A DNA stretch of 64,000 nucleotides from Dipteris shenzhenensis (taxonomy: Eukaryota). Made by a program: the position numbers and the translations under genes. Positions 1-64,000 of this stretch are shown piece after piece; position 1 is the stretch's first letter; each line of letters starts with the position of its first letter. The notes beneath the pieces were generated by a model. That model did not search any database. It saw nothing but the letters and a program-made list of their open reading frames with translations, and was not told the origin of the DNA. The DNA is taken from NCBI GenBank assembly GCA_047967505.1, contig CM106538.1, one strand, 5' to 3'.

Positions 1-3000
1 GAAAAATTGTTATAAAAAACAAGGACTTGTGAATTCAATGTTTTAGGTGTTGGTACATAGATAAAATTGATCCTAGATCACTTCAGTGATCTTTTACAAA
101 CTTAGTCTTAAATTTTAAATATTTTCTACTTTTCATTTTAAAATCAAAATAACGTAAGTAGTCTCTACAAAAATTCACTAGAGTGTTGATTAGGATAAAG
201 AGAGTGTTTACTTCAATTTCTAAGCATCCATACTATTTTAATTTCTTGCTTTATTTCCAATTTAACAATGTTATAAGCTTTGTATTGTGCACCTATCTTG
301 AAGGATTGGAAATGGTGGGTTCATGAACAACATGGAAAATAAACTTAGCAAAAGATTTAAGACTTAGGAAAGATGTTGGAAAGTAACAATCGTTCCCTTT
401 GTATCCCTCAAGCATGCTAGTTTCTTCTATCTGATTTGACACTTGTCCATGGAAGAGATATCTTGAGCTAATTTTCATACTCTTATACTACTATTACAAG
501 TGTGAATAGAAGTTGTGCATATTGTATACTCTTATTATCTCCAAGCTATATGCTTACATTTAGGTAGCATTACATGTGAGTAGTAGATGAATGGGACTAT
601 TGAGAGAGTTTTCATTAATTGAGTTCTCTATTATATCATGTTTCTCTATTGCGAGAACATAAACGACTAAGTTTGAGCTTGATTGGTGTAGTGAGATGTG
701 ATATAAAAAATCAGCATTAGGTTGCTTATGAGAGAAAAGATTTGAATCTTGAGTTTAGAAGTGATCTTGTTAGTTGAGTGTAATTTAGCTAAAGCCTAAG
801 TTTTGAGGAAAATTGAGGCTTGGATAATTTCTAGGCGAAGAGCAAAAAAACTTTCCTTTTTCAAGCTAGTGTAAAATTACATGTGCAGTTAAAGTTCGTA
901 CACGTTTCTTTGTTTGAGATAAGGTTGATTCAAGATTCCAACTAATTTTAGTTGCTGTTAAAGCTCTCTTGGCAAGGTTATTGCTGCAAGTTTGTTTTGT
1001 ACTTCTCCCTATATACATCAATAGTGGTTGGTATTTCAGCTCTTTTGGCGAAGCCATGCTTTATTTTCTACATGAAGCTTTTGATCAAGGTAGCTACAAT
1101 TAGCAATGTTTTGGTGGATTACCGATAGCCATTCTAGCTCTATGGCTCCAAAGAAAGCAAGTACATGTTGAAGACTTGAGAAATGTTTACCCGCATAATG
1201 GGTGCAATGGTAGAACGTGAATCCTCTACAAAATTGACTTGATGAATACTTGTGACGAAAGGAAGCTATAGAAATGGAAAAAAGTAAAGTTAACGATTAC
1301 GTAAAAGGTGTAAGCTAATGATGCCTCTTCTTCATCTACCAAAAATGCGAGCAAAGACCTTATGGTGAAGGCAATAGTAGAAATTACAGTTTACGACAGT
1401 TCATTGGATGCTAATCTCTTAACAAGTGGAATACTTTTAATCTCAAGGATTCACTCAAAATGAAAGGACATGCTACCATGTAGTGGAAGCATACACAAAA
1501 AAAAACAAAGGTCCTCTCTTGAATCATATGTACCTCAATAGAGAGATTTTGTAGAAATAGTAAAGATGAGATTGACTACATTTGACTATGAAATATAGCT
1601 AAGTCTCAGCAAAAGTTGAGGCAAGGATGAGGATAAAAAATGAGATACAACACGTAGATGTTATTTAAGCTGCCCATTAAGTTGGATGTTCAAAGAAGGC
1701 GAAAATATGCAAGATATGAAGTCTCATAAATGGACAAAAACATCGAATTCAAAAAGTGTTGGTATTGTTTACGATTGATACAAGTGACAGGGATTACCAA
1801 ATGTCCTTGAAAGTAGAAGAAAGGCTCTCGCATCAGGCAAAACCAAAGGATAGAAATATTATAGATGAAGGAGATAGGCACTATGTACAAGGATGAGGTA
1901 GTAACATGCAAGAAAAGCATCAAAGAGAGTAGCCTATGCAAAAATATCAAGCATATGAGAGAGCAAGGGGAAGATATGCTAACCATGGAAAGTATAGTAG
2001 AGGTCGATGAAGAATATATGATATCATTATAGGCTGTACACATTAGGAGGGATTAGACTCAAAAAGGGCCTCATAAAAGAGTGGATTTACAAATGGATTG
2101 GGACCAACAAGGTCCATGAAGGGTCCCAATAGCCCTCTAAAAGAGCACCCTTCCTAGGCTTAGGTATCCCAAAAAGTGCAGCCCCACAAGGACCCCTCCT
2201 CCCCCAGAAAGTATTTCACGCATCTCACTCTTTCCAAAAGATCAAAATTTGACAAAAGTCCGACATGAAGATTACTGTGTACCCAAAGCATTCTCCAATC
2301 CTAAAATTGCTCTTTTTGTGTTCCTCATTTCCAACGTCATACTTTTTTCCTTCTAGCCTCACCAACTTTGATGTCACTTCTCATATCTCCTCAAGGCTCC
2401 ATTTTGAGTATGTCACCAAAAAGAGGGGAAATGTACTCTCCACATTAAACTTGCACCTTAGCATGTTAGAACCCATCAATGCAATGGCAACAAGAATGTG
2501 AACAAGGAGGCATTCAACCACCTACAAGAGAAAAGCGAAAAGCATGTCAATCCCGAGATGGTAGGTGGACTCTATCCAATGGATCCTTTAGGTGCAACAC
2601 CCACATTTTAAAATGTCTAAAAATTTGCTTCAATATGTAGGAGATAATCACCAAGGATTGGTTAGTATTGCAACCATAGTGGTGTCTTCCAAGGTTTAAA
2701 CTTAGCTAGCATGATAAGTTTCTGGGACAAATTTACATAGGAGGAACAACAGTGTTCTACACTTCACACGTGTATCACCCATTATGGAGATGAGATTAAA
2801 TGATATACAAATGAAAGCAAAAGGTTGAGCAAAGAGAAAGCTGACTTGTTGCAAGATATTCTTTCCCCAAAGATGAGCTAAGTAGCTCAAGAGCAACAGT
2901 TGGATTTGCAGTCCATCGAGATCCTCAGCTCAACCAAAACTTATGAGTTGTTCCAAAGAGTTATTGCAATCAAATGGGGTAGGATACCATGACAAAAGAA

Positions 3001-3699
3001 GGAAAAGAAAAGGAAGAAGGGGAAGAAAGCAAGCAGGGTGCAAAGAAAGATGTCTCACCAAGAACAAGAAAGGAAGCCTCACCAAAACGCCCCCCCTACG
3101 GTTATGCATTCATCAAAGACTCAAGCCTAGTGATGCTACATAAAACTTGACCACACAAGTTATGATGTTGCGCATAAATTTGCACGAAGGTAGAACATAA
3201 CAATGAAGACAAATGGTTCTAAGCTAACATAACAATAGAAGAAAATCAAGTGCCTTGAGAAAACCGAGGTGAGAAAACTGTGGCAAAAGAAGTGAAACCA
3301 ATAGGCCAAATAATAATAATTTTAAGAAAGTCCAATGGGCAAGACTGAGGTCAAGGAGATTGACATGGAGGTGAAACCTCTCAAGAATGAGTTTGTGGTA
3401 GGGGCATGTGGAGCATAGTACTAGCAAACAACATGAAGTAGATGTTGAGGTCGAATGTGGATAATAATTGTTTTTGAGATGCCCAAATCAGCACTGACAA
3501 TCGCTACACATGTAGTGACTCCTGGCATCGAGAGATGTTTTGCAAGACAAACAGTTCAGCTAGTAAGATGGAGCAGTTGAAATCAAATGAGAATAAGCAT
3601 TGGCAATTGATATGCCATGTCCAACAAGTGACCGAATTGATTGTAATCAAGACAACAGATTGAGATACGTAGAGGTGAGTTTTGACCAAGGTGTAGAAA

Positions 3700-4900
3700 T
3701 TTGAGTTGAATCTCCCAAGGAAGCTGTGGACAGCAATGCCGAAGCACCCAAGATGATGTCATGCCTTTTGTGCTGAGAAATCTACCATTCACTTTTGAAG
3801 ATTTATTGTTGAGACTCATGGCTCTCTTTTTTGATGCACCTAGGTAGCTCGCCTGGAGAAGGGTGTTCTAAAAATGGAGTAGCATGTCTATCCCTCAACT
3901 CAACGAGTCCTTTTTTTGGGATATTACTTTACCATATTCGCAAAGACCGGATCATAACCAACAGGTCTAAGATTGAGGCAAACAGTGATAGGTTTTGTCA
4001 GCATTTTATTAGGGAATTTGCTGGAGATGTAAAGTCCTTGTATGATTTGCCAAACACATGGTGTCAAAAAAAAGGCTGGAGTCATAGACCCCTTACACTA
4101 GAGGGGGCAAATTGAAATTCATAACCCGGTGTTATGTATCAATAAACCCATCATTTCCTGGCAGAAGGCTGAGTGTTGTAACCTCCAGGGCAAGGGAATC
4201 ATCTGAGCAAGTCTCTATGTAGTTCCCCAAACCCATGTGCAGAAGCCTTTAGACTGGTTTCGGAAGGAGACTCCCTCCCATTATTGAGGCTAGGGCAAGA
4301 AAAGGTAGAGAAGAATGTAGTTTTATGGGCCCCCATCTTGATATAATACATCCAGATCTTTATAAAAGCAGCAGATGCTCCTTGTCCCTCATGGACCGGT
4401 TGGCTGCTAAACTGAAGGATGATCCAAAGTACAGTCCCCCTATGAGTTTTGACATATAGATCCTCCTATCCAGAGCTGAATTGGTGCAGAAGACATGCGA
4501 CCAAAAAGCTGCATTGCCTCATTCCTGTTCCACAAAAGAGGCCTTAAGGAAGCTTCTGCTTGATACGAGTTGCTGCTCATCACACCAAGGTCAATGAAGC
4601 ACTCTCTTTTTCCATCTATCCAATCCCCTCCTTGCCTTCTCTGCATGCCATCATGCAAGCTCGTCTCTGCAGCCGTTCTTCTAGGTACCATAAATATGCC
4701 CTCCTTTCCAATTTGCACATGCCAGTTTATAACAGGGTATCACCACCTATCCCCACAAGACACGCTCCATCTTTGAGCACCAAGAGTGGTTCATGTATCT
4801 CTTGCAATCACAGCATCATCCTCCTGCTGATCCCTTGTATAATGCAACAGTAAACCCAATTCTGGGAAAACCCTTACCCACCAGCCGTTGCGCACTAGTC
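3700..4900 (-). mobile_element. Highly decayed LINE (L1 ORF1-like) remnant
   Basis: Broken minus-strand frames with weak L1 ORF1-like words (GACLVG.GG, RPLLWN, IKIWMLL). No long ORF. Confidence 0.25.
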
Positions 4901-4918
4901 TTGTCTGCTAGTCCACCA

Positions 4919-7519
4919 CTATCCTAAGTCCAAGTGCATCCAGGATCCTTCTTCACAAATCTCCTCCATCCTTTTCCTAATAATTGCCATCTCATCCCAC
5001 TCTCCAGCTGCAGCAAAGATGTTCGACAGAAGGACATACGCTCCTGCACTTTTTGGATCCAAATTGACAGCATTTTCAAAGACACTCCTTCCCAGATCAA
5101 TGTTGCCATGGCTTCTGCAACCGCCAAGCAAAGTCATCCATACAACAGCATCAGGTTGAACGGGCAATTTATTGATAAAATCCTCTGCCTCATCCAAGTG
5201 TCCTGCACGGCCAAGAAGGTCAACCATGCAGGCATAGTGCCCTGGTAATGGTGTAATGCCAAAATCTTGGCTCATGGCATTGAAGTAGTGATAACCTTTA
5301 TTTAGTAACCCACCATGGCTGCAGGCAGAGAGTACACATGCAAAGGTGGCCTGGTCTGGCTGCACCCATGAGCATAGCATTTGATGAAATAGCATGAGAC
5401 ACTCCTTGCTAAGTCCTTGCTGTGCACAGCCTCCAATCATTGCATTCCATGAGACTAAGTCTGGCTTATTCATTTTACTAAACACTAGGTGAGCATCACA
5501 TATGCTCCCACACTTTGCATACATGTCAACAAGGGCACTTGCTATGAAAGCATCTAATTCAAAGCCCCTCACAATGGCATAACTATAAATTTGCTTGCCC
5601 CTCACCAGGGAAACGAGTTCAGCACATGCTTTGAGGATCGTGACACATGTGACAGCATCTGGCTGTATATCTATGAGTTGCATTTCTTCAAATAACACAA
5701 AAGCCTCACAAAAACACCCAGCTTGAATGCATCCTGCAATCATTGCATTCCATGAAACCACATCATGTTTATGTGTGTTATTTAACACTTCATGAGCATC
5801 TTCTAGGTTTCCGCATTTAGCATACATGTCCACTAGACAGCTCCCCAAAATAAAGTCAGACTCAAGCCCAGATTTGATGATCCGTTCATGAACCTGCCTT
5901 CCTCTTTCTACATCTGCATGGCTTGTACAGGCTGTGAGGACATTGGCTAATGTGACATTGTTAGCCTTCACACATGCGCGTTCCATTTCTTCAAACAGTG
6001 TGAAAGCCTCTTTGCCAAGCGCTTGCTGACTGTATCCTGCAATCATTGTAGTCCATGACACCACGTCTCGTTCACACTGTTTGTCGAATACATTGGATGC
6101 ATCATGCATGCTCCCACATTTTGCATACATGTCAACAAGGGTGCTCCCAATAAACACATCTTCATCAAAGCAATGTTCAATAATCTGAGCATGGAACTGC
6201 TTGCCAAGGTCCAATAGAGCCAAGGTGGCACATGCTTTGAGGATACTAAGAAAGGTGACTTTGTCTGCCTCCAAGCCTTTTAGTTGCATGTTTTGAAAGA
6301 GTTCAAGAGCTTCCTTACCTAAGTCATGTTCAACATAACCAGCAATCATTGCAGTCCAAGAGACCACATTTTGTTCAAGCATTCTGTCAAACACTCGTCG
6401 TGCATCCTCTATGCTTCTACACTTTGCATACATGTCAACAAGAGAGTTCCCTACAGAAACATCTATGTGAAAGCCAGTTTTGGTAATGTGAGTATGAACA
6501 TGCTTGCCACAGCTCAAAGATTCCATGCTGGCACATGCTTTAAGGAGGCTTGTATAAGTGACATAATTTGCTTGCACACCTTCCCTTTCCATCTGCTCAA
6601 ATAATGCAAATGCTTCTGTTCCAAGTCTGCATTGGGCGTGTCCTGAAATTATTGTGGTCCATGAGATAACATCCCTAACAGACATTTTCTCGAACACTTG
6701 ACATGCATTACTCAGGCACCCACATTTTATGTACATATCAATAAGGCTGTTTCCGACAAAAACACTGGAATCGAAGCCATGTTGCAGTATCTGAGCATGG
6801 ATTTGCATGCCACGCTCTGAGGCTGTGAGACCAGCACATGCTTTGAGGATGCTGACAAATGTAACATCGTTTGGTTTCACATTTTCACTCTCCATTTGTT
6901 CAAATAATGCAAGCGCCTCCTGGCAAAGCCCTTCTTGAACATATCCAGAAATCATTGCTGTCCATAAGACAACGTCTCGGTCACGAACTCTGTCGAAAAC
7001 TTGACGTGCATCCTGTATTCTTCCATGTTTCTTGTACATCTCAACTAGATGCTTGCCCACAGAAACATCTGTTTCATATCTGCTTTTGATAACGTGAGCA
7101 TGGACCTCCTTGCTCTGTTGCAGAGATCCCAAGCTTGTAGATGCTTTGATAACTACTATAAAAATAACCTTATCCGGTATTACACCTACGCTTTGCATAC
7201 CGTGGAACAGGTCAACAACCTCCTCAAATTGCTTCTGCTGTGCATATGCAGAGATTATGGCAGTCCATGAAAATACATTGCGTAGAAGCGTTTTGTCAAA
7301 CACTTGCCGTGCATCATCAACACTTCCGAATTTGGCGTACATGTCAATAAGGCTGTTCCCGAGGATGATGTTAGAATCAGCTCCGCTTTTCACCATCTGG
7401 GCATGGACGCGCTTGCCATCCGAGAGGGCTTTTATCCTGATGCATTCTTTCAAAAGACGCACATATGAGCTGAGGGGCGACTCAAAACCTTGCTGCACCA
7501 TGAATTCGCACCTCCTCAC
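4919..7519 (-). CDS. PLS-class pentatricopeptide repeat protein (E subgroup; organellar RNA-editing factor), intronless
   Basis: 866-aa ORF with 7 L-S-P triplets (TFVSILKAC / GNSLIDMYxKCG / SWTAMIAGY), then L2 (TFACVLSACSHGG), S2 (HYACMVDLLGRAG), E1 (VWMTLLGGC) and E2 (AYVLLSNIF). First in-frame ATG is at 7501. The PG box lies in another frame. Confidence 0.95.
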   Translation of the reverse strand: MRRCEFMVQQGFESPLSSYVRLLKECIRIKALSDGKRVHAQMVKSGADSNIILGNSLIDMYAKFGSVDDARQVFDKTLLRNVFSWTAIISAYAQQKQFEEVVDLFHGMQSVGVIPDKVIFIVVIKASTSLGSLQQSKEVHAHVIKSRYETDVSVGKHLVEMYKKHGRIQDARQVFDRVRDRDVVLWTAMISGYVQEGLCQEALALFEQMESENVKPNDVTFVSILKACAGLTASERGMQIHAQILQHGFDSSVFVGNSLIDMYIKCGCLSNACQVFEKMSVRDVISWTTIISGHAQCRLGTEAFALFEQMEREGVQANYVTYTSLLKACASMESLSCGKHVHTHITKTGFHIDVSVGNSLVDMYAKCRSIEDARRVFDRMLEQNVVSWTAMIAGYVEHDLGKEALELFQNMQLKGLEADKVTFLSILKACATLALLDLGKQFHAQIIEHCFDEDVFIGSTLVDMYAKCGSMHDASNVFDKQCERDVVSWTTMIAGYSQQALGKEAFTLFEEMERACVKANNVTLANVLTACTSHADVERGRQVHERIIKSGLESDFILGSCLVDMYAKCGNLEDAHEVLNNTHKHDVVSWNAMIAGCIQAGCFCEAFVLFEEMQLIDIQPDAVTCVTILKACAELVSLVRGKQIYSYAIVRGFELDAFIASALVDMYAKCGSICDAHLVFSKMNKPDLVSWNAMIGGCAQQGLSKECLMLFHQMLCSWVQPDQATFACVLSACSHGGLLNKGYHYFNAMSQDFGITPLPGHYACMVDLLGRAGHLDEAEDFINKLPVQPDAVVWMTLLGGCRSHGNIDLGRSVFENAVNLDPKSAGAYVLLSNIFAAAGEWDEMAIIRKRMEEICEEGSWMHLDLG

Positions 7520-7590
7520 AGAATTCGTTCACATCGTGCCGAATACATGAAATAGATAGTCTGGGTACATCGCAGACAGCTAGTTTATGT

Positions 7591-7729
7591 AACATGAATC
7601 AAATTCCTGGGAGGTTGGGCTCTGCTTTCATAAGGGGGCTCGGCCCTTTTTTGGCCCATTTTTGTAAATCTTTCTTTTCCCTCTTTAATATAAGTCGGCA
7701 TGGTTTTTTTTAAAACATGAATCAAATTC
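7591..7729 (+). mobile_element. ~107-bp retroposon-like insertion flanked by a 16-bp direct repeat
   Basis: AACATGAATCAAATTC occurs at 7591-7606 and 7714-7729. The insert ends in AATATAA and a T/A run. Confidence 0.6.
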
Positions 7730-8297
7730 TCTACTTCCAAAAATCAATTAAGAGAAACTACATAGAATCCAAAAGGCCCTTACAAGCCTATCTTAAAGTG
7801 GGATTCACTTGTTTTTTTTTTCCTAGGAAAAACAAGAGAGTACAGGTACTCGTGAGCACTGCCTTCTGTAGTTAATAAAAAGTTTTACATTAAAAAAAAA
7901 AAGAATGTATGTACATGTGTACATGTGTGGATATCAGTTACACATGTAACTGTTACAGAAACAAAGCGAACTGCCATTGTTGTAAGTTCTTCTGAGCTAG
8001 TAACGCCCTTGTTTGCCACAATGTATCAGATCACACATGTGTTATCGAGTGTTTTGCGTTGTTGTCTGATTGTGGTTGTATATGTTTTGTGCTTCAATAG
8101 AGGTGTTTGAAGTTGTTAGACATTGCTGTTTGGAATCTGGAGAAGAAAGACAATTTCATTAGATTTGTATGTTGCTGCTGTTAACTATAATCTGATATCA
8201 AAATGAAAATAAAGAATGCATAGAACAAAATCTTTACTTTGTTTTGGAACTTGAGGTATTATGCTTCAGCAAAGGTCTTTGGAGCAATCAAAATGTC

Positions 8298-8850
8298 CTA
8301 TAAATGAGCATTTGTCCATATATGATCTAATTGTGAATTATATACTGTTGTTGATTGTTTGAATGTGAGTTTCATGCCAAAGTTGTCCATGAGCATTTGC
8401 AATTTTGATTGTTCTGGACTGGAGGCTAGCATGTCTATGTTTAGGTCGCCAAGTACAATTGTTGGACATGTTGGTGGTGAGGGCCTCATCACATCTTGCA
8501 ATTCATGTAGATATGTAGCAATGTTTGCTCTTGGTGAACAATATGTTGAAATGATGAATACTAAATTTCTTGTACAAGGTTTGATATGTGCTGCAATGAA
8601 TTCATTTTCGTTTGTAGTGTTAAGTTGGACAATGTGGATTGGCAACGTGTTGTTGTAGAGTATAGCAGTGCCCATTGTGTTGTTTGTTGTTATTGCTTTA
8701 TGTTGCGATTGGTTAAAGTAGAGGGATGGATCATGGGTTCTTGTCGCATGCAAACAGAGTATATCGGAGGCTTGCAAATTAGGATGGTAGTTAATGTCTT
8801 CATAATGTGAAGGTAAAGATCTTGTGTTCAATGATTGGACACTTAAGTTT
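8298..8850 (-). pseudogene. Apurinic-like (EEP) endonuclease domain of copy A
   Basis: SLNTRSL, DILCLH, STYCSP, VLGDLNID, SQLDHIWTN. In the same ORF (8298-9161) as the helicase C-terminal motifs ARTICRSQSMTL and TYTTLSRV. Confidence 0.85.
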
Positions 8851-9672
8851 GTGTCTTTGTACCGGTGCAGATGTGGAATAGCTAAGGCCCATGCCTTTTC
8901 TGTGGATAGTCTTGTCATTTCTTTTTCGACCTTTGGATCCATTTTGAAATTTCGGTGTGTTAGTGGCTTTAGCAAGTATAATTGGTCTTTGTGGCATACA
9001 CGCGATAATGTTGTATATGTTAGGCCATGGTTTATTGAGCCTATTGGATCAAATGCAAGACTATCCAATGTCATGCTTTGAGAGCGACATATTGTTCTAG
9101 CAGTTGCAGGTTGTGTTGGGAACTGCATTCTTGTTATCGTATAGTGTTTATTTTGACCCATTTGAATGTCCTTCGTTATTGGTCGAATTGGTGTCCATTG
9201 TTCGTGTACGTTGTTTGTATATAAGTGCTTGTTTTTTGAGTGTGTTATCTCACCTACTTTTCATTGTGGAATTTGATCCAAATAATTGGATCTTTATTAT
9301 CCGTATTTGTTCCTTTGAAAACACCATCAGCACCGTTTACAAGTCTGTCGTTACTGTTGTAGTTTTTGACACATAGTTCTATGGCTGTTTCTATTTTGAA
9401 TTGCAGTGTCTTATGCAAGCTGGTTATTTTTTTAGGATTATCGAGTAGGCAAAAATGTTTAGGGCACATGCTTGTGTGTGTATCAATTGCATGAAATGTG
9501 AAAGGATCTCCTGCAATTTTGTTGAGGATCATGTCATTGTGGTGTTTGGTTGATTTTGCATAATAGAACAAATGAGGAATTGTTAGGCTAGGTGGGAGAG
9601 GCTTGCAGCAAGTGCTATTTATGTTGTCGATGTCATAATCTGTTTGAATTATTGTCCTAAATCTGTTTAAAA

Positions 9673-10990
9673 ATGCCTTCGAAGTCGCTTGTGAAGACCC
9701 ACTCTTTTCTTAAAAAGACCATTGCACAGCATATGGACAAATTACTTCAGCAACAAACATGCAGCACCTCTTTGGCAAGCAAACACAGATGCACAATTCA
9801 TACTAGACCCATATGTAGCAGCAAGCTACTGTACATCGTACATCACTAAAGTTGACAACACAATCATGAAAGGACTACATGAAATAATGGCACAATGTCA
9901 TTCGAGACCAAACTAATGTAGCAACTCGCATTCGAAAAATGGGGAGTGCATTTTTGAACATGCAACAAATGTCAGCACAACAAGCAGCATATATAATTCT
10001 ATTGTTTCTAATGTACCATTCATCTAGACCATGCCAATTTATCAATACATCACCATCAAAAGACCGTGCTTTCATTTTAAAACCACTTACGATGCTACAA
10101 AGGGCTTATGAACTAGAAACTGAATCACACAACACACTAGGGATGGAAGCATTTCAAGGTGCAACACTGCTAGACCTAGTGACAACAATCAACGTAACAA
10201 ACTATGATCCTACTCCTGATATAAATGCCATTGCCACAACCGCAATAATAAGACAAGAAAAGACAAACCAACCAATGCTTGATACGATTCAATTAAAGCA
10301 TGTCATGTTATCATCACTAGAATATCATCATCAAATTCGAGGCTTAAACCAAGAACAAAGGCTGATTTTTTATGACATAATGTATAGAAAAAGAACAAGC
10401 TCCACCATTCCACTGCATATTTTCATCAACGGGGGTGCAGGAACAAGAAAAAGCACTATCCTAACCTTGCTAGTCGAACAATTAACCAGGCTCTATAACA
10501 AAGAACTAGGTGTTGATCCCTTAAAATTGAAAGTCTTAAAAGTTGCATACACTGGTAAAGCTGCATGCCACATGGACAGGAGCACAATTCATGCATCTTT
10601 AGCTATCCCTGTTAATTATAAGAACTTAGCACACCTGCACTTGCAAAATAAGCCTGAGTAAGAGCCTTCCACTACCAACAATAAACTGGACATGTTGACT
10701 AAAGCTTAAGCGAGCTCAAGGCAATAGTAATTGATGAAATCTCTCTCGTAGGTAGAAGAATGTTCAAATTCATTGATCAGAGATTGTGTGACATCATGCA
10801 TATTCAACATCTACCATTCGTTGGCCTTGACATTATTTTGGTTGGCGACCTATGCCAAATCCGTCTAGTACGAGACAAATGGATATTTCGCGAAACATCA
10901 ATTTTTGAACTTGCACATTTTTGGTAGCATTGCATTTACTAGTACAAGCTAACAGAGCCTATGCACCAAGAAGATCCAGAGTTTGTGAAT
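9673..10990 (+). pseudogene. Inverted internal segment of copy A (Rep C-terminus plus helicase N-terminal half)
   Basis: Plus strand reads LRSRL*RPTLFLKRP...YCTSYITK...GGAGTRKS...LTEPMHQEDPEFVN, while both flanks code on the minus strand. Confidence 0.9.
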
Positions 10991-12780
10991 CCAAAATAAG
11001 TTCTTCCAAGAATTGTAACAATGTCCGGTCATCTGAACTTGAGACAGAGTTTAATGCTTGGTATATTTCTTGTAATGTTTTCATTATTTCCTTGCAATGA
11101 CTTTTTAGTGGTGTAAGAATTGTCGTTCTATTCATTGCTGGTAAAGGGTAATGAAATCGACATGTTTGTTGTTCATTCTTTCTACAAGTGTAAGTATGAT
11201 GATGCATTTGGATGTCACATATAGTAGGATCTAGGAGTTTTTCATCACATGATATGTATTTGTCCACAAACTCTGTCACTTTATTGTTTTTTGTGTTGTT
11301 GTAGCATGGAGCGTTTCTTATCCAAAGGAGCACGTGCTCATGAAGGCTTCCTCGATTTTGGGCTTCTGTGATCAGAAAAAAATCATCTACTTGTCTGAAC
11401 ATCGTGTCATAGGTTTTTAAGAGTGTTCTCAGTGCTTGTGTTCAATGATTGTAATAGCATGCACATGTCACACGATCATTTCGTATAAGCTCATGCATGG
11501 AAATTTCTTTTGTGTCCTGCCCTCATTCTTGAACCATCAATTTCCTCAGAGCAGTTGTCAACGGGGCCCACCTACTCTCTACGCTTATGAAGGTGACAAA
11601 GAATGTCAGCGGCCCCAACTGTCTGATCATTGCGAATACTTGTTTGCGTAGGCGTTTCAAATCGTCTGGCGATGTCCGAAGTTGGACCAAGTCTCGATGT
11701 TCTACATCCGATTGTAGGCTTTTATCTAGATTGGGCTTTGTTTTAACGTCTTTTGTTGTGAGTTCGCATCCTTGTAACTTTGCTTTTCGTATACGTATCC
11801 ATGCAAAGCTTGCAACGTTTTTGGAAAGTATACTTATTGCCTTTAAAAAAAGGCTCGTTGTATGTAAAGCATGGCGTCTGTCTTTGTGAAGAATCTCCCA
11901 TTTTATACTTTGGTGGTAGCTATTATTTTGTAAATTTTTTTCTGACATTGGATATCCAAAGAATAATGTTTTTTTCTTCACAGTGCTTGTCTTTGAGTAT
12001 GAATATTGGTTTTTGGTCTTCAGTTGGAGCTATTGCTAGTACCTGAGTTTCATTGTCAAAGACAGCATGCGAACTTGTAAAACCATGCAAAAGTGTGTCT
12101 ATGTATATTTCATCTGTGTTGTTTTGATACATGTCGATGCAATGGTCTTCTTTTTTTATATTGGTATCTTCAACCATAGTTGAAAGTTTGAATAGTGGTA
12201 GCCATTCTGCTGAGATTGTTACATTTGCTTCTTTATAAATAGGCTTACTAGCTAGCATGTGCAGAGCTTTCATAACACGGTTTGGACATACACTCCCTGT
12301 GGTGTATGAATTTTTGTACTCCAAACGTCTTTTAATTGCAACAGCGATTACTGTTTCATCGTCCAGTTGGCGTGGTAAAACAGATTGTACAATGTCTATG
12401 GTGTTTGGTACGTTGATGATGCTTCCTTTCATAATATATTGCCCATATCCAGAGTACTGTCGTATTTGTGTAAAAGTTGCACGTGGTGCTATTAAATGCT
12501 CTTTGAGTTGGTTCAAACTTGATATCTCTTTTATGCATGTCTTTAATTCCATTTCAGTAGAATCAGCATATCATGAAATCTTGTCCTTGTTAACGTCTTG
12601 CAAACAAGCTTTGCATATGTCTAAATTATCAGCAAAGTTGAGCCAGTGTAATGTAGCTTCCTCCCGCAAGAATGTTATTACACTTTCGTTTGCCTATGTT
12701 ACCTACTGAAGGAAAAACAGTCTGCAACAACAACAGCACAAGTGAGTAGGAGTGTCTGCAATGGTATGCCTGAAGCGTGC
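10991..12780 (-). pseudogene. Zn finger, DUF6570-like region and HUH Rep domain of copy A
   Basis: DTPTHLCCCCCRLFF, ICKAC, KGSIINVP, FAMIRQLGPLTFFVTF, RGSLHEH, QMHHHTYTCRK, CRFHYP. Confidence 0.85.
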
Positions 12781-12816
12781 AACAGCTTTTGATTTTGTCA
12801 AGCTGGAGTGGTTGAC

Positions 12817-13340
12817 TCAACGAACAGTTTTTTTAGTGTTGAGATATTTTATATGTCGAGCGATTTGAGCTATGGTCTTAGTACTATGACCTATGTCTCT
12901 CACGAAGGCATCAGCAATGTTTCTGTAAGACTTTGATGGTGTTTCTTGTAGCATTGAAAGAAGTTTTTCATTGTCGTATAATGACCATGGACTGCGAGAA
13001 TAGTGGTTGGTCTTGCGCTTTCTTCTTTGTTTTTCCTTCAAGATTGGTAAGGTAATAGTATTCTCAGTGCACGTTGAATGTTTTTCAAGTGCTTGGGTAC
13101 CGAGAGTCTTTATTGAAGTATTGTCAGTGTGTTCCTACATTGTCCTGTGCTGGCTTTATTTGCGTAAGATTTGTGTGTGCGCAATTACCTGGGTACTGTT
13201 ATATTCATTGTCATCTCTTTGCTTTATGAATTGCTGTGCAATCATTCTATTAGTATAGTCTTTGTGCATGTCCATTATTTGATGTAGCAAGTCATTATTC
13301 TCGGTTGTCCACTTTGTGTTTTCTCTTTGTTTTTGGTATT
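12817..13340 (-). pseudogene. Two SANT/Myb-like helix-turn-helix repeats
   Basis: KWTTENNDLLHQIMDMHKDYTNRMIAQQF and PWSLYDNEKLLSMLQETPSKSYRNIADAF. Copy B has a similar WNEKDANEIQQIL...SAKEVASLF. Confidence 0.55.
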
Positions 13341-13380
13341 GTGTTCATGTCATTGTCATTATCTTGTGTTGCGACATGAA

Positions 13381-13929
13381 TCAACTCCATTTTGGTAATT
13401 GGTACACGTTCCTCTGAACATGGATATTGATCGAGAATAGGCAAATTGGCTCAAAGTGTTGTACGTGACCAGGTCTATCATCGTATGCTATTTGCATAGC
13501 AGGCATCTGAAAGCAATTGCCGTGTGTTATTATGATATGAGAGTAATGTTGCAACCAAACAACAATAGGCCTGAGCAGCAGATCTGATATCCACTGGATT
13601 GAAAAGTAATCACCCCACAAGCCAACATGTTCAGCTGGTAAAGCCATTCGGTAGAGATACTCACCTGGTGTCTGGACATTCTGAAGACTTTGTAAGAACT
13701 CTGGTGCAAGGGCACATGATAAGCAGGATAGTGCAATGTTATTTTGCTGCTGAAGCTTTTGCATAAAATGTTGTACCATCATGTGTTGCAAGGTCATGGA
13801 TGTGAAACTCTTTCCTATGCAATATGAAATAGAATCAAACAGATAGTCACCGCCTTTGTATGGGTAGTTGGAAATCTGTATGCATTGCCGGGTCAACAAA
13901 ACATTGTCGAGCGAAATTAATTGTTGCAT
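13381..13929 (-). pseudogene. OTU-like cysteine protease domain at the N-terminus of the copy A polyprotein
   Basis: KGGDYLFDSIS (OTU GDCLF box, Cys now Tyr), YLYRM, WGDYFSIQWISDLLLRPIVVW, HFEPI. Confidence 0.75.
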
Positions 13930-14149
13930 AGGTTTAGATCGTGCATTTTGTTTGTCATTGTTTTTTGTGATATTTTAATGATGCAATATATTACATTACA
14001 AGCTTTATTGCAATTGAAATAGTACAACAACTGTACATCGAACTCATAATGTCATTTATATCTGACAAAAAAGCATTGGAAGTGTTACTGTAAACTGGAT
14101 TGCGTTCACAACCACCTAGTCCTCCATTCTCCTCTTCCCTTTTTCAAAC

Positions 14150-15560
14150 GCTTCAGCTAAGATATGTACAGCTCATGGAATTGTTTAGCAAGAACCGAGT
14201 ACTAGATTTGTTCTATATCATTGAAACCAGTAACACTCATAGATGCATTGACGTGAAATCCACCGAATTTCTTTATCTTGGAGATTTTTTTGCGAAATGC
14301 GACTTCATCTTGCATAAAGTAGGTAACTATGTCTTCATCAATTTGCATAGCAGGGAGCCATGGTTCACGTACAGTGACGCTGACAATCTCTCCATCTAGA
14401 GCCAAGACCTACCCATGCATTTGTGAAACATGTACGAAGTCCACTTTTTTTTAACACCGTTCACAGAAAAAGGAATCCCGTGCCACTTTAATTAATGATG
14501 TTGCATTATTGCATTCGACACAAGTATTGAAGTATGGTGCTCCAGTGTTCTCAAAGGTAAATTTCCCAATGATCTGTTAATATAACAACATAAGAGGCTT
14601 GAATGTATATTTTTTTAAAATTGCATCCGTGCGTTTTAAAATAGAAGTGAAATAGTGCAATAAAAGTGAAATTGTAGTTTACCTCTTTCACGGAGCTTTT
14701 TTCTAATTTGTGGAATACAACTACCTCTGTCAGCTTCTTGACATCTTCTTCATATGTTACAGGAAATGCGAAAGAGCAACTCGTAAATAGCAATTTCCTT
14801 GTTGTTGAATCATCGTTTGTGAGCCCCACATTTTTCACAACGTATGTTGTTGTGTGACCACTAAGGAGCTCCTCAAGCATGTTCTTTTTAACATCTTCAA
14901 AGTCATCCCAAAAAGCAAGCTACAGTACAAGCAAAAAAGTGGTTAAAGTAAACCAAATAAGAAGTATGACCAAGATAATGGTTTTTCATACTCACATTTG
15001 TTAACTTTATGTGATAAGTAGTACTCACTATTGTAACATCCTTGAATGTTGTTCCATCGGCAACTTTTAGAAAGTGTTGCTTCGCATATTGTCCTTCGAT
15101 GTAGTACAGCGAATTGAACAATTATTGAAATGAACCTCTCCGTTTCCTTGCAAAAGCTTGCAATGTCAACTGTTGGGAACATTTATAAGCGAACCTCGAA
15201 TTTTGGAATTGATGTCATACATGTTCCACTAGTTTGATTAGAAACTCTGAATCACCTTTTTCATATATGTTTCCTTTTCTTCTTATTACTTGAAAGTTTT
15301 TGACTCGAACACAAGTGTCTTGTTTAATTAGTTTCTCGTGAAAAGCAATCAAGGTATTGTCAAGCTGTAATGTGACTATGATCAACCCCAACTTGTTTGT
15401 TAAATCTGCACAGACATTTTGGTACTTGGAGTCTTTTTTCTTGTCATACGTGCCGTACCTATTTAAAATTAAACCCTCAAAGGTGACATCTCATATGTTC
15501 ACCTGGAGGTCTTTTATTTGAACAACCTCAAGTATTGAGTTTATCTCTAGACAGATTTTA
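14150..15560 (-). pseudogene. RPA70-like multi-OB-fold ssDNA-binding protein, intron-containing (copy A)
   Basis: IKDLQVNI*DVTFEGLILNRYGTY...ADLTNK...VRVKNFQV; KVADGTTFKDVTI, then a GTGAGT..AG intron (14920-15028), then LAFWDD. Confidence 0.7.
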
Positions 15561-16329
15561 CTTGGTACAGCGGAGTGCTTCTTCTCTATGCTGGTAATAT
15601 TACTTTTACCAATAGCTTTTTTTTGCAACAGGCAAAAGCTCATCATCGTGTTCTCTTTTTTGAGTGCCTAACGCTTGCTTTTTCGTTTCCATATTTCAAA
15701 GCATGCTTACCTGCCAAACCAATAAAAAAGTTACTGAGATCAATATACACTTCCTCAATGTGAAATGTAAATTACAATGTATTAAAATATATTATCATAC
15801 TTATACCTATATGAATACATGTACATGCACACGTGGACATCTACTCACGCATGTGCATATACCTATACATGTACGTATGTACATGAAGCTATATATAGTG
15901 TACGTATTTGTAGAATCCATGCAATAGTGAAAGTGTATTTTAGTTGTTCTAAAACAACGAACTATTATAACAATATATACTTAAACATTTAAAAGCATTC
16001 ACATTAGAGATAAAATAAGTCTCGTTGATATTGTACTTGTACCTTGACAAATAAATTTTCAAGTATTCTAGGACTTGTTTATGATAGTGTCTTTGTATTT
16101 TTTTAAAGGATCTTTTGTAATAGCTTTTGATTTGTTTACGCTTCACTATCAATGGCATAAACTACACCTATATAAAAACATTTACCTGCAAAAGTTTTTT
16201 TCTATGGAAAGTCAGTACAAGAGAAAAGAACAATCAAGTAGCTACATTGTATGTGGGTACTGTAAATAAAAATTACAAATTGAAAAACAAATCAGTAGCT
16301 TTCAAATACTATTTATTTATTATCATATC

Positions 16330-17630
16330 GAAGTCCTGACTTCGTGGAAGCCTCTATTCCAAGATTACAAGCACTGGTCATCATGAAGCTTATTCAATAT
16401 ATATCTTTCCTTGGGTGCACTAGTATATTCTATCACTTTTAGTAATTTGCTAATGTTAAAGCAAAGTGAATAGATATCCTGCACTTTGCAATATCGTGGA
16501 GGATTAATGCTGAAACATTCAGGTGCAACATGTCGACATTTCTGTTTGTGTTGCTTGAATGTTTCAACAGAACCATCTGGAAGAGTTGGAAATGTTTTTA
16601 GAAGTATCGGTCTTGGTGCTTAAGCTCCATCCCACTAAACCAAAAAAAGCATCATCTGTTTCCTGCGAGAAATGAACCATTATATTTCTAGAGTGTAAGT
16701 TGTTGTGTAGAATGCCTTTACTATGTATGTATTTGATAGTTTCAATTAAGCCATTGATGATGTCAAATATGTGGCACTTAAAGCATTCCAAAGTGCCCAC
16801 TTCTTTAGATATATCTAAGAAATCCTTAGGTACAGATCTAGAAGTATTTGCATTCATCAAGTATGGCCATCTATCCAAATGGCTACCGTTCCAGTACCTA
16901 TATATGACCATTGGTTCATTTTCGTCTCTGACCAACCCTATTGCATTGACAATACCTGGATGAGTCACATGTATACATGTAGCCTCCAATAGTGCAAGCA
17001 CTTCTTTATTGTTCTGACTATTGCTTCACACAAAACATTTTGAAGCAAATATATCATTCTTAAAAGTCTCCTCTAAAATCTTGACCTTGTTGACCTGTGT
17101 ATAAGTGCCATTCCCTATATGTGCTTCTGGTAAAAAGATAACTTGTCTATAGTGTAACAACTTGACAGAAGGTGAAGTAACTGATGTTGACAGATATACA
17201 ATGTTGCGAACTTGTATGTTTTCTTTTTCTTTTGAGCAACTACCCTTGCCTTTGTAAGCCATGTGTAATTGTTCAAGTAAGGTAACCTTATTCCGAAAAC
17301 AAGGATCATTAGAAAATTGATGACCTAATGACTGCGCAGATATGCCAATCTGTCCGATAATTCTGAGGCATTCTCCACGTAGGTATCCCTCAGACAACAA
17401 CCAAGCTTGACTCTCAAATTTTGGCCATTTGGTACACAACTCTCTAAATGCAGTGTTTGCTAGGTGTTCCACTAAAATAGGAAAATCTTTACCATTCACA
17501 GTGAAGGCATCTCTGAGTTCCTTTTCTTGCATATTAACTAGAGTTACAACCACACACTGTGAATAGTGTCGGCGTTCCATCTTTGTTAGATCCATTCTTT
17601 TTCTTTTTTCTCCAAGGTGTTCCATGAGCT
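16330..17630 (-). pseudogene. Protein kinase pseudogene, apparently intronless
   Basis: IGNGTYTQV, FASKCF, LALLEA, HPGIV, LHNNLHSRNI, HVAPECF, DIYSL. In-frame TGA at 17026-17028 and a frameshift near 16600. Confidence 0.85.
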
Positions 17631-18179
17631 GCAACATTTTACAAAATAAGAGCCTATACAAAATAGTAGAACAAATATTGGAAAAGATATAAACATTGTT
17701 TAAATACAAAAAGATAATTCCATCATTAAATAAACTTAGGATAGTTACAATGTTCTAATGCATAATAAAATGCACACACTATTAAAAGTACGATGAAACT
17801 AAAGCTATATTTGTGCACTCCTTGTAAAAAAAACTACTATAACAATATATCGTAAACATAATGAGACCTTTTTTACAGTATTTATGCTATTCTATTATGA
17901 AATCAAATGTGTAGTCTATGTACATCAAGATATATTAGTATACTTAATAAAGACGTAATATAGTTGAAAAGTGTATATATTATTCATTGTACGATGTGGT
18001 ATGTATATCAGATAGTAATAGTATATATGTATGTGTAAATTGAACTAGTTTTAGCATATGAATACTATTTCATTATGAAATAAAATGCGTATATATAACA
18101 AGTGCAATGGATCTTAGAGTGTTTACACCATTTTATCATGAAAAAGAGTGTATATACCAAGCTATTTATATATATTAAG

Positions 18180-19700
18180 AAGAACTACAGTAAAGGTTAA
18201 ATTGTAAATATTATGTTTAGAAAAGATATATTATACACATGGTATTTACACAAACGAAACAAGTCTTGGAATGTCCACATTGTTCCAGTCCAGAATAAAA
18301 TGTACACAACAAGTACAATAACTCTTAGAATGTTCACACTATCCCATTCTAGGATAGAATGCACACACTAAGTTTGCACATAAATTATTAGACACTTAGT
18401 GTTCATACAAACGAAACAAGTCTTAGAATGTTCACATTGTTCTAGTATAAAACAAAATGTACACACTAAGTACAATTCTTAGAATGTTCACACTATCCCA
18501 TTCTAGGATAGAATGTACACACTAAGTAACAGTACATATGTATTTGTAAATGGGGCCAATTTTAGAATATTCATACTATTTCACTACAAAATAAAATACA
18601 TGCATATACTAAATGCAAAGAAGGTTAAAGTATATATATTATGTTTAGAAAAGATACATTACACAACTAGTATTTATACAAATGAAACAAGGATTAGAAT
18701 GTTCACATTGTTCCAGCTATATTTATATGTTAAGCAGAACTACATTAAAGGTTAAAGTGTATATATCATGTTTGGAAAAGCTATATTACACGTATAGTAT
18801 TCACATAAACAAAACAAGTATTGGAATGTTCACATTGTTCCAATACATAACAAAATGTACACACTAAGTACAATAATTCTTAGAATGTTCACACTATCCC
18901 ATTACATAATAGAATGTACACACTAAGCTCTCACAAAAATGAAACAAATCTTACAATATTTATTGTTTCAGTATTTACAGTATTTACTATTTCACTAAGT
19001 TCTCACAAAAATGAAACAAATCTTACAATATTTACTGTTTTAGTACAAAATAAAAAACAAGACAAAATGTACACGCTAAGTTTCTATATAAATTAAACAA
19101 GTCTTAGAATACTGACACTATTCCAATACAGAACAGAATGTGTATACTAAGTGTAGTAACTCTTAGAATGTTCACACTATTCCAAGGATAGAGTGCACAC
19201 ACTAAGTTATGTCAACATGTTAATTGGAGCCAAAATAAACCTTAAAGTATACACATCCACTTTAAAAGATATAAGAAGATATGCATAATACCTAAGTAAA
19301 TGAAAACAATACTAACAATCTTAGAATGCTCACACTGTTTCATTACAAAACAGAATGTGCACACTAAGTAAGACATATTAATATATTCCAACACATAACA
19401 GAATGTATTCACTAAGTGCAATAACTCTTAGAATGTTCACTCTATTCCATAAAGGGATAGAGTGCACACACTAATTATGTCAACATGTTAATTGGAGCCA
19501 AAATAAACCTTAAAGTATACACATCCACTTTAAAAGATACAAGATATGTATAATACCTATGTAAATGAAAACAATGTTAATATTCTTAGAATGCTCACAC
19601 TCTTTCATTACAAAACAGAATGTGTACATTAAGTATAACGAGTCTTTGAATGTTCACATCATTCCATTTCAGAATAGAGTGTATACACTAAGATATATTA
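18180..19700. repeat. AT-rich hierarchical minisatellite
   Basis: Recurrent CTTAGAATGTTCACACT...AGAATGTACACACTAAG units (~55-60 bp). Higher-order duplication of about 19130-19370 at about 19400-19630. Confidence 0.85.
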
Positions 19701-20089
19701 ATATACAAACAATAATAACATTAAAAATTAAAAATACAAATTAAAAGCACAAAGTTTTAATTTCAAAAAATCATATTATGTTATTATCTCCGTCGAGAAG
19801 AATGACTCCTAACTCTTCCAATTGTATTGGATACCACAAGATCGTTTTCTTGAATATCAAAATCGTATGCTATTGTTGAGGGTTCTAACACCAGGTCTAC
19901 TCTTTAAACATCATGGATTCCAGTCTCTTGCAGGGTGTAGCAACTGTCAACTATGGATTTTCTTAGACCAGAAACTCATGCTTTGAGCTACATTGGGAAT
20001 GCTACTGGCAGGCTTACCTCAATGTCTGGAGGTCTTGTTCCCGAGAGTAGTAATGCAAGGAACCTTGACCTTATTGCATCCACTATGGA

Positions 20090-20225
20090 GCTTTACATTT
20101 TCCATTTGCAATTCAACAGTTTCGTACACCTCACTAACACTAGCAGTACTCCCTTCGCTCACCACTACAACCCTTCCATCTCCTCTAATTCTGCCCCCAT
20201 TCGCTATCACAGTTGCAGAGGCGAG
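20090..20225 (+). pseudogene. Fragment of a plant TolB-like/DPP6 N-terminal-domain protein gene
   Basis: IFHLQFNSFVHLTNTSSTPFAHHYNPSISSNSAPIRYHSCRG resembles the HHxNPFISxDSxRxGYHxCRG motif of this family (recalled, not searched). Confidence 0.55.
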
Positions 20226-20539
20226 ATGACAATGGTTCTTTACCTACTACCAGCTACCATCGCTCAATCATACGTAGCATACATCTTGCTATTACCCTAC
20301 AACTGACCAACAAAATCATCTGCTACTGCCAAGAGAACTTGATTCTCTCATCAAGTTCTCGACTCACGCACGACCAACACTATCAGCCTACAAATAAAAT
20401 TTTCTATGAGCCACAAGCTCCTATGGAGCGTCTCTTTAAAGTGTCAGATGCAAAACGATGGGATTAGACACCAACAAGTCACTTTCCTCTATCTTCAAAA
20501 GAAAATCGCCGAGACCACTTCCTATGCTCGAACCAACAC

Positions 20540-20675
20540 GATCAGGAGATGATGTTTTCTGGGAAGCGGACTGAATGTGTCGGATTTCAGGGATGAGTCG
20601 CACTCCAATGCTTCGGATCATTCGGCCTTTGTGCGAACTTACGGGATGTACCTGGACGAACGGTTGGATTACTAG
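20540..20675 (+). pseudogene. ANTH-domain clathrin assembly protein gene fragment
   Basis: LNVSDFRDESHSNASDHSAFVRTYGMYLDERLDY matches the plant ANTH motif LNxSDFRDxSxSNxWDxSAFVRTYxxYLDERL. Confidence 0.85.
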
Positions 20676-20715
20676 ATTGGATCGCTTGCGAAGGTCACGC
20701 TGTTTCTGAATTGGA

Positions 20716-21400
20716 ACTACAAGTGGGGATTTGTCTCGGACATACAATCCATTTCCTTTCCCAGGACACCATCAGGCTCATCTCTGCAAAGAAAAATGAG
20801 CCCTCATGCCTTCTTGAGTTTCGCATCAACGCTTACAAACACTGGCTCAAGATGAATGAGCCCCACTGGTCTGATAACCTTTATCCCCCCATCGACTTCC
20901 AAGACTTCTGCTACAACTCCGAACCCCAACAAAAAGAGAAGAAGAAAAAAGCTTGGATGAGGTACACCCTGCCCTCCTCGAAACTTTCCAGAAACTAGGT
21001 GTGCCACTCATACAACAGAAACAACTGACCAATGTCGCTGTGAATGCCGTCTTTGACAATTTCTATGCTGCGCTCAACTCCGCCGTCTTTAGTGGTGGTT
21101 CCTTTTGTTACATTTCTAAAGGCGTTCGATCTCCCATGGAACTTGCGACTTACTTCAGAATCAATTCCATAGAAACACGCCAATTTGACCACATGGCACA
21201 CCCTCATCGCAGATGAGGGAAGCGATGTCACCTTTGAAGGCTGCACCGCTCCTTCCTACGATAAATACCAGCTCCATACTCCCGTACTTAAACTCTATTG
21301 CGCCGAGGGCGCCAAAAACAAGTACTCAACTATGCAGAACTGATACGCTGGTAAAAGGTAAACGTGGGATTTACAACTTCGTGATAAACAGACTATGCGC
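20716..21400 (+). pseudogene. sufB: SufB (plastid Fe-S assembly scaffold) gene fragment, internally deleted and frameshifted
   Basis: [55 protein letters not shown] joined to [46 protein letters not shown]. Confidence 0.92.
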
Positions 21401-24400
21401 AATTGCACGAGAACCAGAAACCGTTCCTTGTATCTCTAACCTCCATTCAAAATTATACACGATTTTCATGACAGAGCGGACAAACACAAAAAACAATCAA
21501 AATAGTTGCCCACAACGTTGGAAAAATGGGCATTTGTATTAGTAGGAGGGACACGATGCCGGATTAACATAAGGTTGCTAAGAGATTGAGCGCATGCCCG
21601 ATTAAGCTATAGTAAATGAGGCAATTAATCGAATCTTCTGGGTGCCTCTCGACTCGAAGCTTCTGGGTGCCTCTGCATGCTTGTATATCCCCCTCCTCTC
21701 TCCCTTGCGCTGCGCCCCTCTCCGCTGGCTTCTCTCTCTCTCTCTCTTTCTGTCTCTCTCTCTCGGCTTCCTTGCTTTCTCACACACACACTCTCTCTTT
21801 CTCTCTCGCATCATCCACCGTAACCCACCTTCAAAAGCAATCGCTTGAACATCAACAACAGGTTTATTGCTTCTAAGCCTTCTCCTTCTTCCTCAAATCT
21901 ATAGCTCGATCTCTACATCCTCCTCCTCTTGCTCTATTTCCATCCTCTCTCCATGGTTGACATCGCAACCCTCACCACCGTCATTTTTCGCCTCTATAAT
22001 CTTGTATGTCGCTTTAGCAACTTTTCAAAGAAATGAACGAATGTAATTGTTTCACTGTCCTATGCAATATCACGATGTAATGGTTTCTGAATTTTCTGTG
22101 CAAAATTAGAATTCTAACATGATTGATTTGAAGCGAAGATGTTAAGTAGATTAAGAGATCTGAATTTTTGAAATCAGTCGACCCATTAGTTAGGGATTGC
22201 GACAATTGAAGTGGAATGCATTCCACTTCTTTCATGTGCATTCCATATCTTTCAGCCACTGAAGACGTAACACCCTACCTCCGTAAATATTTCGACAAAA
22301 CTTTCGCAACTTCAATGCTTCCTCTCGCACAAGCCTCAGAATCAAGTTTTTGCACCTTCTCAAAGCCTCTCGCTACAGATGCCAGCAATTTTCCACAAAA
22401 CAAACGCTCCACGGACATCACCAAAAACGCTCCAAAACGAAAACAGAAACGCAAGCCACCCATGAACCAAAAAACAAAAAGAAACGTGCCACGTGGCAGC
22501 AAACGGTGAGGGACACTTTTTTGTCAAAAGTATCACTAGAGCGCAGCAGTGCTAACAAAATTGTATTATAGAGAAGCATATACATAGAAAAAGAACCAAC
22601 TGCCTTTAAGCAAAAGGCAGAAACTTTCAACCCATAAATGACTTCAAGCTTTGAGGGACTCATTCTTACGACCAAAAAACTGAACTGTTGTTCTGCTTTC
22701 TTCAATGGCAGCCTGAGCCGATTCGGAGGCCTATTAAAGTTTAATTTCCATACCTGCACGAGGACTCTTCCTCTAACTGTCTACCAGATTTTCTATAAGG
22801 CATTGTTCATCCCTCCTTTATCTCCCAACAGTGCTATCTTCTACTTGACTTTAATGTGAATTTGAATGCTGCTCAAGCTTCTGACCACTTCCCTCCAAAC
22901 TTCCCGCGTGAACGAGCATTCCTAGAAAACAAGGAAACCCATATGGGATTCACTTGTTATGCCTCCATGAGGTTGTAGAAGTACTATTACAAAAAACATC
23001 ACAAGCTTGCAAAGGCCAAGAATCATTTACCAAGCAAGCTGCATGGCGTCCTTTTGTGATGTTTCATGTGGCAATAAATATTTACCTACAAGCCCTAACT
23101 GTAATGTGTGCCACAAAACTAGATTAAAAAACATCCACTTGTAGAATTGAATTCCTTGTTGAACCCAGAGATTCAATTGCAAGGCAGAAGACGAAGCCAA
23201 GAGCCCCAAGCAAAAGGTGAAGTAGCATAGTGGTCAATTGATTCTTCCACCCCATGACTTCCTGGAAGGAGTAGTTGAAGGACTAGCATATGATTAGCAC
23301 AATGAACCCAACCACTAGTCTCGTAAAGACAAGCTATTTTTGTTACACGTGCCTCATTAACACTCAATTTTCACTTGTAATTAAAAATAATAATAATTAA
23401 GTTATCATCCTATAAAAATTGCCTTTTAATAGCCCAATGCCCTTTAAAAAATAGTTTGCTTTCTCTTCTACATCCAAAAGCAAGCAGTGCCCGCGTGCGC
23501 TTATGCACTTTGGTTTATGAAGAGAGAGGACCTCGCTTACATTATTACCCCAATCACCTCATAAATTAGCCAATTAACCTATGCTTTTACATAGCTTAAT
23601 CCCTCAAACTATATTGTACTAAAGAGATGCAATTCACCTTACATCCTTACTTAGTCCAGTGCTTAGTCAAGTGGGCCTAATTGAAACTCATAGACATGAT
23701 ACAATCAAAAGAATGTACATTGTTTACTCTCCATAGGCAATGGCCCACCATGAACAAATAGTGCTTAAAGAAAGAACAATATTACAACAACATGCTTACC
23801 AAATCAAACTAAAATTGGTGATTTGGGCATATCATAGTTTATATGAGAAGCTCTAGGGTCCCTGTGCAGCGCCCATGCAGGAGGCTGCTGGTAATAATGG
23901 TTTTATGGCATCATACATCTGCCTCTATTCTATTTATCTTCCCAAACTCCAATGATCTCTTGTTGTCACTTATGATATGTTCGACTTTGACATGTTCAAC
24001 GTGTTGTCATACATATAGTTGCATTATTTTGTGGAGGATAGTGCTAGAGAGGGAGGGTTTGGAGGCTGATATAATATAAGGGGGCAAAAGTGGTGGAGGC
24101 ATGGGGGGGCAAAGGGATCGGGTTACGTTAAATTCCTTCTCGAGGTTTGTATGACATCATCTACCAAAGCTTATGTAGTTTGCATGCTTCAAAACTTTTA
24201 CTTGTTTTAAATAAAATAATATATGTTGCTTTACTTGATCTTGAGCTCCTTACTATGTTTAAATGTTGGTGGTGGATGCATCGCGGGTAGCATTTGCATC
24301 ATTACTATCTTAATTTGTGATACTTTTGTGGTCATCTCATGCACCAAAGTTTTATTTTTGGGATTTTAAAATGAAATTAGGAATGCACATATTCATGATG

Positions 24401-27400
24401 TCTATGTTAGAATCAATGCTCTAATTATGAAGTGATTGTCAATTAATCCAAAGTCTTAGATTTCTTACTTCAACAATGTTTAATTCATCGACCCTAGTGT
24501 TGGGAGTTCCACAAAAACAACATCCTTAAGAATTCTGGGTAGAGATAATCCTTCTAATCAAAAAAAAAATCCCATCCAAAGAAATCCATTAAGTGTTCAT
24601 GGAACCGACCTATCTTGACATAAGAAAGACCTCTTATTTTTTGGATGGATATGATAGAGCTCACTAAAGAATAAATCCAAGTTGCTAGCTTTGATTGGGT
24701 ACTATAATGCAAGAGGTGAAAGAACAAATAGCAAAGAGTCAATGGAATTCTTGCTCTCAACATGAAAGTTAGAGGTACCACCTTTGAAGGTGAAAAATTA
24801 TCTAATTGTATGACCTATGCAAGATAAAATGTGCAGTTTGAACCAGATGTTGCTATTCTCATTAGTGATTGTATCAGAGACCTTAAATTGTACTAAGCTA
24901 GAATTGCCTTAGCATAAATGGCTATAGTTCTATCTATATGTCGGCATTCAAAGATAGTTTACACAAGACTTTTGATTTTGAGAATGTGTAGTAAAGCTTT
25001 GCAAAATGTTGCATACCAATAGGTATTTTAAAGAGTTCACTTGTGAAGAACATGGTAGGGTTCGTCTCGAGTTCGTTTGTGCATCAACAACAATTTTTGG
25101 AGCTCATTTGTGCATCAACAACAATTTTTTCATTGCATCATGTTAGAAAATTGCATGTACTACAAATACTAATACATGAGAGTGTACTTGATATGTGCTT
25201 CTATAGATTGGACTCCTAAAACGATTGTTTATTAGTTGTATTTGATACATATTATTTGGAAAAATATCAAAGAAATGTAACCAGCTTTCAATGCATCTAC
25301 AGAAAATTCAAAGTAGGGACCTTCCCTAAGTTCACCAAAATCTTTATCTCCTCAAAGAATTAACTATCCACCATCTCCTGCTTGGTAGGCCGAGTACCAT
25401 CTCTTTTGCACACACACACACGCACACATGTGTGTGTGTGTGCGCATGTGCGTGTGTGCACAACCATATATCTATATCTATCTATGCAAACATACACACA
25501 AACACATGCTTATACATTCTTTTAAGTTTTAAGACTGGGCGTTCTGAATTCTTTAAAAAAGCTTTGATGCCTGAAGAAGGTTGTGACTGGGCTACGATGC
25601 TCAATTGTGATACTGGTTACGTGAAAGTTTGTTGTTCTGGTCACACAATTGTGACTACGATGTCACGATGTGTATAGGGATTGTGAACTCCGATGTTCAT
25701 CTTCTCTACACGTTTTTGTTTCCCTTTTTTAGATTCAAGAGTGTATGTTGGGGACTCCTCTCAAGGGTTCAAACTATTGTGCATGGTTCTAATTGAGTCG
25801 ACTCACTAGCCACATGGACACTAGGTGGCAGCTTGAAGGTGATTGGACCATGCAAGTGATTGAGGGTCTTTCAATTGATGGAAGACACTTGGGTGTCTCT
25901 TGGTTGGCAGCGAGAGCCTTCTAGAGAGTCACGAGTTGATGGCAGCAACCGACTCGCCTGAGTTTCAGAGTATATCTTACATGAAAGAGACTAGTCTTCT
26001 CTCTTTGTCGAGGCATTCGTGCCTATAGAGTCAAAGCTATATGCTTCATAGTATTGTGTGTCTTTTGATTTGTTTGTATGCCAACAAACCGAGTACAAGT
26101 GAGGCGTAGTCCTGAGTCTTTTAGAATAACATCTCGTGTCATTTTATGCATCAAAGCTTGCTCTGTTTTCTCTGTTTCTACACTATTCGTAATCTTTGTG
26201 TAAATCAAGTTAAATCGATTCTATATGTGAAGAGTGAATCTCTAACAATATTTTCTAAGAGGGTAGCATGTGTGGCTTACTACTATTTCCTACATGACTA
26301 ACATTTTTGCATGAGGATAGCATGCATATATGCTCACAAACAAAGGCTTACATGACAACTTATAGGTCCTTGGTAGATATGTATCTATGGATGAAGTTCT
26401 CTTGATGGATAAAAATTTGACACCATCTTAGTACTTTTCATCTTCCATGAGGCTATCCCTAAATATGCCCTCACTAAGAATATGGCAATCATTGGGATCT
26501 CTTCAACCATAAGCAAGAAATAGAACCTTCTATGCATGTTTTGTCTATGATTGGATCCTTGCGAGCCTCTAAAAACTAAGTGGTGGCAAAGGTATTCCCC
26601 CTTATGAGACAAACACACTAAAGATGATAAGAGAAAACTCATTGACATAACACCAAAACAGGCCCAAAGAAATAAACTTGTATGTACAAGGTCCTTGAAT
26701 TTGTGTGTGCAAATATTATGATCTTTCTTGTCCATATCATCAAAATAGCCTAGCCCATGAAGGCAAGACATTGTGCTAGTTCAACAATGCTCTGTGACTT
26801 CTTGTGGAAGCGCTGCATGATTTTTTATGAGCTTCTTGTAACAAAAGAGTGGGTTAGAGCCTATAATGTCTCCAAGAGTGGTATAAAGCTTATAATATCT
26901 ATAGAATAGAAACATACACTTCATCGAATATAGTGCCTTTGCATCACATCTCCCTGTCTTTGCCATTAACACATTCAAAAAATCCTAACTTGATCGACTA
27001 TAGGCATCCATGAAACACTCATCAACTCGTGCACTATCTAGTACACTCGACACATGTGATTCACGACGGTTGATAGATGTAGACATATGAGTGACAAAAT
27101 GTAAAGGATTGTGCCTTAAAGAATACAAAATTAGCTTGATCCTCTAGAATCTTCTTGGCTAAATCCATTGAGGGCGCTTCAATGCCAATCTTTCTGATTT
27201 ACATGATTTTGGATTCCAAGGTCATGGAATTGGAATTGGAAATTTTTTGTCTATCGTTCAAAGCCATCACAATCTTCTTTAACTTCTGCTTGTCCTTCGC
27301 TATTATGGAAATTGATGTTAGAGACGTAACTCATGTATGGGAATCAAGGTATGTTTATATCAGAATCAAGATAGGTTTATAGGTGCCATACAAATGCAAC

Positions 27401-27503
27401 ATGGCAATACGAAATGCATGTAGGGTTGGGGCAATCCAATTAAGATCAAGAGGCATCGCATTTAATCTAAATGATAGCCTAGGAGAAGGTGGTTCTACTA
27501 GCC

Positions 27504-27504
<1 letters not shown>

Positions 27505-27540
<36 letters not shown>

Positions 27541-27860
27541 CGCTTTTACAAGTAAAGTTCCTCAATGAGAGTCAAAGATTAAGTAGAAAACAGAGACGGA
27601 TTTAGAGAGAGGAAGGGAGAGAGAGTGAGTTAGAGGGACTAAAAGAGAGGAAAATAGAGAGAGTGAGACAGACGGCTGAGAGAGAGAGAAAGTGCATCAC
27701 GGAGTGAGAGACTATAGAGAGGGACTGAGAGAGAGGAGAGTGAGTGAGAAAGAGGGACTGTGAGTGAGATGATAATGGAGAGATTAGCATGAGAGGAAGG
27801 AAGAGGGTGTGACGCTTATATATAGAGAGAGATATAGACAGAAGCTTTGAGAGGGAGAAG
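27505..27860. repeat. (GT)n(GC)n microsatellite followed by a GA-rich low-complexity tract
   Basis: Directly visible in the sequence. Confidence 0.9.
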
Positions 27861-28414
27861 TATCTAGACCATTAATCGTTTGTATACTTAGGTTAATCGG
27901 GCATATTTGCACCCTCTTCTACTCAACATTGTGCCTTGCCCCAAACTAATTAATGTATTTTTTAACATCATGGTAATGAAGATCTCCGATTCACATTAAT
28001 TAATTAGTTTTGCTGCATGGAGGCTTAATTAAGTTATGTTTATTTATGGCTTAATTTATATATGCTTTAATTAAGCTATGTTTCTTTTATTTATGGATTA
28101 ATTAACTTATGTTTCTCCATGGCTTAATTTATTTTATGCATAGACTATGTCCTAAGGGGGGCTTCCCCAAACTTTAAAGAAAAGATTAGAATCCAAAACC
28201 TTCTTTTTCCCATGAGTGAGCCCTACCACTAAGCTATAAAGTACTATTATATAACCATCTCCTTATAAGAGTATTACAAATGCTCCCTAGTATTACAAAT
28301 TCTCCCTCATCCCCCTCCCCCCCTCTTTAATTCCCCCCTCCCCACTCTCAAGTTCCCCCCTCTTTAATGCCCCTATCTTCCATTTACCTTTATACCTTAG
28401 TTTAATGATGGCCT

Positions 28415-30997
28415 TACTAGAACTCCTTGAAAATTTTAGCATTCAACCCATCTGGGCTTGGCACTTTCTCGTCCGCCAAAGTAGGGCCAGGCCAACCGCC
28501 CCTATTGGTACTCTGACACCCTCGGGGCTAGGTCCTCTAGGCCAGGACGTGATCGACATGGCCAATGTGGCGATGACAAACGGCACTCTCTTTGAAGACG
28601 TGAACTCAAGGCTTCTGAAGCTCATCCCCAAAAGATAGAACAGATTGAAAGTGGGGGACTGGAGGCCGCTAAGTCTGATGAACACCTTGTACAAGGTGAT
28701 TGCCAAGGCGCTAGTAGCTATCTGAAATCGAGAGATCTATCGCGTTTGTGGTGGATGAGGAGAAGAACCTCTTCATCATGGGGTGATACATTTTCGAGAA
28801 CGTTTTGAACATGTCTCTTGCTCTCGATCATGCCTCCCTCATCATAGGTCGCGAAAGGTTGTGATGTTCGGCCTGGATCTTGACAAGGCCTACAATAGGA
28901 TAAGGTGGGACTACATCACGACAGTGCTACTCCATTTGGGATTCGGCTAAGAGTTTGTCAATAAGGTTCTCTGCTTAGTTGGCAATGTAGCTGCGATTCT
29001 GTGCATCAATGGAGGGATGGTAGGTAGGTTTGAACTGAGGAGATCAGTCCAGCAAGGATGCCCGATCACTCCACTGCTGTTCACCATCGCGATGGTCCCT
29101 CTGATGCACATGATGAAAACAAAGGTGGCTAAAGGTGAAATCAGAGGTCTGGTTCCTCCGTCCGGTAGGAAGTTTTGCACCCAACTGTTTGTCGACAATA
29201 CTATATCTATCTCAAATGAAGATCCAGAGAGTGTGCATCACCTCCTTGAGGTGGTAGATAGATTTTGCAAGGTTTCAGGACCCGTTTGCAGTTGGAGCAA
29301 GTCATTCACATTGAGGTCATCACCCGACTCGGGATGGCTGTCCAACATGGGGGTCGCTATCTTGCTGAGAGGAGAAGTGATCAGATACCTTGGCTCACCC
29401 TTGGGACTAGGGATCACGCTCTGTCAGAGGTTCGATTGGTTCAAAGACAAGGTGAAGGCGAAGCTTAGGTCTTGGCATGACATCAACCTGGGTTGGAATG
29501 CCCAGAGCTTAGTCTTGTAGCACATCCTCACAGCCTCTATCACGTATGTAGCCTAAATATGGAACTTTAGGAAGACCCATTGGTAGAGATCGAAGCCCTT
29601 TTCAAGAGCATTCTGTGGGCGAAAGAGGCAGGAAAAAGGCGCATGCACTACATTCCTTGGAAGCCATTGAAAGTGCATAAACTTCAGGGAGCACTAGGCC
29701 TCCCAGATGTGAGGCAGAAGAACGTGGCATTGATAGCCAAATGGCTCCCCAGAATCTTTACCAAGCAGGCGCCATGGATTGAAATAACCAAGAGTTTTGT
29801 GGAGAAATGCAAGTCGAAGGATGTGGGACTTTGGGGCAGGTTGGGGTGGTATGAGAGACTCGTCTCTCAATTCTTGTGTAAAGTCGTAGGGTCCTTGGCA
29901 GCTGGCCTAGTCAGAGCTTGGAAGAGCACTGCACAGGCGTTGCGCCTAATAGGTAAGGCAAGGCCTTTGGCCTCCATGATTTGATTAGGGCAAGGAATCT
30001 CTATAGGAAGGGGATCTAGGTGTGGAAGGATGTTTGGAATCAACGCAAGGTAGATTCGAAGACCCTTGATGAGCTGAGAGAAGAGTTCACTATCTCACAG
30101 GGCAAGGAGGACCTGCTGCAGAGCAGTGCTCGAACGAACCCCATATGGGTGGCTGACAAAACAACATCAACGCTCGAAGGCCAATGGTTCATAGGCCAAG
30201 AACCCCGCTCCACAATATAACTACAAGGATCATTAGTAAACGCTTATTGTAGCAGGAGGGCTTGGCCATCAAGCTCAATAGATTATGCAGGAAGAAGAGG
30301 CTGACAGAGATCTGGAAGGACTGCAAGGTGGGCAAGGCAAAGTTCATTCTTTGGAAAACCTTGAATCAGTGGCTCCCGGTGGAAGCCAAGCTAGCGAGAT
30401 GGATGTAGGTCAATCCAGGGTGTACCTTATGTGGAAGCGCTCGTGAAGATGTCATGCACCTATGCTGGAAGTGCCGAGCTATTAGGGAAGTATGGAAACA
30501 ATTGGAAGTAGCAATCAGAGGCTTGGGCTTGATGGCAAGGTTTACCATCGAGGTGAAGTGGAGACTCCCAGTGTTAGGGGAGTGTACCAGATTGCCCTCC
30601 ACCTTGGCAACCTGTTGACCATATCTAAGGATGGTAGTGATTTTAGGGGTAAGGGAGATTAGGAACGGGATGGTCTTCAAACACGGAGTTCAAGCAGGTT
30701 TTAGGGTCATGACTATTCTAGCAGTCGTGAAAGTGTGCCTGAGAGTTTTTGGGAAGCTTCTAGACAGTTCGGACCCAGTCGTCAGCCACACCATCCTCTC
30801 GGTTGAGGCGGCATTTGGGGTAGGGTAAGTATGGCTCTGTGCTGCGTAGGCCTTGGGCTCTCGCCCCTAGGTTGGCCAAATTTTGTAAGGGTTCTTTTTT
30901 TAGGGGACTGAACCCATTTTTGGCCTACCCTAGGGTAGCCTAAGCAATGGCTACATTTTGGCAAAAGCCTAAATTCATTGTTTATGAATTAAAATAA
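28415..30997 (+). mobile_element. 5'-truncated L1-clade LINE (RT plus zinc-binding domain) with 5' inversion
   Basis: LKLIPK, DWRPLSLMNTLYKVIAKAL, LDLDKAYNRIRW, SVQQGCPITPLLF, QLFVDNT, IRYLGSPLG, CTLC...EDVMHLCWKC. A-rich end near 30990. Confidence 0.9.
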
Positions 30998-32009
30998 ACA
31001 TTTGTTTTAAAATGGATTCCCATTGGCCAAATTGATGGCGCATTCGTTGTTTGATGATCTCCCATTGGCAAAAATGACAGCGCTTTGAGTGGTTGGTGGC
31101 GCATGTGGTGGTGCCTTTGGTTTGTGTGGAGCTTTCCAGTTTTTTGTTTTTGACAAGCTCTTCAAGACTCGCCTCTTCCAACGTTGAGCATCTCCCTTCA
31201 CGCCTCTGCGAAGGCGACCATCTTCATTTCTCATGCATTAAAAGTCTAGGCTTAAGGTAGTTTCCATTCTCAGGACGCATCCTTCATGCCTTTGCAACAT
31301 TGAGGCTCTTCATTATTCATGCATTCAAAGCTCCAGGCTTATGTGACATTGTGTGGCAGTGGATGGTGAACTTCAACATGGTTCGGAGTCACTGCGGTAC
31401 TTATGCATCATTTCAATCATGTTTTCTTCTACAAGAAGGTTAATACATGTTTTGATTTTTGTGCAAGTGTATGCTCGATTGAGTTGAATCATCTGAATTT
31501 TCCAATGATGCAGTGGAGAGTTTTGCTGCTACATCTGTGGTCCCCACATCTTGTGTAGGCTTCACAATAACAACTCATGTGGAATGTAGTAAGAAGCATA
31601 AAAAACATAAAAGCGAAGAAGCACAAGTAGTGCCCTCCAAAAGAAGCAAGAAGGATGTGATTATTATTGATTAATACTCTATTATTTTGACATGTCTATG
31701 TAGGCATTTTTGAGAAGTATCTTGGCCAAAAAAAGTACATGGTTTTTCTTTCATTGTATTATTTTTGTATTGGCAAATATGTTATCTTTTGAAGCATTGG
31801 AAATATAATTAACATCAAATTTATGAGTAGTTCTATTGTTCTTTCAACTTCTTGATCTTAATTGATTTAATTTGTACATGATATTGTGTTTTCCATTCAA
31901 ACATTATTCTATTTCTAATCACATTGCACCACAAAGAAATATGATTGCTAAATAATATTGTCGTAAATAGTGTATTAGCTTACTTTCTTCCACATTTGTA
32001 CTTGCAGCA

Positions 32010-33450
32010 AGTAAACAAGTGTTGTGCAAAGAGAAAAACGATAAGGTTAACTCCTACAATGGTCCTAACCATTCCCAAAATTTGCAACCACCACCTCATA
32101 ACTTTCCTTCTATTGCCAAAGCCATAGTGCCATCAAAGGAAAACTATGTAGGTGGGGGCAACTCTCTAGTGCAACTTAGCATTACTCAACTATCCAATTG
32201 CACTCCTTATAGATTTGTGTTTGAGGGAAAGTTACTTTGTAAGTATGGTACTTACAAAGTAGTAAATCCAAAATATCCCACTTTCTTGAAAGGCGACCTT
32301 AGCGATAAGTTTTGTTCTCACACTCTCACTTTACTCTTTCCTTCCACTTACATTCATCAATTTGTAAACTTTTTACAAGTTGGAGAATTCTATAGAACTG
32401 AAGGAACAAGTGTTGTAGTAAAACGGCCAACAGAGTGAGGAACCTCTAGATTTTCTTTGCTTGTTGATGCTACCACTTGCATCGTTAGAGGTGAACCATT
32501 TGAAGGAAACCTTTGTTTATTGCCCAATTGTCCTCTATGCACATACGTCTCTTGGGCAGCAGAGCATATAAACTTCAGCAAGTTGAATAAATCAAATGTG
32601 ATGGGCACAATTGCAATAGTGATAATCAAAGTGGAAAATGAAGAAGGAATGGCCAATCAAATAATTGTTGCAGATGGACCAAGAGATGAAGACCGAGTTG
32701 CAGTGAGTTAATCTCAAAAGTTATTTCTTTTGTTTATCATGAAGTATGTTTTGTCTCATGTTCAATTTTCTTTTGTAGTTGTCGTCCATGAATGAAAGAA
32801 AACCTACATCATCCCAGCTTGTGCAAGAATTCAATGACGAAGGTGTTGTTATGTACATCTTAAAGAACGTATCATTCTTAAAGGCAAAGAATACAATTTG
32901 TGTATTCGACTTCACCATTTTGGTGAAGGTTGCTGATGGTCCAACCAAAGAAGCTTTGCAAATAGCATTTTCTAGCCAAGTTTCTTGGCTAGGCTATGGC
33001 ACAAAGGTGCATAATCTTGCCTCCACACTTTTAATAATTATTCAACCATTAAAAATTTCCTAACAAATTGTTGTGCAACAACAAGTATTTGGTATTTTGT
33101 ACTTCACAAATGTGAATGTAGACCTTGTGGAGCATGTATGTGAGACTTGTGGAGGATTTCACATTAGCAAAGACCACTTCGACCATATTGCTACTCTTGC
33201 AAAGGACCTCAAAATGTTGAGCAAGTTGCTAGCTTGACTGGTGATATAGTTCAACGCAATGGAGAAGTGGTTCCAATTCATGTTCAAGGTCCATATGTTG
33301 ACATAATACTTTCCTTGAGTGTTCCTTTCCTCCAAATGTATGAGGAAGATCTTATGATGGCATGAAGCAAGCTCAAAACAACAAAACCTAGCGGTAGCTT
33401 CATCATTAATAGTTCTAGATTTGTAATTGCATTTGAGCCTAATGCATAGT
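32010..33450 (+). pseudogene. RPA70-like OB-fold protein, intron-containing (copy B)
   Basis: SITQLSNCTPYRFVFEGKLLCKYGTY...GDLSDK...LQVGEFYR; IVADGPRDEDRVA followed by a GTGAGT..TAG intron (32703-32778); C-terminal HVCETC zinc motif. Confidence 0.72.
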
Positions 33451-33559
33451 ATTTGCATTTGCTTGCCACAATACTTTTGTTGTAATGCAACGTGTCAACA
33501 ACATTTGGAATTTGTTGTTTATTGACATAATTGAAATAAAAGTGTATTCATTTGTGAAG

Positions 33560-36500
33560 ATGGAATTGCAAACTTTCCTTCGGAAAAAACAATTTACAAA
33601 AGATGAAACTTTTAATAGTTTATATCCCTTGAATACAAATATCATTGTTTGTCTTGTTCAAATTTTTCCAAGCTTTACTTATGAGGAAATATTGACAACT
33701 CTATTCGAAAACATTGTTTCTGATATAAATCATTTTAGTGTTCCATGGTATACCTTCCAAGCAATGTCTAACAAGTCGTGTTTGACAATAAATGACATGC
33801 AAAACTTAGTTCAAAGTTAGTCGACATAACTTGCACTAATTGTTGATATTCTTAAAAGATTAACATTATGTTTGATACATCATTTACTTTGCTATGTTAC
33901 AATGGAGTAATCATCAAGAATACATTCTCAATAGGAGCCACCAAATGAACTAATAGACATACTTTCTTGTTAGATCAATCCAATGATGTTCACACACTAA
34001 CTCCATTAATCCATTTAAGTAAAAAATGAACATATCAAGTGTGGAATGAAAAAGATGCAAATGAAATACAACAAATATTGATTCAAAAGCCTTTGCTCTC
34101 AGCCAAAGAAGTTGCTTCGTTATTCTTCCAAACTTCAAAAGAACCAACTTATACAATGCAAGTTGTTTTAAACAAAGTATACAAAATGCAAAGAAATTTC
34201 CTTTACCTAGCTGCAATGTTGAATACATCAAAATTTGTTGAAGAAGAACAACACATCAAAAGAAAGTCACAACTATGCAAAAGAAAAAGAAATGACAACA
34301 TATATGAAGAACAATATTGGGAAAAAATATTGGATACCCCATCATTTCCATGTATTTGTTGTGGATCACTGAAATTTCTATTGAATATGAGAAAGCTCAT
34401 AGAGCAAAAAGCAATATTTTTGCAAACCAATGGATTTACTATATCAAAATCAACTTCAAAAAAACATTACTTGTGTTCTATTTGCAACAAAGAAGTCAAA
34501 AAAAGAAAAATGCCATTGCTAAATAAGAGGAAAATGCAAATGCCTACTATACTACCATCAACAAGTCAACTAAATCAACTCAAGGCACATTTGGTTAGCA
34601 ATTCGTATACCTTTTGCTCAAATTCATGAGCTTTTGTATGAAGGGCAATATGGTCTACATGGAATTATTGTGAATGTATTTGCTAATGTTGATAGATCTC
34701 AATAAGTATTGCCAAGATTCACAGGGCAAAATGACACTATTGCAGTTGCAATAAAACACAAGCTATCATACAAAGATAGCTACATGAGTGGTACTGTGCG
34801 TCCAACATTAACTATGCTTGCTTTGGTGGATTTATCACAAACTCCTCTATATAAGGAAAATAAGGCAAAAGTAAATCCTCTTTGGGAAAGTCATACTAAG
34901 AATGTTCAACAATTCGAAGAGCAATTACAAGATGATATTAAAGAGAATATCCAAATAGAAGAAGATGATATTGCAACAGATACTCTTGTTCATGGCATAT
35001 ATGCAAGCCAACAAGTTGTCGACTTTGAAGATCAAACTATTGTTGCAACACCTTCTGAAGGATTTTCACCCCTAAGTATTTTTAAAGACAAATATTGTGA
35101 GGAATTAGCATATCCCAATCTTTTTTATGGGAAAAAAAGGAACTATGCAATTCCAAAGCACACTTCATACCAAACTATTGCAACTTGAGAATTATTAAAT
35201 GTGGACCATGGGTTTGCAACGTCAATAGATAATCTATTTTTCAAAACAATGAAAATATTGGTCCATCAAATTCTTTCTTCATCTTGGGTTTGTATGCAGC
35301 GTAAAGCACAAACAAAAGGTAGAACATTGCAAGACAAAGATGTTCTTTTGGATACTAATATTGAAAAACTTCTACAATCCAACTTTGGATTTCGTGACTT
35401 CACACATCTAAGAACTTCGATTGATTATAAGCAACAACTCAAAGAAAACCTATTTGCAATGTTAAGACAATTAGGACCACCATGTTTCTTTATAACACTA
35501 TCTGCTATAGAAAAACTTTGGGAGCCACTTCTACAATGTCTGAGAAAACTAAATCCTCCAAAAGATTCCACAATTTCTAACCCAAATATAGAAATTCATA
35601 ATTTGATAAGATCTGATCCTATAACAATAGCACAATACTACATATACAAATTTCAAGCCCTTAAGAATTTATTAAAAAAAGATGCAACAAAAATAAATGA
35701 CTTCTTCTTTGTAATAGAATTTCAAAATAGAGGTAGTCAACATGATCATGGCCTCTTGTGGGTCCAAAATTCCCCTAGGTTTGGAATTGATTCCAACCAT
35801 GACATTGAAAATTTTGTTGATAAATACATTTCAACAAATATCTCCAAATTCCCCCATGACAAACACGAGATGCAAACACACAAACATTGTAAAACTTGCT
35901 TCAAAAGAAAAGATAAATGTAGTTTTGGATTTCCATGTTTTCTTATATTGCAACAAACACAAATCTTGGAACCTTTGGAAGATCATATCGAAAACAAATA
36001 CTTCAAAAAAAACAATGAGAAAAATTAAAAGTCAGCTACTAGAAGAACATACATTAACACTAGACTACACTAGCTTTCTAGATGCATTGACTATGTCTGA
36101 AGAGGATTACATTCTTTTAATTCGTTCTTCTATTTCTCAACCCACTTTATTTTTACAAAGGGAACCAAAAGACATTTACACAAATAACCTAAACCCAACA
36201 ATGTCAAAGTTATGGGGAGTGAACACAGATTTTCGATTCATTCGAAACCCACATGGAGTAGCTGCATACTGCACATCATACATAACCAAAATAGACAAAG
36301 AGACAACAAAAGTTGTGAGTTAGCACTCGGTACAAGTATTGCTTCCAACACTCCAATAAACGAGTGCATTCATAGAGTGGGAAATGCCATCTTGAATACT
36401 CAACATATTAGCTCTCAATAAGCAGTTTACTTGGCACTTTCTTTACCATTATCATCATCCACTAGACAATTTCAATATATTAACACAAATCCTCCCAAAA

Positions 36501-39110
36501 AATGCACTTATCTACTAAAACATCGAGAGCAATTGGAGAAAATGCGCCCTAAAAATACCAACATCTTCTTTGATGACATCATGATGAAGTACTTGAAACA
36601 CACAATAATCTTCTAGATATATGCCTAGCAACTTTTATGAGCCAATACACAATTACAAATTTAAATACAAAAAAAGAAAGAAACATAAGATCATCCGCTT
36701 CAATAACTACAACCTTCAAAAAGACCCAAAAAATTACTACCACGAGAAATGCATTCTATTTCTTCCATATCACAATAATGAACTTACTCTTGATGAAAAT
36801 TATCAAACTTGGCATGACATGTTCTTTTCCAACAAACACATCATACAACCCAATGAAGACAGTTTATCAAACTAATTCTAAAATTCCCTGCAAGGTCAAA
36901 TGATACATTGACAACATCATTTTCAATATCAAACCAAACATTAACCAATGTCGACAAATATGACATTGGGTTAGAAATGCGAAAAAAAACAAAAATGTCT
37001 CAACATTTTGACAAGTCTTTGCCGAAATATTCAATGATGCCTAACACACAATATTACTATTCCATGAGAACAATGTTTGCTTCTCGAAGACATAATGCTA
37101 AAGAAAAAATGTGCTACGAATAAACGACATCATCTTTTCCTAACAAGAAATGTAGGAACAGGGAAAACATTCACACTACTACTCATAGTACAAGCCCTTT
37201 TACGACACTACTCACATAATCATTCATTAGACATAGAGCTCCCCAAATTGTTATTGCTTGCATACACAGGCAAGGCGACTTTCAACATTGGCGGCACAAC
37301 TATACATGCAGCACTTCATTTGCCACTAATGGCATCTCATTACACAAGCCTCTCAGCTGAAAAATTATAAGAACTATCTCAATTTGTACAAAGACCTTGA
37401 ACTAGTGGTATTTGATGAGGTATCTTTAATTGGACACAGTACACTTGTCGCTTTGCTGACATGTGTCTCCACGAGATTAAGCACAATCACTTGCAACCTT
37501 TTGAAGGAGTAGACATTATTCTTTGTGGAGATTTGTGTCAAGCAAGTGCAACAAAAGACTCATGGATATTCGTGGACCAAGCAACAAACACAAGATCAAT
37601 GTCATCATTTTGGAAAGACAATGTCCTAATTTATGAATTAATAAAGCTGATGCCCCAAGATGACAACACATGCTATATGGTATATTTAGTAAGCTGAATA
37701 GCATAAACCATGTGCTATGTAGCATACATAGTGTGCCCCATAAAATAAATACTTTCATCAAGCAATAAAAAAGGAAAACATACCTTACTTATTCTACACA
37801 AATGCAAGCAAGGATGCACGCAATGAGAAGGTCTTCTCATTACTTAAGAAAAATCCACATATCTTGAAAGCAATTGACAAAAGACACAAGACATGTAGCA
37901 AAACAATAAACATTCCTACATCTCCTAAGAACACATCAGGATTGCACCAAACATTGTACCTAAAGCTAGGAATGATAATAGAAATATGTTCAGGAAACTT
38001 GGACATTAGTGATGGTCTAGTCAACGGTGCCGATGCAATATTCAAACAATTGTTCATCGTAATTGAGCCTCAAATTGTTTAGGTTCAATTTACTAATAAT
38101 ATCATTGGAAGAAAAACTCGCTTCAACAACAAGCACCTCTACATTAACAGAATTTTCCCATAATGGACATACAAATAACAAGGGAATTTCAAATTTGAAA
38201 AAACCATTTGAACACTATCACTAGATGACAATTTCCACTACAACCAGTAGCAGCTGCAAGAACAATACACCGTTCCCAAGCTCTATCTATGGACTATCTT
38301 GCATTTAATCCTTCTTTCATCAAGGCACATGGCCTTACATACACAGCACTTTGCAACCTAGAGAACCTTTACCTCATGAAGCCACTCATACCTAAATACA
38401 TCAAAATCGACGAAAATGTTATGAAAGAAATAGAAAGATTGAGATTACATCGGCAATGGATACAAAATCAAATTAACCACTCCTTAAACAATACCCCACA
38501 AATGACGTTGTAATCTTTAAATGTTAGAGCATTCTCTTCACACTACAAAGACATTGTTGCTGACAAAAGCCTCATGAGTGTCACAATATTATGCCTCCAA
38601 GAACTTCATTGTCAAAATAATCAATCACTCTTCTTGGAAAATTTCACAATCTTGCAAAACAACAATGGCGTTGGAATTGCAACATGTTACAAAACTGATG
38701 TTCAATTGCAAATGCAAGAATACATTATACAGAAGAGATCAGAGTGTTTGTTAACAATATTCAAAACACATCAAAACTCAACATTTGTAATAATTAATGT
38801 TTACAAACACCCTTCCTCACCACAATCAACACTTATAAATATATTGCAAACAATGATAAACAAAGTACAACAGCAAATTCCGACTACAATATTAGGGGAC
38901 TTCAATATACATTGCAACAACACTACAAATTCAACACAACTACACAAATTCATGGGACAAAAGAATTTCAAACAATTAATAGAAGAACCAACTTGTATTC
39001 ATGGTTCCACAATTGATCATATCTGAAAAAACAAATATTGTAACAACACAACTTACAAAACAAATTTTATTCACTGGTCCGACCACTCCCTCTTATACAC
39101 AACAATTGAT
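33560..39110 (+). pseudogene. Disrupted Rep-helicase-endonuclease polyprotein of copy B (~5.5 kb)
   Basis: Successive plus-strand ORF pieces from 33485 to 39026 give HTH, CICC/CSIC zinc finger, DUF6570-like region, Rep, PIF1 and EEP domains in order. Confidence 0.88.
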
Positions 39111-39189
39111 AATATTGGGCAGGCCTTATGAATGTAATTCACCTTGTTCATATGATGCTGAGAGTATACTAAGTAGTAAGTAGAATTGC

Positions 39190-39830
39190 TTCCACTGCTA
39201 CAACCATGTTCCAGCCTCCTCATAGGCTGACCGTTAAACGCCTTGCCTGCCAGCTTCTGCTACAACTCCTCACCTTGCGAGTACACCTATAGGTATGGTG
39301 TTCCTTGAGATAATTCTATCACCGCAGGCATTCTCACTCACCATCAGAGAATACTCTTTGCTCAGCTTTGCTTTCGGTGCTTGACTCTTTAATTACAGGC
39401 CGAGGGCTGCACTGTGTAGGCATAGTGGGCATGGTAGTAGCACGCTTTCGCACTAATTCTTCTAGGTAGACATCCTAGTCACTTAGATCCATGCTGTCTC
39501 CAAGACTAGCCCATGCATGTTCAGATCTCTCGCGTACATCAATGACCCGGGTGCTCAATCCAACTCAACCCATCCTTCCTTGTATTACCTCCACTTTCAA
39601 GGAAGTAGCATGGGTGGATTAACCTCCCTTTCCTGACCTTCAACATCTGGCACCTTGTCATCTCCTCCACTCTACTCACAAATGCCACCTACACTCCATT
39701 GCTCAATGTCTACTCATCTACTATTCACTTCCCTACCATCAACGGCTCGGGGCCTTCGGAGTGTCCAACTCATCGTCATTTTGACATAGCGAAAGGGTCT
39801 ATCCTCTTGTTGATTATTTCTTCCATTAAC
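39190..39830 (+). pseudogene. Nepenthesin-like A1 aspartic protease pseudogene fragment, copy 1
   Basis: LPASFCYNSSPCEYTYRYG, DNSITAGIL, GIVGM, PSLYYLHFQGSSMGG, TLLTNATYTPLL. Confidence 0.7.
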
Positions 39831-40199
39831 CCTTTCACGGGCAAAAGAGGAGTGTTTGGACTGTCTTGTAATTTATAGAAATAATCTAACAACCACTAAA
39901 GGTCAGCAACAAAGAACGTTCAGCAAAGATGCCAATGAGGAGTGTTTGGGCTGTCTTACAATTTGTAGAAATAATCTAACAACCACATGCGAGGACAATC
40001 ATAAAGGGTCACACATTAACTTGTAGCTTGCTCCTTTCGCTCATGAAAGGGTCCCAAAATCATGTTGGTAGGCAGATTCATGAGTGTCTCTCTCAACTTG
40101 ATGGCATTTATGTATAGCTTGCTACTTTTTAGAAATCATTGGCTTCTCACATATGTTTAGTGACTTCTTCGCTAGCAACAAGGTCCTAAGAGACATGTA

Positions 40200-43100
40200 G
40201 AAAAAGGACCTTATATACAAAGCAAATAAGCTTGAAGATAATCCTCTGATCAAATCTCATAAAAGAGCTGATGGAGAGATTGTAAATCTTTGATACATTG
40301 GCCATTATTCACCACCTTGAAAAGACAATCATTGCATTGGCGATCATTTTCTACACTAGATCAATCAAAGAAAGAACATAGTTTATTTGCACACCAAATG
40401 GCATCCACACCTCCTTAATCTCACAACACCATCAAATGCCAAAATATGACTTCTCACCCCCTCACTTCCTAACATGGGCATCAAATTTAAGTCCCATTCC
40501 TTTTGTCCTCATACTATTAGATATCAATGCTCCACTCTCGTGTAACTACACGGGAACCAACGAACTCTACTTGTAAGCCCCCCATATAAGGAGAAGGCAT
40601 TTGAGTAGCTCGGTTATCCGGTAGGTCCTGGTTTGGACACTAGATGGGGGCCATGTGTGGCTTGATGGTTGCCCGTTTGGAGCCTCAGATGATCCCGAAT
40701 GGTTCTAGGCCGAACGGAGACCGTAGGTTAGTTGCTCTATTTTGCGCACCGGTTCTATCGTGTGGTCGGTGGCCTATTTTGGGAGACCCCCAGTCGGTCG
40801 TTTTGGGTGGACTAGGTCAGTCACCCAATTGGCTCTAACCGACTACTTGTGGTGGCTATATAAGTGCAAGCCCGTGAAGCCCATTTCATCACTGGCTACA
40901 GCAACCCTGATTCCTTAGCATCCAGCCTCTGTCTTCTACTATTTTTAGCTCACCATCAAAGCTTCTTTCACAGGAGCACACGACTGGGAGGCAGCGCCAT
41001 CTATTGTATCAGTTTTACAGTAATCAAATTTTTGATTCTCCATACTATCTGTTTTCTCTCTTGCATACGGGATCCTGTTATCTGTTGAGCACAGATGTTG
41101 TATTATTTTCTTACATGGTATCAGTGCTTGGACTCTAGCAAGAAGATTTGGTAGCCCGAAAGATTGCGAATCCCACCGTTCAGCGAAAGCGAAAAGTTGG
41201 ATGGCACTAACTATCCACTCTAGAAGTTCAAGATGATGACCATCCTAAGCGCATACGAGCTTTGGGATACTGCTACTAGGGTGAACATGAAGCCGGTCCC
41301 AAGACTGAATCCGACCAATGCAGTAGAACAGATAGTACCAACTGCGGATGAGATTCTCGCGTGGACAAGAAGAAATGTAGATGCATTGTGTTCTATTGTC
41401 TGTAGTGTAAGTGATTCTATCATGGCATTAATTCAACATGTCACCACAGCAGAGGAGGCATGGACGGTCTTGAAAAATCAGTACGAGACCATGAATCAGA
41501 CGCAGATTCAAAATCTGGAGACTCAACTCGCAAATGAGAATCTGCCTGAGTCTGAAGCAGTAGAGAAGTTCATCACCAGGGTGAAGAATCTGCACGATCA
41601 GATGACTACGATTGGCATCACCATCATCAGCAAGAATCTAGCACGAAGGTGCATACGAATTCTCCCACCAAAGTACGATGGTCTTGTTATGGCACTGAAT
41701 ACGCAAAACAGAAATCCACCCCTCGACTTTGAGGATTTTAGTACAATGCTTCTAGAGGAGGAGATGCATCAAAAGACGAGGACTGGAGCAGATTCAGCTT
41801 TCTACGCTGGATCAAAGAAAGGTAAGGGTAAGGACTCTGGTAACCCATCTTCTTCTAATGATAAAAAGAGAAAGAAGAAGATCAAGTGCTTCTATTACAA
41901 CAAGGTAGGGCACAAGCAGAATGAGTGCCGAAAGAAGATTATAGATGAGAAGAACGGTATAAAGAAAGATTCTAGCAACAGTGTGTAGGCAGTACCAGTA
42001 GAGCTATTCGTAGGAATTCAGGAGATTTGCATGGAGGTAGTTCATGTACCTATGGATGAACCATGATTATTGACAGTGGTGCATTGTGCCACATGACCAG
42101 TCAGAAGGATTGGTATACCTCTCTACAGCCGATAAGGAATGACATCCTAGTAGCAGTCGGCAATGATGCAAAATGTCCAGCAAAAGAAAAAGGTACGATT
42201 GCTCTCAAGTCAGATGGAGTTGTAAAATAGTTGTCCGATGTTCTTTATGTGCCAGATATCAAGAGGAACTTTTGCCCGTTTCTGCGATCACGGATCGAGA
42301 CCTCAAAGTTCACTTCGATAAGAATGGTGCACAAATTTTGGATCTTCAAAGGTTGGTCATTGGTAAAGGTACACAGTGCAACAACATCTACAAACTCTCA
42401 GCTTTCAGTGCTCGAGCGAACGTGAAGAACACTAAGCTGTGGCATGAGAGGTTTGGTCATCTAAACCTTAGTTCTTTAAAGGAGATGCATAAAAGTGGAA
42501 TGATTGTAGACCTACCACAAATTACAGATCTGCCCGATGTATGTGAAGCTTGTATGATGGGCAAGCAGCATTGGCATCCCTTTCCTAAAGAGGCTAGCAG
42601 GGCAAAGGCTCCTCTAGAGCTCGTTCACACGGACCTCTACAAAAAGATGGAGACGGAAGCTTTGGGTGGTTCCTATTACTTCATGATGCCGATCAACGAC
42701 TACAGTAGAAGGATATGGATGTAGTTCCTGAAAACTAAAGACAATGCTTTTAGTAATTAAAGGAATGGCATGTAATGGTCGAGAAAGAAACGGGGAGGAA
42801 GGTGAAGAAATTGAGATCAAACAGAGGTGGAGAGTTCACATCAAGTGAATTCGAAAGTTACTGCAAAAGTCACGAGATCACGAGGCAGAAACCCCTGCCA
42901 CATATATCACAGCAAAATGGAGTAGCAGAATACAAGATGCACGTCATCTGCGAAATGGGTAGGTGTATGCTAAAAGGGAAAGATTTGCCAAAGACTTTCT
43001 AGGCTGAAGCATGTAACACGGTAGTTTACATTCTGAATCGTAGCTACACAAAGGCTATGAATGGGATGACTCCACTGTAGGCCTTTTCTGGTAAGAAACC

Positions 43101-46100
43101 TTCAGCTGCACATTTCAAAGTTTTTGGATGTGACTGTTTTGTGCATGTCCCTGATGTTAACAGGACCAAATGGGAATCGAACAGCTGGAAGTGTATTTTC
43201 CTGGGCTACAGTGAAGAGGCGAAGGGTTACTATCTCTATAACCGTGTTTCCAAGAAGGTAATGGTAAGTCGCGATGTGGTCTTCTCAGAATAGCCACATC
43301 AATTGGAGGAGGATGCTTCCTTGCCAGACAACTAGGACCAAGATATCCATCTAGTACAACCACCAACAGCAGACCAAACTTCCCCAATGGTGCTTGGGAG
43401 GATTCAAGATAAAGAAGAGGAAGAAGAGCCTGCAGAACCACAATGGCAATGGCCATTCCCGAAGTGGGTAAAGCAGCCTTTGGACGATAGAGAACCTCCA
43501 GCCATTGAGGAGAAACCATTTGAACACCGCCGGCGGTCCAAGAGATTAGAGGAGCAAAGAAGGGTGCAGAAACACTTGGTCAACTATGCTTTGATGACAG
43601 AGGTGATCCGTGCTGATGAACCCAAGTGTCTTGAAGAAGCACAAGGTGATGATAGGTGGATGGAGGCCATGCAAGTCTGTAAACTAAAGAAGGCACTTTA
43701 CGGGCTGAAACAGGCCCCACGAGCGTGGTACCAGTGAATTGATGCCTACTTTCTACAAAACGAGTTTAGGAGGAGCCCATCTGATGCAAATTTGTATATC
43801 TTCAGAGAAGGAGGTAAGTGTATGATTGTGGTCCTTTATGTGGACGACCTTGTCATAACAGGGAACCATGAAGAGAAGATCTCGCAGACAAAGCATTTGC
43901 TAGGAAGAGAGTTTGAAATGACAGACCTCGGACTGATGCATATTTGGGGATTGAAGTTTGGCAAGAGCCAAAATAGATCTTCATTTCACAGCTAAAGTAT
44001 GCTAGAGAGATACTGAAGGCATTTGGCATGGCTGAGTGCAAGACAGTTGGTAGCCCTATGGAGGTTGACGTGAAGCTCTCAAATGAGGATTCATCACCAT
44101 TGGTGGACGAAGTGAAGTACAGAAGGCTTGTGGTCAACTTGATTTACTTGTGCAACACGTGGTCGGACATCAGCTTTGCAACTGGTGTACTAAGTAGGTT
44201 TTTCAATAAGCCCTGGGAGAACCATTGGAGGGCAGGGATGCGGGTGCTGAAACACATTAAAGGCACACTTGATTATGGCATCACCTATACCAAGGGGAAC
44301 ATCTTGACCGAATTCTGTGACTCGGATTATGCAGGAGACGTGGACAGTAGGAGATCAGTGACATGTTACTGTTTCTCACTTGGATCTGGAGCTGTGTCAT
44401 GGACCAGCAAGAAGCAACCTACAATTGCTCTTTCTTCTACCGAGGCTGAGTACAAATCAGCATGCTTTGCTTCTTGTGAGGCAGTGTGGTTAAGGAGGAT
44501 TTTAGGAGACATGGGTGCAATGCGGAACAAGCCTACGCAGTTATCATGTGACAATCAAAGTTGCATGGTGATTGCAAAGAACCTTGTGTTCCACGCTCAC
44601 ACAAAACACATTGAGATTCAATATCACTTTGTACGTGAGCTCATCATGGATGGAAAGGTCAACTTGGTGTACTATTCGACTACAGAGAATGCTGCGGACA
44701 TCTTCACAAAGGCTCTTGGAAGAGACTTGCTAGAGAGGCATCTTCATCGGCATTGGGCCGAAAAAAGTAAGTTCACTTGCGGGTGGACATTGAGGGGCAG
44801 TGTTAGATATCAATGCTCCACTCTCGTGTAACTATGCGAGAACTAGCGAACTCTACTTGTAAGCCCCCCATATGAGGAGAAGGCATTTGAGTAGCTCGGT
44901 TATCCAATAGGTTCTGGTTTAGACACACCAGATGGGGGCCATGTGTGGCCTGATGGCTAGACGGCTTTAGATAGAGTTGGCACATCGCCAACTAAGCTAC
45001 ATGCAAGTGCGAGAAGGCATCCCATGACTGACCGCACTGAGGGTAGACAGTGCATTTCCTGGGGCAGCCCACTCTCAGGTTGCGGGGCCCATTTGGAGCC
45101 TCAGATGATCTCGAATGGCTCTGGACCGAACAGAGATCATAGGTTAGTTGCTCTTTTTTGCGCACCGGTTCTATTGTGTGGTCGGTGGCCTATTTTGGGA
45201 CCGATCCCCAGTCGGTTGTTTTGGGTCGACTGGGTCGGTCACCCAATTGGCTCTAACCAACTACTTGTGGTGGCTATATAAGAGCAAGCCCGTGAAGCCC
45301 ATTTCATCACTGGCTATAGCAACCTTGATTCCTTAGCATCCAGCCTCCGTCTTCTACTGTTTCTAGCTCACCATCGAAGTTTCTTTCATAGGAGTGCATA
45401 GCTAGGAGGCAGCGCCATCTATTGTATCAGTTTTACAGTAATCAAATTTTTGATTCTCCATACTATCTGTTTTCTCTCTTACGTACAAGATCCTGTTATG
45501 TGTTGAGCACAGACGTTGTATTGTTTTCTTACACATACTTTCATTTGCTGGTGGAAACTCAAAGAGGATATTTCTAGCATACAAGTTAGGAACCTCTGTC
45601 ACATTTTGAAGTGAAGACACCATTTGAAAAGCAACATCTAATGTGCTTTTAGAAGGTAATCCTTTGATCAAATCAATCACAGTTCGGAAGGAGTTTTCTT
45701 TAGCAAAAGATTCAACCACTATTGATGAGCTCTGTACACAATGGATTCTTGCATGACCAATCACCTTACATTTATGCCCAAATTGAACATCTAAGATGAA
45801 TCCTCTCATCCCCCCTCAAATTAGAAGGAAACACAAATGAAATGTCTTGATTTGATTCATAAAAGAGTTGATGGAGTCCTAGATTCTCACCATCCAAGCT
45901 AAAGTAAAAAGAAATGTCTCTACCCCCAATAACATAGACACAATTCTGAGAGTGGGACGTTCTATGTTTCAAATGAAGGGCTCTCCATAGAAACAATGAA
46001 ACACTTCATACTGAATTGAGGATGAGGTTTGCATTACCACCTCAGCCAATTTTAATGATAGATTCTAACGACATTACCTCCCACTATCATGCACAGCACA

Positions 46101-46990
46101 AGGGCCTTCATCGGTTACAAGCATTCTATCCAAACCCTGAGAAGTGCCTCCATTGTGGTCAAGATGTCACTGGTTGCCTCTATCCCATGATGTTCACAAT
46201 CACACCACACTTTGATAGTGTAGAGTTGGAAGCAAATCAAATCAAAGATCTATTTTAGAGAAATGAGCACCATACGAAACTTTGGGATGCTCAGTTCAAT
46301 CCTATGGTTGCTTCACAATAGGAAGAGTTTACTATGCATTTCAGTTTGCACAAGAGCATTTTGATCCCCCTTTTAAGAAACAAAGATGCCTCTTAACTAT
46401 TAGTTCTTATCACACCTTCCTCTCTTCTAAATGCCATACATGATACATAGTTTAGGTATTGGAATTGTTGTGATTTTGCTTCATAGAAACTTCAAACCTA
46501 AGCAATCACACTATGAGGCAGCTATGTCAATAGCCATAAAGTGTCCATAAAGTGTTACCAAAGACCTCTTTATTAGCACACTCCCAAGATAGTAGAATAT
46601 CTATCAAACCTAGATTATGCAAGGTATCTTTATTTTACTTACAACTTATCAATTAGTAGTTTTTAGTTGAGTTGGAACTTAGTAGACTACGTAGAAGGTA
46701 GTACTAACTACTAACTACTAGAAGGTAGTACTAACTAGTAACTAGAAACTACTAACTAGTCATGTCGATTAGTTATACTCTAGTATCTTTATTCTACTTA
46801 AAAATTATTGGTTAGTACAGTGTTGGCTAAGCTAGAACTTACCAGACTACCTAGAAGTTAGAACTAACTCTAACTACTAACTAGTCATGTCTCCTAGCTA
46901 CAATCTAGTAACTACTAACTACCAACTAGTCATATGTATTAACCACATCCCACTAAGTACTTCACACATGATATCACTACAAGCTTAGAC
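40200..46990 (-). mobile_element. Decayed GCM-like/MULE-type DNA transposon relic, split by the copia insertion
   Basis: 40200-40514 plus 45534-46990 is colinear with 51340-53530 and with the inverted copy at 57440-57950. Ends in an ACTAGTAACTACTA-rich tract. Confidence 0.6.
40515..45533 (+). mobile_element. Full-length but defective Ty1/copia LTR retrotransposon
   Basis: LTRs at 40515-41115 and 44801-45533; TSD CATAC at 40510-40514 and 45534-45538; PBS TGGTATCAGTGC at 41116; PPT at 44791-44800. gag zinc knuckle, LWHERFGH, ELVHTDL, KKALYGLKQAPRAW, LYVDDL, FCDSDYAGD, ADIFTKAL. Confidence 0.97.
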
Positions 46991-47214
46991 CCTAGTACAT
47001 GAGATGATGGTTATGATTGTGGGACCTTGGTATGCATGCGCGAATTTCTTTCAGCAGCAATCTTCTTTGGTAATAAGGGAGTGTATTTTATGATCTTCAC
47101 CATGGGAGTGTATTTTGGCAATCTTCTTTGATGATAAGGGAGCATATTTCATATTCCACAAACCTTCAGTGCCCCGCTTGATACAACCAATGACATCATC
47201 TTGGTACAAATTGA

Positions 47215-47700
47215 CCCTTGCTTCCAGTTCTACAACCAAAGAGGAAATGTCATCTAGCCCTCCTCTCCACCTACAAAAATAGCCCATGTGCTAACCCCTT
47301 GTGCATCACCTTGCCCACCAGCTTCTGCTATAACTCCTCGCCTTGCAAATACACCTATGGCTATGGAGTTCATGGAGATTACCATCACCACAAGCATCAT
47401 CTCCTACAATACACTCACCAACAAAGAATACTATTACCCAACTTTGTTTTCGCTAGATTCTTTAATAGGGCCGATTGCCTTTCTAAGGGCTACATGCATA
47501 GTGGACATAGCAGCTTGTTTTGTCTCTCTACCTTCGCTGTAAACCCTTCTAGGTAGTAAATTCTCCTATTGTCTGGTCACTTGGACCAATGTTGTCACCT
47601 TGCCATCTCCATGACTAGCCCACTCCTATTTGGATCTCTTGCCAACATCAATGACACAAGCATTCAATCCATGCCCCTCCTTTTTAGCAATATCTCTTTC
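47215..47700 (+). pseudogene. Nepenthesin-like aspartic protease pseudogene fragment, copy 2
   Basis: STYKNSPCANPLCITLPTSFCYNSSPCKYTYGYG, LPNFVF, LGSKFSYCLV. DNA is alignable by eye to 39240-39560. Confidence 0.75.
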
Positions 47701-50700
47701 CTACTCATCCAAGGATTCTCAATACTTCAATTATGGGATTAATAAAGCTAAGGGAAACTCTTATAAAATAGACTGAATTACCATAATCCTCAAAAGAGAG
47801 TATGGTAGGGAGGGATTTATAAGAGTCTCTAAAGTGTTCACTTTTTGTTCAAATATTGATGATGTTCTCTAAAGGAGGGTTATAATGATGAATAAGTAAG
47901 TACACCTCAACATCCCCTCGTGATGTTCCCAATCACTCTCAATCATAATTGTTATTCATGCTACCTCTATTTATAGACTGATATGCATTTCGGCAAATAA
48001 TGACTATTGCTTCATGTCTGTGTTAAGCACTGACATGCTTGTATAACACCTTGACTTGGTCACAACCATGATGATGCCCTCTAGACCCTTTTGTTGGCAA
48101 AAAGGTCCTGAGTCATCACTATGGCTTTGCCACATTAAAAAACATGGATGGATTTTTTTAACGCTTTGAAAGAGTTTGAGTAAGAGCATTGATGCATGAA
48201 TGAAATAATGCTCTGAAAGAGTCAAGCAAAAGTATAGCCAAGTAGTCTAAGAGAACCAAGATAGAGAATAGATAGATCGATTGGAGCCTTTTGCCATGGT
48301 AGCAAAAGGGTCCTGGGAGATTTCAAACATGGCTATCACTTTATCACATTACAAGACATGGATGGAAAGAACCAAACAATAGGATAGATGAGATTTCATT
48401 GACCCTTTCAATAGCAAAGGGTCCTAGGAGACTAGAGCTATGGCTATTGCTTTATAACATGGATAATTTTTAATGCTTTGAAAGAGCCAAACAAGAGAAT
48501 ACATGTGCTTCCAATGGATGAGATAGCTCAGAAGTGTGTGCCATTCCTATCGAATGAGCCTTGTCTTCCATTAACCCTTTTATTAGTGAGAGGTCCTAAG
48601 AGACTTAATTTGAAGGCCACTTGGAGTCTTGGCATGTTTGTCTAAAGAACTACTCCAAGTGTATGTGTGTATGTGGTATGCAGTGTATTCAAGTCTTGGC
48701 ATTACATACATACATGTATAAACACACAAACATATACACATATATTCTTGCATACACATACCCATTCATATTTCTATATATACATATGATACATTGGCTT
48801 ACATTGTTCATGCCTTGCAGACATGGGGCACACTCTCATGAACATGCACAAGTGCAAGCTTAATTAAACTATTGATTTCCAAAGAACTCATTATTCTTAA
48901 ACAAAGAAAGATACCTATAAACCACTCTTTTAACACAATCAAGCATATCCAATTGCTTTGATATGGTGCACTCACTACTATAAACTCGTTCAAAGGCTAA
49001 AATATATCTTCTCTATGTCATGTTACAATATCTTCAAGATACTCTTTCAAAGTTGAATGAGCTTGCAAAACAACTTGAGCACTAGTTATTGAAGCATCAA
49101 TGACTTGTTGAAGTAGACGTTCACTCTCTTCCAAAAGTTGCACTATCCAAACCTCCTTTGCCATCCATATAGTGTAATGAATTGCATGATCACCATGTGA
49201 AATACCATAAGAGTCATGAAGATTTTTGTCTCAGTACCAAGAATTTTAAGCACCCAAACTTTCTTCCCATTGGAGCAACATGAAATAGAGCTTGTCTAAT
49301 GTTATAATTGGTCACTTTGCCTCATAAAACGACCACAAAACCTTAAACTATGCCCCTCCATTTCTTGGATTTACTATTGAGAGGAGTTGTACGTAATTGA
49401 CATGCATACTTATTATTGCATAATGTTTATCATTTATATACAATATATCAGTAATGATAAAAGCAACAATTTACCCATTGCATCTTGTGGACATAAGCTT
49501 GACCCACAGCCTTCCTAGCATCAGCCACATGAACTATGTATTCCTTTGGAATTTTCACTTTTTCTCAAAGTCTATTTTCCATTTTTCCTTTGATCAAAGC
49601 ATAGTTTAGGCAACAATAAAGACCAACATTAGACATGTCACAAATGATCATATCACATATTCCCTTAGTGTTTCTATAGCTATTGTTGATGACTATGGTT
49701 GGGCATTTCCATGGTGGAGTGAGTTGCCTTGTGGTAGAGATTGAAAGTGTGCATGAGATGGATGGTTGATATTATCGATGCCTACTATTATGCACATGCG
49801 GGAAAATTTCAAATGAAGGTGTTCTATTGACTTTAAACAACCTGATTATGGTGACTTTTACTAATTATTTGGATTTGTTAATAAGTAGGAATGCCATTTT
49901 GTAGGTTACATCTTTTCACGTCAAGGAATTGCAATGTCTTGGCCATAAGGCACAAACATTTGCCTAGGCAGCAAGTGGTGTGTGTTTCAAGTCTCAGTGA
50001 TTACATGCTTCCTCATTACTTGCCATCAGTAGATCGAGTGGAAAAGGAAGGAAAACAGACATGTTGTGTAGGGCTTGAGAATATCCCCTCTTTTTTGTTA
50101 TGCTTTATGGAGCTTTTATGTCCTAGAGGGGGTGCCATTATGGAGTTTGGAGCAAATACAAGTCCATGCATGAGGGCAGTACTCAAATCTAGGCATGCTT
50201 GTTTGTCAATGCACAATGGCCCATTTATATGTGAGAAGTACTTGACACCTTTCCTTGTGGAGGATGGAAGTGGTTAAGGTGATCTCTATATTGTTTGCAT
50301 CTTGGTGCTCTTTATATCTAAGGATGATGATGCTAAGTTGGCATTCCATTATCCTTTGGAATAGAGAGTAGTCTACTATGTTCTTAAGCTCCTCAAATCA
50401 CCCTAAGGTAATATTTTTGAGTATATTGAAAATAGCACTCTTACCTTCTTATGCAAAGGACATGGCTGCCCAAATGAAGTACACTTCAATCTCTAATTGC
50501 ACTTCAAATCTACTATGACATAGGGAACCATTTGGGTCAATTTTCATAGATTATATGGTTGAGGAGAGGCATGATCCATAGGTATTCACTAATTTAGTCT
50601 ACATGTTGCACCTGTGCTTGTTTTGATTTATGAACCTGTTAATATATTGGGCTTTTTTAGGGTTTTAAGTGGTTCATGATATTCTTCATCTCACATTTGA

Positions 50701-51339
50701 TGAATGGCTTAAGAGAGTGACATCTAAGAATCTACCTTGCTATGGTTAATGATATTTTTCATCTTGTATGTGATGATATGGCTCAAGAGAGTGACATCTA
50801 GGTGTCTACCTTACTATGGGCATAGTTTGTTGGTGCTATATGGTAGCACAATATGGACATGCCAAGCTGGGATTACCTTTTTCGTGTTGTATTAGTTGTA
50901 GTGGACATGCAGAACATGATACGGACATCCCATGTTTCGATTACTTTAGATTACTGGTCGTGGTGCATGTAATTCAATTGTGCGTGTTTGGTGTGCTATG
51001 AACATAGTTTTCTTGTGCTATACATCCATGAGATCATGATATGGACATGTAGCGTTTGGATTGCTTTTTTCATTATACATGTTAGTCATGGTGCATATGG
51101 CTACTACATGATATCTTATTATGAACATGCTAAGTTTTTTGTGCTACATATGCTTTTACAACATGCTATATTTATAATACTTATTCTTGATAAAGCTAGT
51201 CTATATTACTATTTGGATTACTATATCCCTTGTATGCAATTCTATCTTTGTGATCATGAACAGCTGGTAATCTTTGTGAAACCTTGTACTCTTTTCCTTG
51301 AAAAGGGTGTGTAAAATCTACTAGGAAGTAAGCCTAAAA

Positions 51340-53530
51340 CTCTAAGATCATGGGTTTCGACTTAGAAAAAAATCATATCTCATATCCTACAAGGAACCCT
51401 CTACAATAGAATGTATAAGATATCCAATATGAATCATGCACCTTGTTACCTTTCTTCCGTCTATGTCATTTGGATAACAAATGTACATTTTACATGGGCA
51501 AGATGGTATGAAATGTGGACTTTCTTGACAATGGAAACATTGCAAGTTCCAAAATATTTTTTTACCTTGGCCATTATAACCACCTTGAAAAGAGGACCCT
51601 TGCATTAACGATCATTTTCCACACTAGTTCGAACAAAGAAAGGACATATCTTATTATTGCACACCAAATGACCTCCACACGTACTTAATCTCACAAGACC
51701 ATGAAATGTTGAAATAGGACTTGCCACCTCCTCATTCCAAACATGGCCATCAAATTTAAGCTCCATTTCTTTTGTCGATATTTCCATCATACAAGCTAGG
51801 AAGCTCTATCACATTTTAGAAACCATTTGAAAAGCAGAATATAATGTGCTTTTAGAAGGTAATCCTCTAATCAAATCAATCACACTCATGAAAGAATTTT
51901 CTTTAGCAAAATCTTCAATAGCATACAATGTGCTTTTTGAAGGTAATCCTTTGATCAAATCAATCACACTAGTCACTTTAAATTTATGCCCGAATTGAAC
52001 ATCTAAGATGAATTCTCTCTCACCCCCCCTCAAATAGAGAAACCTCAAATGAAATGTCTTCATTGGATTCAAAAAAGAATTGGTGGAGTCTTCGAATCTC
52101 AAGTAAGTAGAAATCTCTCTACCCCTAATAATATAGACACCATTCTAGGTGGGATTTCTTAAAATTTTCAAATATCTTTCGTCCTCTAGTATAGCAACAT
52201 TGTGTGGTTCAAACGAAGAGCCCTCCATAGAAACACAATGAAATACTCCAACTTGAATTGAGTATGGTGCTCACATTACCACTTTGGCCATTTCATGATA
52301 GTTTTAAAGAAAATTACCTCGCAATGTCGTGCACATCACAAGGGTCTTCATCGGTTACAAGTTTTCTAATCCAAATCTTGCGAAGTGCCTCTGTTTTGGT
52401 TGAGATGTCACTGGATGCCTCTATATTTGTAAGTTTCTACTTCCTTGTCCAATCGTTGATCAAAAGGTTTGAGAATGTGGTATGCAAAATCTTCCACCCT
52501 TGAGTTTCTATGAGGCAGAAATATTAATGCCCATGATGTTCACTGTCGCGCCTCACTTTGACACTATGACATAATGTAGAGTTGGTTGGAAGCAAATAAA
52601 TTGGAAGATCTATTTTAGAAAAATGTGTGGTATTCAAAGCTTTGAGATGCTTAGCTCAATCCTACAGGTGTTTCACAATAGGAAGAGTGACTATGCATTT
52701 TAGTCTGAACAAGAGAATTTCGATCCCCCTCTTAAGAAACAAAGGGGCATGCTAACTATTAGTTCTTACTATGCCTTCCTCTCTTCTAATTGCCATACAT
52801 GATGCACAATGGAATCGTTTGCGATTTTACTTCATAGGGCCTCAAACCTAGGCATCAAGCTATGAGGCAGCTATGTCAGCAACCATAAATTATCCATAAG
52901 TGTTTCCAAACCCCTCTTTATTACCACACTCCCAAGATAGTAAAACTTTACTGAACCTAGTTTTGTGTAGGGTATCTTTATTCTACTTACAACTTATTGG
53001 TTGGTAGTTATTGGAATCGTTGTGATTTTGCTTCACAGGACCTCAAACCAAGGTCAAACTATGAAGTAGCTATGTCGATAGCCATAAAGTGTCCAAAAAG
53101 AGTTACCAAAGCCATCTTTATTGCAATGCTCCCAAGGTAGTAGAATCTTTACTATACCTCTAGTAGATTTGAGAAAGGTATCTTTATTCTACTTTTACAA
53201 CTTACCGGTTAGTAGTTGTTAGTTGTGTTAGAACTTAGTAGACTACTTAGAAGTTAGTACTAACTACGTTCTATTAGCTATAGTCTAGTACCTTTATTCT
53301 ACTTACAAGTTATCAGTTAGTAGTTGTTAGTTGAATTGAAACTTAGTAGACTACTTAGATATTAGTACTAACTAGTAACTACTAAGTAGTTGTGTCTTTT
53401 AGCTACAATCTAGTAACTACCAACTAGTAACTAGTAGCTACTAAAACTAGTTATAAATATTGACTATAGCCTACTAGCTTCTAAGTACTTATACAGGACG
53501 ATGGTGAATCACTACAAGTTTGGACCTTGG
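51340..53530 (-). mobile_element. Second GCM-like/MULE transposon relic
   Basis: KFDGHVW...VRLSTCGGHLVCNNKICPFF...CFHC...CPCKMY...TRCMIHIGY. Colinear with the 40200-46990 copy. Confidence 0.6.
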
Positions 53531-54959
53531 TACATGAACGTTATGGGGAAATAAGGCAAGCACATGAAAACCTTAGCATATTTGCCAGGCTAGGAGAGCG
53601 TGGAGACGACCTCTTATTTTGTGATCCTTTTTTTGGGGGGTAAAAGAGAAAAATCTATTAATAGAAAGTTAAAAAATGCAATAAAAAAAGCAGAGTAGGT
53701 AAATAACTCACCACTTAAGAACTGCTCCCAGATGCCCAAAGCATTCTCTAGATGTACCAAAATACTTTAGGAATCTTCACGAGATCATTCAAAATTCTTT
53801 CTTCAAGGGATTGCCTTCTCCACCCCTTTTTGAAAATCACCTCATTTTTGAATTGCAAAAAATGCATTAATACCATCCTTGAATCAAGTGCCAATGACGA
53901 TACAACATGTCATTTAATTTTCCTTTTATCTCTGAAAATTCCCAATGTAGCTTTTTCTGATTCCCAAACACTTGGGAGCATATTTGGGCAATCGCGAACG
54001 TTGTATTTCACATTGTGCAAACCTTTAGTGCCATACTTGATACAACCGGCAACCTCATCTGGCTCTATAGACTGACCCTAGCTTTGCTGGATTAATTGTT
54101 ATATCAATTTTGAAATCGATTCATTCACTCCTCCGATTTTGAAGCAAGAACTTTGTAAATGGCCAAAGCACAAAGTTTGGGCACACATGTCAACCAGATG
54201 CAATTTATTTTAAAGCAGTTGCATGCATGTGGTTTGAGGGTGGACGATCAAGATGCCAAAGCAATCTTACTTTCTACTTTACCTCACAATAGGTAGACCT
54301 AGTTAAAATACTATGGGTAGATTCAAAGATTTTGTACTTTGATGACATCGTTTCACTATTCTTCAATGAAGAATGTTGGTTTGAACTATAACTTGGAGGA
54401 GACCTAGCATATGCAATAAAACATGAAGAGAACTTGCAAAGAAAGAATAGCAAGAGCAAACTCGTGTGTCAAGATTGTAAAAATGAATATCACATAGCAA
54501 AGCTTTGCTACAAGAAGCCTAGGATGCGCAATGCAAAGAACAAAGTCATGCCTAGTTGAAGAAGTGTGCACAGTGGCAAATTCATAGGCTTGGTGGTTAT
54601 TGCAAATGAATCTTTGGATGATAGAGATTGCAATTTTTAAAAATTTCAAATGATATCCCATTTTTTGTAATGGCATTGCTCTATGTGCATGGTCAAATCT
54701 TACAGTTAGCCTTTAGCCCTATGTGGGTGGTTGGATCTTAAAGTTGGCCTTGCCTTGTGTGGGTGGTCAAATTTTTTATTGTCTGGCCTTGCCCTATGTG
54801 GGTGGTCTGAGATTTCATATTTTGGAGCTTTACCCTACGTGGGTAGTTTCAATTACCTAGTCATATCTGGATACTCTTTCTGATGGCAAGAAAGGAATTC
54901 GAGGTGGATCTTTAATAGAGATGTTTTATGTGAACTGTGATGTATGGTTTTTGAGTTGG

Positions 54960-55310
54960 ATTCTCCACATGGACAAAAGAAAAATCCCAGGTGAGGATAG
55001 GCTTCCAATTGAGTTTTACTTACAATTTTGTGAAATGGTGCGACCTAATCTTGTGGATCTTTGGGAAGAATCAGCAAAGAATGGATCTTTCTGGGGTAGC
55101 ATAAATATTGGAATGATAAAAATCATCCCTAGAGGGCCTAAAGAGAGCATTGCAAATTCAAGACCTCTTACAAATCCTTGGCTCTCAGACTTAAAAAAAA
55201 GAAGCAAAGATGGACTAGAGAAGACCAACAGGGTTTAATCACAACGGGGTTTAATCATAGGAAAGAATAATTCTTGAGGCCATCATTACTCTTTGGGAGC
55301 ATCTAGAACT
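54960..55310 (+). mobile_element. L1 reverse transcriptase N-terminal fragment
   Basis: KIPGEDRLPIEFY...INIGMIKIIPR...NSRPLT. Confidence 0.75.
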
Positions 55311-55319
55311 AGCAGAGGA

Positions 55320-56400
55320 ACATCTAGAAAGGTGTTGGAGGAATTGAAATCCAAAAGCATTGGGCAAATGAGACCCAAATATATCTAGAAAAGAATGGCC
55401 AAAGATATTATACTAGCGATAGTCCTTCTTAACAATGATGTTCCTAGTATTGAAAGAATGAGTAAGGTAGAACTGTTGACATGTTATTAGCAAAGGTTTC
55501 TCCCTTGCTCGACACAAAGAGGTAAAACACTTTCTCCCACTAATGATTGTGGTTTGAATCCAAAGTGTTGTATTTCCTGAGTATTTATAGGATTTTCAGT
55601 GGAAGAACGATGCTTTGCAGAATCCTAGATGCATGGAAAATAGCTTTGATAAAATTTTCTGGCTAAAGTTAAAGAGCAAATATGATATCTTGCACAGCCT
55701 TGTGTTCCCAAGACAATTGGCATTTTCTTCTCACAATAGGTGCCATGTGTTTAAGATATCAACCCAGGGTCTAGTTTCTGGTGTTGCTCTAGTGAACAAG
55801 ATGCAACCTCGTGGGAAACTTGAGAGGAGCTTGAGAGTTGTTGGGTTCTTTTGATTTTGTGAGAAGCATTCGTGATTGGGAAACAATGGCATGTCATGTT
55901 TACAATCCTTTTATTCAGAAACTTGAAACCATAGCTACATGTTATTTTTAAGGTTGGCGATACTGAGGCTCAAGTGATTTTTTGGATTCTACCTAATAGC
56001 GTGATGGAAAGAGAAGGATATGGGGTGGCAGAGTTTAAGGGCTTCTTGGGTAATGGAGCACAAGAAAATTGGAAGGCAATAAGGACTGTCTTTAATGATG
56101 GTCTAGATAATATTTTAGAAATTAAAGAAGGTCTTTCTTGTGGCAATGAGACGACATTGGAATAATGCTCCTTCAAAATCACCTGTGTTGAGCTGGAGTT
56201 TAAGCCTTTGTGTTCATGGTTGGATGAGAGTCATGTGCTCAAGGAATGGGTAAGTATGGTAGAAACATGGTTGGCTTGGTGGCATGCAAGGGTTTCTCAT
56301 TGGAGTGAATATATGCTCACAGTAAGCTTTGCCTTTCTCTTTGCAATGGACAATTGTGTATAAAGTATGTTTACAAGCATAAAACCAACAAAGAAGATAC
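55320..56400 (+). mobile_element. MULE-like transposase relic
   Basis: LVNKMQP, IFWILPNSVMEREGYGVAEFKGFLGNGAQENWKAIRTVF. 55370-55990 is repeated at about 57993-58575. Confidence 0.55.
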
Positions 56401-57439
56401 ATCCCATGGCATGATACTAACTACAAAATATCTTCTGTAGGATATGGAGAAAGATGAAAGATATCTTGTTCTAATAATTAATTTAGCAGAGTTCGTCCAT
56501 GGTAGTCTTTTGGCTTCAAACAATGGTGTTAAGTATGTTTCACTATCTCATGCATGCACATCAAATTTGATAGGTGCATTATTACATAATACAAGGCATG
56601 CAGAGACAAGCATATTGGAGAGAGACCTTGTGTTGAGAGTTGATGCAAAGGGATAATATGAGATCCATGCATTGCAATAGCAAAAGAGAATTCATAAACT
56701 TAACAAATTATGTGGTTGAGAAGATAGGGGTTGAAAAACCATGTGGATGTGAAATGAGAGGACCTCCAAAAAGAAACGGCCCAAACCCATGACAAATATG
56801 ATTCATGGCAATGACTCACATCACCCATAGTTTCAAAGAGTAAGTCAAGCAAGTCAGAAAGGTCTTCTTTGTCAGGTGGGGTGGGATCTCATGTTTCAAT
56901 TACAAGTGAAGAATGATTGTGTGATGGAGGAATTTGATGTCATCAAACAAAGTGGGTGATCCACCGCACAAACCCTAGTAGCCAAACTAGGTGCCAAGGG
57001 TGCATAGAGGATAGGTGGTAAGTGTCACAAGTTGATAGACTTTAAAGGGAGGTCTAGAATGTCTGATGTCCCTGCCCCTAGATTTTATGAAAGGATAAAC
57101 ACTCCAATTGATGTGGGCACTATCACATGTGGGTAGAGAATGAGTGTTGGCATCACTAACTTTTTGGCTTTTCCTCTATTTTTTAAAAATTTTACTACAA
57201 ATTTGCAATGTATCAAGTAGCCATGTGGGCTATGAGGGCTAAAGGTTGACCATATGTTTTGGATGAAATTTTAGGAAATAAGTGCAACTTATAAGAAATA
57301 TGCGACGTGCTATGTACTTACTTTGCACTTGGGTGTTTTTGGGATTATGTGGTGTGCAAAATCAACGATATGTTTTGTTTTGAAATACTTAAAAGATGTC
57401 CTTCCTAGTTTGATGGTTGCCATTGTGTGGCTTTATGCT

Positions 57440-58580
57440 CGATGTTTGATCCTGATTGATTTGATTAGAGGATTGACTTCTAAAAGCACATTATATGCTG
57501 CTTTTCAAATGGTGCCTTCAATTCAAAATGTGATAGAGCTTCCTAGCTTTCCACCAGCAAATGCAAGTATGAGGACAAAAGCAATGGGACTTAAATTTGA
57601 TGTACATGTTTAGAGTGAGGTGATGACAAGTCGTATTTCGGCAATTGATTGTGTCATGAGATTAAGGAGGTGTGCAGGTCATTTGGTGTGCAACAATAAG
57701 CTAGTTGATCGATCTAGTGTGAAATGATCGTCAATGCAAGGGTCATCTTTTGAAGGTGGTTGATAATGGCTAGCATACATAAGATTTTGAAACTTTGCAA
57801 TGTTTCCATTTTGAAGAAGTCAACATTGCATATCATCTTGCCCATGTAAGATGTACATTTATTATCCAAATGACGGAGATGAAAGAAAGGTAATAAGATG
57901 CATGATTCATATTGGATATCATTTACATTTTGTTGCAAAGGGAACATACAAAAAGGTGCTAGATGAGTTGAAATCTAAAAGTTTTGGGTAGATGAGATCC
58001 AAATATACATAGAAAAGAATAACCAAAGATATTATACTAGAGGCAGTCATTTCTAGCAATGGCATTCCTAGTATTGAATGAATGAGTGAGGTAGAACTTA
58101 ACATGTTATTGGCAAAGGTTTCTCCCTTGTTGGACACAAAGAGGTAAAACACTTTCTCCCACTAATGATTGTGGTTTAACTCCAAAGTACTATATTTTTT
58201 AAGTAAAGCGATATTTTTTTGTAGGATTTCCAAGTGGAAGAAGTAGGATGCTAAAGGCATGGAAAGTGGCTTTGACAAAATTATGTAGGTAAAGATAAAG
58301 AGAAAACATGGTTTGAAGACAATTCACGTTATCTTCTTTCAATAGGTGCCCTGTGTTTAAGATGTAAACCCAAAGTCCAGCATTTGGTGTTTCATGAGTG
58401 ATCAAGATGCAACCTGGAGGCAAACTTGAGAGTTTTTGGGTTTGTTTTTATTTTGCGAAAAGGGAAACAATGGCATGTCATATTTACAATCTTTTATTTA
58501 GGAACTTGAAACCATAGCTACATGTAATTATAAGGTTGAAGATATTGAGGGTCAAGTGAATTTTTTGGAACTCCATCTTC
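57440..58580 (+). mobile_element. Third GCM-like/MULE relic (GCM-like region followed by transposase region)
   Basis: Reverse-orientation homologue of 40200-40514/45534-45680, running directly into the copy of 55370-55990. Confidence 0.6.
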
Positions 58581-58593
58581 AAAAATAGATTTA

Positions 58594-59321
58594 TGTTGGC
58601 AACAGAACTGCCTCTCCCTGTGGACTGCCCCCCCTGCCCACTCCCATCTCTCTTCCCATCCATCTCGCTGTGGTGGACAGCAGCAGTGCCACGCATCAGG
58701 TGTTAGCTCATGATTGGGGGCAAGGTGAGCTCGCAACTCCCCCTCTAGTGCCGCTTTCCATCATAGATCCCAGGCTAGGTTCTTCTCGCCAGCTCGTAGC
58801 CACAGCTCCCAGGCTGTGGCCTATCTACTCGCCAGCTTGCCTCCAAGGGTTGGCTTCTGCTCTTACTCTATGACTCACTCCAAGCCAATAGCACCATGTC
58901 AAGCTGCTCGTCTTCATCAATTCAACCAACAGTTTTGTAGTTTTTTTAGAGTGGTACTTCATCTCATGATCACCTTACTTTAGCCTCTTTCTTTGGGAAT
59001 AGCGAAGTGAACAAGGAGCGAATCTACAGCCAGTCCCATCAGTCCTTGAAGGTGGACAGCAGCTCCTTCGTTTATTTATCTCTCATCCCATATGTTTTCA
59101 AAGGTGGACTCGGCTCCCTGAGAACTAAACCTCTGGGTCCCTTATATAGACTCAGGCCAAACTCAGGCCCCAAGCGCCAAAAATAGCGAAGACCTCTAAC
59201 TGGTTCGTACCCTTACCACTCAACCCGAGAATCAAGCCTGCCTAGCTCTAAGCGTCCCCAGGCTACCTGAGCTAGTCTAGTGTACCCAGTACATGTCGGA
59301 TACCAATCCGTGCACATGACA
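58594..59321 (-). mobile_element. Truncated LTR retrotransposon 5' end (425-bp LTR, PBS-like site, start of internal region)
   Basis: 58897-59321 is bounded by TGTCA...TGACA. On the minus strand it contains CTATATAA and is followed immediately by TGGTGC. Confidence 0.5.
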
Positions 59322-60569
59322 AAAACCCTGAAAAAATCTCGTTCTAGATAGCTGTAGCAAGCAAGCACATTTGATCTTTCCATGACGTGGACAATGGCAA
59401 ATGGCATTCTCTACATAGCGATTTTGTATGCACAAACACTCCAAAGCAAAAAACGTGCACAGGGTGGTAGCATGCAGGCCATCGGAGGATACATCAGCAA
59501 TCATCTATAATGAAAGTATGGCAAACCATGCATTTCGGACCCTACTGCATAGCAGAATAGGCATCCGATTCAACTATCGCGGTCATCAATACCACAGTCT
59601 TACTCTGTACATGACAAAGTTGCTTCTTGATTCCTTACTCCCTCTTCCTAAAGCTCCGGATGTTCTCCTTCATGTCCTCCACTTTTTGCTCACTCTGTGC
59701 AATAGCTTTATCTGAATCCCTCAACATTTGTTGAACCTACGTAAATTCTTGAAAAACATCTTCATGGGCGGTTTCCAAGACTTCCACTCTAGTTTGAAAA
59801 TCTTGCAGGATGACGAATGCTTTTCATAACTATCAAAAGCCATAGCAAGCTTGTGCAAACATCTGTCGTGATCTTGCAGGGTATTGTAGCTTGCTCTTTG
59901 GACTTCCAACAGTGTTTCAAAAAAAAAACCCTCACCGTGGCTGCTACAAATTGCTCCACCACGGTGGCTAAAACTTGTTGCACCATGATGGCAGGAACTT
60001 GCTCTGCCGTGGCTGCTCTCTGCATCCTTCCTGGCCTGGGGAGCTACCTCATTATCTTCTTCACCTTGGCTGCTCTCTGCCCCATCCTTCCTGGCCTCGA
60101 AGCTCTCTCGCAGTTTTGCATCACCTTTCTGATTTTGCATTCTCCCTTTTCAGCTCCTTCATCATCTAGTCTTTTTCAATGTTCAATGCATTCTGCATGT
60201 TACAAAGCCGTTTGTAAAGACCCTCCTTTTTAGCTCTCTAATCTTCAAGGTCCTTTTGCATCTTTTCTAGATCCTTGTCTGCCATGTCCCCGTCATTTCT
60301 CACTTCTTCGAGTCTATCTCAGAACTCCTTCATGCACTTCTCTGCTTCTTCTCTTCTATGCCTTTCCATGTCGATCAATTTTGTAGTGACATCAGCTTGC
60401 TCTTGTGCTTGCAAGGCCCTCGCTTGTGCCTCCTCTACCTTGGCTTCTGCACCTTTCCTGAGACTTTTCTCAAGTTGCACTACCTTTGCTGCATCGGTGG
60501 CTCTCTCTTGTAGAAAAGTCACCTTCTGAGACATCTGCTTCTCATATTGCTCAAAAATTCCCTTTGAGG

Positions 60570-61995
60570 GTATCATACTTTGCACATGCATTAATACAAT
60601 CTATGTTGAGGTGCCGTTGAGGTGCATGCAAAATATTGTGCCCATGGAATATGCTTCAGATGGTCAAATGTGCCACAAACTCCGTTTTTCACCAATTGTT
60701 ATGCACAACTGCGCTAAAAAATAGTATATAAGGTGTAAATTAGAATTCTCTCATACTTGATCAGCACAATGATTTACACATGTTGTAATATAACCTAATT
60801 GGAGGTGCATTGTGCCCATCGGATATGCTTTGGATGGTCAAACGTGCCACAAACTCCATTTTTTACCAAGTGTTATGCACAACTGCTACAAAATAGTATT
60901 TAAGGTGTGTTATTCAAATGCACTCATACCCAATGGGCATGATACTTTGCACGCTCATCAATACAAACTATGTTGAGGTGCATGCAAAATATCATGCCCA
61001 TAGGATATGCTTTGGATGGTCAAACATGTCACAAACTTCATTTTTCACCAAGTGTTAAGCACAACTGCCAAAAAATAGTATTTGAGGTGTATTATTCAAA
61101 TGCACTCATACCCGATGGACACGATTCTTTGCACACATGGTAATATAACCTCATTCAAGACACATGAAAAATAGTGTCCATCGAATATGCTTTGGATGGT
61201 CAAACACACCGCAAACCGCATTTTTCACCGTGTTATGCACAATAGCTAAAGAATAGTATCTGAGGTGTGTTATTCATATGCAATTGTATCCAACATGCAC
61301 GTCAATCCAATCTATATTGAGGTGCATGAAAAGTATCATGCCCATCATATATGCTTTGGATGATCAAAGTCACCACAAATCCCTTTTTTCATCAAGGATT
61401 ATGCACAACCTCCAAAAAATAGTATTTAAGAGGTGTGATTGAACGCGCAAATACCGGATGGGCACAATACTATGCACTTGTATCAATCCAACATATTTTG
61501 AGTCCTGTGAAAAGTATCATGCCCATCGGATATGCTTTGATGGTTAAACTCCCCACCACAAACCCCATTTTTCACCAAGTGTCATGCACAACCTCTAAAA
61601 AACACGCCTTGAGCTTTGTTATTCGAATGCACACATACTTGATGAACACGATACTATGTGTAGGCATCAATACATCATATTTTGAGGCATGTGCAAATTA
61701 TCATGCCCATTAGATATGCTTTGGATTGTCAATATTGCCATAAACCTTGTTTTCCACCAAGTAATATGCACAATCATCAAAAGAAACTATCCAAGGTGTG
61801 TCATTAGAATGCGCTCATACTTGATGGACATGATACTTTACACACATGTGAATCCAGCCTATATTGAGGTGTGTGCAAAGTATCATGCCCATCAAATATG
61901 CTTTGGATGGTCAAACTCGCCACAAACACTGTTATGATATTTTAGGTGTGTCATTTGAATGTGCTCATACTTGATGGGCACGATACTTTGCACAT
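60570..61995. repeat. ~180-bp tandem satellite, about 8 diverged monomers
   Basis: The ATGCTTTGGATGGTCAAA anchor (with variants) recurs at 60651, 60825, 61007, 61187, 61351, 61532, 61716 and 61898. Confidence 0.92.
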
Positions 61996-63085
61996 GTTTT
62001 CTATAAGCTCAAATTTGAAAATTTTAAACATATAGATGACTCAAGATGGCTTATTTTGATCTATTTGGTACTTGGAGGGCTAAATTTGGGTCTCATATGA
62101 GGAAGTTATGTTAATTTTTAGGTTGACAAAAAAAACTTATTAGAAATTTCTCCTCTTTCGCCACCGTAAAGGAAAATTTCAAATTTGAGCTAGCAGTCAT
62201 GGCCATTGGATTGAGAAGGACCATCAAGAGACTAAATTAAAAGTCCACCACGATTGTTGATCATAGAAGATCTGATGACTCACATTCGATGGTGCGCGCA
62301 ACATCAATGGGCAGCAATGGCGGTGGTTGGATTTGGGCCATTAGATCCTATCAAGATCTAATGAAGGAGGTTGACTGGAACTCTAGCCATTATGAGATCA
62401 ACCGCTCCAATTGGGCACCAACCGTGAGCCCAATTGGATTGCAAGCTAAACCCACCATTCCAAGTGGGCGACAGTTGTGGGCCGTCGGGTCTTCCATCCC
62501 ATCTCTCACGTGGCATGGTGGGTAGCTTTGGCCATTATCACCTCCATTTTCTACCATTGGATCCAATTTCTCATCCTATGGACCTAATAACGCAATTGTC
62601 GCGCATCATAGGATTTCCTACGCATTCAAGGCTCTCCAAAGCATGGTAAATGCACACCATAGGATCATGATCACACATCCAATGGCCATAAGAGGCGAAT
62701 TATTAGACACCATTGGATTGGAGCCCTCGAAATTGCCAAAGCATGTATGAATTCCCTTTAAGAGCAACCAAAATCCCTCCAAAATCCGTCTTTACCATGA
62801 GCGCTTTATCCAGAAGTAAGCAATTAATTCATTTTCCTAATCTCTCCCTTATGAGGCCCTTTTTTAGCTCAAAACTCCCATAATGAATTTTCCCAATAAG
62901 ATGTGAATTCCAAAAATACCTTGGACTCCTCTTTTATACATATGCTTTCCTTACTGAACCACCTCCGAGTCTCGCCTATTCAAAGGTTCAGCTAGTGGCA
63001 CTCTTGCACAGGCTCTTTCTTTCCTCCTCCTTTCCTCCTCCTCTCCTCATGGACGCTTTCCTTCCTTCTATCTTTCTTGCTTCAC

Positions 63086-63126
<41 letters not shown>

Positions 63127-63127
63127 T

Positions 63128-64000
63128 GGCATAAAGGGATAAGCATAAATGCCTTCATTCACGATGCAGACATCATCCTTTTAGGAGAAACTTGGGAAAG
63201 TGAAACATGCAGGATCCCAGAGATACCGGGATATGTGGTGCACTCAATATACCAACGGCAAGTGGGGAAAAGAGGGCAAGGAGGTGTTGCACGCATGATA
63301 CAGGAACACATGGCAGAAAAAGTCAGCCTTCATAAAGTGGACAAATACAAAAGATACATGTGGCTGAAGAAAAGAAAATATATTTTGGAAAGAGAGAAAT
63401 CTGATTTGGTCACTTTCATCAAAAATCCAAGAAAGGGCTGGAAACAAGTGAAAGGTAGACGGAAACAGGTCATAGGGGATATATCAGAGGCAACCATGCT
63501 TAATTATGTTACCAAGTTGTACAATCATGCACTTGCTACTGAAATGGGGAAGGAGGATCTATCGGTCACATGCACTAGTCCTTTCACCTTCGAAGACATT
63601 GAAGTTGGACTAAAGAAGATGGCTAATGGCAAAGCATCAGATCACATGAAGATACAGGCAGAATTTGTGAAATGGACAGGAGACCGAGCAAGAACATGGC
63701 TCTCACACATCCTAACACATGCTCTACACCATGGTTTTCCTCAGGAATGGCAAGAAAACTGGGTCCAGCCTTTACACAAAGGTGGAGACAAAAATTCAGT
63801 CACAAATTACAGAACTATAATGGTCAGCTCTACATTGGCCAAGCTCTTCAGTACAGTGCTTGAAATGAAAATCAACTCATGGGCAAAAGAGGCACATAAA
63901 AGAGCCACCGGACAGGCAGGCTTTCGCAAGGAGCACAGGACAGCCGACCACCTTATTACCTTAAGGGTCCTCATGGTGGATGAATGCAGACTGAGAGGAC
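63128..64000 (+). mobile_element. RTE/RTEX-like LINE, internally deleted, running off the window edge
   Basis: Endonuclease start DIILLGETW and GQGGVA, joined to KMANGKASD, QPLHKGGDK, NYRTIMVSSTLAKLF, GQAGFRKEHRTADHLITLR. Preceded by a (CT)n tract. Confidence 0.85.

Follow-up and report, generated by a model that had tools for sequence, protein, structure and literature searches.

Two loci in the 64-kb window, the whole stretch of DNA that was analysed, are very probably relics of two different autonomous Helentron families (HLE2, endonuclease-bearing) in a TE-rich land-plant, probably fern, genome. The first, E1, spans about 8,301-15,490 on the minus strand and the second, E2, about 32,139-39,107 on the plus strand, in agreement with an earlier sequence-only reading that had placed two elements here in opposite orientations. 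Both copies are dead, badly decayed pseudogenes. The assignment to HLE2 is made by marker domains and by the company that the loci keep, that of proteins bearing DUF6570 and the endonuclease, in trees built without labelled HLE1 or HLE2 references; HELIANO (PMC11417382) describes DUF6570 as an HLE2 marker. Both DUF6570 and an endonuclease were found, which sets the loci apart from HLE1, and the DUF6570 and the fused endonuclease uphold the earlier view that these are Helentron-type elements and not canonical plant Helitrons.

Two Diverged Loci With a Colinear Protein

No DNA similarity between E1 and E2 was found by blastn (word 11, E<=1e-5), and their proteins align colinearly at 32-40% identity (E 2e-22 to 2e-36), with E1 12492-11097 (minus) corresponding to E2 34595-35986 and E1 9580-8304 (minus) to E2 37780-39038. 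The sequence-only reading had proposed a common domain order and a likeness mainly at the protein level; the likeness is as described, but the order in E1 is broken by an inversion. A full-length relative with the DUF6570-Rep-PIF1-endonuclease arrangement, P0009, maps colinearly on both loci in tblastn (E1 2e-64, E2 1e-73), and the relatives P0010 and P0079 repeat this picture; elsewhere the window holds no match to any of the three. The HUH, YxxxY, Walker A, zinc-finger and GD(F/L)N motifs were all found, and Pfam matches above the cut-offs comprise DUF6570, PIF1 and Exo_endo_phos in E1, and Helitron_like_N and Exo_endo_phos_2 in E2.

The stretch is TE-rich, and the same contig carries an intact PPR-E gene (4922-7528), a copia gag and a LINE RT fragment. 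A kinase fragment adjoins E1. Kinases also adjoin two metagenomic Helentrons, and the fragment shows no similarity to them.

Rep, Helicase, and an Internal Inversion in E1

The N-terminal two-thirds of the E1 Rep (10962-12029, minus) contains the HUH motif RGSLHEH at 11334-11354 and matches Pfam Helitron_like_N at 3.1e-6 and 5.9e-4. Residues 219-534 of P0009 align here with 11918-10998 (tblastn, E 2e-64), across stops at 11525 and 11444. The continuation of the protein is inverted: a plus-strand segment of ~1.3 kb (9671-10975) encodes the C-terminal part of Rep (YCTSYITK, 9827-9850) and the N-terminal half of the PIF1 helicase (Walker A GGAGTRKS, 10431-10454; Pfam PIF1 1.7e-9), and is colinear with E2 36138-37613 as well as P0009 residues 544-1098. 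In E1, the HUH motif is consequently on one strand and the catalytic tyrosines are on the other. This inversion could be an assembly error.

The E2 Rep (35117-36320, plus) has RGSQHDH at 35729-35749 and YCTSYITK at 36267-36290; it matches Helitron_like_N at 4.2e-18 (66.7 bits) and has 2469 database relatives at E<=1e-3, and is interrupted by a stop at 35186 and a frame change near 36000. An RGSxHxH motif had been correctly read in both copies, but its treatment as distinctive was overstated: it is the norm of the group, whose members mostly have RGSPHxH. Colinear mapping on relatives places a PIF1-type helicase C-terminal to Rep at both loci, with part of it inverted in E1. The E2 helicase relic (37068-38169, plus) matches Pfam PIF1 at 1.3e-5 and Pif1_2B at 4.9e-4, both just below the cut-offs, and is aligned by residues 950-1312 of P0009 (E 3e-15 and 4e-25) across six stops.

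A Fused C-Terminal Endonuclease

In E1, the 2B/C-terminal part of the helicase and an AP-type (EEP) endonuclease fused to it occupy 8301-9709 (minus), with GDLN at 8439-8450. A 320-aa ORF (8301-9260) runs from the helicase C-terminus through the endonuclease with no stop between them (Pfam Exo_endo_phos 2.9e-8) and matches the C-termini of relatives end to end, for example residues 1291-1617 of P0009 (8e-34); against longer database proteins it found no match, in a search that depends on shared words and is weak evidence. The E2 counterpart (38172-39107, plus; Pfam Exo_endo_phos_2 1.1e-6) has GDFN at 38895-38906 and, past a stop at 39024, WSDH at 39075-39086, and aligns with the E1 endonuclease at 32% identity over 306 aa (E 2.4e-36). 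The EEP endonuclease that the sequence-only reading had placed after the helicase is present in both copies. In addition, a profile built from 11 relatives matched PIF1 (3e-65), LINE-type endonucleases (4e-16) and Helraiser (9e-36).

The endonuclease being of LINE/AP type, and a LINE RT fragment lying 8 kb upstream of the E2 endonuclease, one could instead read the loci as canonical plant Helitrons (HLE1) that each received a fragment of a LINE endonuclease by a separate insertion, an alternative already raised in the sequence-only reading. We regard this as extremely improbable. Fusion to the helicase, within a single ORF in E1, shows that the endonuclease is not a LINE insertion; the same C-terminal domain occurs in 38 of 150 Rep relatives, and in 36 of the 57 that are at least 1500 aa long. 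Within the window each of the two endonucleases matches only the other, and tblastn detected no further copy there of the sole RT-like ORF (28951-29517) that the ORF/Pfam survey had found. The non-LTR retrotransposon layout, with the endonuclease N-terminal to the RT in one ORF, also differs from that seen here, where the endonuclease is C-terminal to a helicase, and DUF6570 and the RGS(P)H motif were found at the loci. The domain belongs to the Helentron polyprotein.

N-Terminal Zinc Finger, DUF6570, and Helix-Rich Repeats

The zinc finger and DUF6570 of E1 lie at 11926-12795 (minus), the former a CxxC...CxxC arrangement with CCCCC at 12724-12738 and CKAC at 12604-12615, the latter a Pfam match of 6.1e-14 (53 bits; cut-off 24.3) that is matched by 93 of the 150 Rep relatives. 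The corresponding stretch of E2 (34351-35104, plus) has CICC at 34351-34362 and CSIC at 34474-34485, followed by a region homologous to the E1 DUF6570 region (39% identity over 173 aa, E 2.7e-30); the ORF at 34706-35185 has no Pfam match. The four zinc-finger cysteines are nearly invariant across 22 relatives, and the zinc-finger part of E2 matches 10 of the 150 Rep relatives. The zinc finger recognized in the sequence-only reading is thus present and kept in relatives.

The same cannot be said of the SANT module proposed next to it. The segments concerned are two helix-rich W...IA..F repeats in E1 (12820-13344, minus) and one helix-rich repeat in E2 (34042-34200, plus), and no search supports their identification as SANT, Pfam Myb_DNA-bind_3 reaching E=1 in E2. 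The E1 repeats are homologous to E2 34042-34614, zinc finger included (26.6% across 192 aa; E 1.6e-6, the database being small). The best PDB match of a three-repeat profile was the SETMAR HTH (E=0.11).

Upstream Genes

A 197-aa ORF in E1 (13384-13974, minus), with GGDYLF where the catalytic Cys motif would lie, may be the relic of an OTU-like cysteine protease. Its match to Pfam OTU is sub-threshold (E=0.012; 16.6 bits, where the cut-off is 23.3), and an HMM built on Helentron relatives (12 OTU segments) ranked it first among 1200 window ORFs at E=0.09. The AF2 model was unusable (pLDDT 37), phmmer against the PDB returned nothing relevant, and no OTU counterpart was found in E2. The OTU domain of the sequence-only reading thus survives as a weak call below the Pfam cut-off, in E1 only. 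With the window RPA, OTU and SANT ORFs taken together, phmmer found nothing at E<0.1 among the 150 Rep relatives or in additional cluster members, and in tblastn against 80 metagenomic Helentron loci the zinc-finger part alone was matched.

Further upstream, and on the same strand as the polyprotein, both copies have a gene that probably encodes an OB-fold ssDNA-binding (RPA-like) protein, as judged from weak, agreeing matches. The E1 candidate (14205-15490, minus) begins with an OB-like ORF (15218-15490) and has a four-Cys ribbon (CVEC, 14508-14522; FCERC, 14454-14468). The E2 candidate (32139-33362, plus) has an intron-like GT..AG segment at 32704-32778, in-frame stops at 32436 and 33061, and a ribbon split by a frameshift (CETCG, 33139-33153; YCYSC, 33186-33200). 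The two align at E1 15481-15347 and E2 32220-32354 (39% over 46 aa, E 0.001-0.002) and at E1 14468-14355 and E2 33186-33299 (E 0.001), and in both the C-x2-C...C-x2-C ribbon follows beta-rich domains. In this respect the RPA70-like gene of the sequence-only reading holds as a gene common to E1 and E2, but its family is weakly supported.

It is possible, though we consider it rather unlikely, that this gene is not RPA70-like and encodes a different beta-rich protein with a zinc ribbon, either captured or particular to the element. Such a protein would fit the family searches, in which nothing reached significance: the E2 ORFs have no Pfam match, and that of E1 to DUF223, which we take to be a plant RPA70-type OB family, has E=0.11. 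Nothing relevant was returned by phmmer against the PDB for the E2 OB ORF, the read-through protein P0156 or E1 14554-14919, and two database searches with P0156, among longer proteins and among those of near length, found no relative, which, the search being dependent on shared words, is weak evidence. An AF2 model of the OB-like ORF from a two-sequence alignment is all-beta but of low confidence (pLDDT 51), Foldseek gave 0 PDB matches for it at E<=0.001, and alignments of further pieces of the gene were too poor to use. Nor does the gene resemble the SSB-like ORFs known from 10 of the metagenomic Helentron loci: hhalign of the E1/E2 OB alignment against that family was not significant (P=0.13), and an HMM of the family did not pick out the upstream-gene ORFs among those of the window. 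By contrast, the hints that do exist agree with one another. The two-sequence profile has as its best PDB match Teb1, an RPA70 paralogue (E=0.025, not significant), the top matches being three Teb1 constructs aligned at the start of the OB-A domain; DUF223 and the Cys ribbon after beta-rich domains point the same way; and in the ESM Atlas an uninterrupted 155-aa E2 ORF scored 0.76-0.81 to OB_Ssb-like, tRNA_anti-codon and REPA_OB_2 clusters, low scores that serve as leads only. Highly divergent RPA genes are, moreover, known in Helentrons (Thomas et al., 2014, PMC4067079; PMC4683698). An OB-fold, RPA-like product remains our preferred reading of the gene.

Decay and Element Ends

The guide-protein alignment runs through at least 12 in-frame stops in E2 and at least four in E1, and each copy also has several frame changes. 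Because of these lesions in both copies, and the position of the E1 HUH motif and tyrosines on opposite strands, neither copy is now functional. The sequence-only reading was silent on this pseudogene state as well as on the internal inversion of E1.

The longest inverted repeat flanking the E1 coding region, a candidate sub-terminal repeat with arms at 7906-7933 and 15802-15829, is 28 nt long, 75% complementary, of low complexity and TGTACATG-rich, and is not distinguishable from chance. Within the window, which holds a single copy per family, no E1 or E2 ends, terminal inverted repeats, 3' stem-loop or T-T junctions could be delimited, and the inverted repeats and hairpins seen did not exceed chance.

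Phylogenetic Placement

In a Rep phylogeny of 138 rows, E1, E2 and four proteins of the fern Adiantum nelumboides form one clade (FastTree SH-like support 96), which was also recovered with IQ-TREE under LG+C20 from 51 rows (SH-aLRT 97). It lies inside a 25-row clade, with support 99, that includes seven endonuclease-bearing proteins. The E2 Rep shares 46-53% identity with the Adiantum nelumboides proteins, compared to 38% with E1, and Rep identity to the top non-fern relatives is only 37-40%. An old, diversified plant lineage, as previously proposed, is borne out by these trees and appears fern-associated, the E2 Rep being nearer to Adiantum than to E1. Helraiser was not found by phmmer with the E2 Rep ORF; when the profile of 11 relatives was compared with Helraiser, the best stretch listed was the helicase region, and there was no HLE1 Rep match among the matches listed.

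A foreign origin of the loci, whether as contaminant DNA or by horizontal transfer from an animal in very recent times, would accord with a feature search of the ESM Atlas, in which clusters combining Pif1_2B and Exo_endo_phos came from Mollusca, Chordata and Cnidaria, and with the caution of Thomas et al. (2014) that contamination could not be excluded for their few plant hits (PMC4067079). We consider such an origin very unlikely, as both copies are heavily decayed and sit on one contig amid the PPR-E gene, a copia element and the LINE fragment. Among relatives that carry a name, the closest are proteins annotated in a fern genome, and the putative GT..AG intron of the upstream gene is plant-like. 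Resident relics of a land-plant genome, probably a fern's to judge by these closest relatives only, are the reading that we retain.

Comparison With Known Elements

Helentrons, as described by Poulter (2003) and Thomas et al. (2014), were until 2024 thought to be absent from land plants. HELIANO has since reported HLE2 in 13 land-plant species belonging to six classes, and an endonuclease-rich subgroup b that includes land-plant hosts (PMC11417382). The sequence-only reading held endonuclease- and OTU-bearing Helentrons to be best known from animals and left novelty in plants open; land-plant HLE2 was in fact already published there. Its description of the gene set as virus-like was likewise overstated, since a Rep/Hel/EN protein plus OTU and RPA ORFs is the canonical coding capacity of Helentrons (Thomas et al., 2014, PMC4067079).

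E1 and E2 share with Helentrons of HLE2 subgroup b the zinc finger, DUF6570, a Rep with RGS(P)H.H and YxxxY, PIF1 and a C-terminal AP endonuclease, all in one polyprotein, and possibly, with Helentrons generally, the accessory OTU (E1 only) and RPA-type genes, for which the E1/E2 calls are weak. They differ from Helentrons in their land-plant host and in their HUH motifs, RGSLHEH and RGSQHDH instead of RGSPHxH. Upstream OTU and Herpes_teg_N ORFs were found among 80 metagenomic relatives, and 10 of these 80 loci have a family of SSB/RPA-like ORFs (PDB SSB 2e-10, replication factor A 3e-4). These SSB-like ORFs are all downstream, whereas the candidate ssDNA-binding gene of E1 and E2 is upstream on the same strand and has no detectable likeness to them. 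HelenSM92 of Sphagnum magellanicum, as presented in HELIANO, is likewise an HLE2 element of a land plant, but its RepHel is accompanied by a GIY-YIG domain instead of an AP endonuclease. Canonical HLE1 elements (the Mothra family) and Helraiser (PDB 7LCC) have in common with E1 and E2 a RepHel with HUH, two tyrosines and PIF1, and possibly an accessory RPA-type gene, and differ in being without DUF6570 and without endonuclease. In HLE1 the RPA is usually downstream, and in HLE2 RPA is reported only from subgroup a, according to HELIANO (PMC11417382), compared to which E1 and E2 show a possible RPA-like gene beside an endonuclease-bearing RepHel. Among the matches listed in a literature search of titles and abstracts, none concerned Helentrons or HLE2 in ferns.

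Possible Function and Implications

An intact element would have encoded one polyprotein with the order zinc finger, DUF6570, HUH Rep, PIF1 helicase and AP-type endonuclease, together with a small gene upstream whose product would probably have been an RPA-like, ssDNA-binding OB-fold protein; E1 perhaps had an OTU-like protease as well. By analogy with Helitron transposases, the HUH/two-tyrosine Rep would nick one strand at the element end and become covalently attached to it, and the 5'-3' PIF1 helicase would peel the strand away. A single-stranded circle may then form and be inserted between two T residues, with the ssDNA-binding protein coating the single-stranded intermediate.

The loci do not change what is known of how such elements work. 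They provide a concrete, anatomically described plant (probably fern) example of endonuclease-bearing Helentrons that can seed the search for intact copies and fern repeat annotation, in which such relics, if unrecognized, would pass for pseudogenes of a PIF1 helicase or an exonuclease. More speculatively, ferns may hold a clade of endonuclease-bearing Helentrons peculiar to them and long since diversified, with at least two families differing by >60% in Rep in one genome and relatives in Adiantum, that independently gained an upstream, intron-bearing, Pfam-invisible ssDNA-binding gene; we offer this as a tentative proposal that may well not hold. If it is true, an RPA-type gene and an endonuclease would occur together in one plant HLE2 lineage, whereas HELIANO puts them in different subgroups. 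The loci also hint at a very divergent gene for an ssDNA-binding protein in these plant elements, one that would escape domain scans.

Two decayed Helentron copies

The window is eukaryotic, land-plant DNA, and contains two loci, E1 (~8,301-15,490, mainly minus strand) and E2 (~32,139-39,107, plus strand), that share no similarity as DNA (blastn, word 11, E<=1e-5). As protein, E1 12492-11097 is colinear with E2 34595-35986 in three segments (39-40% identity, E 2e-22 to 3e-30), and E1 9580-8304 is colinear with E2 37780-39038 (32-34% identity, E 5e-16 and 2e-36). Three full-length database Helentron polyproteins used as guides (P0009, P0010, and P0079) map in order onto both loci and nowhere else in the window, P0009 with E-values of 2e-64 (E1) and 1e-73 (E2). 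Pfam recognized DUF6570 (6e-14), PIF1 (1.7e-9), and Exo_endo_phos (2.9e-8) on E1, and Helitron_like_N (4e-18), PIF1 (1.3e-5), and Exo_endo_phos_2 (1.1e-6) on E2. The HUH motif is RGSLHEH in E1 and RGSQHDH in E2, the two-tyrosine motif YCTSYITK is identical in the two, and both retain a zinc finger (CxxC...CxxC) as well as GD(L/F)N in the endonuclease; the Walker A motif GGAGTRKS was seen in E1 only. Nucleotide and translated alignment, Pfam, and motifs thus confirm the core of the sequence-only reading, i.e., two loci with HUH motifs and similarity mainly at the protein level.

The common domain order described in that reading is borne out by the colinear protein matches, but is broken in E1 by segment 9671-10975, which lies on the plus strand and holds the Rep end with the tyrosines and the first helicase half with Walker A. 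Because this plus-strand segment aligns colinearly to both E2 36138-37613 and P0009 residues 544-1098, E1 carries, in the assembled sequence, an internal inversion of ~1.3 kb. No inverted repeats were found at its breakpoints. Both copies have become pseudogenes. In-frame stops interrupt the guide alignments at no fewer than four places in E1 (12573, 11525, 11444, and 9692) and no fewer than 12 in E2, the frame changes several times in either copy, and the WSDH motif of the E2 endonuclease lies beyond a stop at 39024. The earlier account of both copies had overlooked this decay and the inversion, which emerge from the guide alignments and the strand of 9671-10975.

Origin of the endonuclease

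An endonuclease following the helicase might represent an independent LINE insertion, and LINE-type endonucleases are indeed matched (4e-16) at the C-terminal end of a profile of 11 relatives that also matches PIF1 helicases (3e-65). However, the endonuclease is native to the Helentron polyprotein, as the sequence-only reading had it. In E1, the helicase C-terminus and endonuclease form a single 320-aa ORF, which over its full length aligns to the C-terminal part of relatives (e.g., P0009 residues 1291-1617, 8e-34). Under a strict criterion, 38 of the top 150 Rep relatives have a homologous endonuclease domain, including 36 of the 57 that reach 1500 aa or more; in 32 of these carriers, the matched stretch stops at most 60 residues from the C-terminal end. 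The sole RT-like ORF that the ORF/Pfam survey identified, a LINE (non-LTR) reverse-transcriptase fragment (28951-29517, plus strand; RVT_1 2.5e-8), has no second copy in the window, where the E1 and E2 endonucleases match only each other. An ESM Atlas feature search also returned clusters pairing Pif1_2B with Exo_endo_phos. The 11-relative profile matched Helraiser (9e-36), the best stretch listed being the helicase region; the Helraiser HLE1 Rep was not among the matches listed.

Relatives and placement

With the E2 Rep ORF as query, a full HMMER scan retrieved 2469 proteins at E<=1e-3. The four top matches (46-53% identity) come from the fern Adiantum nelumboides and are annotated as hypothetical proteins, followed by polyproteins of 1600-2900 aa (37-40%). 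The RGS-H-H motif is the norm in the group, and most relatives have RGSPHxH. Pfam was surveyed in 22 chosen long relatives (13 from the nearest clade, nine others), identifying DUF6570 in 20, Exo_endo_phos in 10, Herpes_teg_N in four, OTU in two, and Peptidase_C48 in one.

In a FastTree Rep tree of 138 rows (E1, E2, and 136 of the 150 best matches; the other 14 spanned too little of the query, under 200 of its 279 residues), a clade with support 96 unites E1 and E2 with the four Adiantum proteins. It is nested in a 25-row clade (support 99), seven members of which carry the endonuclease. The same two clades were recovered with supports of 97 and 99 in an IQ-TREE LG+C20 quick search of 51 chosen rows. 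Since the E2 Rep resembles E1 (38% identity) less than it does the Adiantum proteins, E1 and E2 are, judging by sequence, different, long-separated families. Their assignment to HLE2 rests on the endonuclease, DUF6570, which is the HLE2 marker in the HELIANO survey (PMC11417382), and their company in Rep trees made up of E1, E2, and matches to the E2 Rep.

Accessory genes

A scan of metagenomes yielded 518 confirmed relatives, with 80 loci kept. Ten of these loci contain a family of 12 ORFs (L009:10538-11785, L056:15466-16557, L057:6734-7831, L062:12757-13866, and eight more), every member 3' of the polyprotein. These ORFs are ~360-416 aa and conserved, including a CxxC...CxxC ribbon, and are unrecognized by Pfam at E<=0.001. 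PDB matches to an alignment of eight of the 12 include an archaeal SSB (1.9e-10) and, more weakly, replication factor A (2.6e-4); the family is probably a divergent Helentron RPA/SSB gene. These matches suggest that endonuclease-bearing Helentrons commonly have an SSB/RPA-type gene, in agreement with the account of Thomas et al. (2014; PMC4067079).

E1 and E2 also have a gene in common, located 5' of the polyprotein (E1 15481-15347 with E2 32220-32354, 39% over 46 aa, E 0.001-0.002; E1 14468-14355 with E2 33186-33299, E 0.001). In E2 it contains a plant-like GT..AG intron (32704-32778), and in both copies a C-x2-C...C-x2-C ribbon follows beta-rich segments. Several weak hints agree on an RPA70-type gene: DUF223 in Pfam (E=0.11); three constructs of Teb1, an RPA70 paralogue, as best PDB matches to a two-sequence profile (E=0.025, 0.07, and 0.6), falling at the start of OB-A; and ESM Atlas leads (0.76-0.81) to OB_Ssb-like and REPA_OB_2 clusters. 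The AF2 model of the OB-like part is all-beta (pLDDT 51), and Foldseek gave no significant match to it. Therefore, of the RPA70-like gene proposed earlier, the presence in both copies stands, but the family signal is weak. Similarity to the metagenomic SSB/RPA-like family is undetectable and, whereas the metagenomic ORFs lie downstream of the polyprotein, the candidate gene lies upstream.

The proposed OTU domain is weakly indicated, and in E1 only. The ORF at 13384-13974 matches Pfam OTU (E=0.012) and ranks first of 1200 window ORFs with a profile built from 12 OTU segments of Helentron relatives, but at E=0.09; GGDYLF occupies the expected position of the catalytic Cys motif, and E2 has no counterpart. 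Upstream ORFs of metagenomic Helentrons encode OTU (L043:3236-4927, 2e-12) or Herpes_teg_N/STPRs (L009:534-1856), two distinct protease-type N-terminal modules in otherwise alike elements. The repeats read as a SANT module are homologous between E1 and E2 and match no Myb/SANT model, leaving that identification unsupported.

Genomic surroundings

Among the host genes seen close to the elements, only one looks intact. Its 869-aa frame is open throughout and encodes a PPR protein whose C-terminus has an E motif (4922-7528, minus strand; PPR_2 1e-113, E_motif 3e-14), and it lies ~0.8 kb from the end of the E1 endonuclease ORF. Directly upstream of E1 (16567-17754, minus strand) are a protein-kinase fragment (16567-17025; PK_Tyr_Ser-Thr 1.7e-8) and a 242-aa ORF without Pfam match; the fragment is not similar to the complete kinase ORFs downstream of RepHel in metagenomic loci L042 and L022. 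The non-LTR remnant, present once in the window, spans 28951-30700 (plus strand), with additional downstream ORFs including a Cys/His-rich stretch, and lies ~1.5 kb 5' of the first E2 gene. A Ty1/copia gag and pre-integrase region (41224-42721, plus strand; Retrotran_gag_2 1.6e-24, gag_pre-integrs 1.4e-14) is followed by more ORFs up to ~44.8 kb. Tandem repeats occur at 19119-19635 (265-bp unit, 2 copies, 89% matches) and 60617-61927 (182-bp unit, 7.4 copies, 71% matches), with minor arrays at 18.4-18.9 kb, and a 371-aa open frame without Pfam match at E<=0.001 (62887-63999, plus strand) continues past the window end.

Relation to known Helentrons

In the definition of Thomas et al. (2014; PMC4067079), Helentrons carry OTU and RPA ORFs besides Rep/Hel/EN, and their RPAs are described as very divergent (Roffler et al., 2015; PMC4683698). 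The idea that the gene set is unusual and virus-like is rejected because the repertoire is the canonical Helentron one. Plant matches were few and doubtful in the account of Thomas et al. HELIANO reports HLE2 in 13 land-plant species and six classes, includes land-plant hosts in its endonuclease-rich subgroup b, and describes an RPA 5' of RepHel in HLE2 as restricted to subgroup a. Among the titles and abstracts listed in literature searches, we found no publication on Helentrons in ferns. Overall, E1 and E2 are dead remnants from a Helentron clade associated with ferns, and the one feature that may be new is their upstream candidate ssDNA-binding gene, which is very divergent, has an intron, and belongs to a plant lineage whose elements bear the endonuclease.
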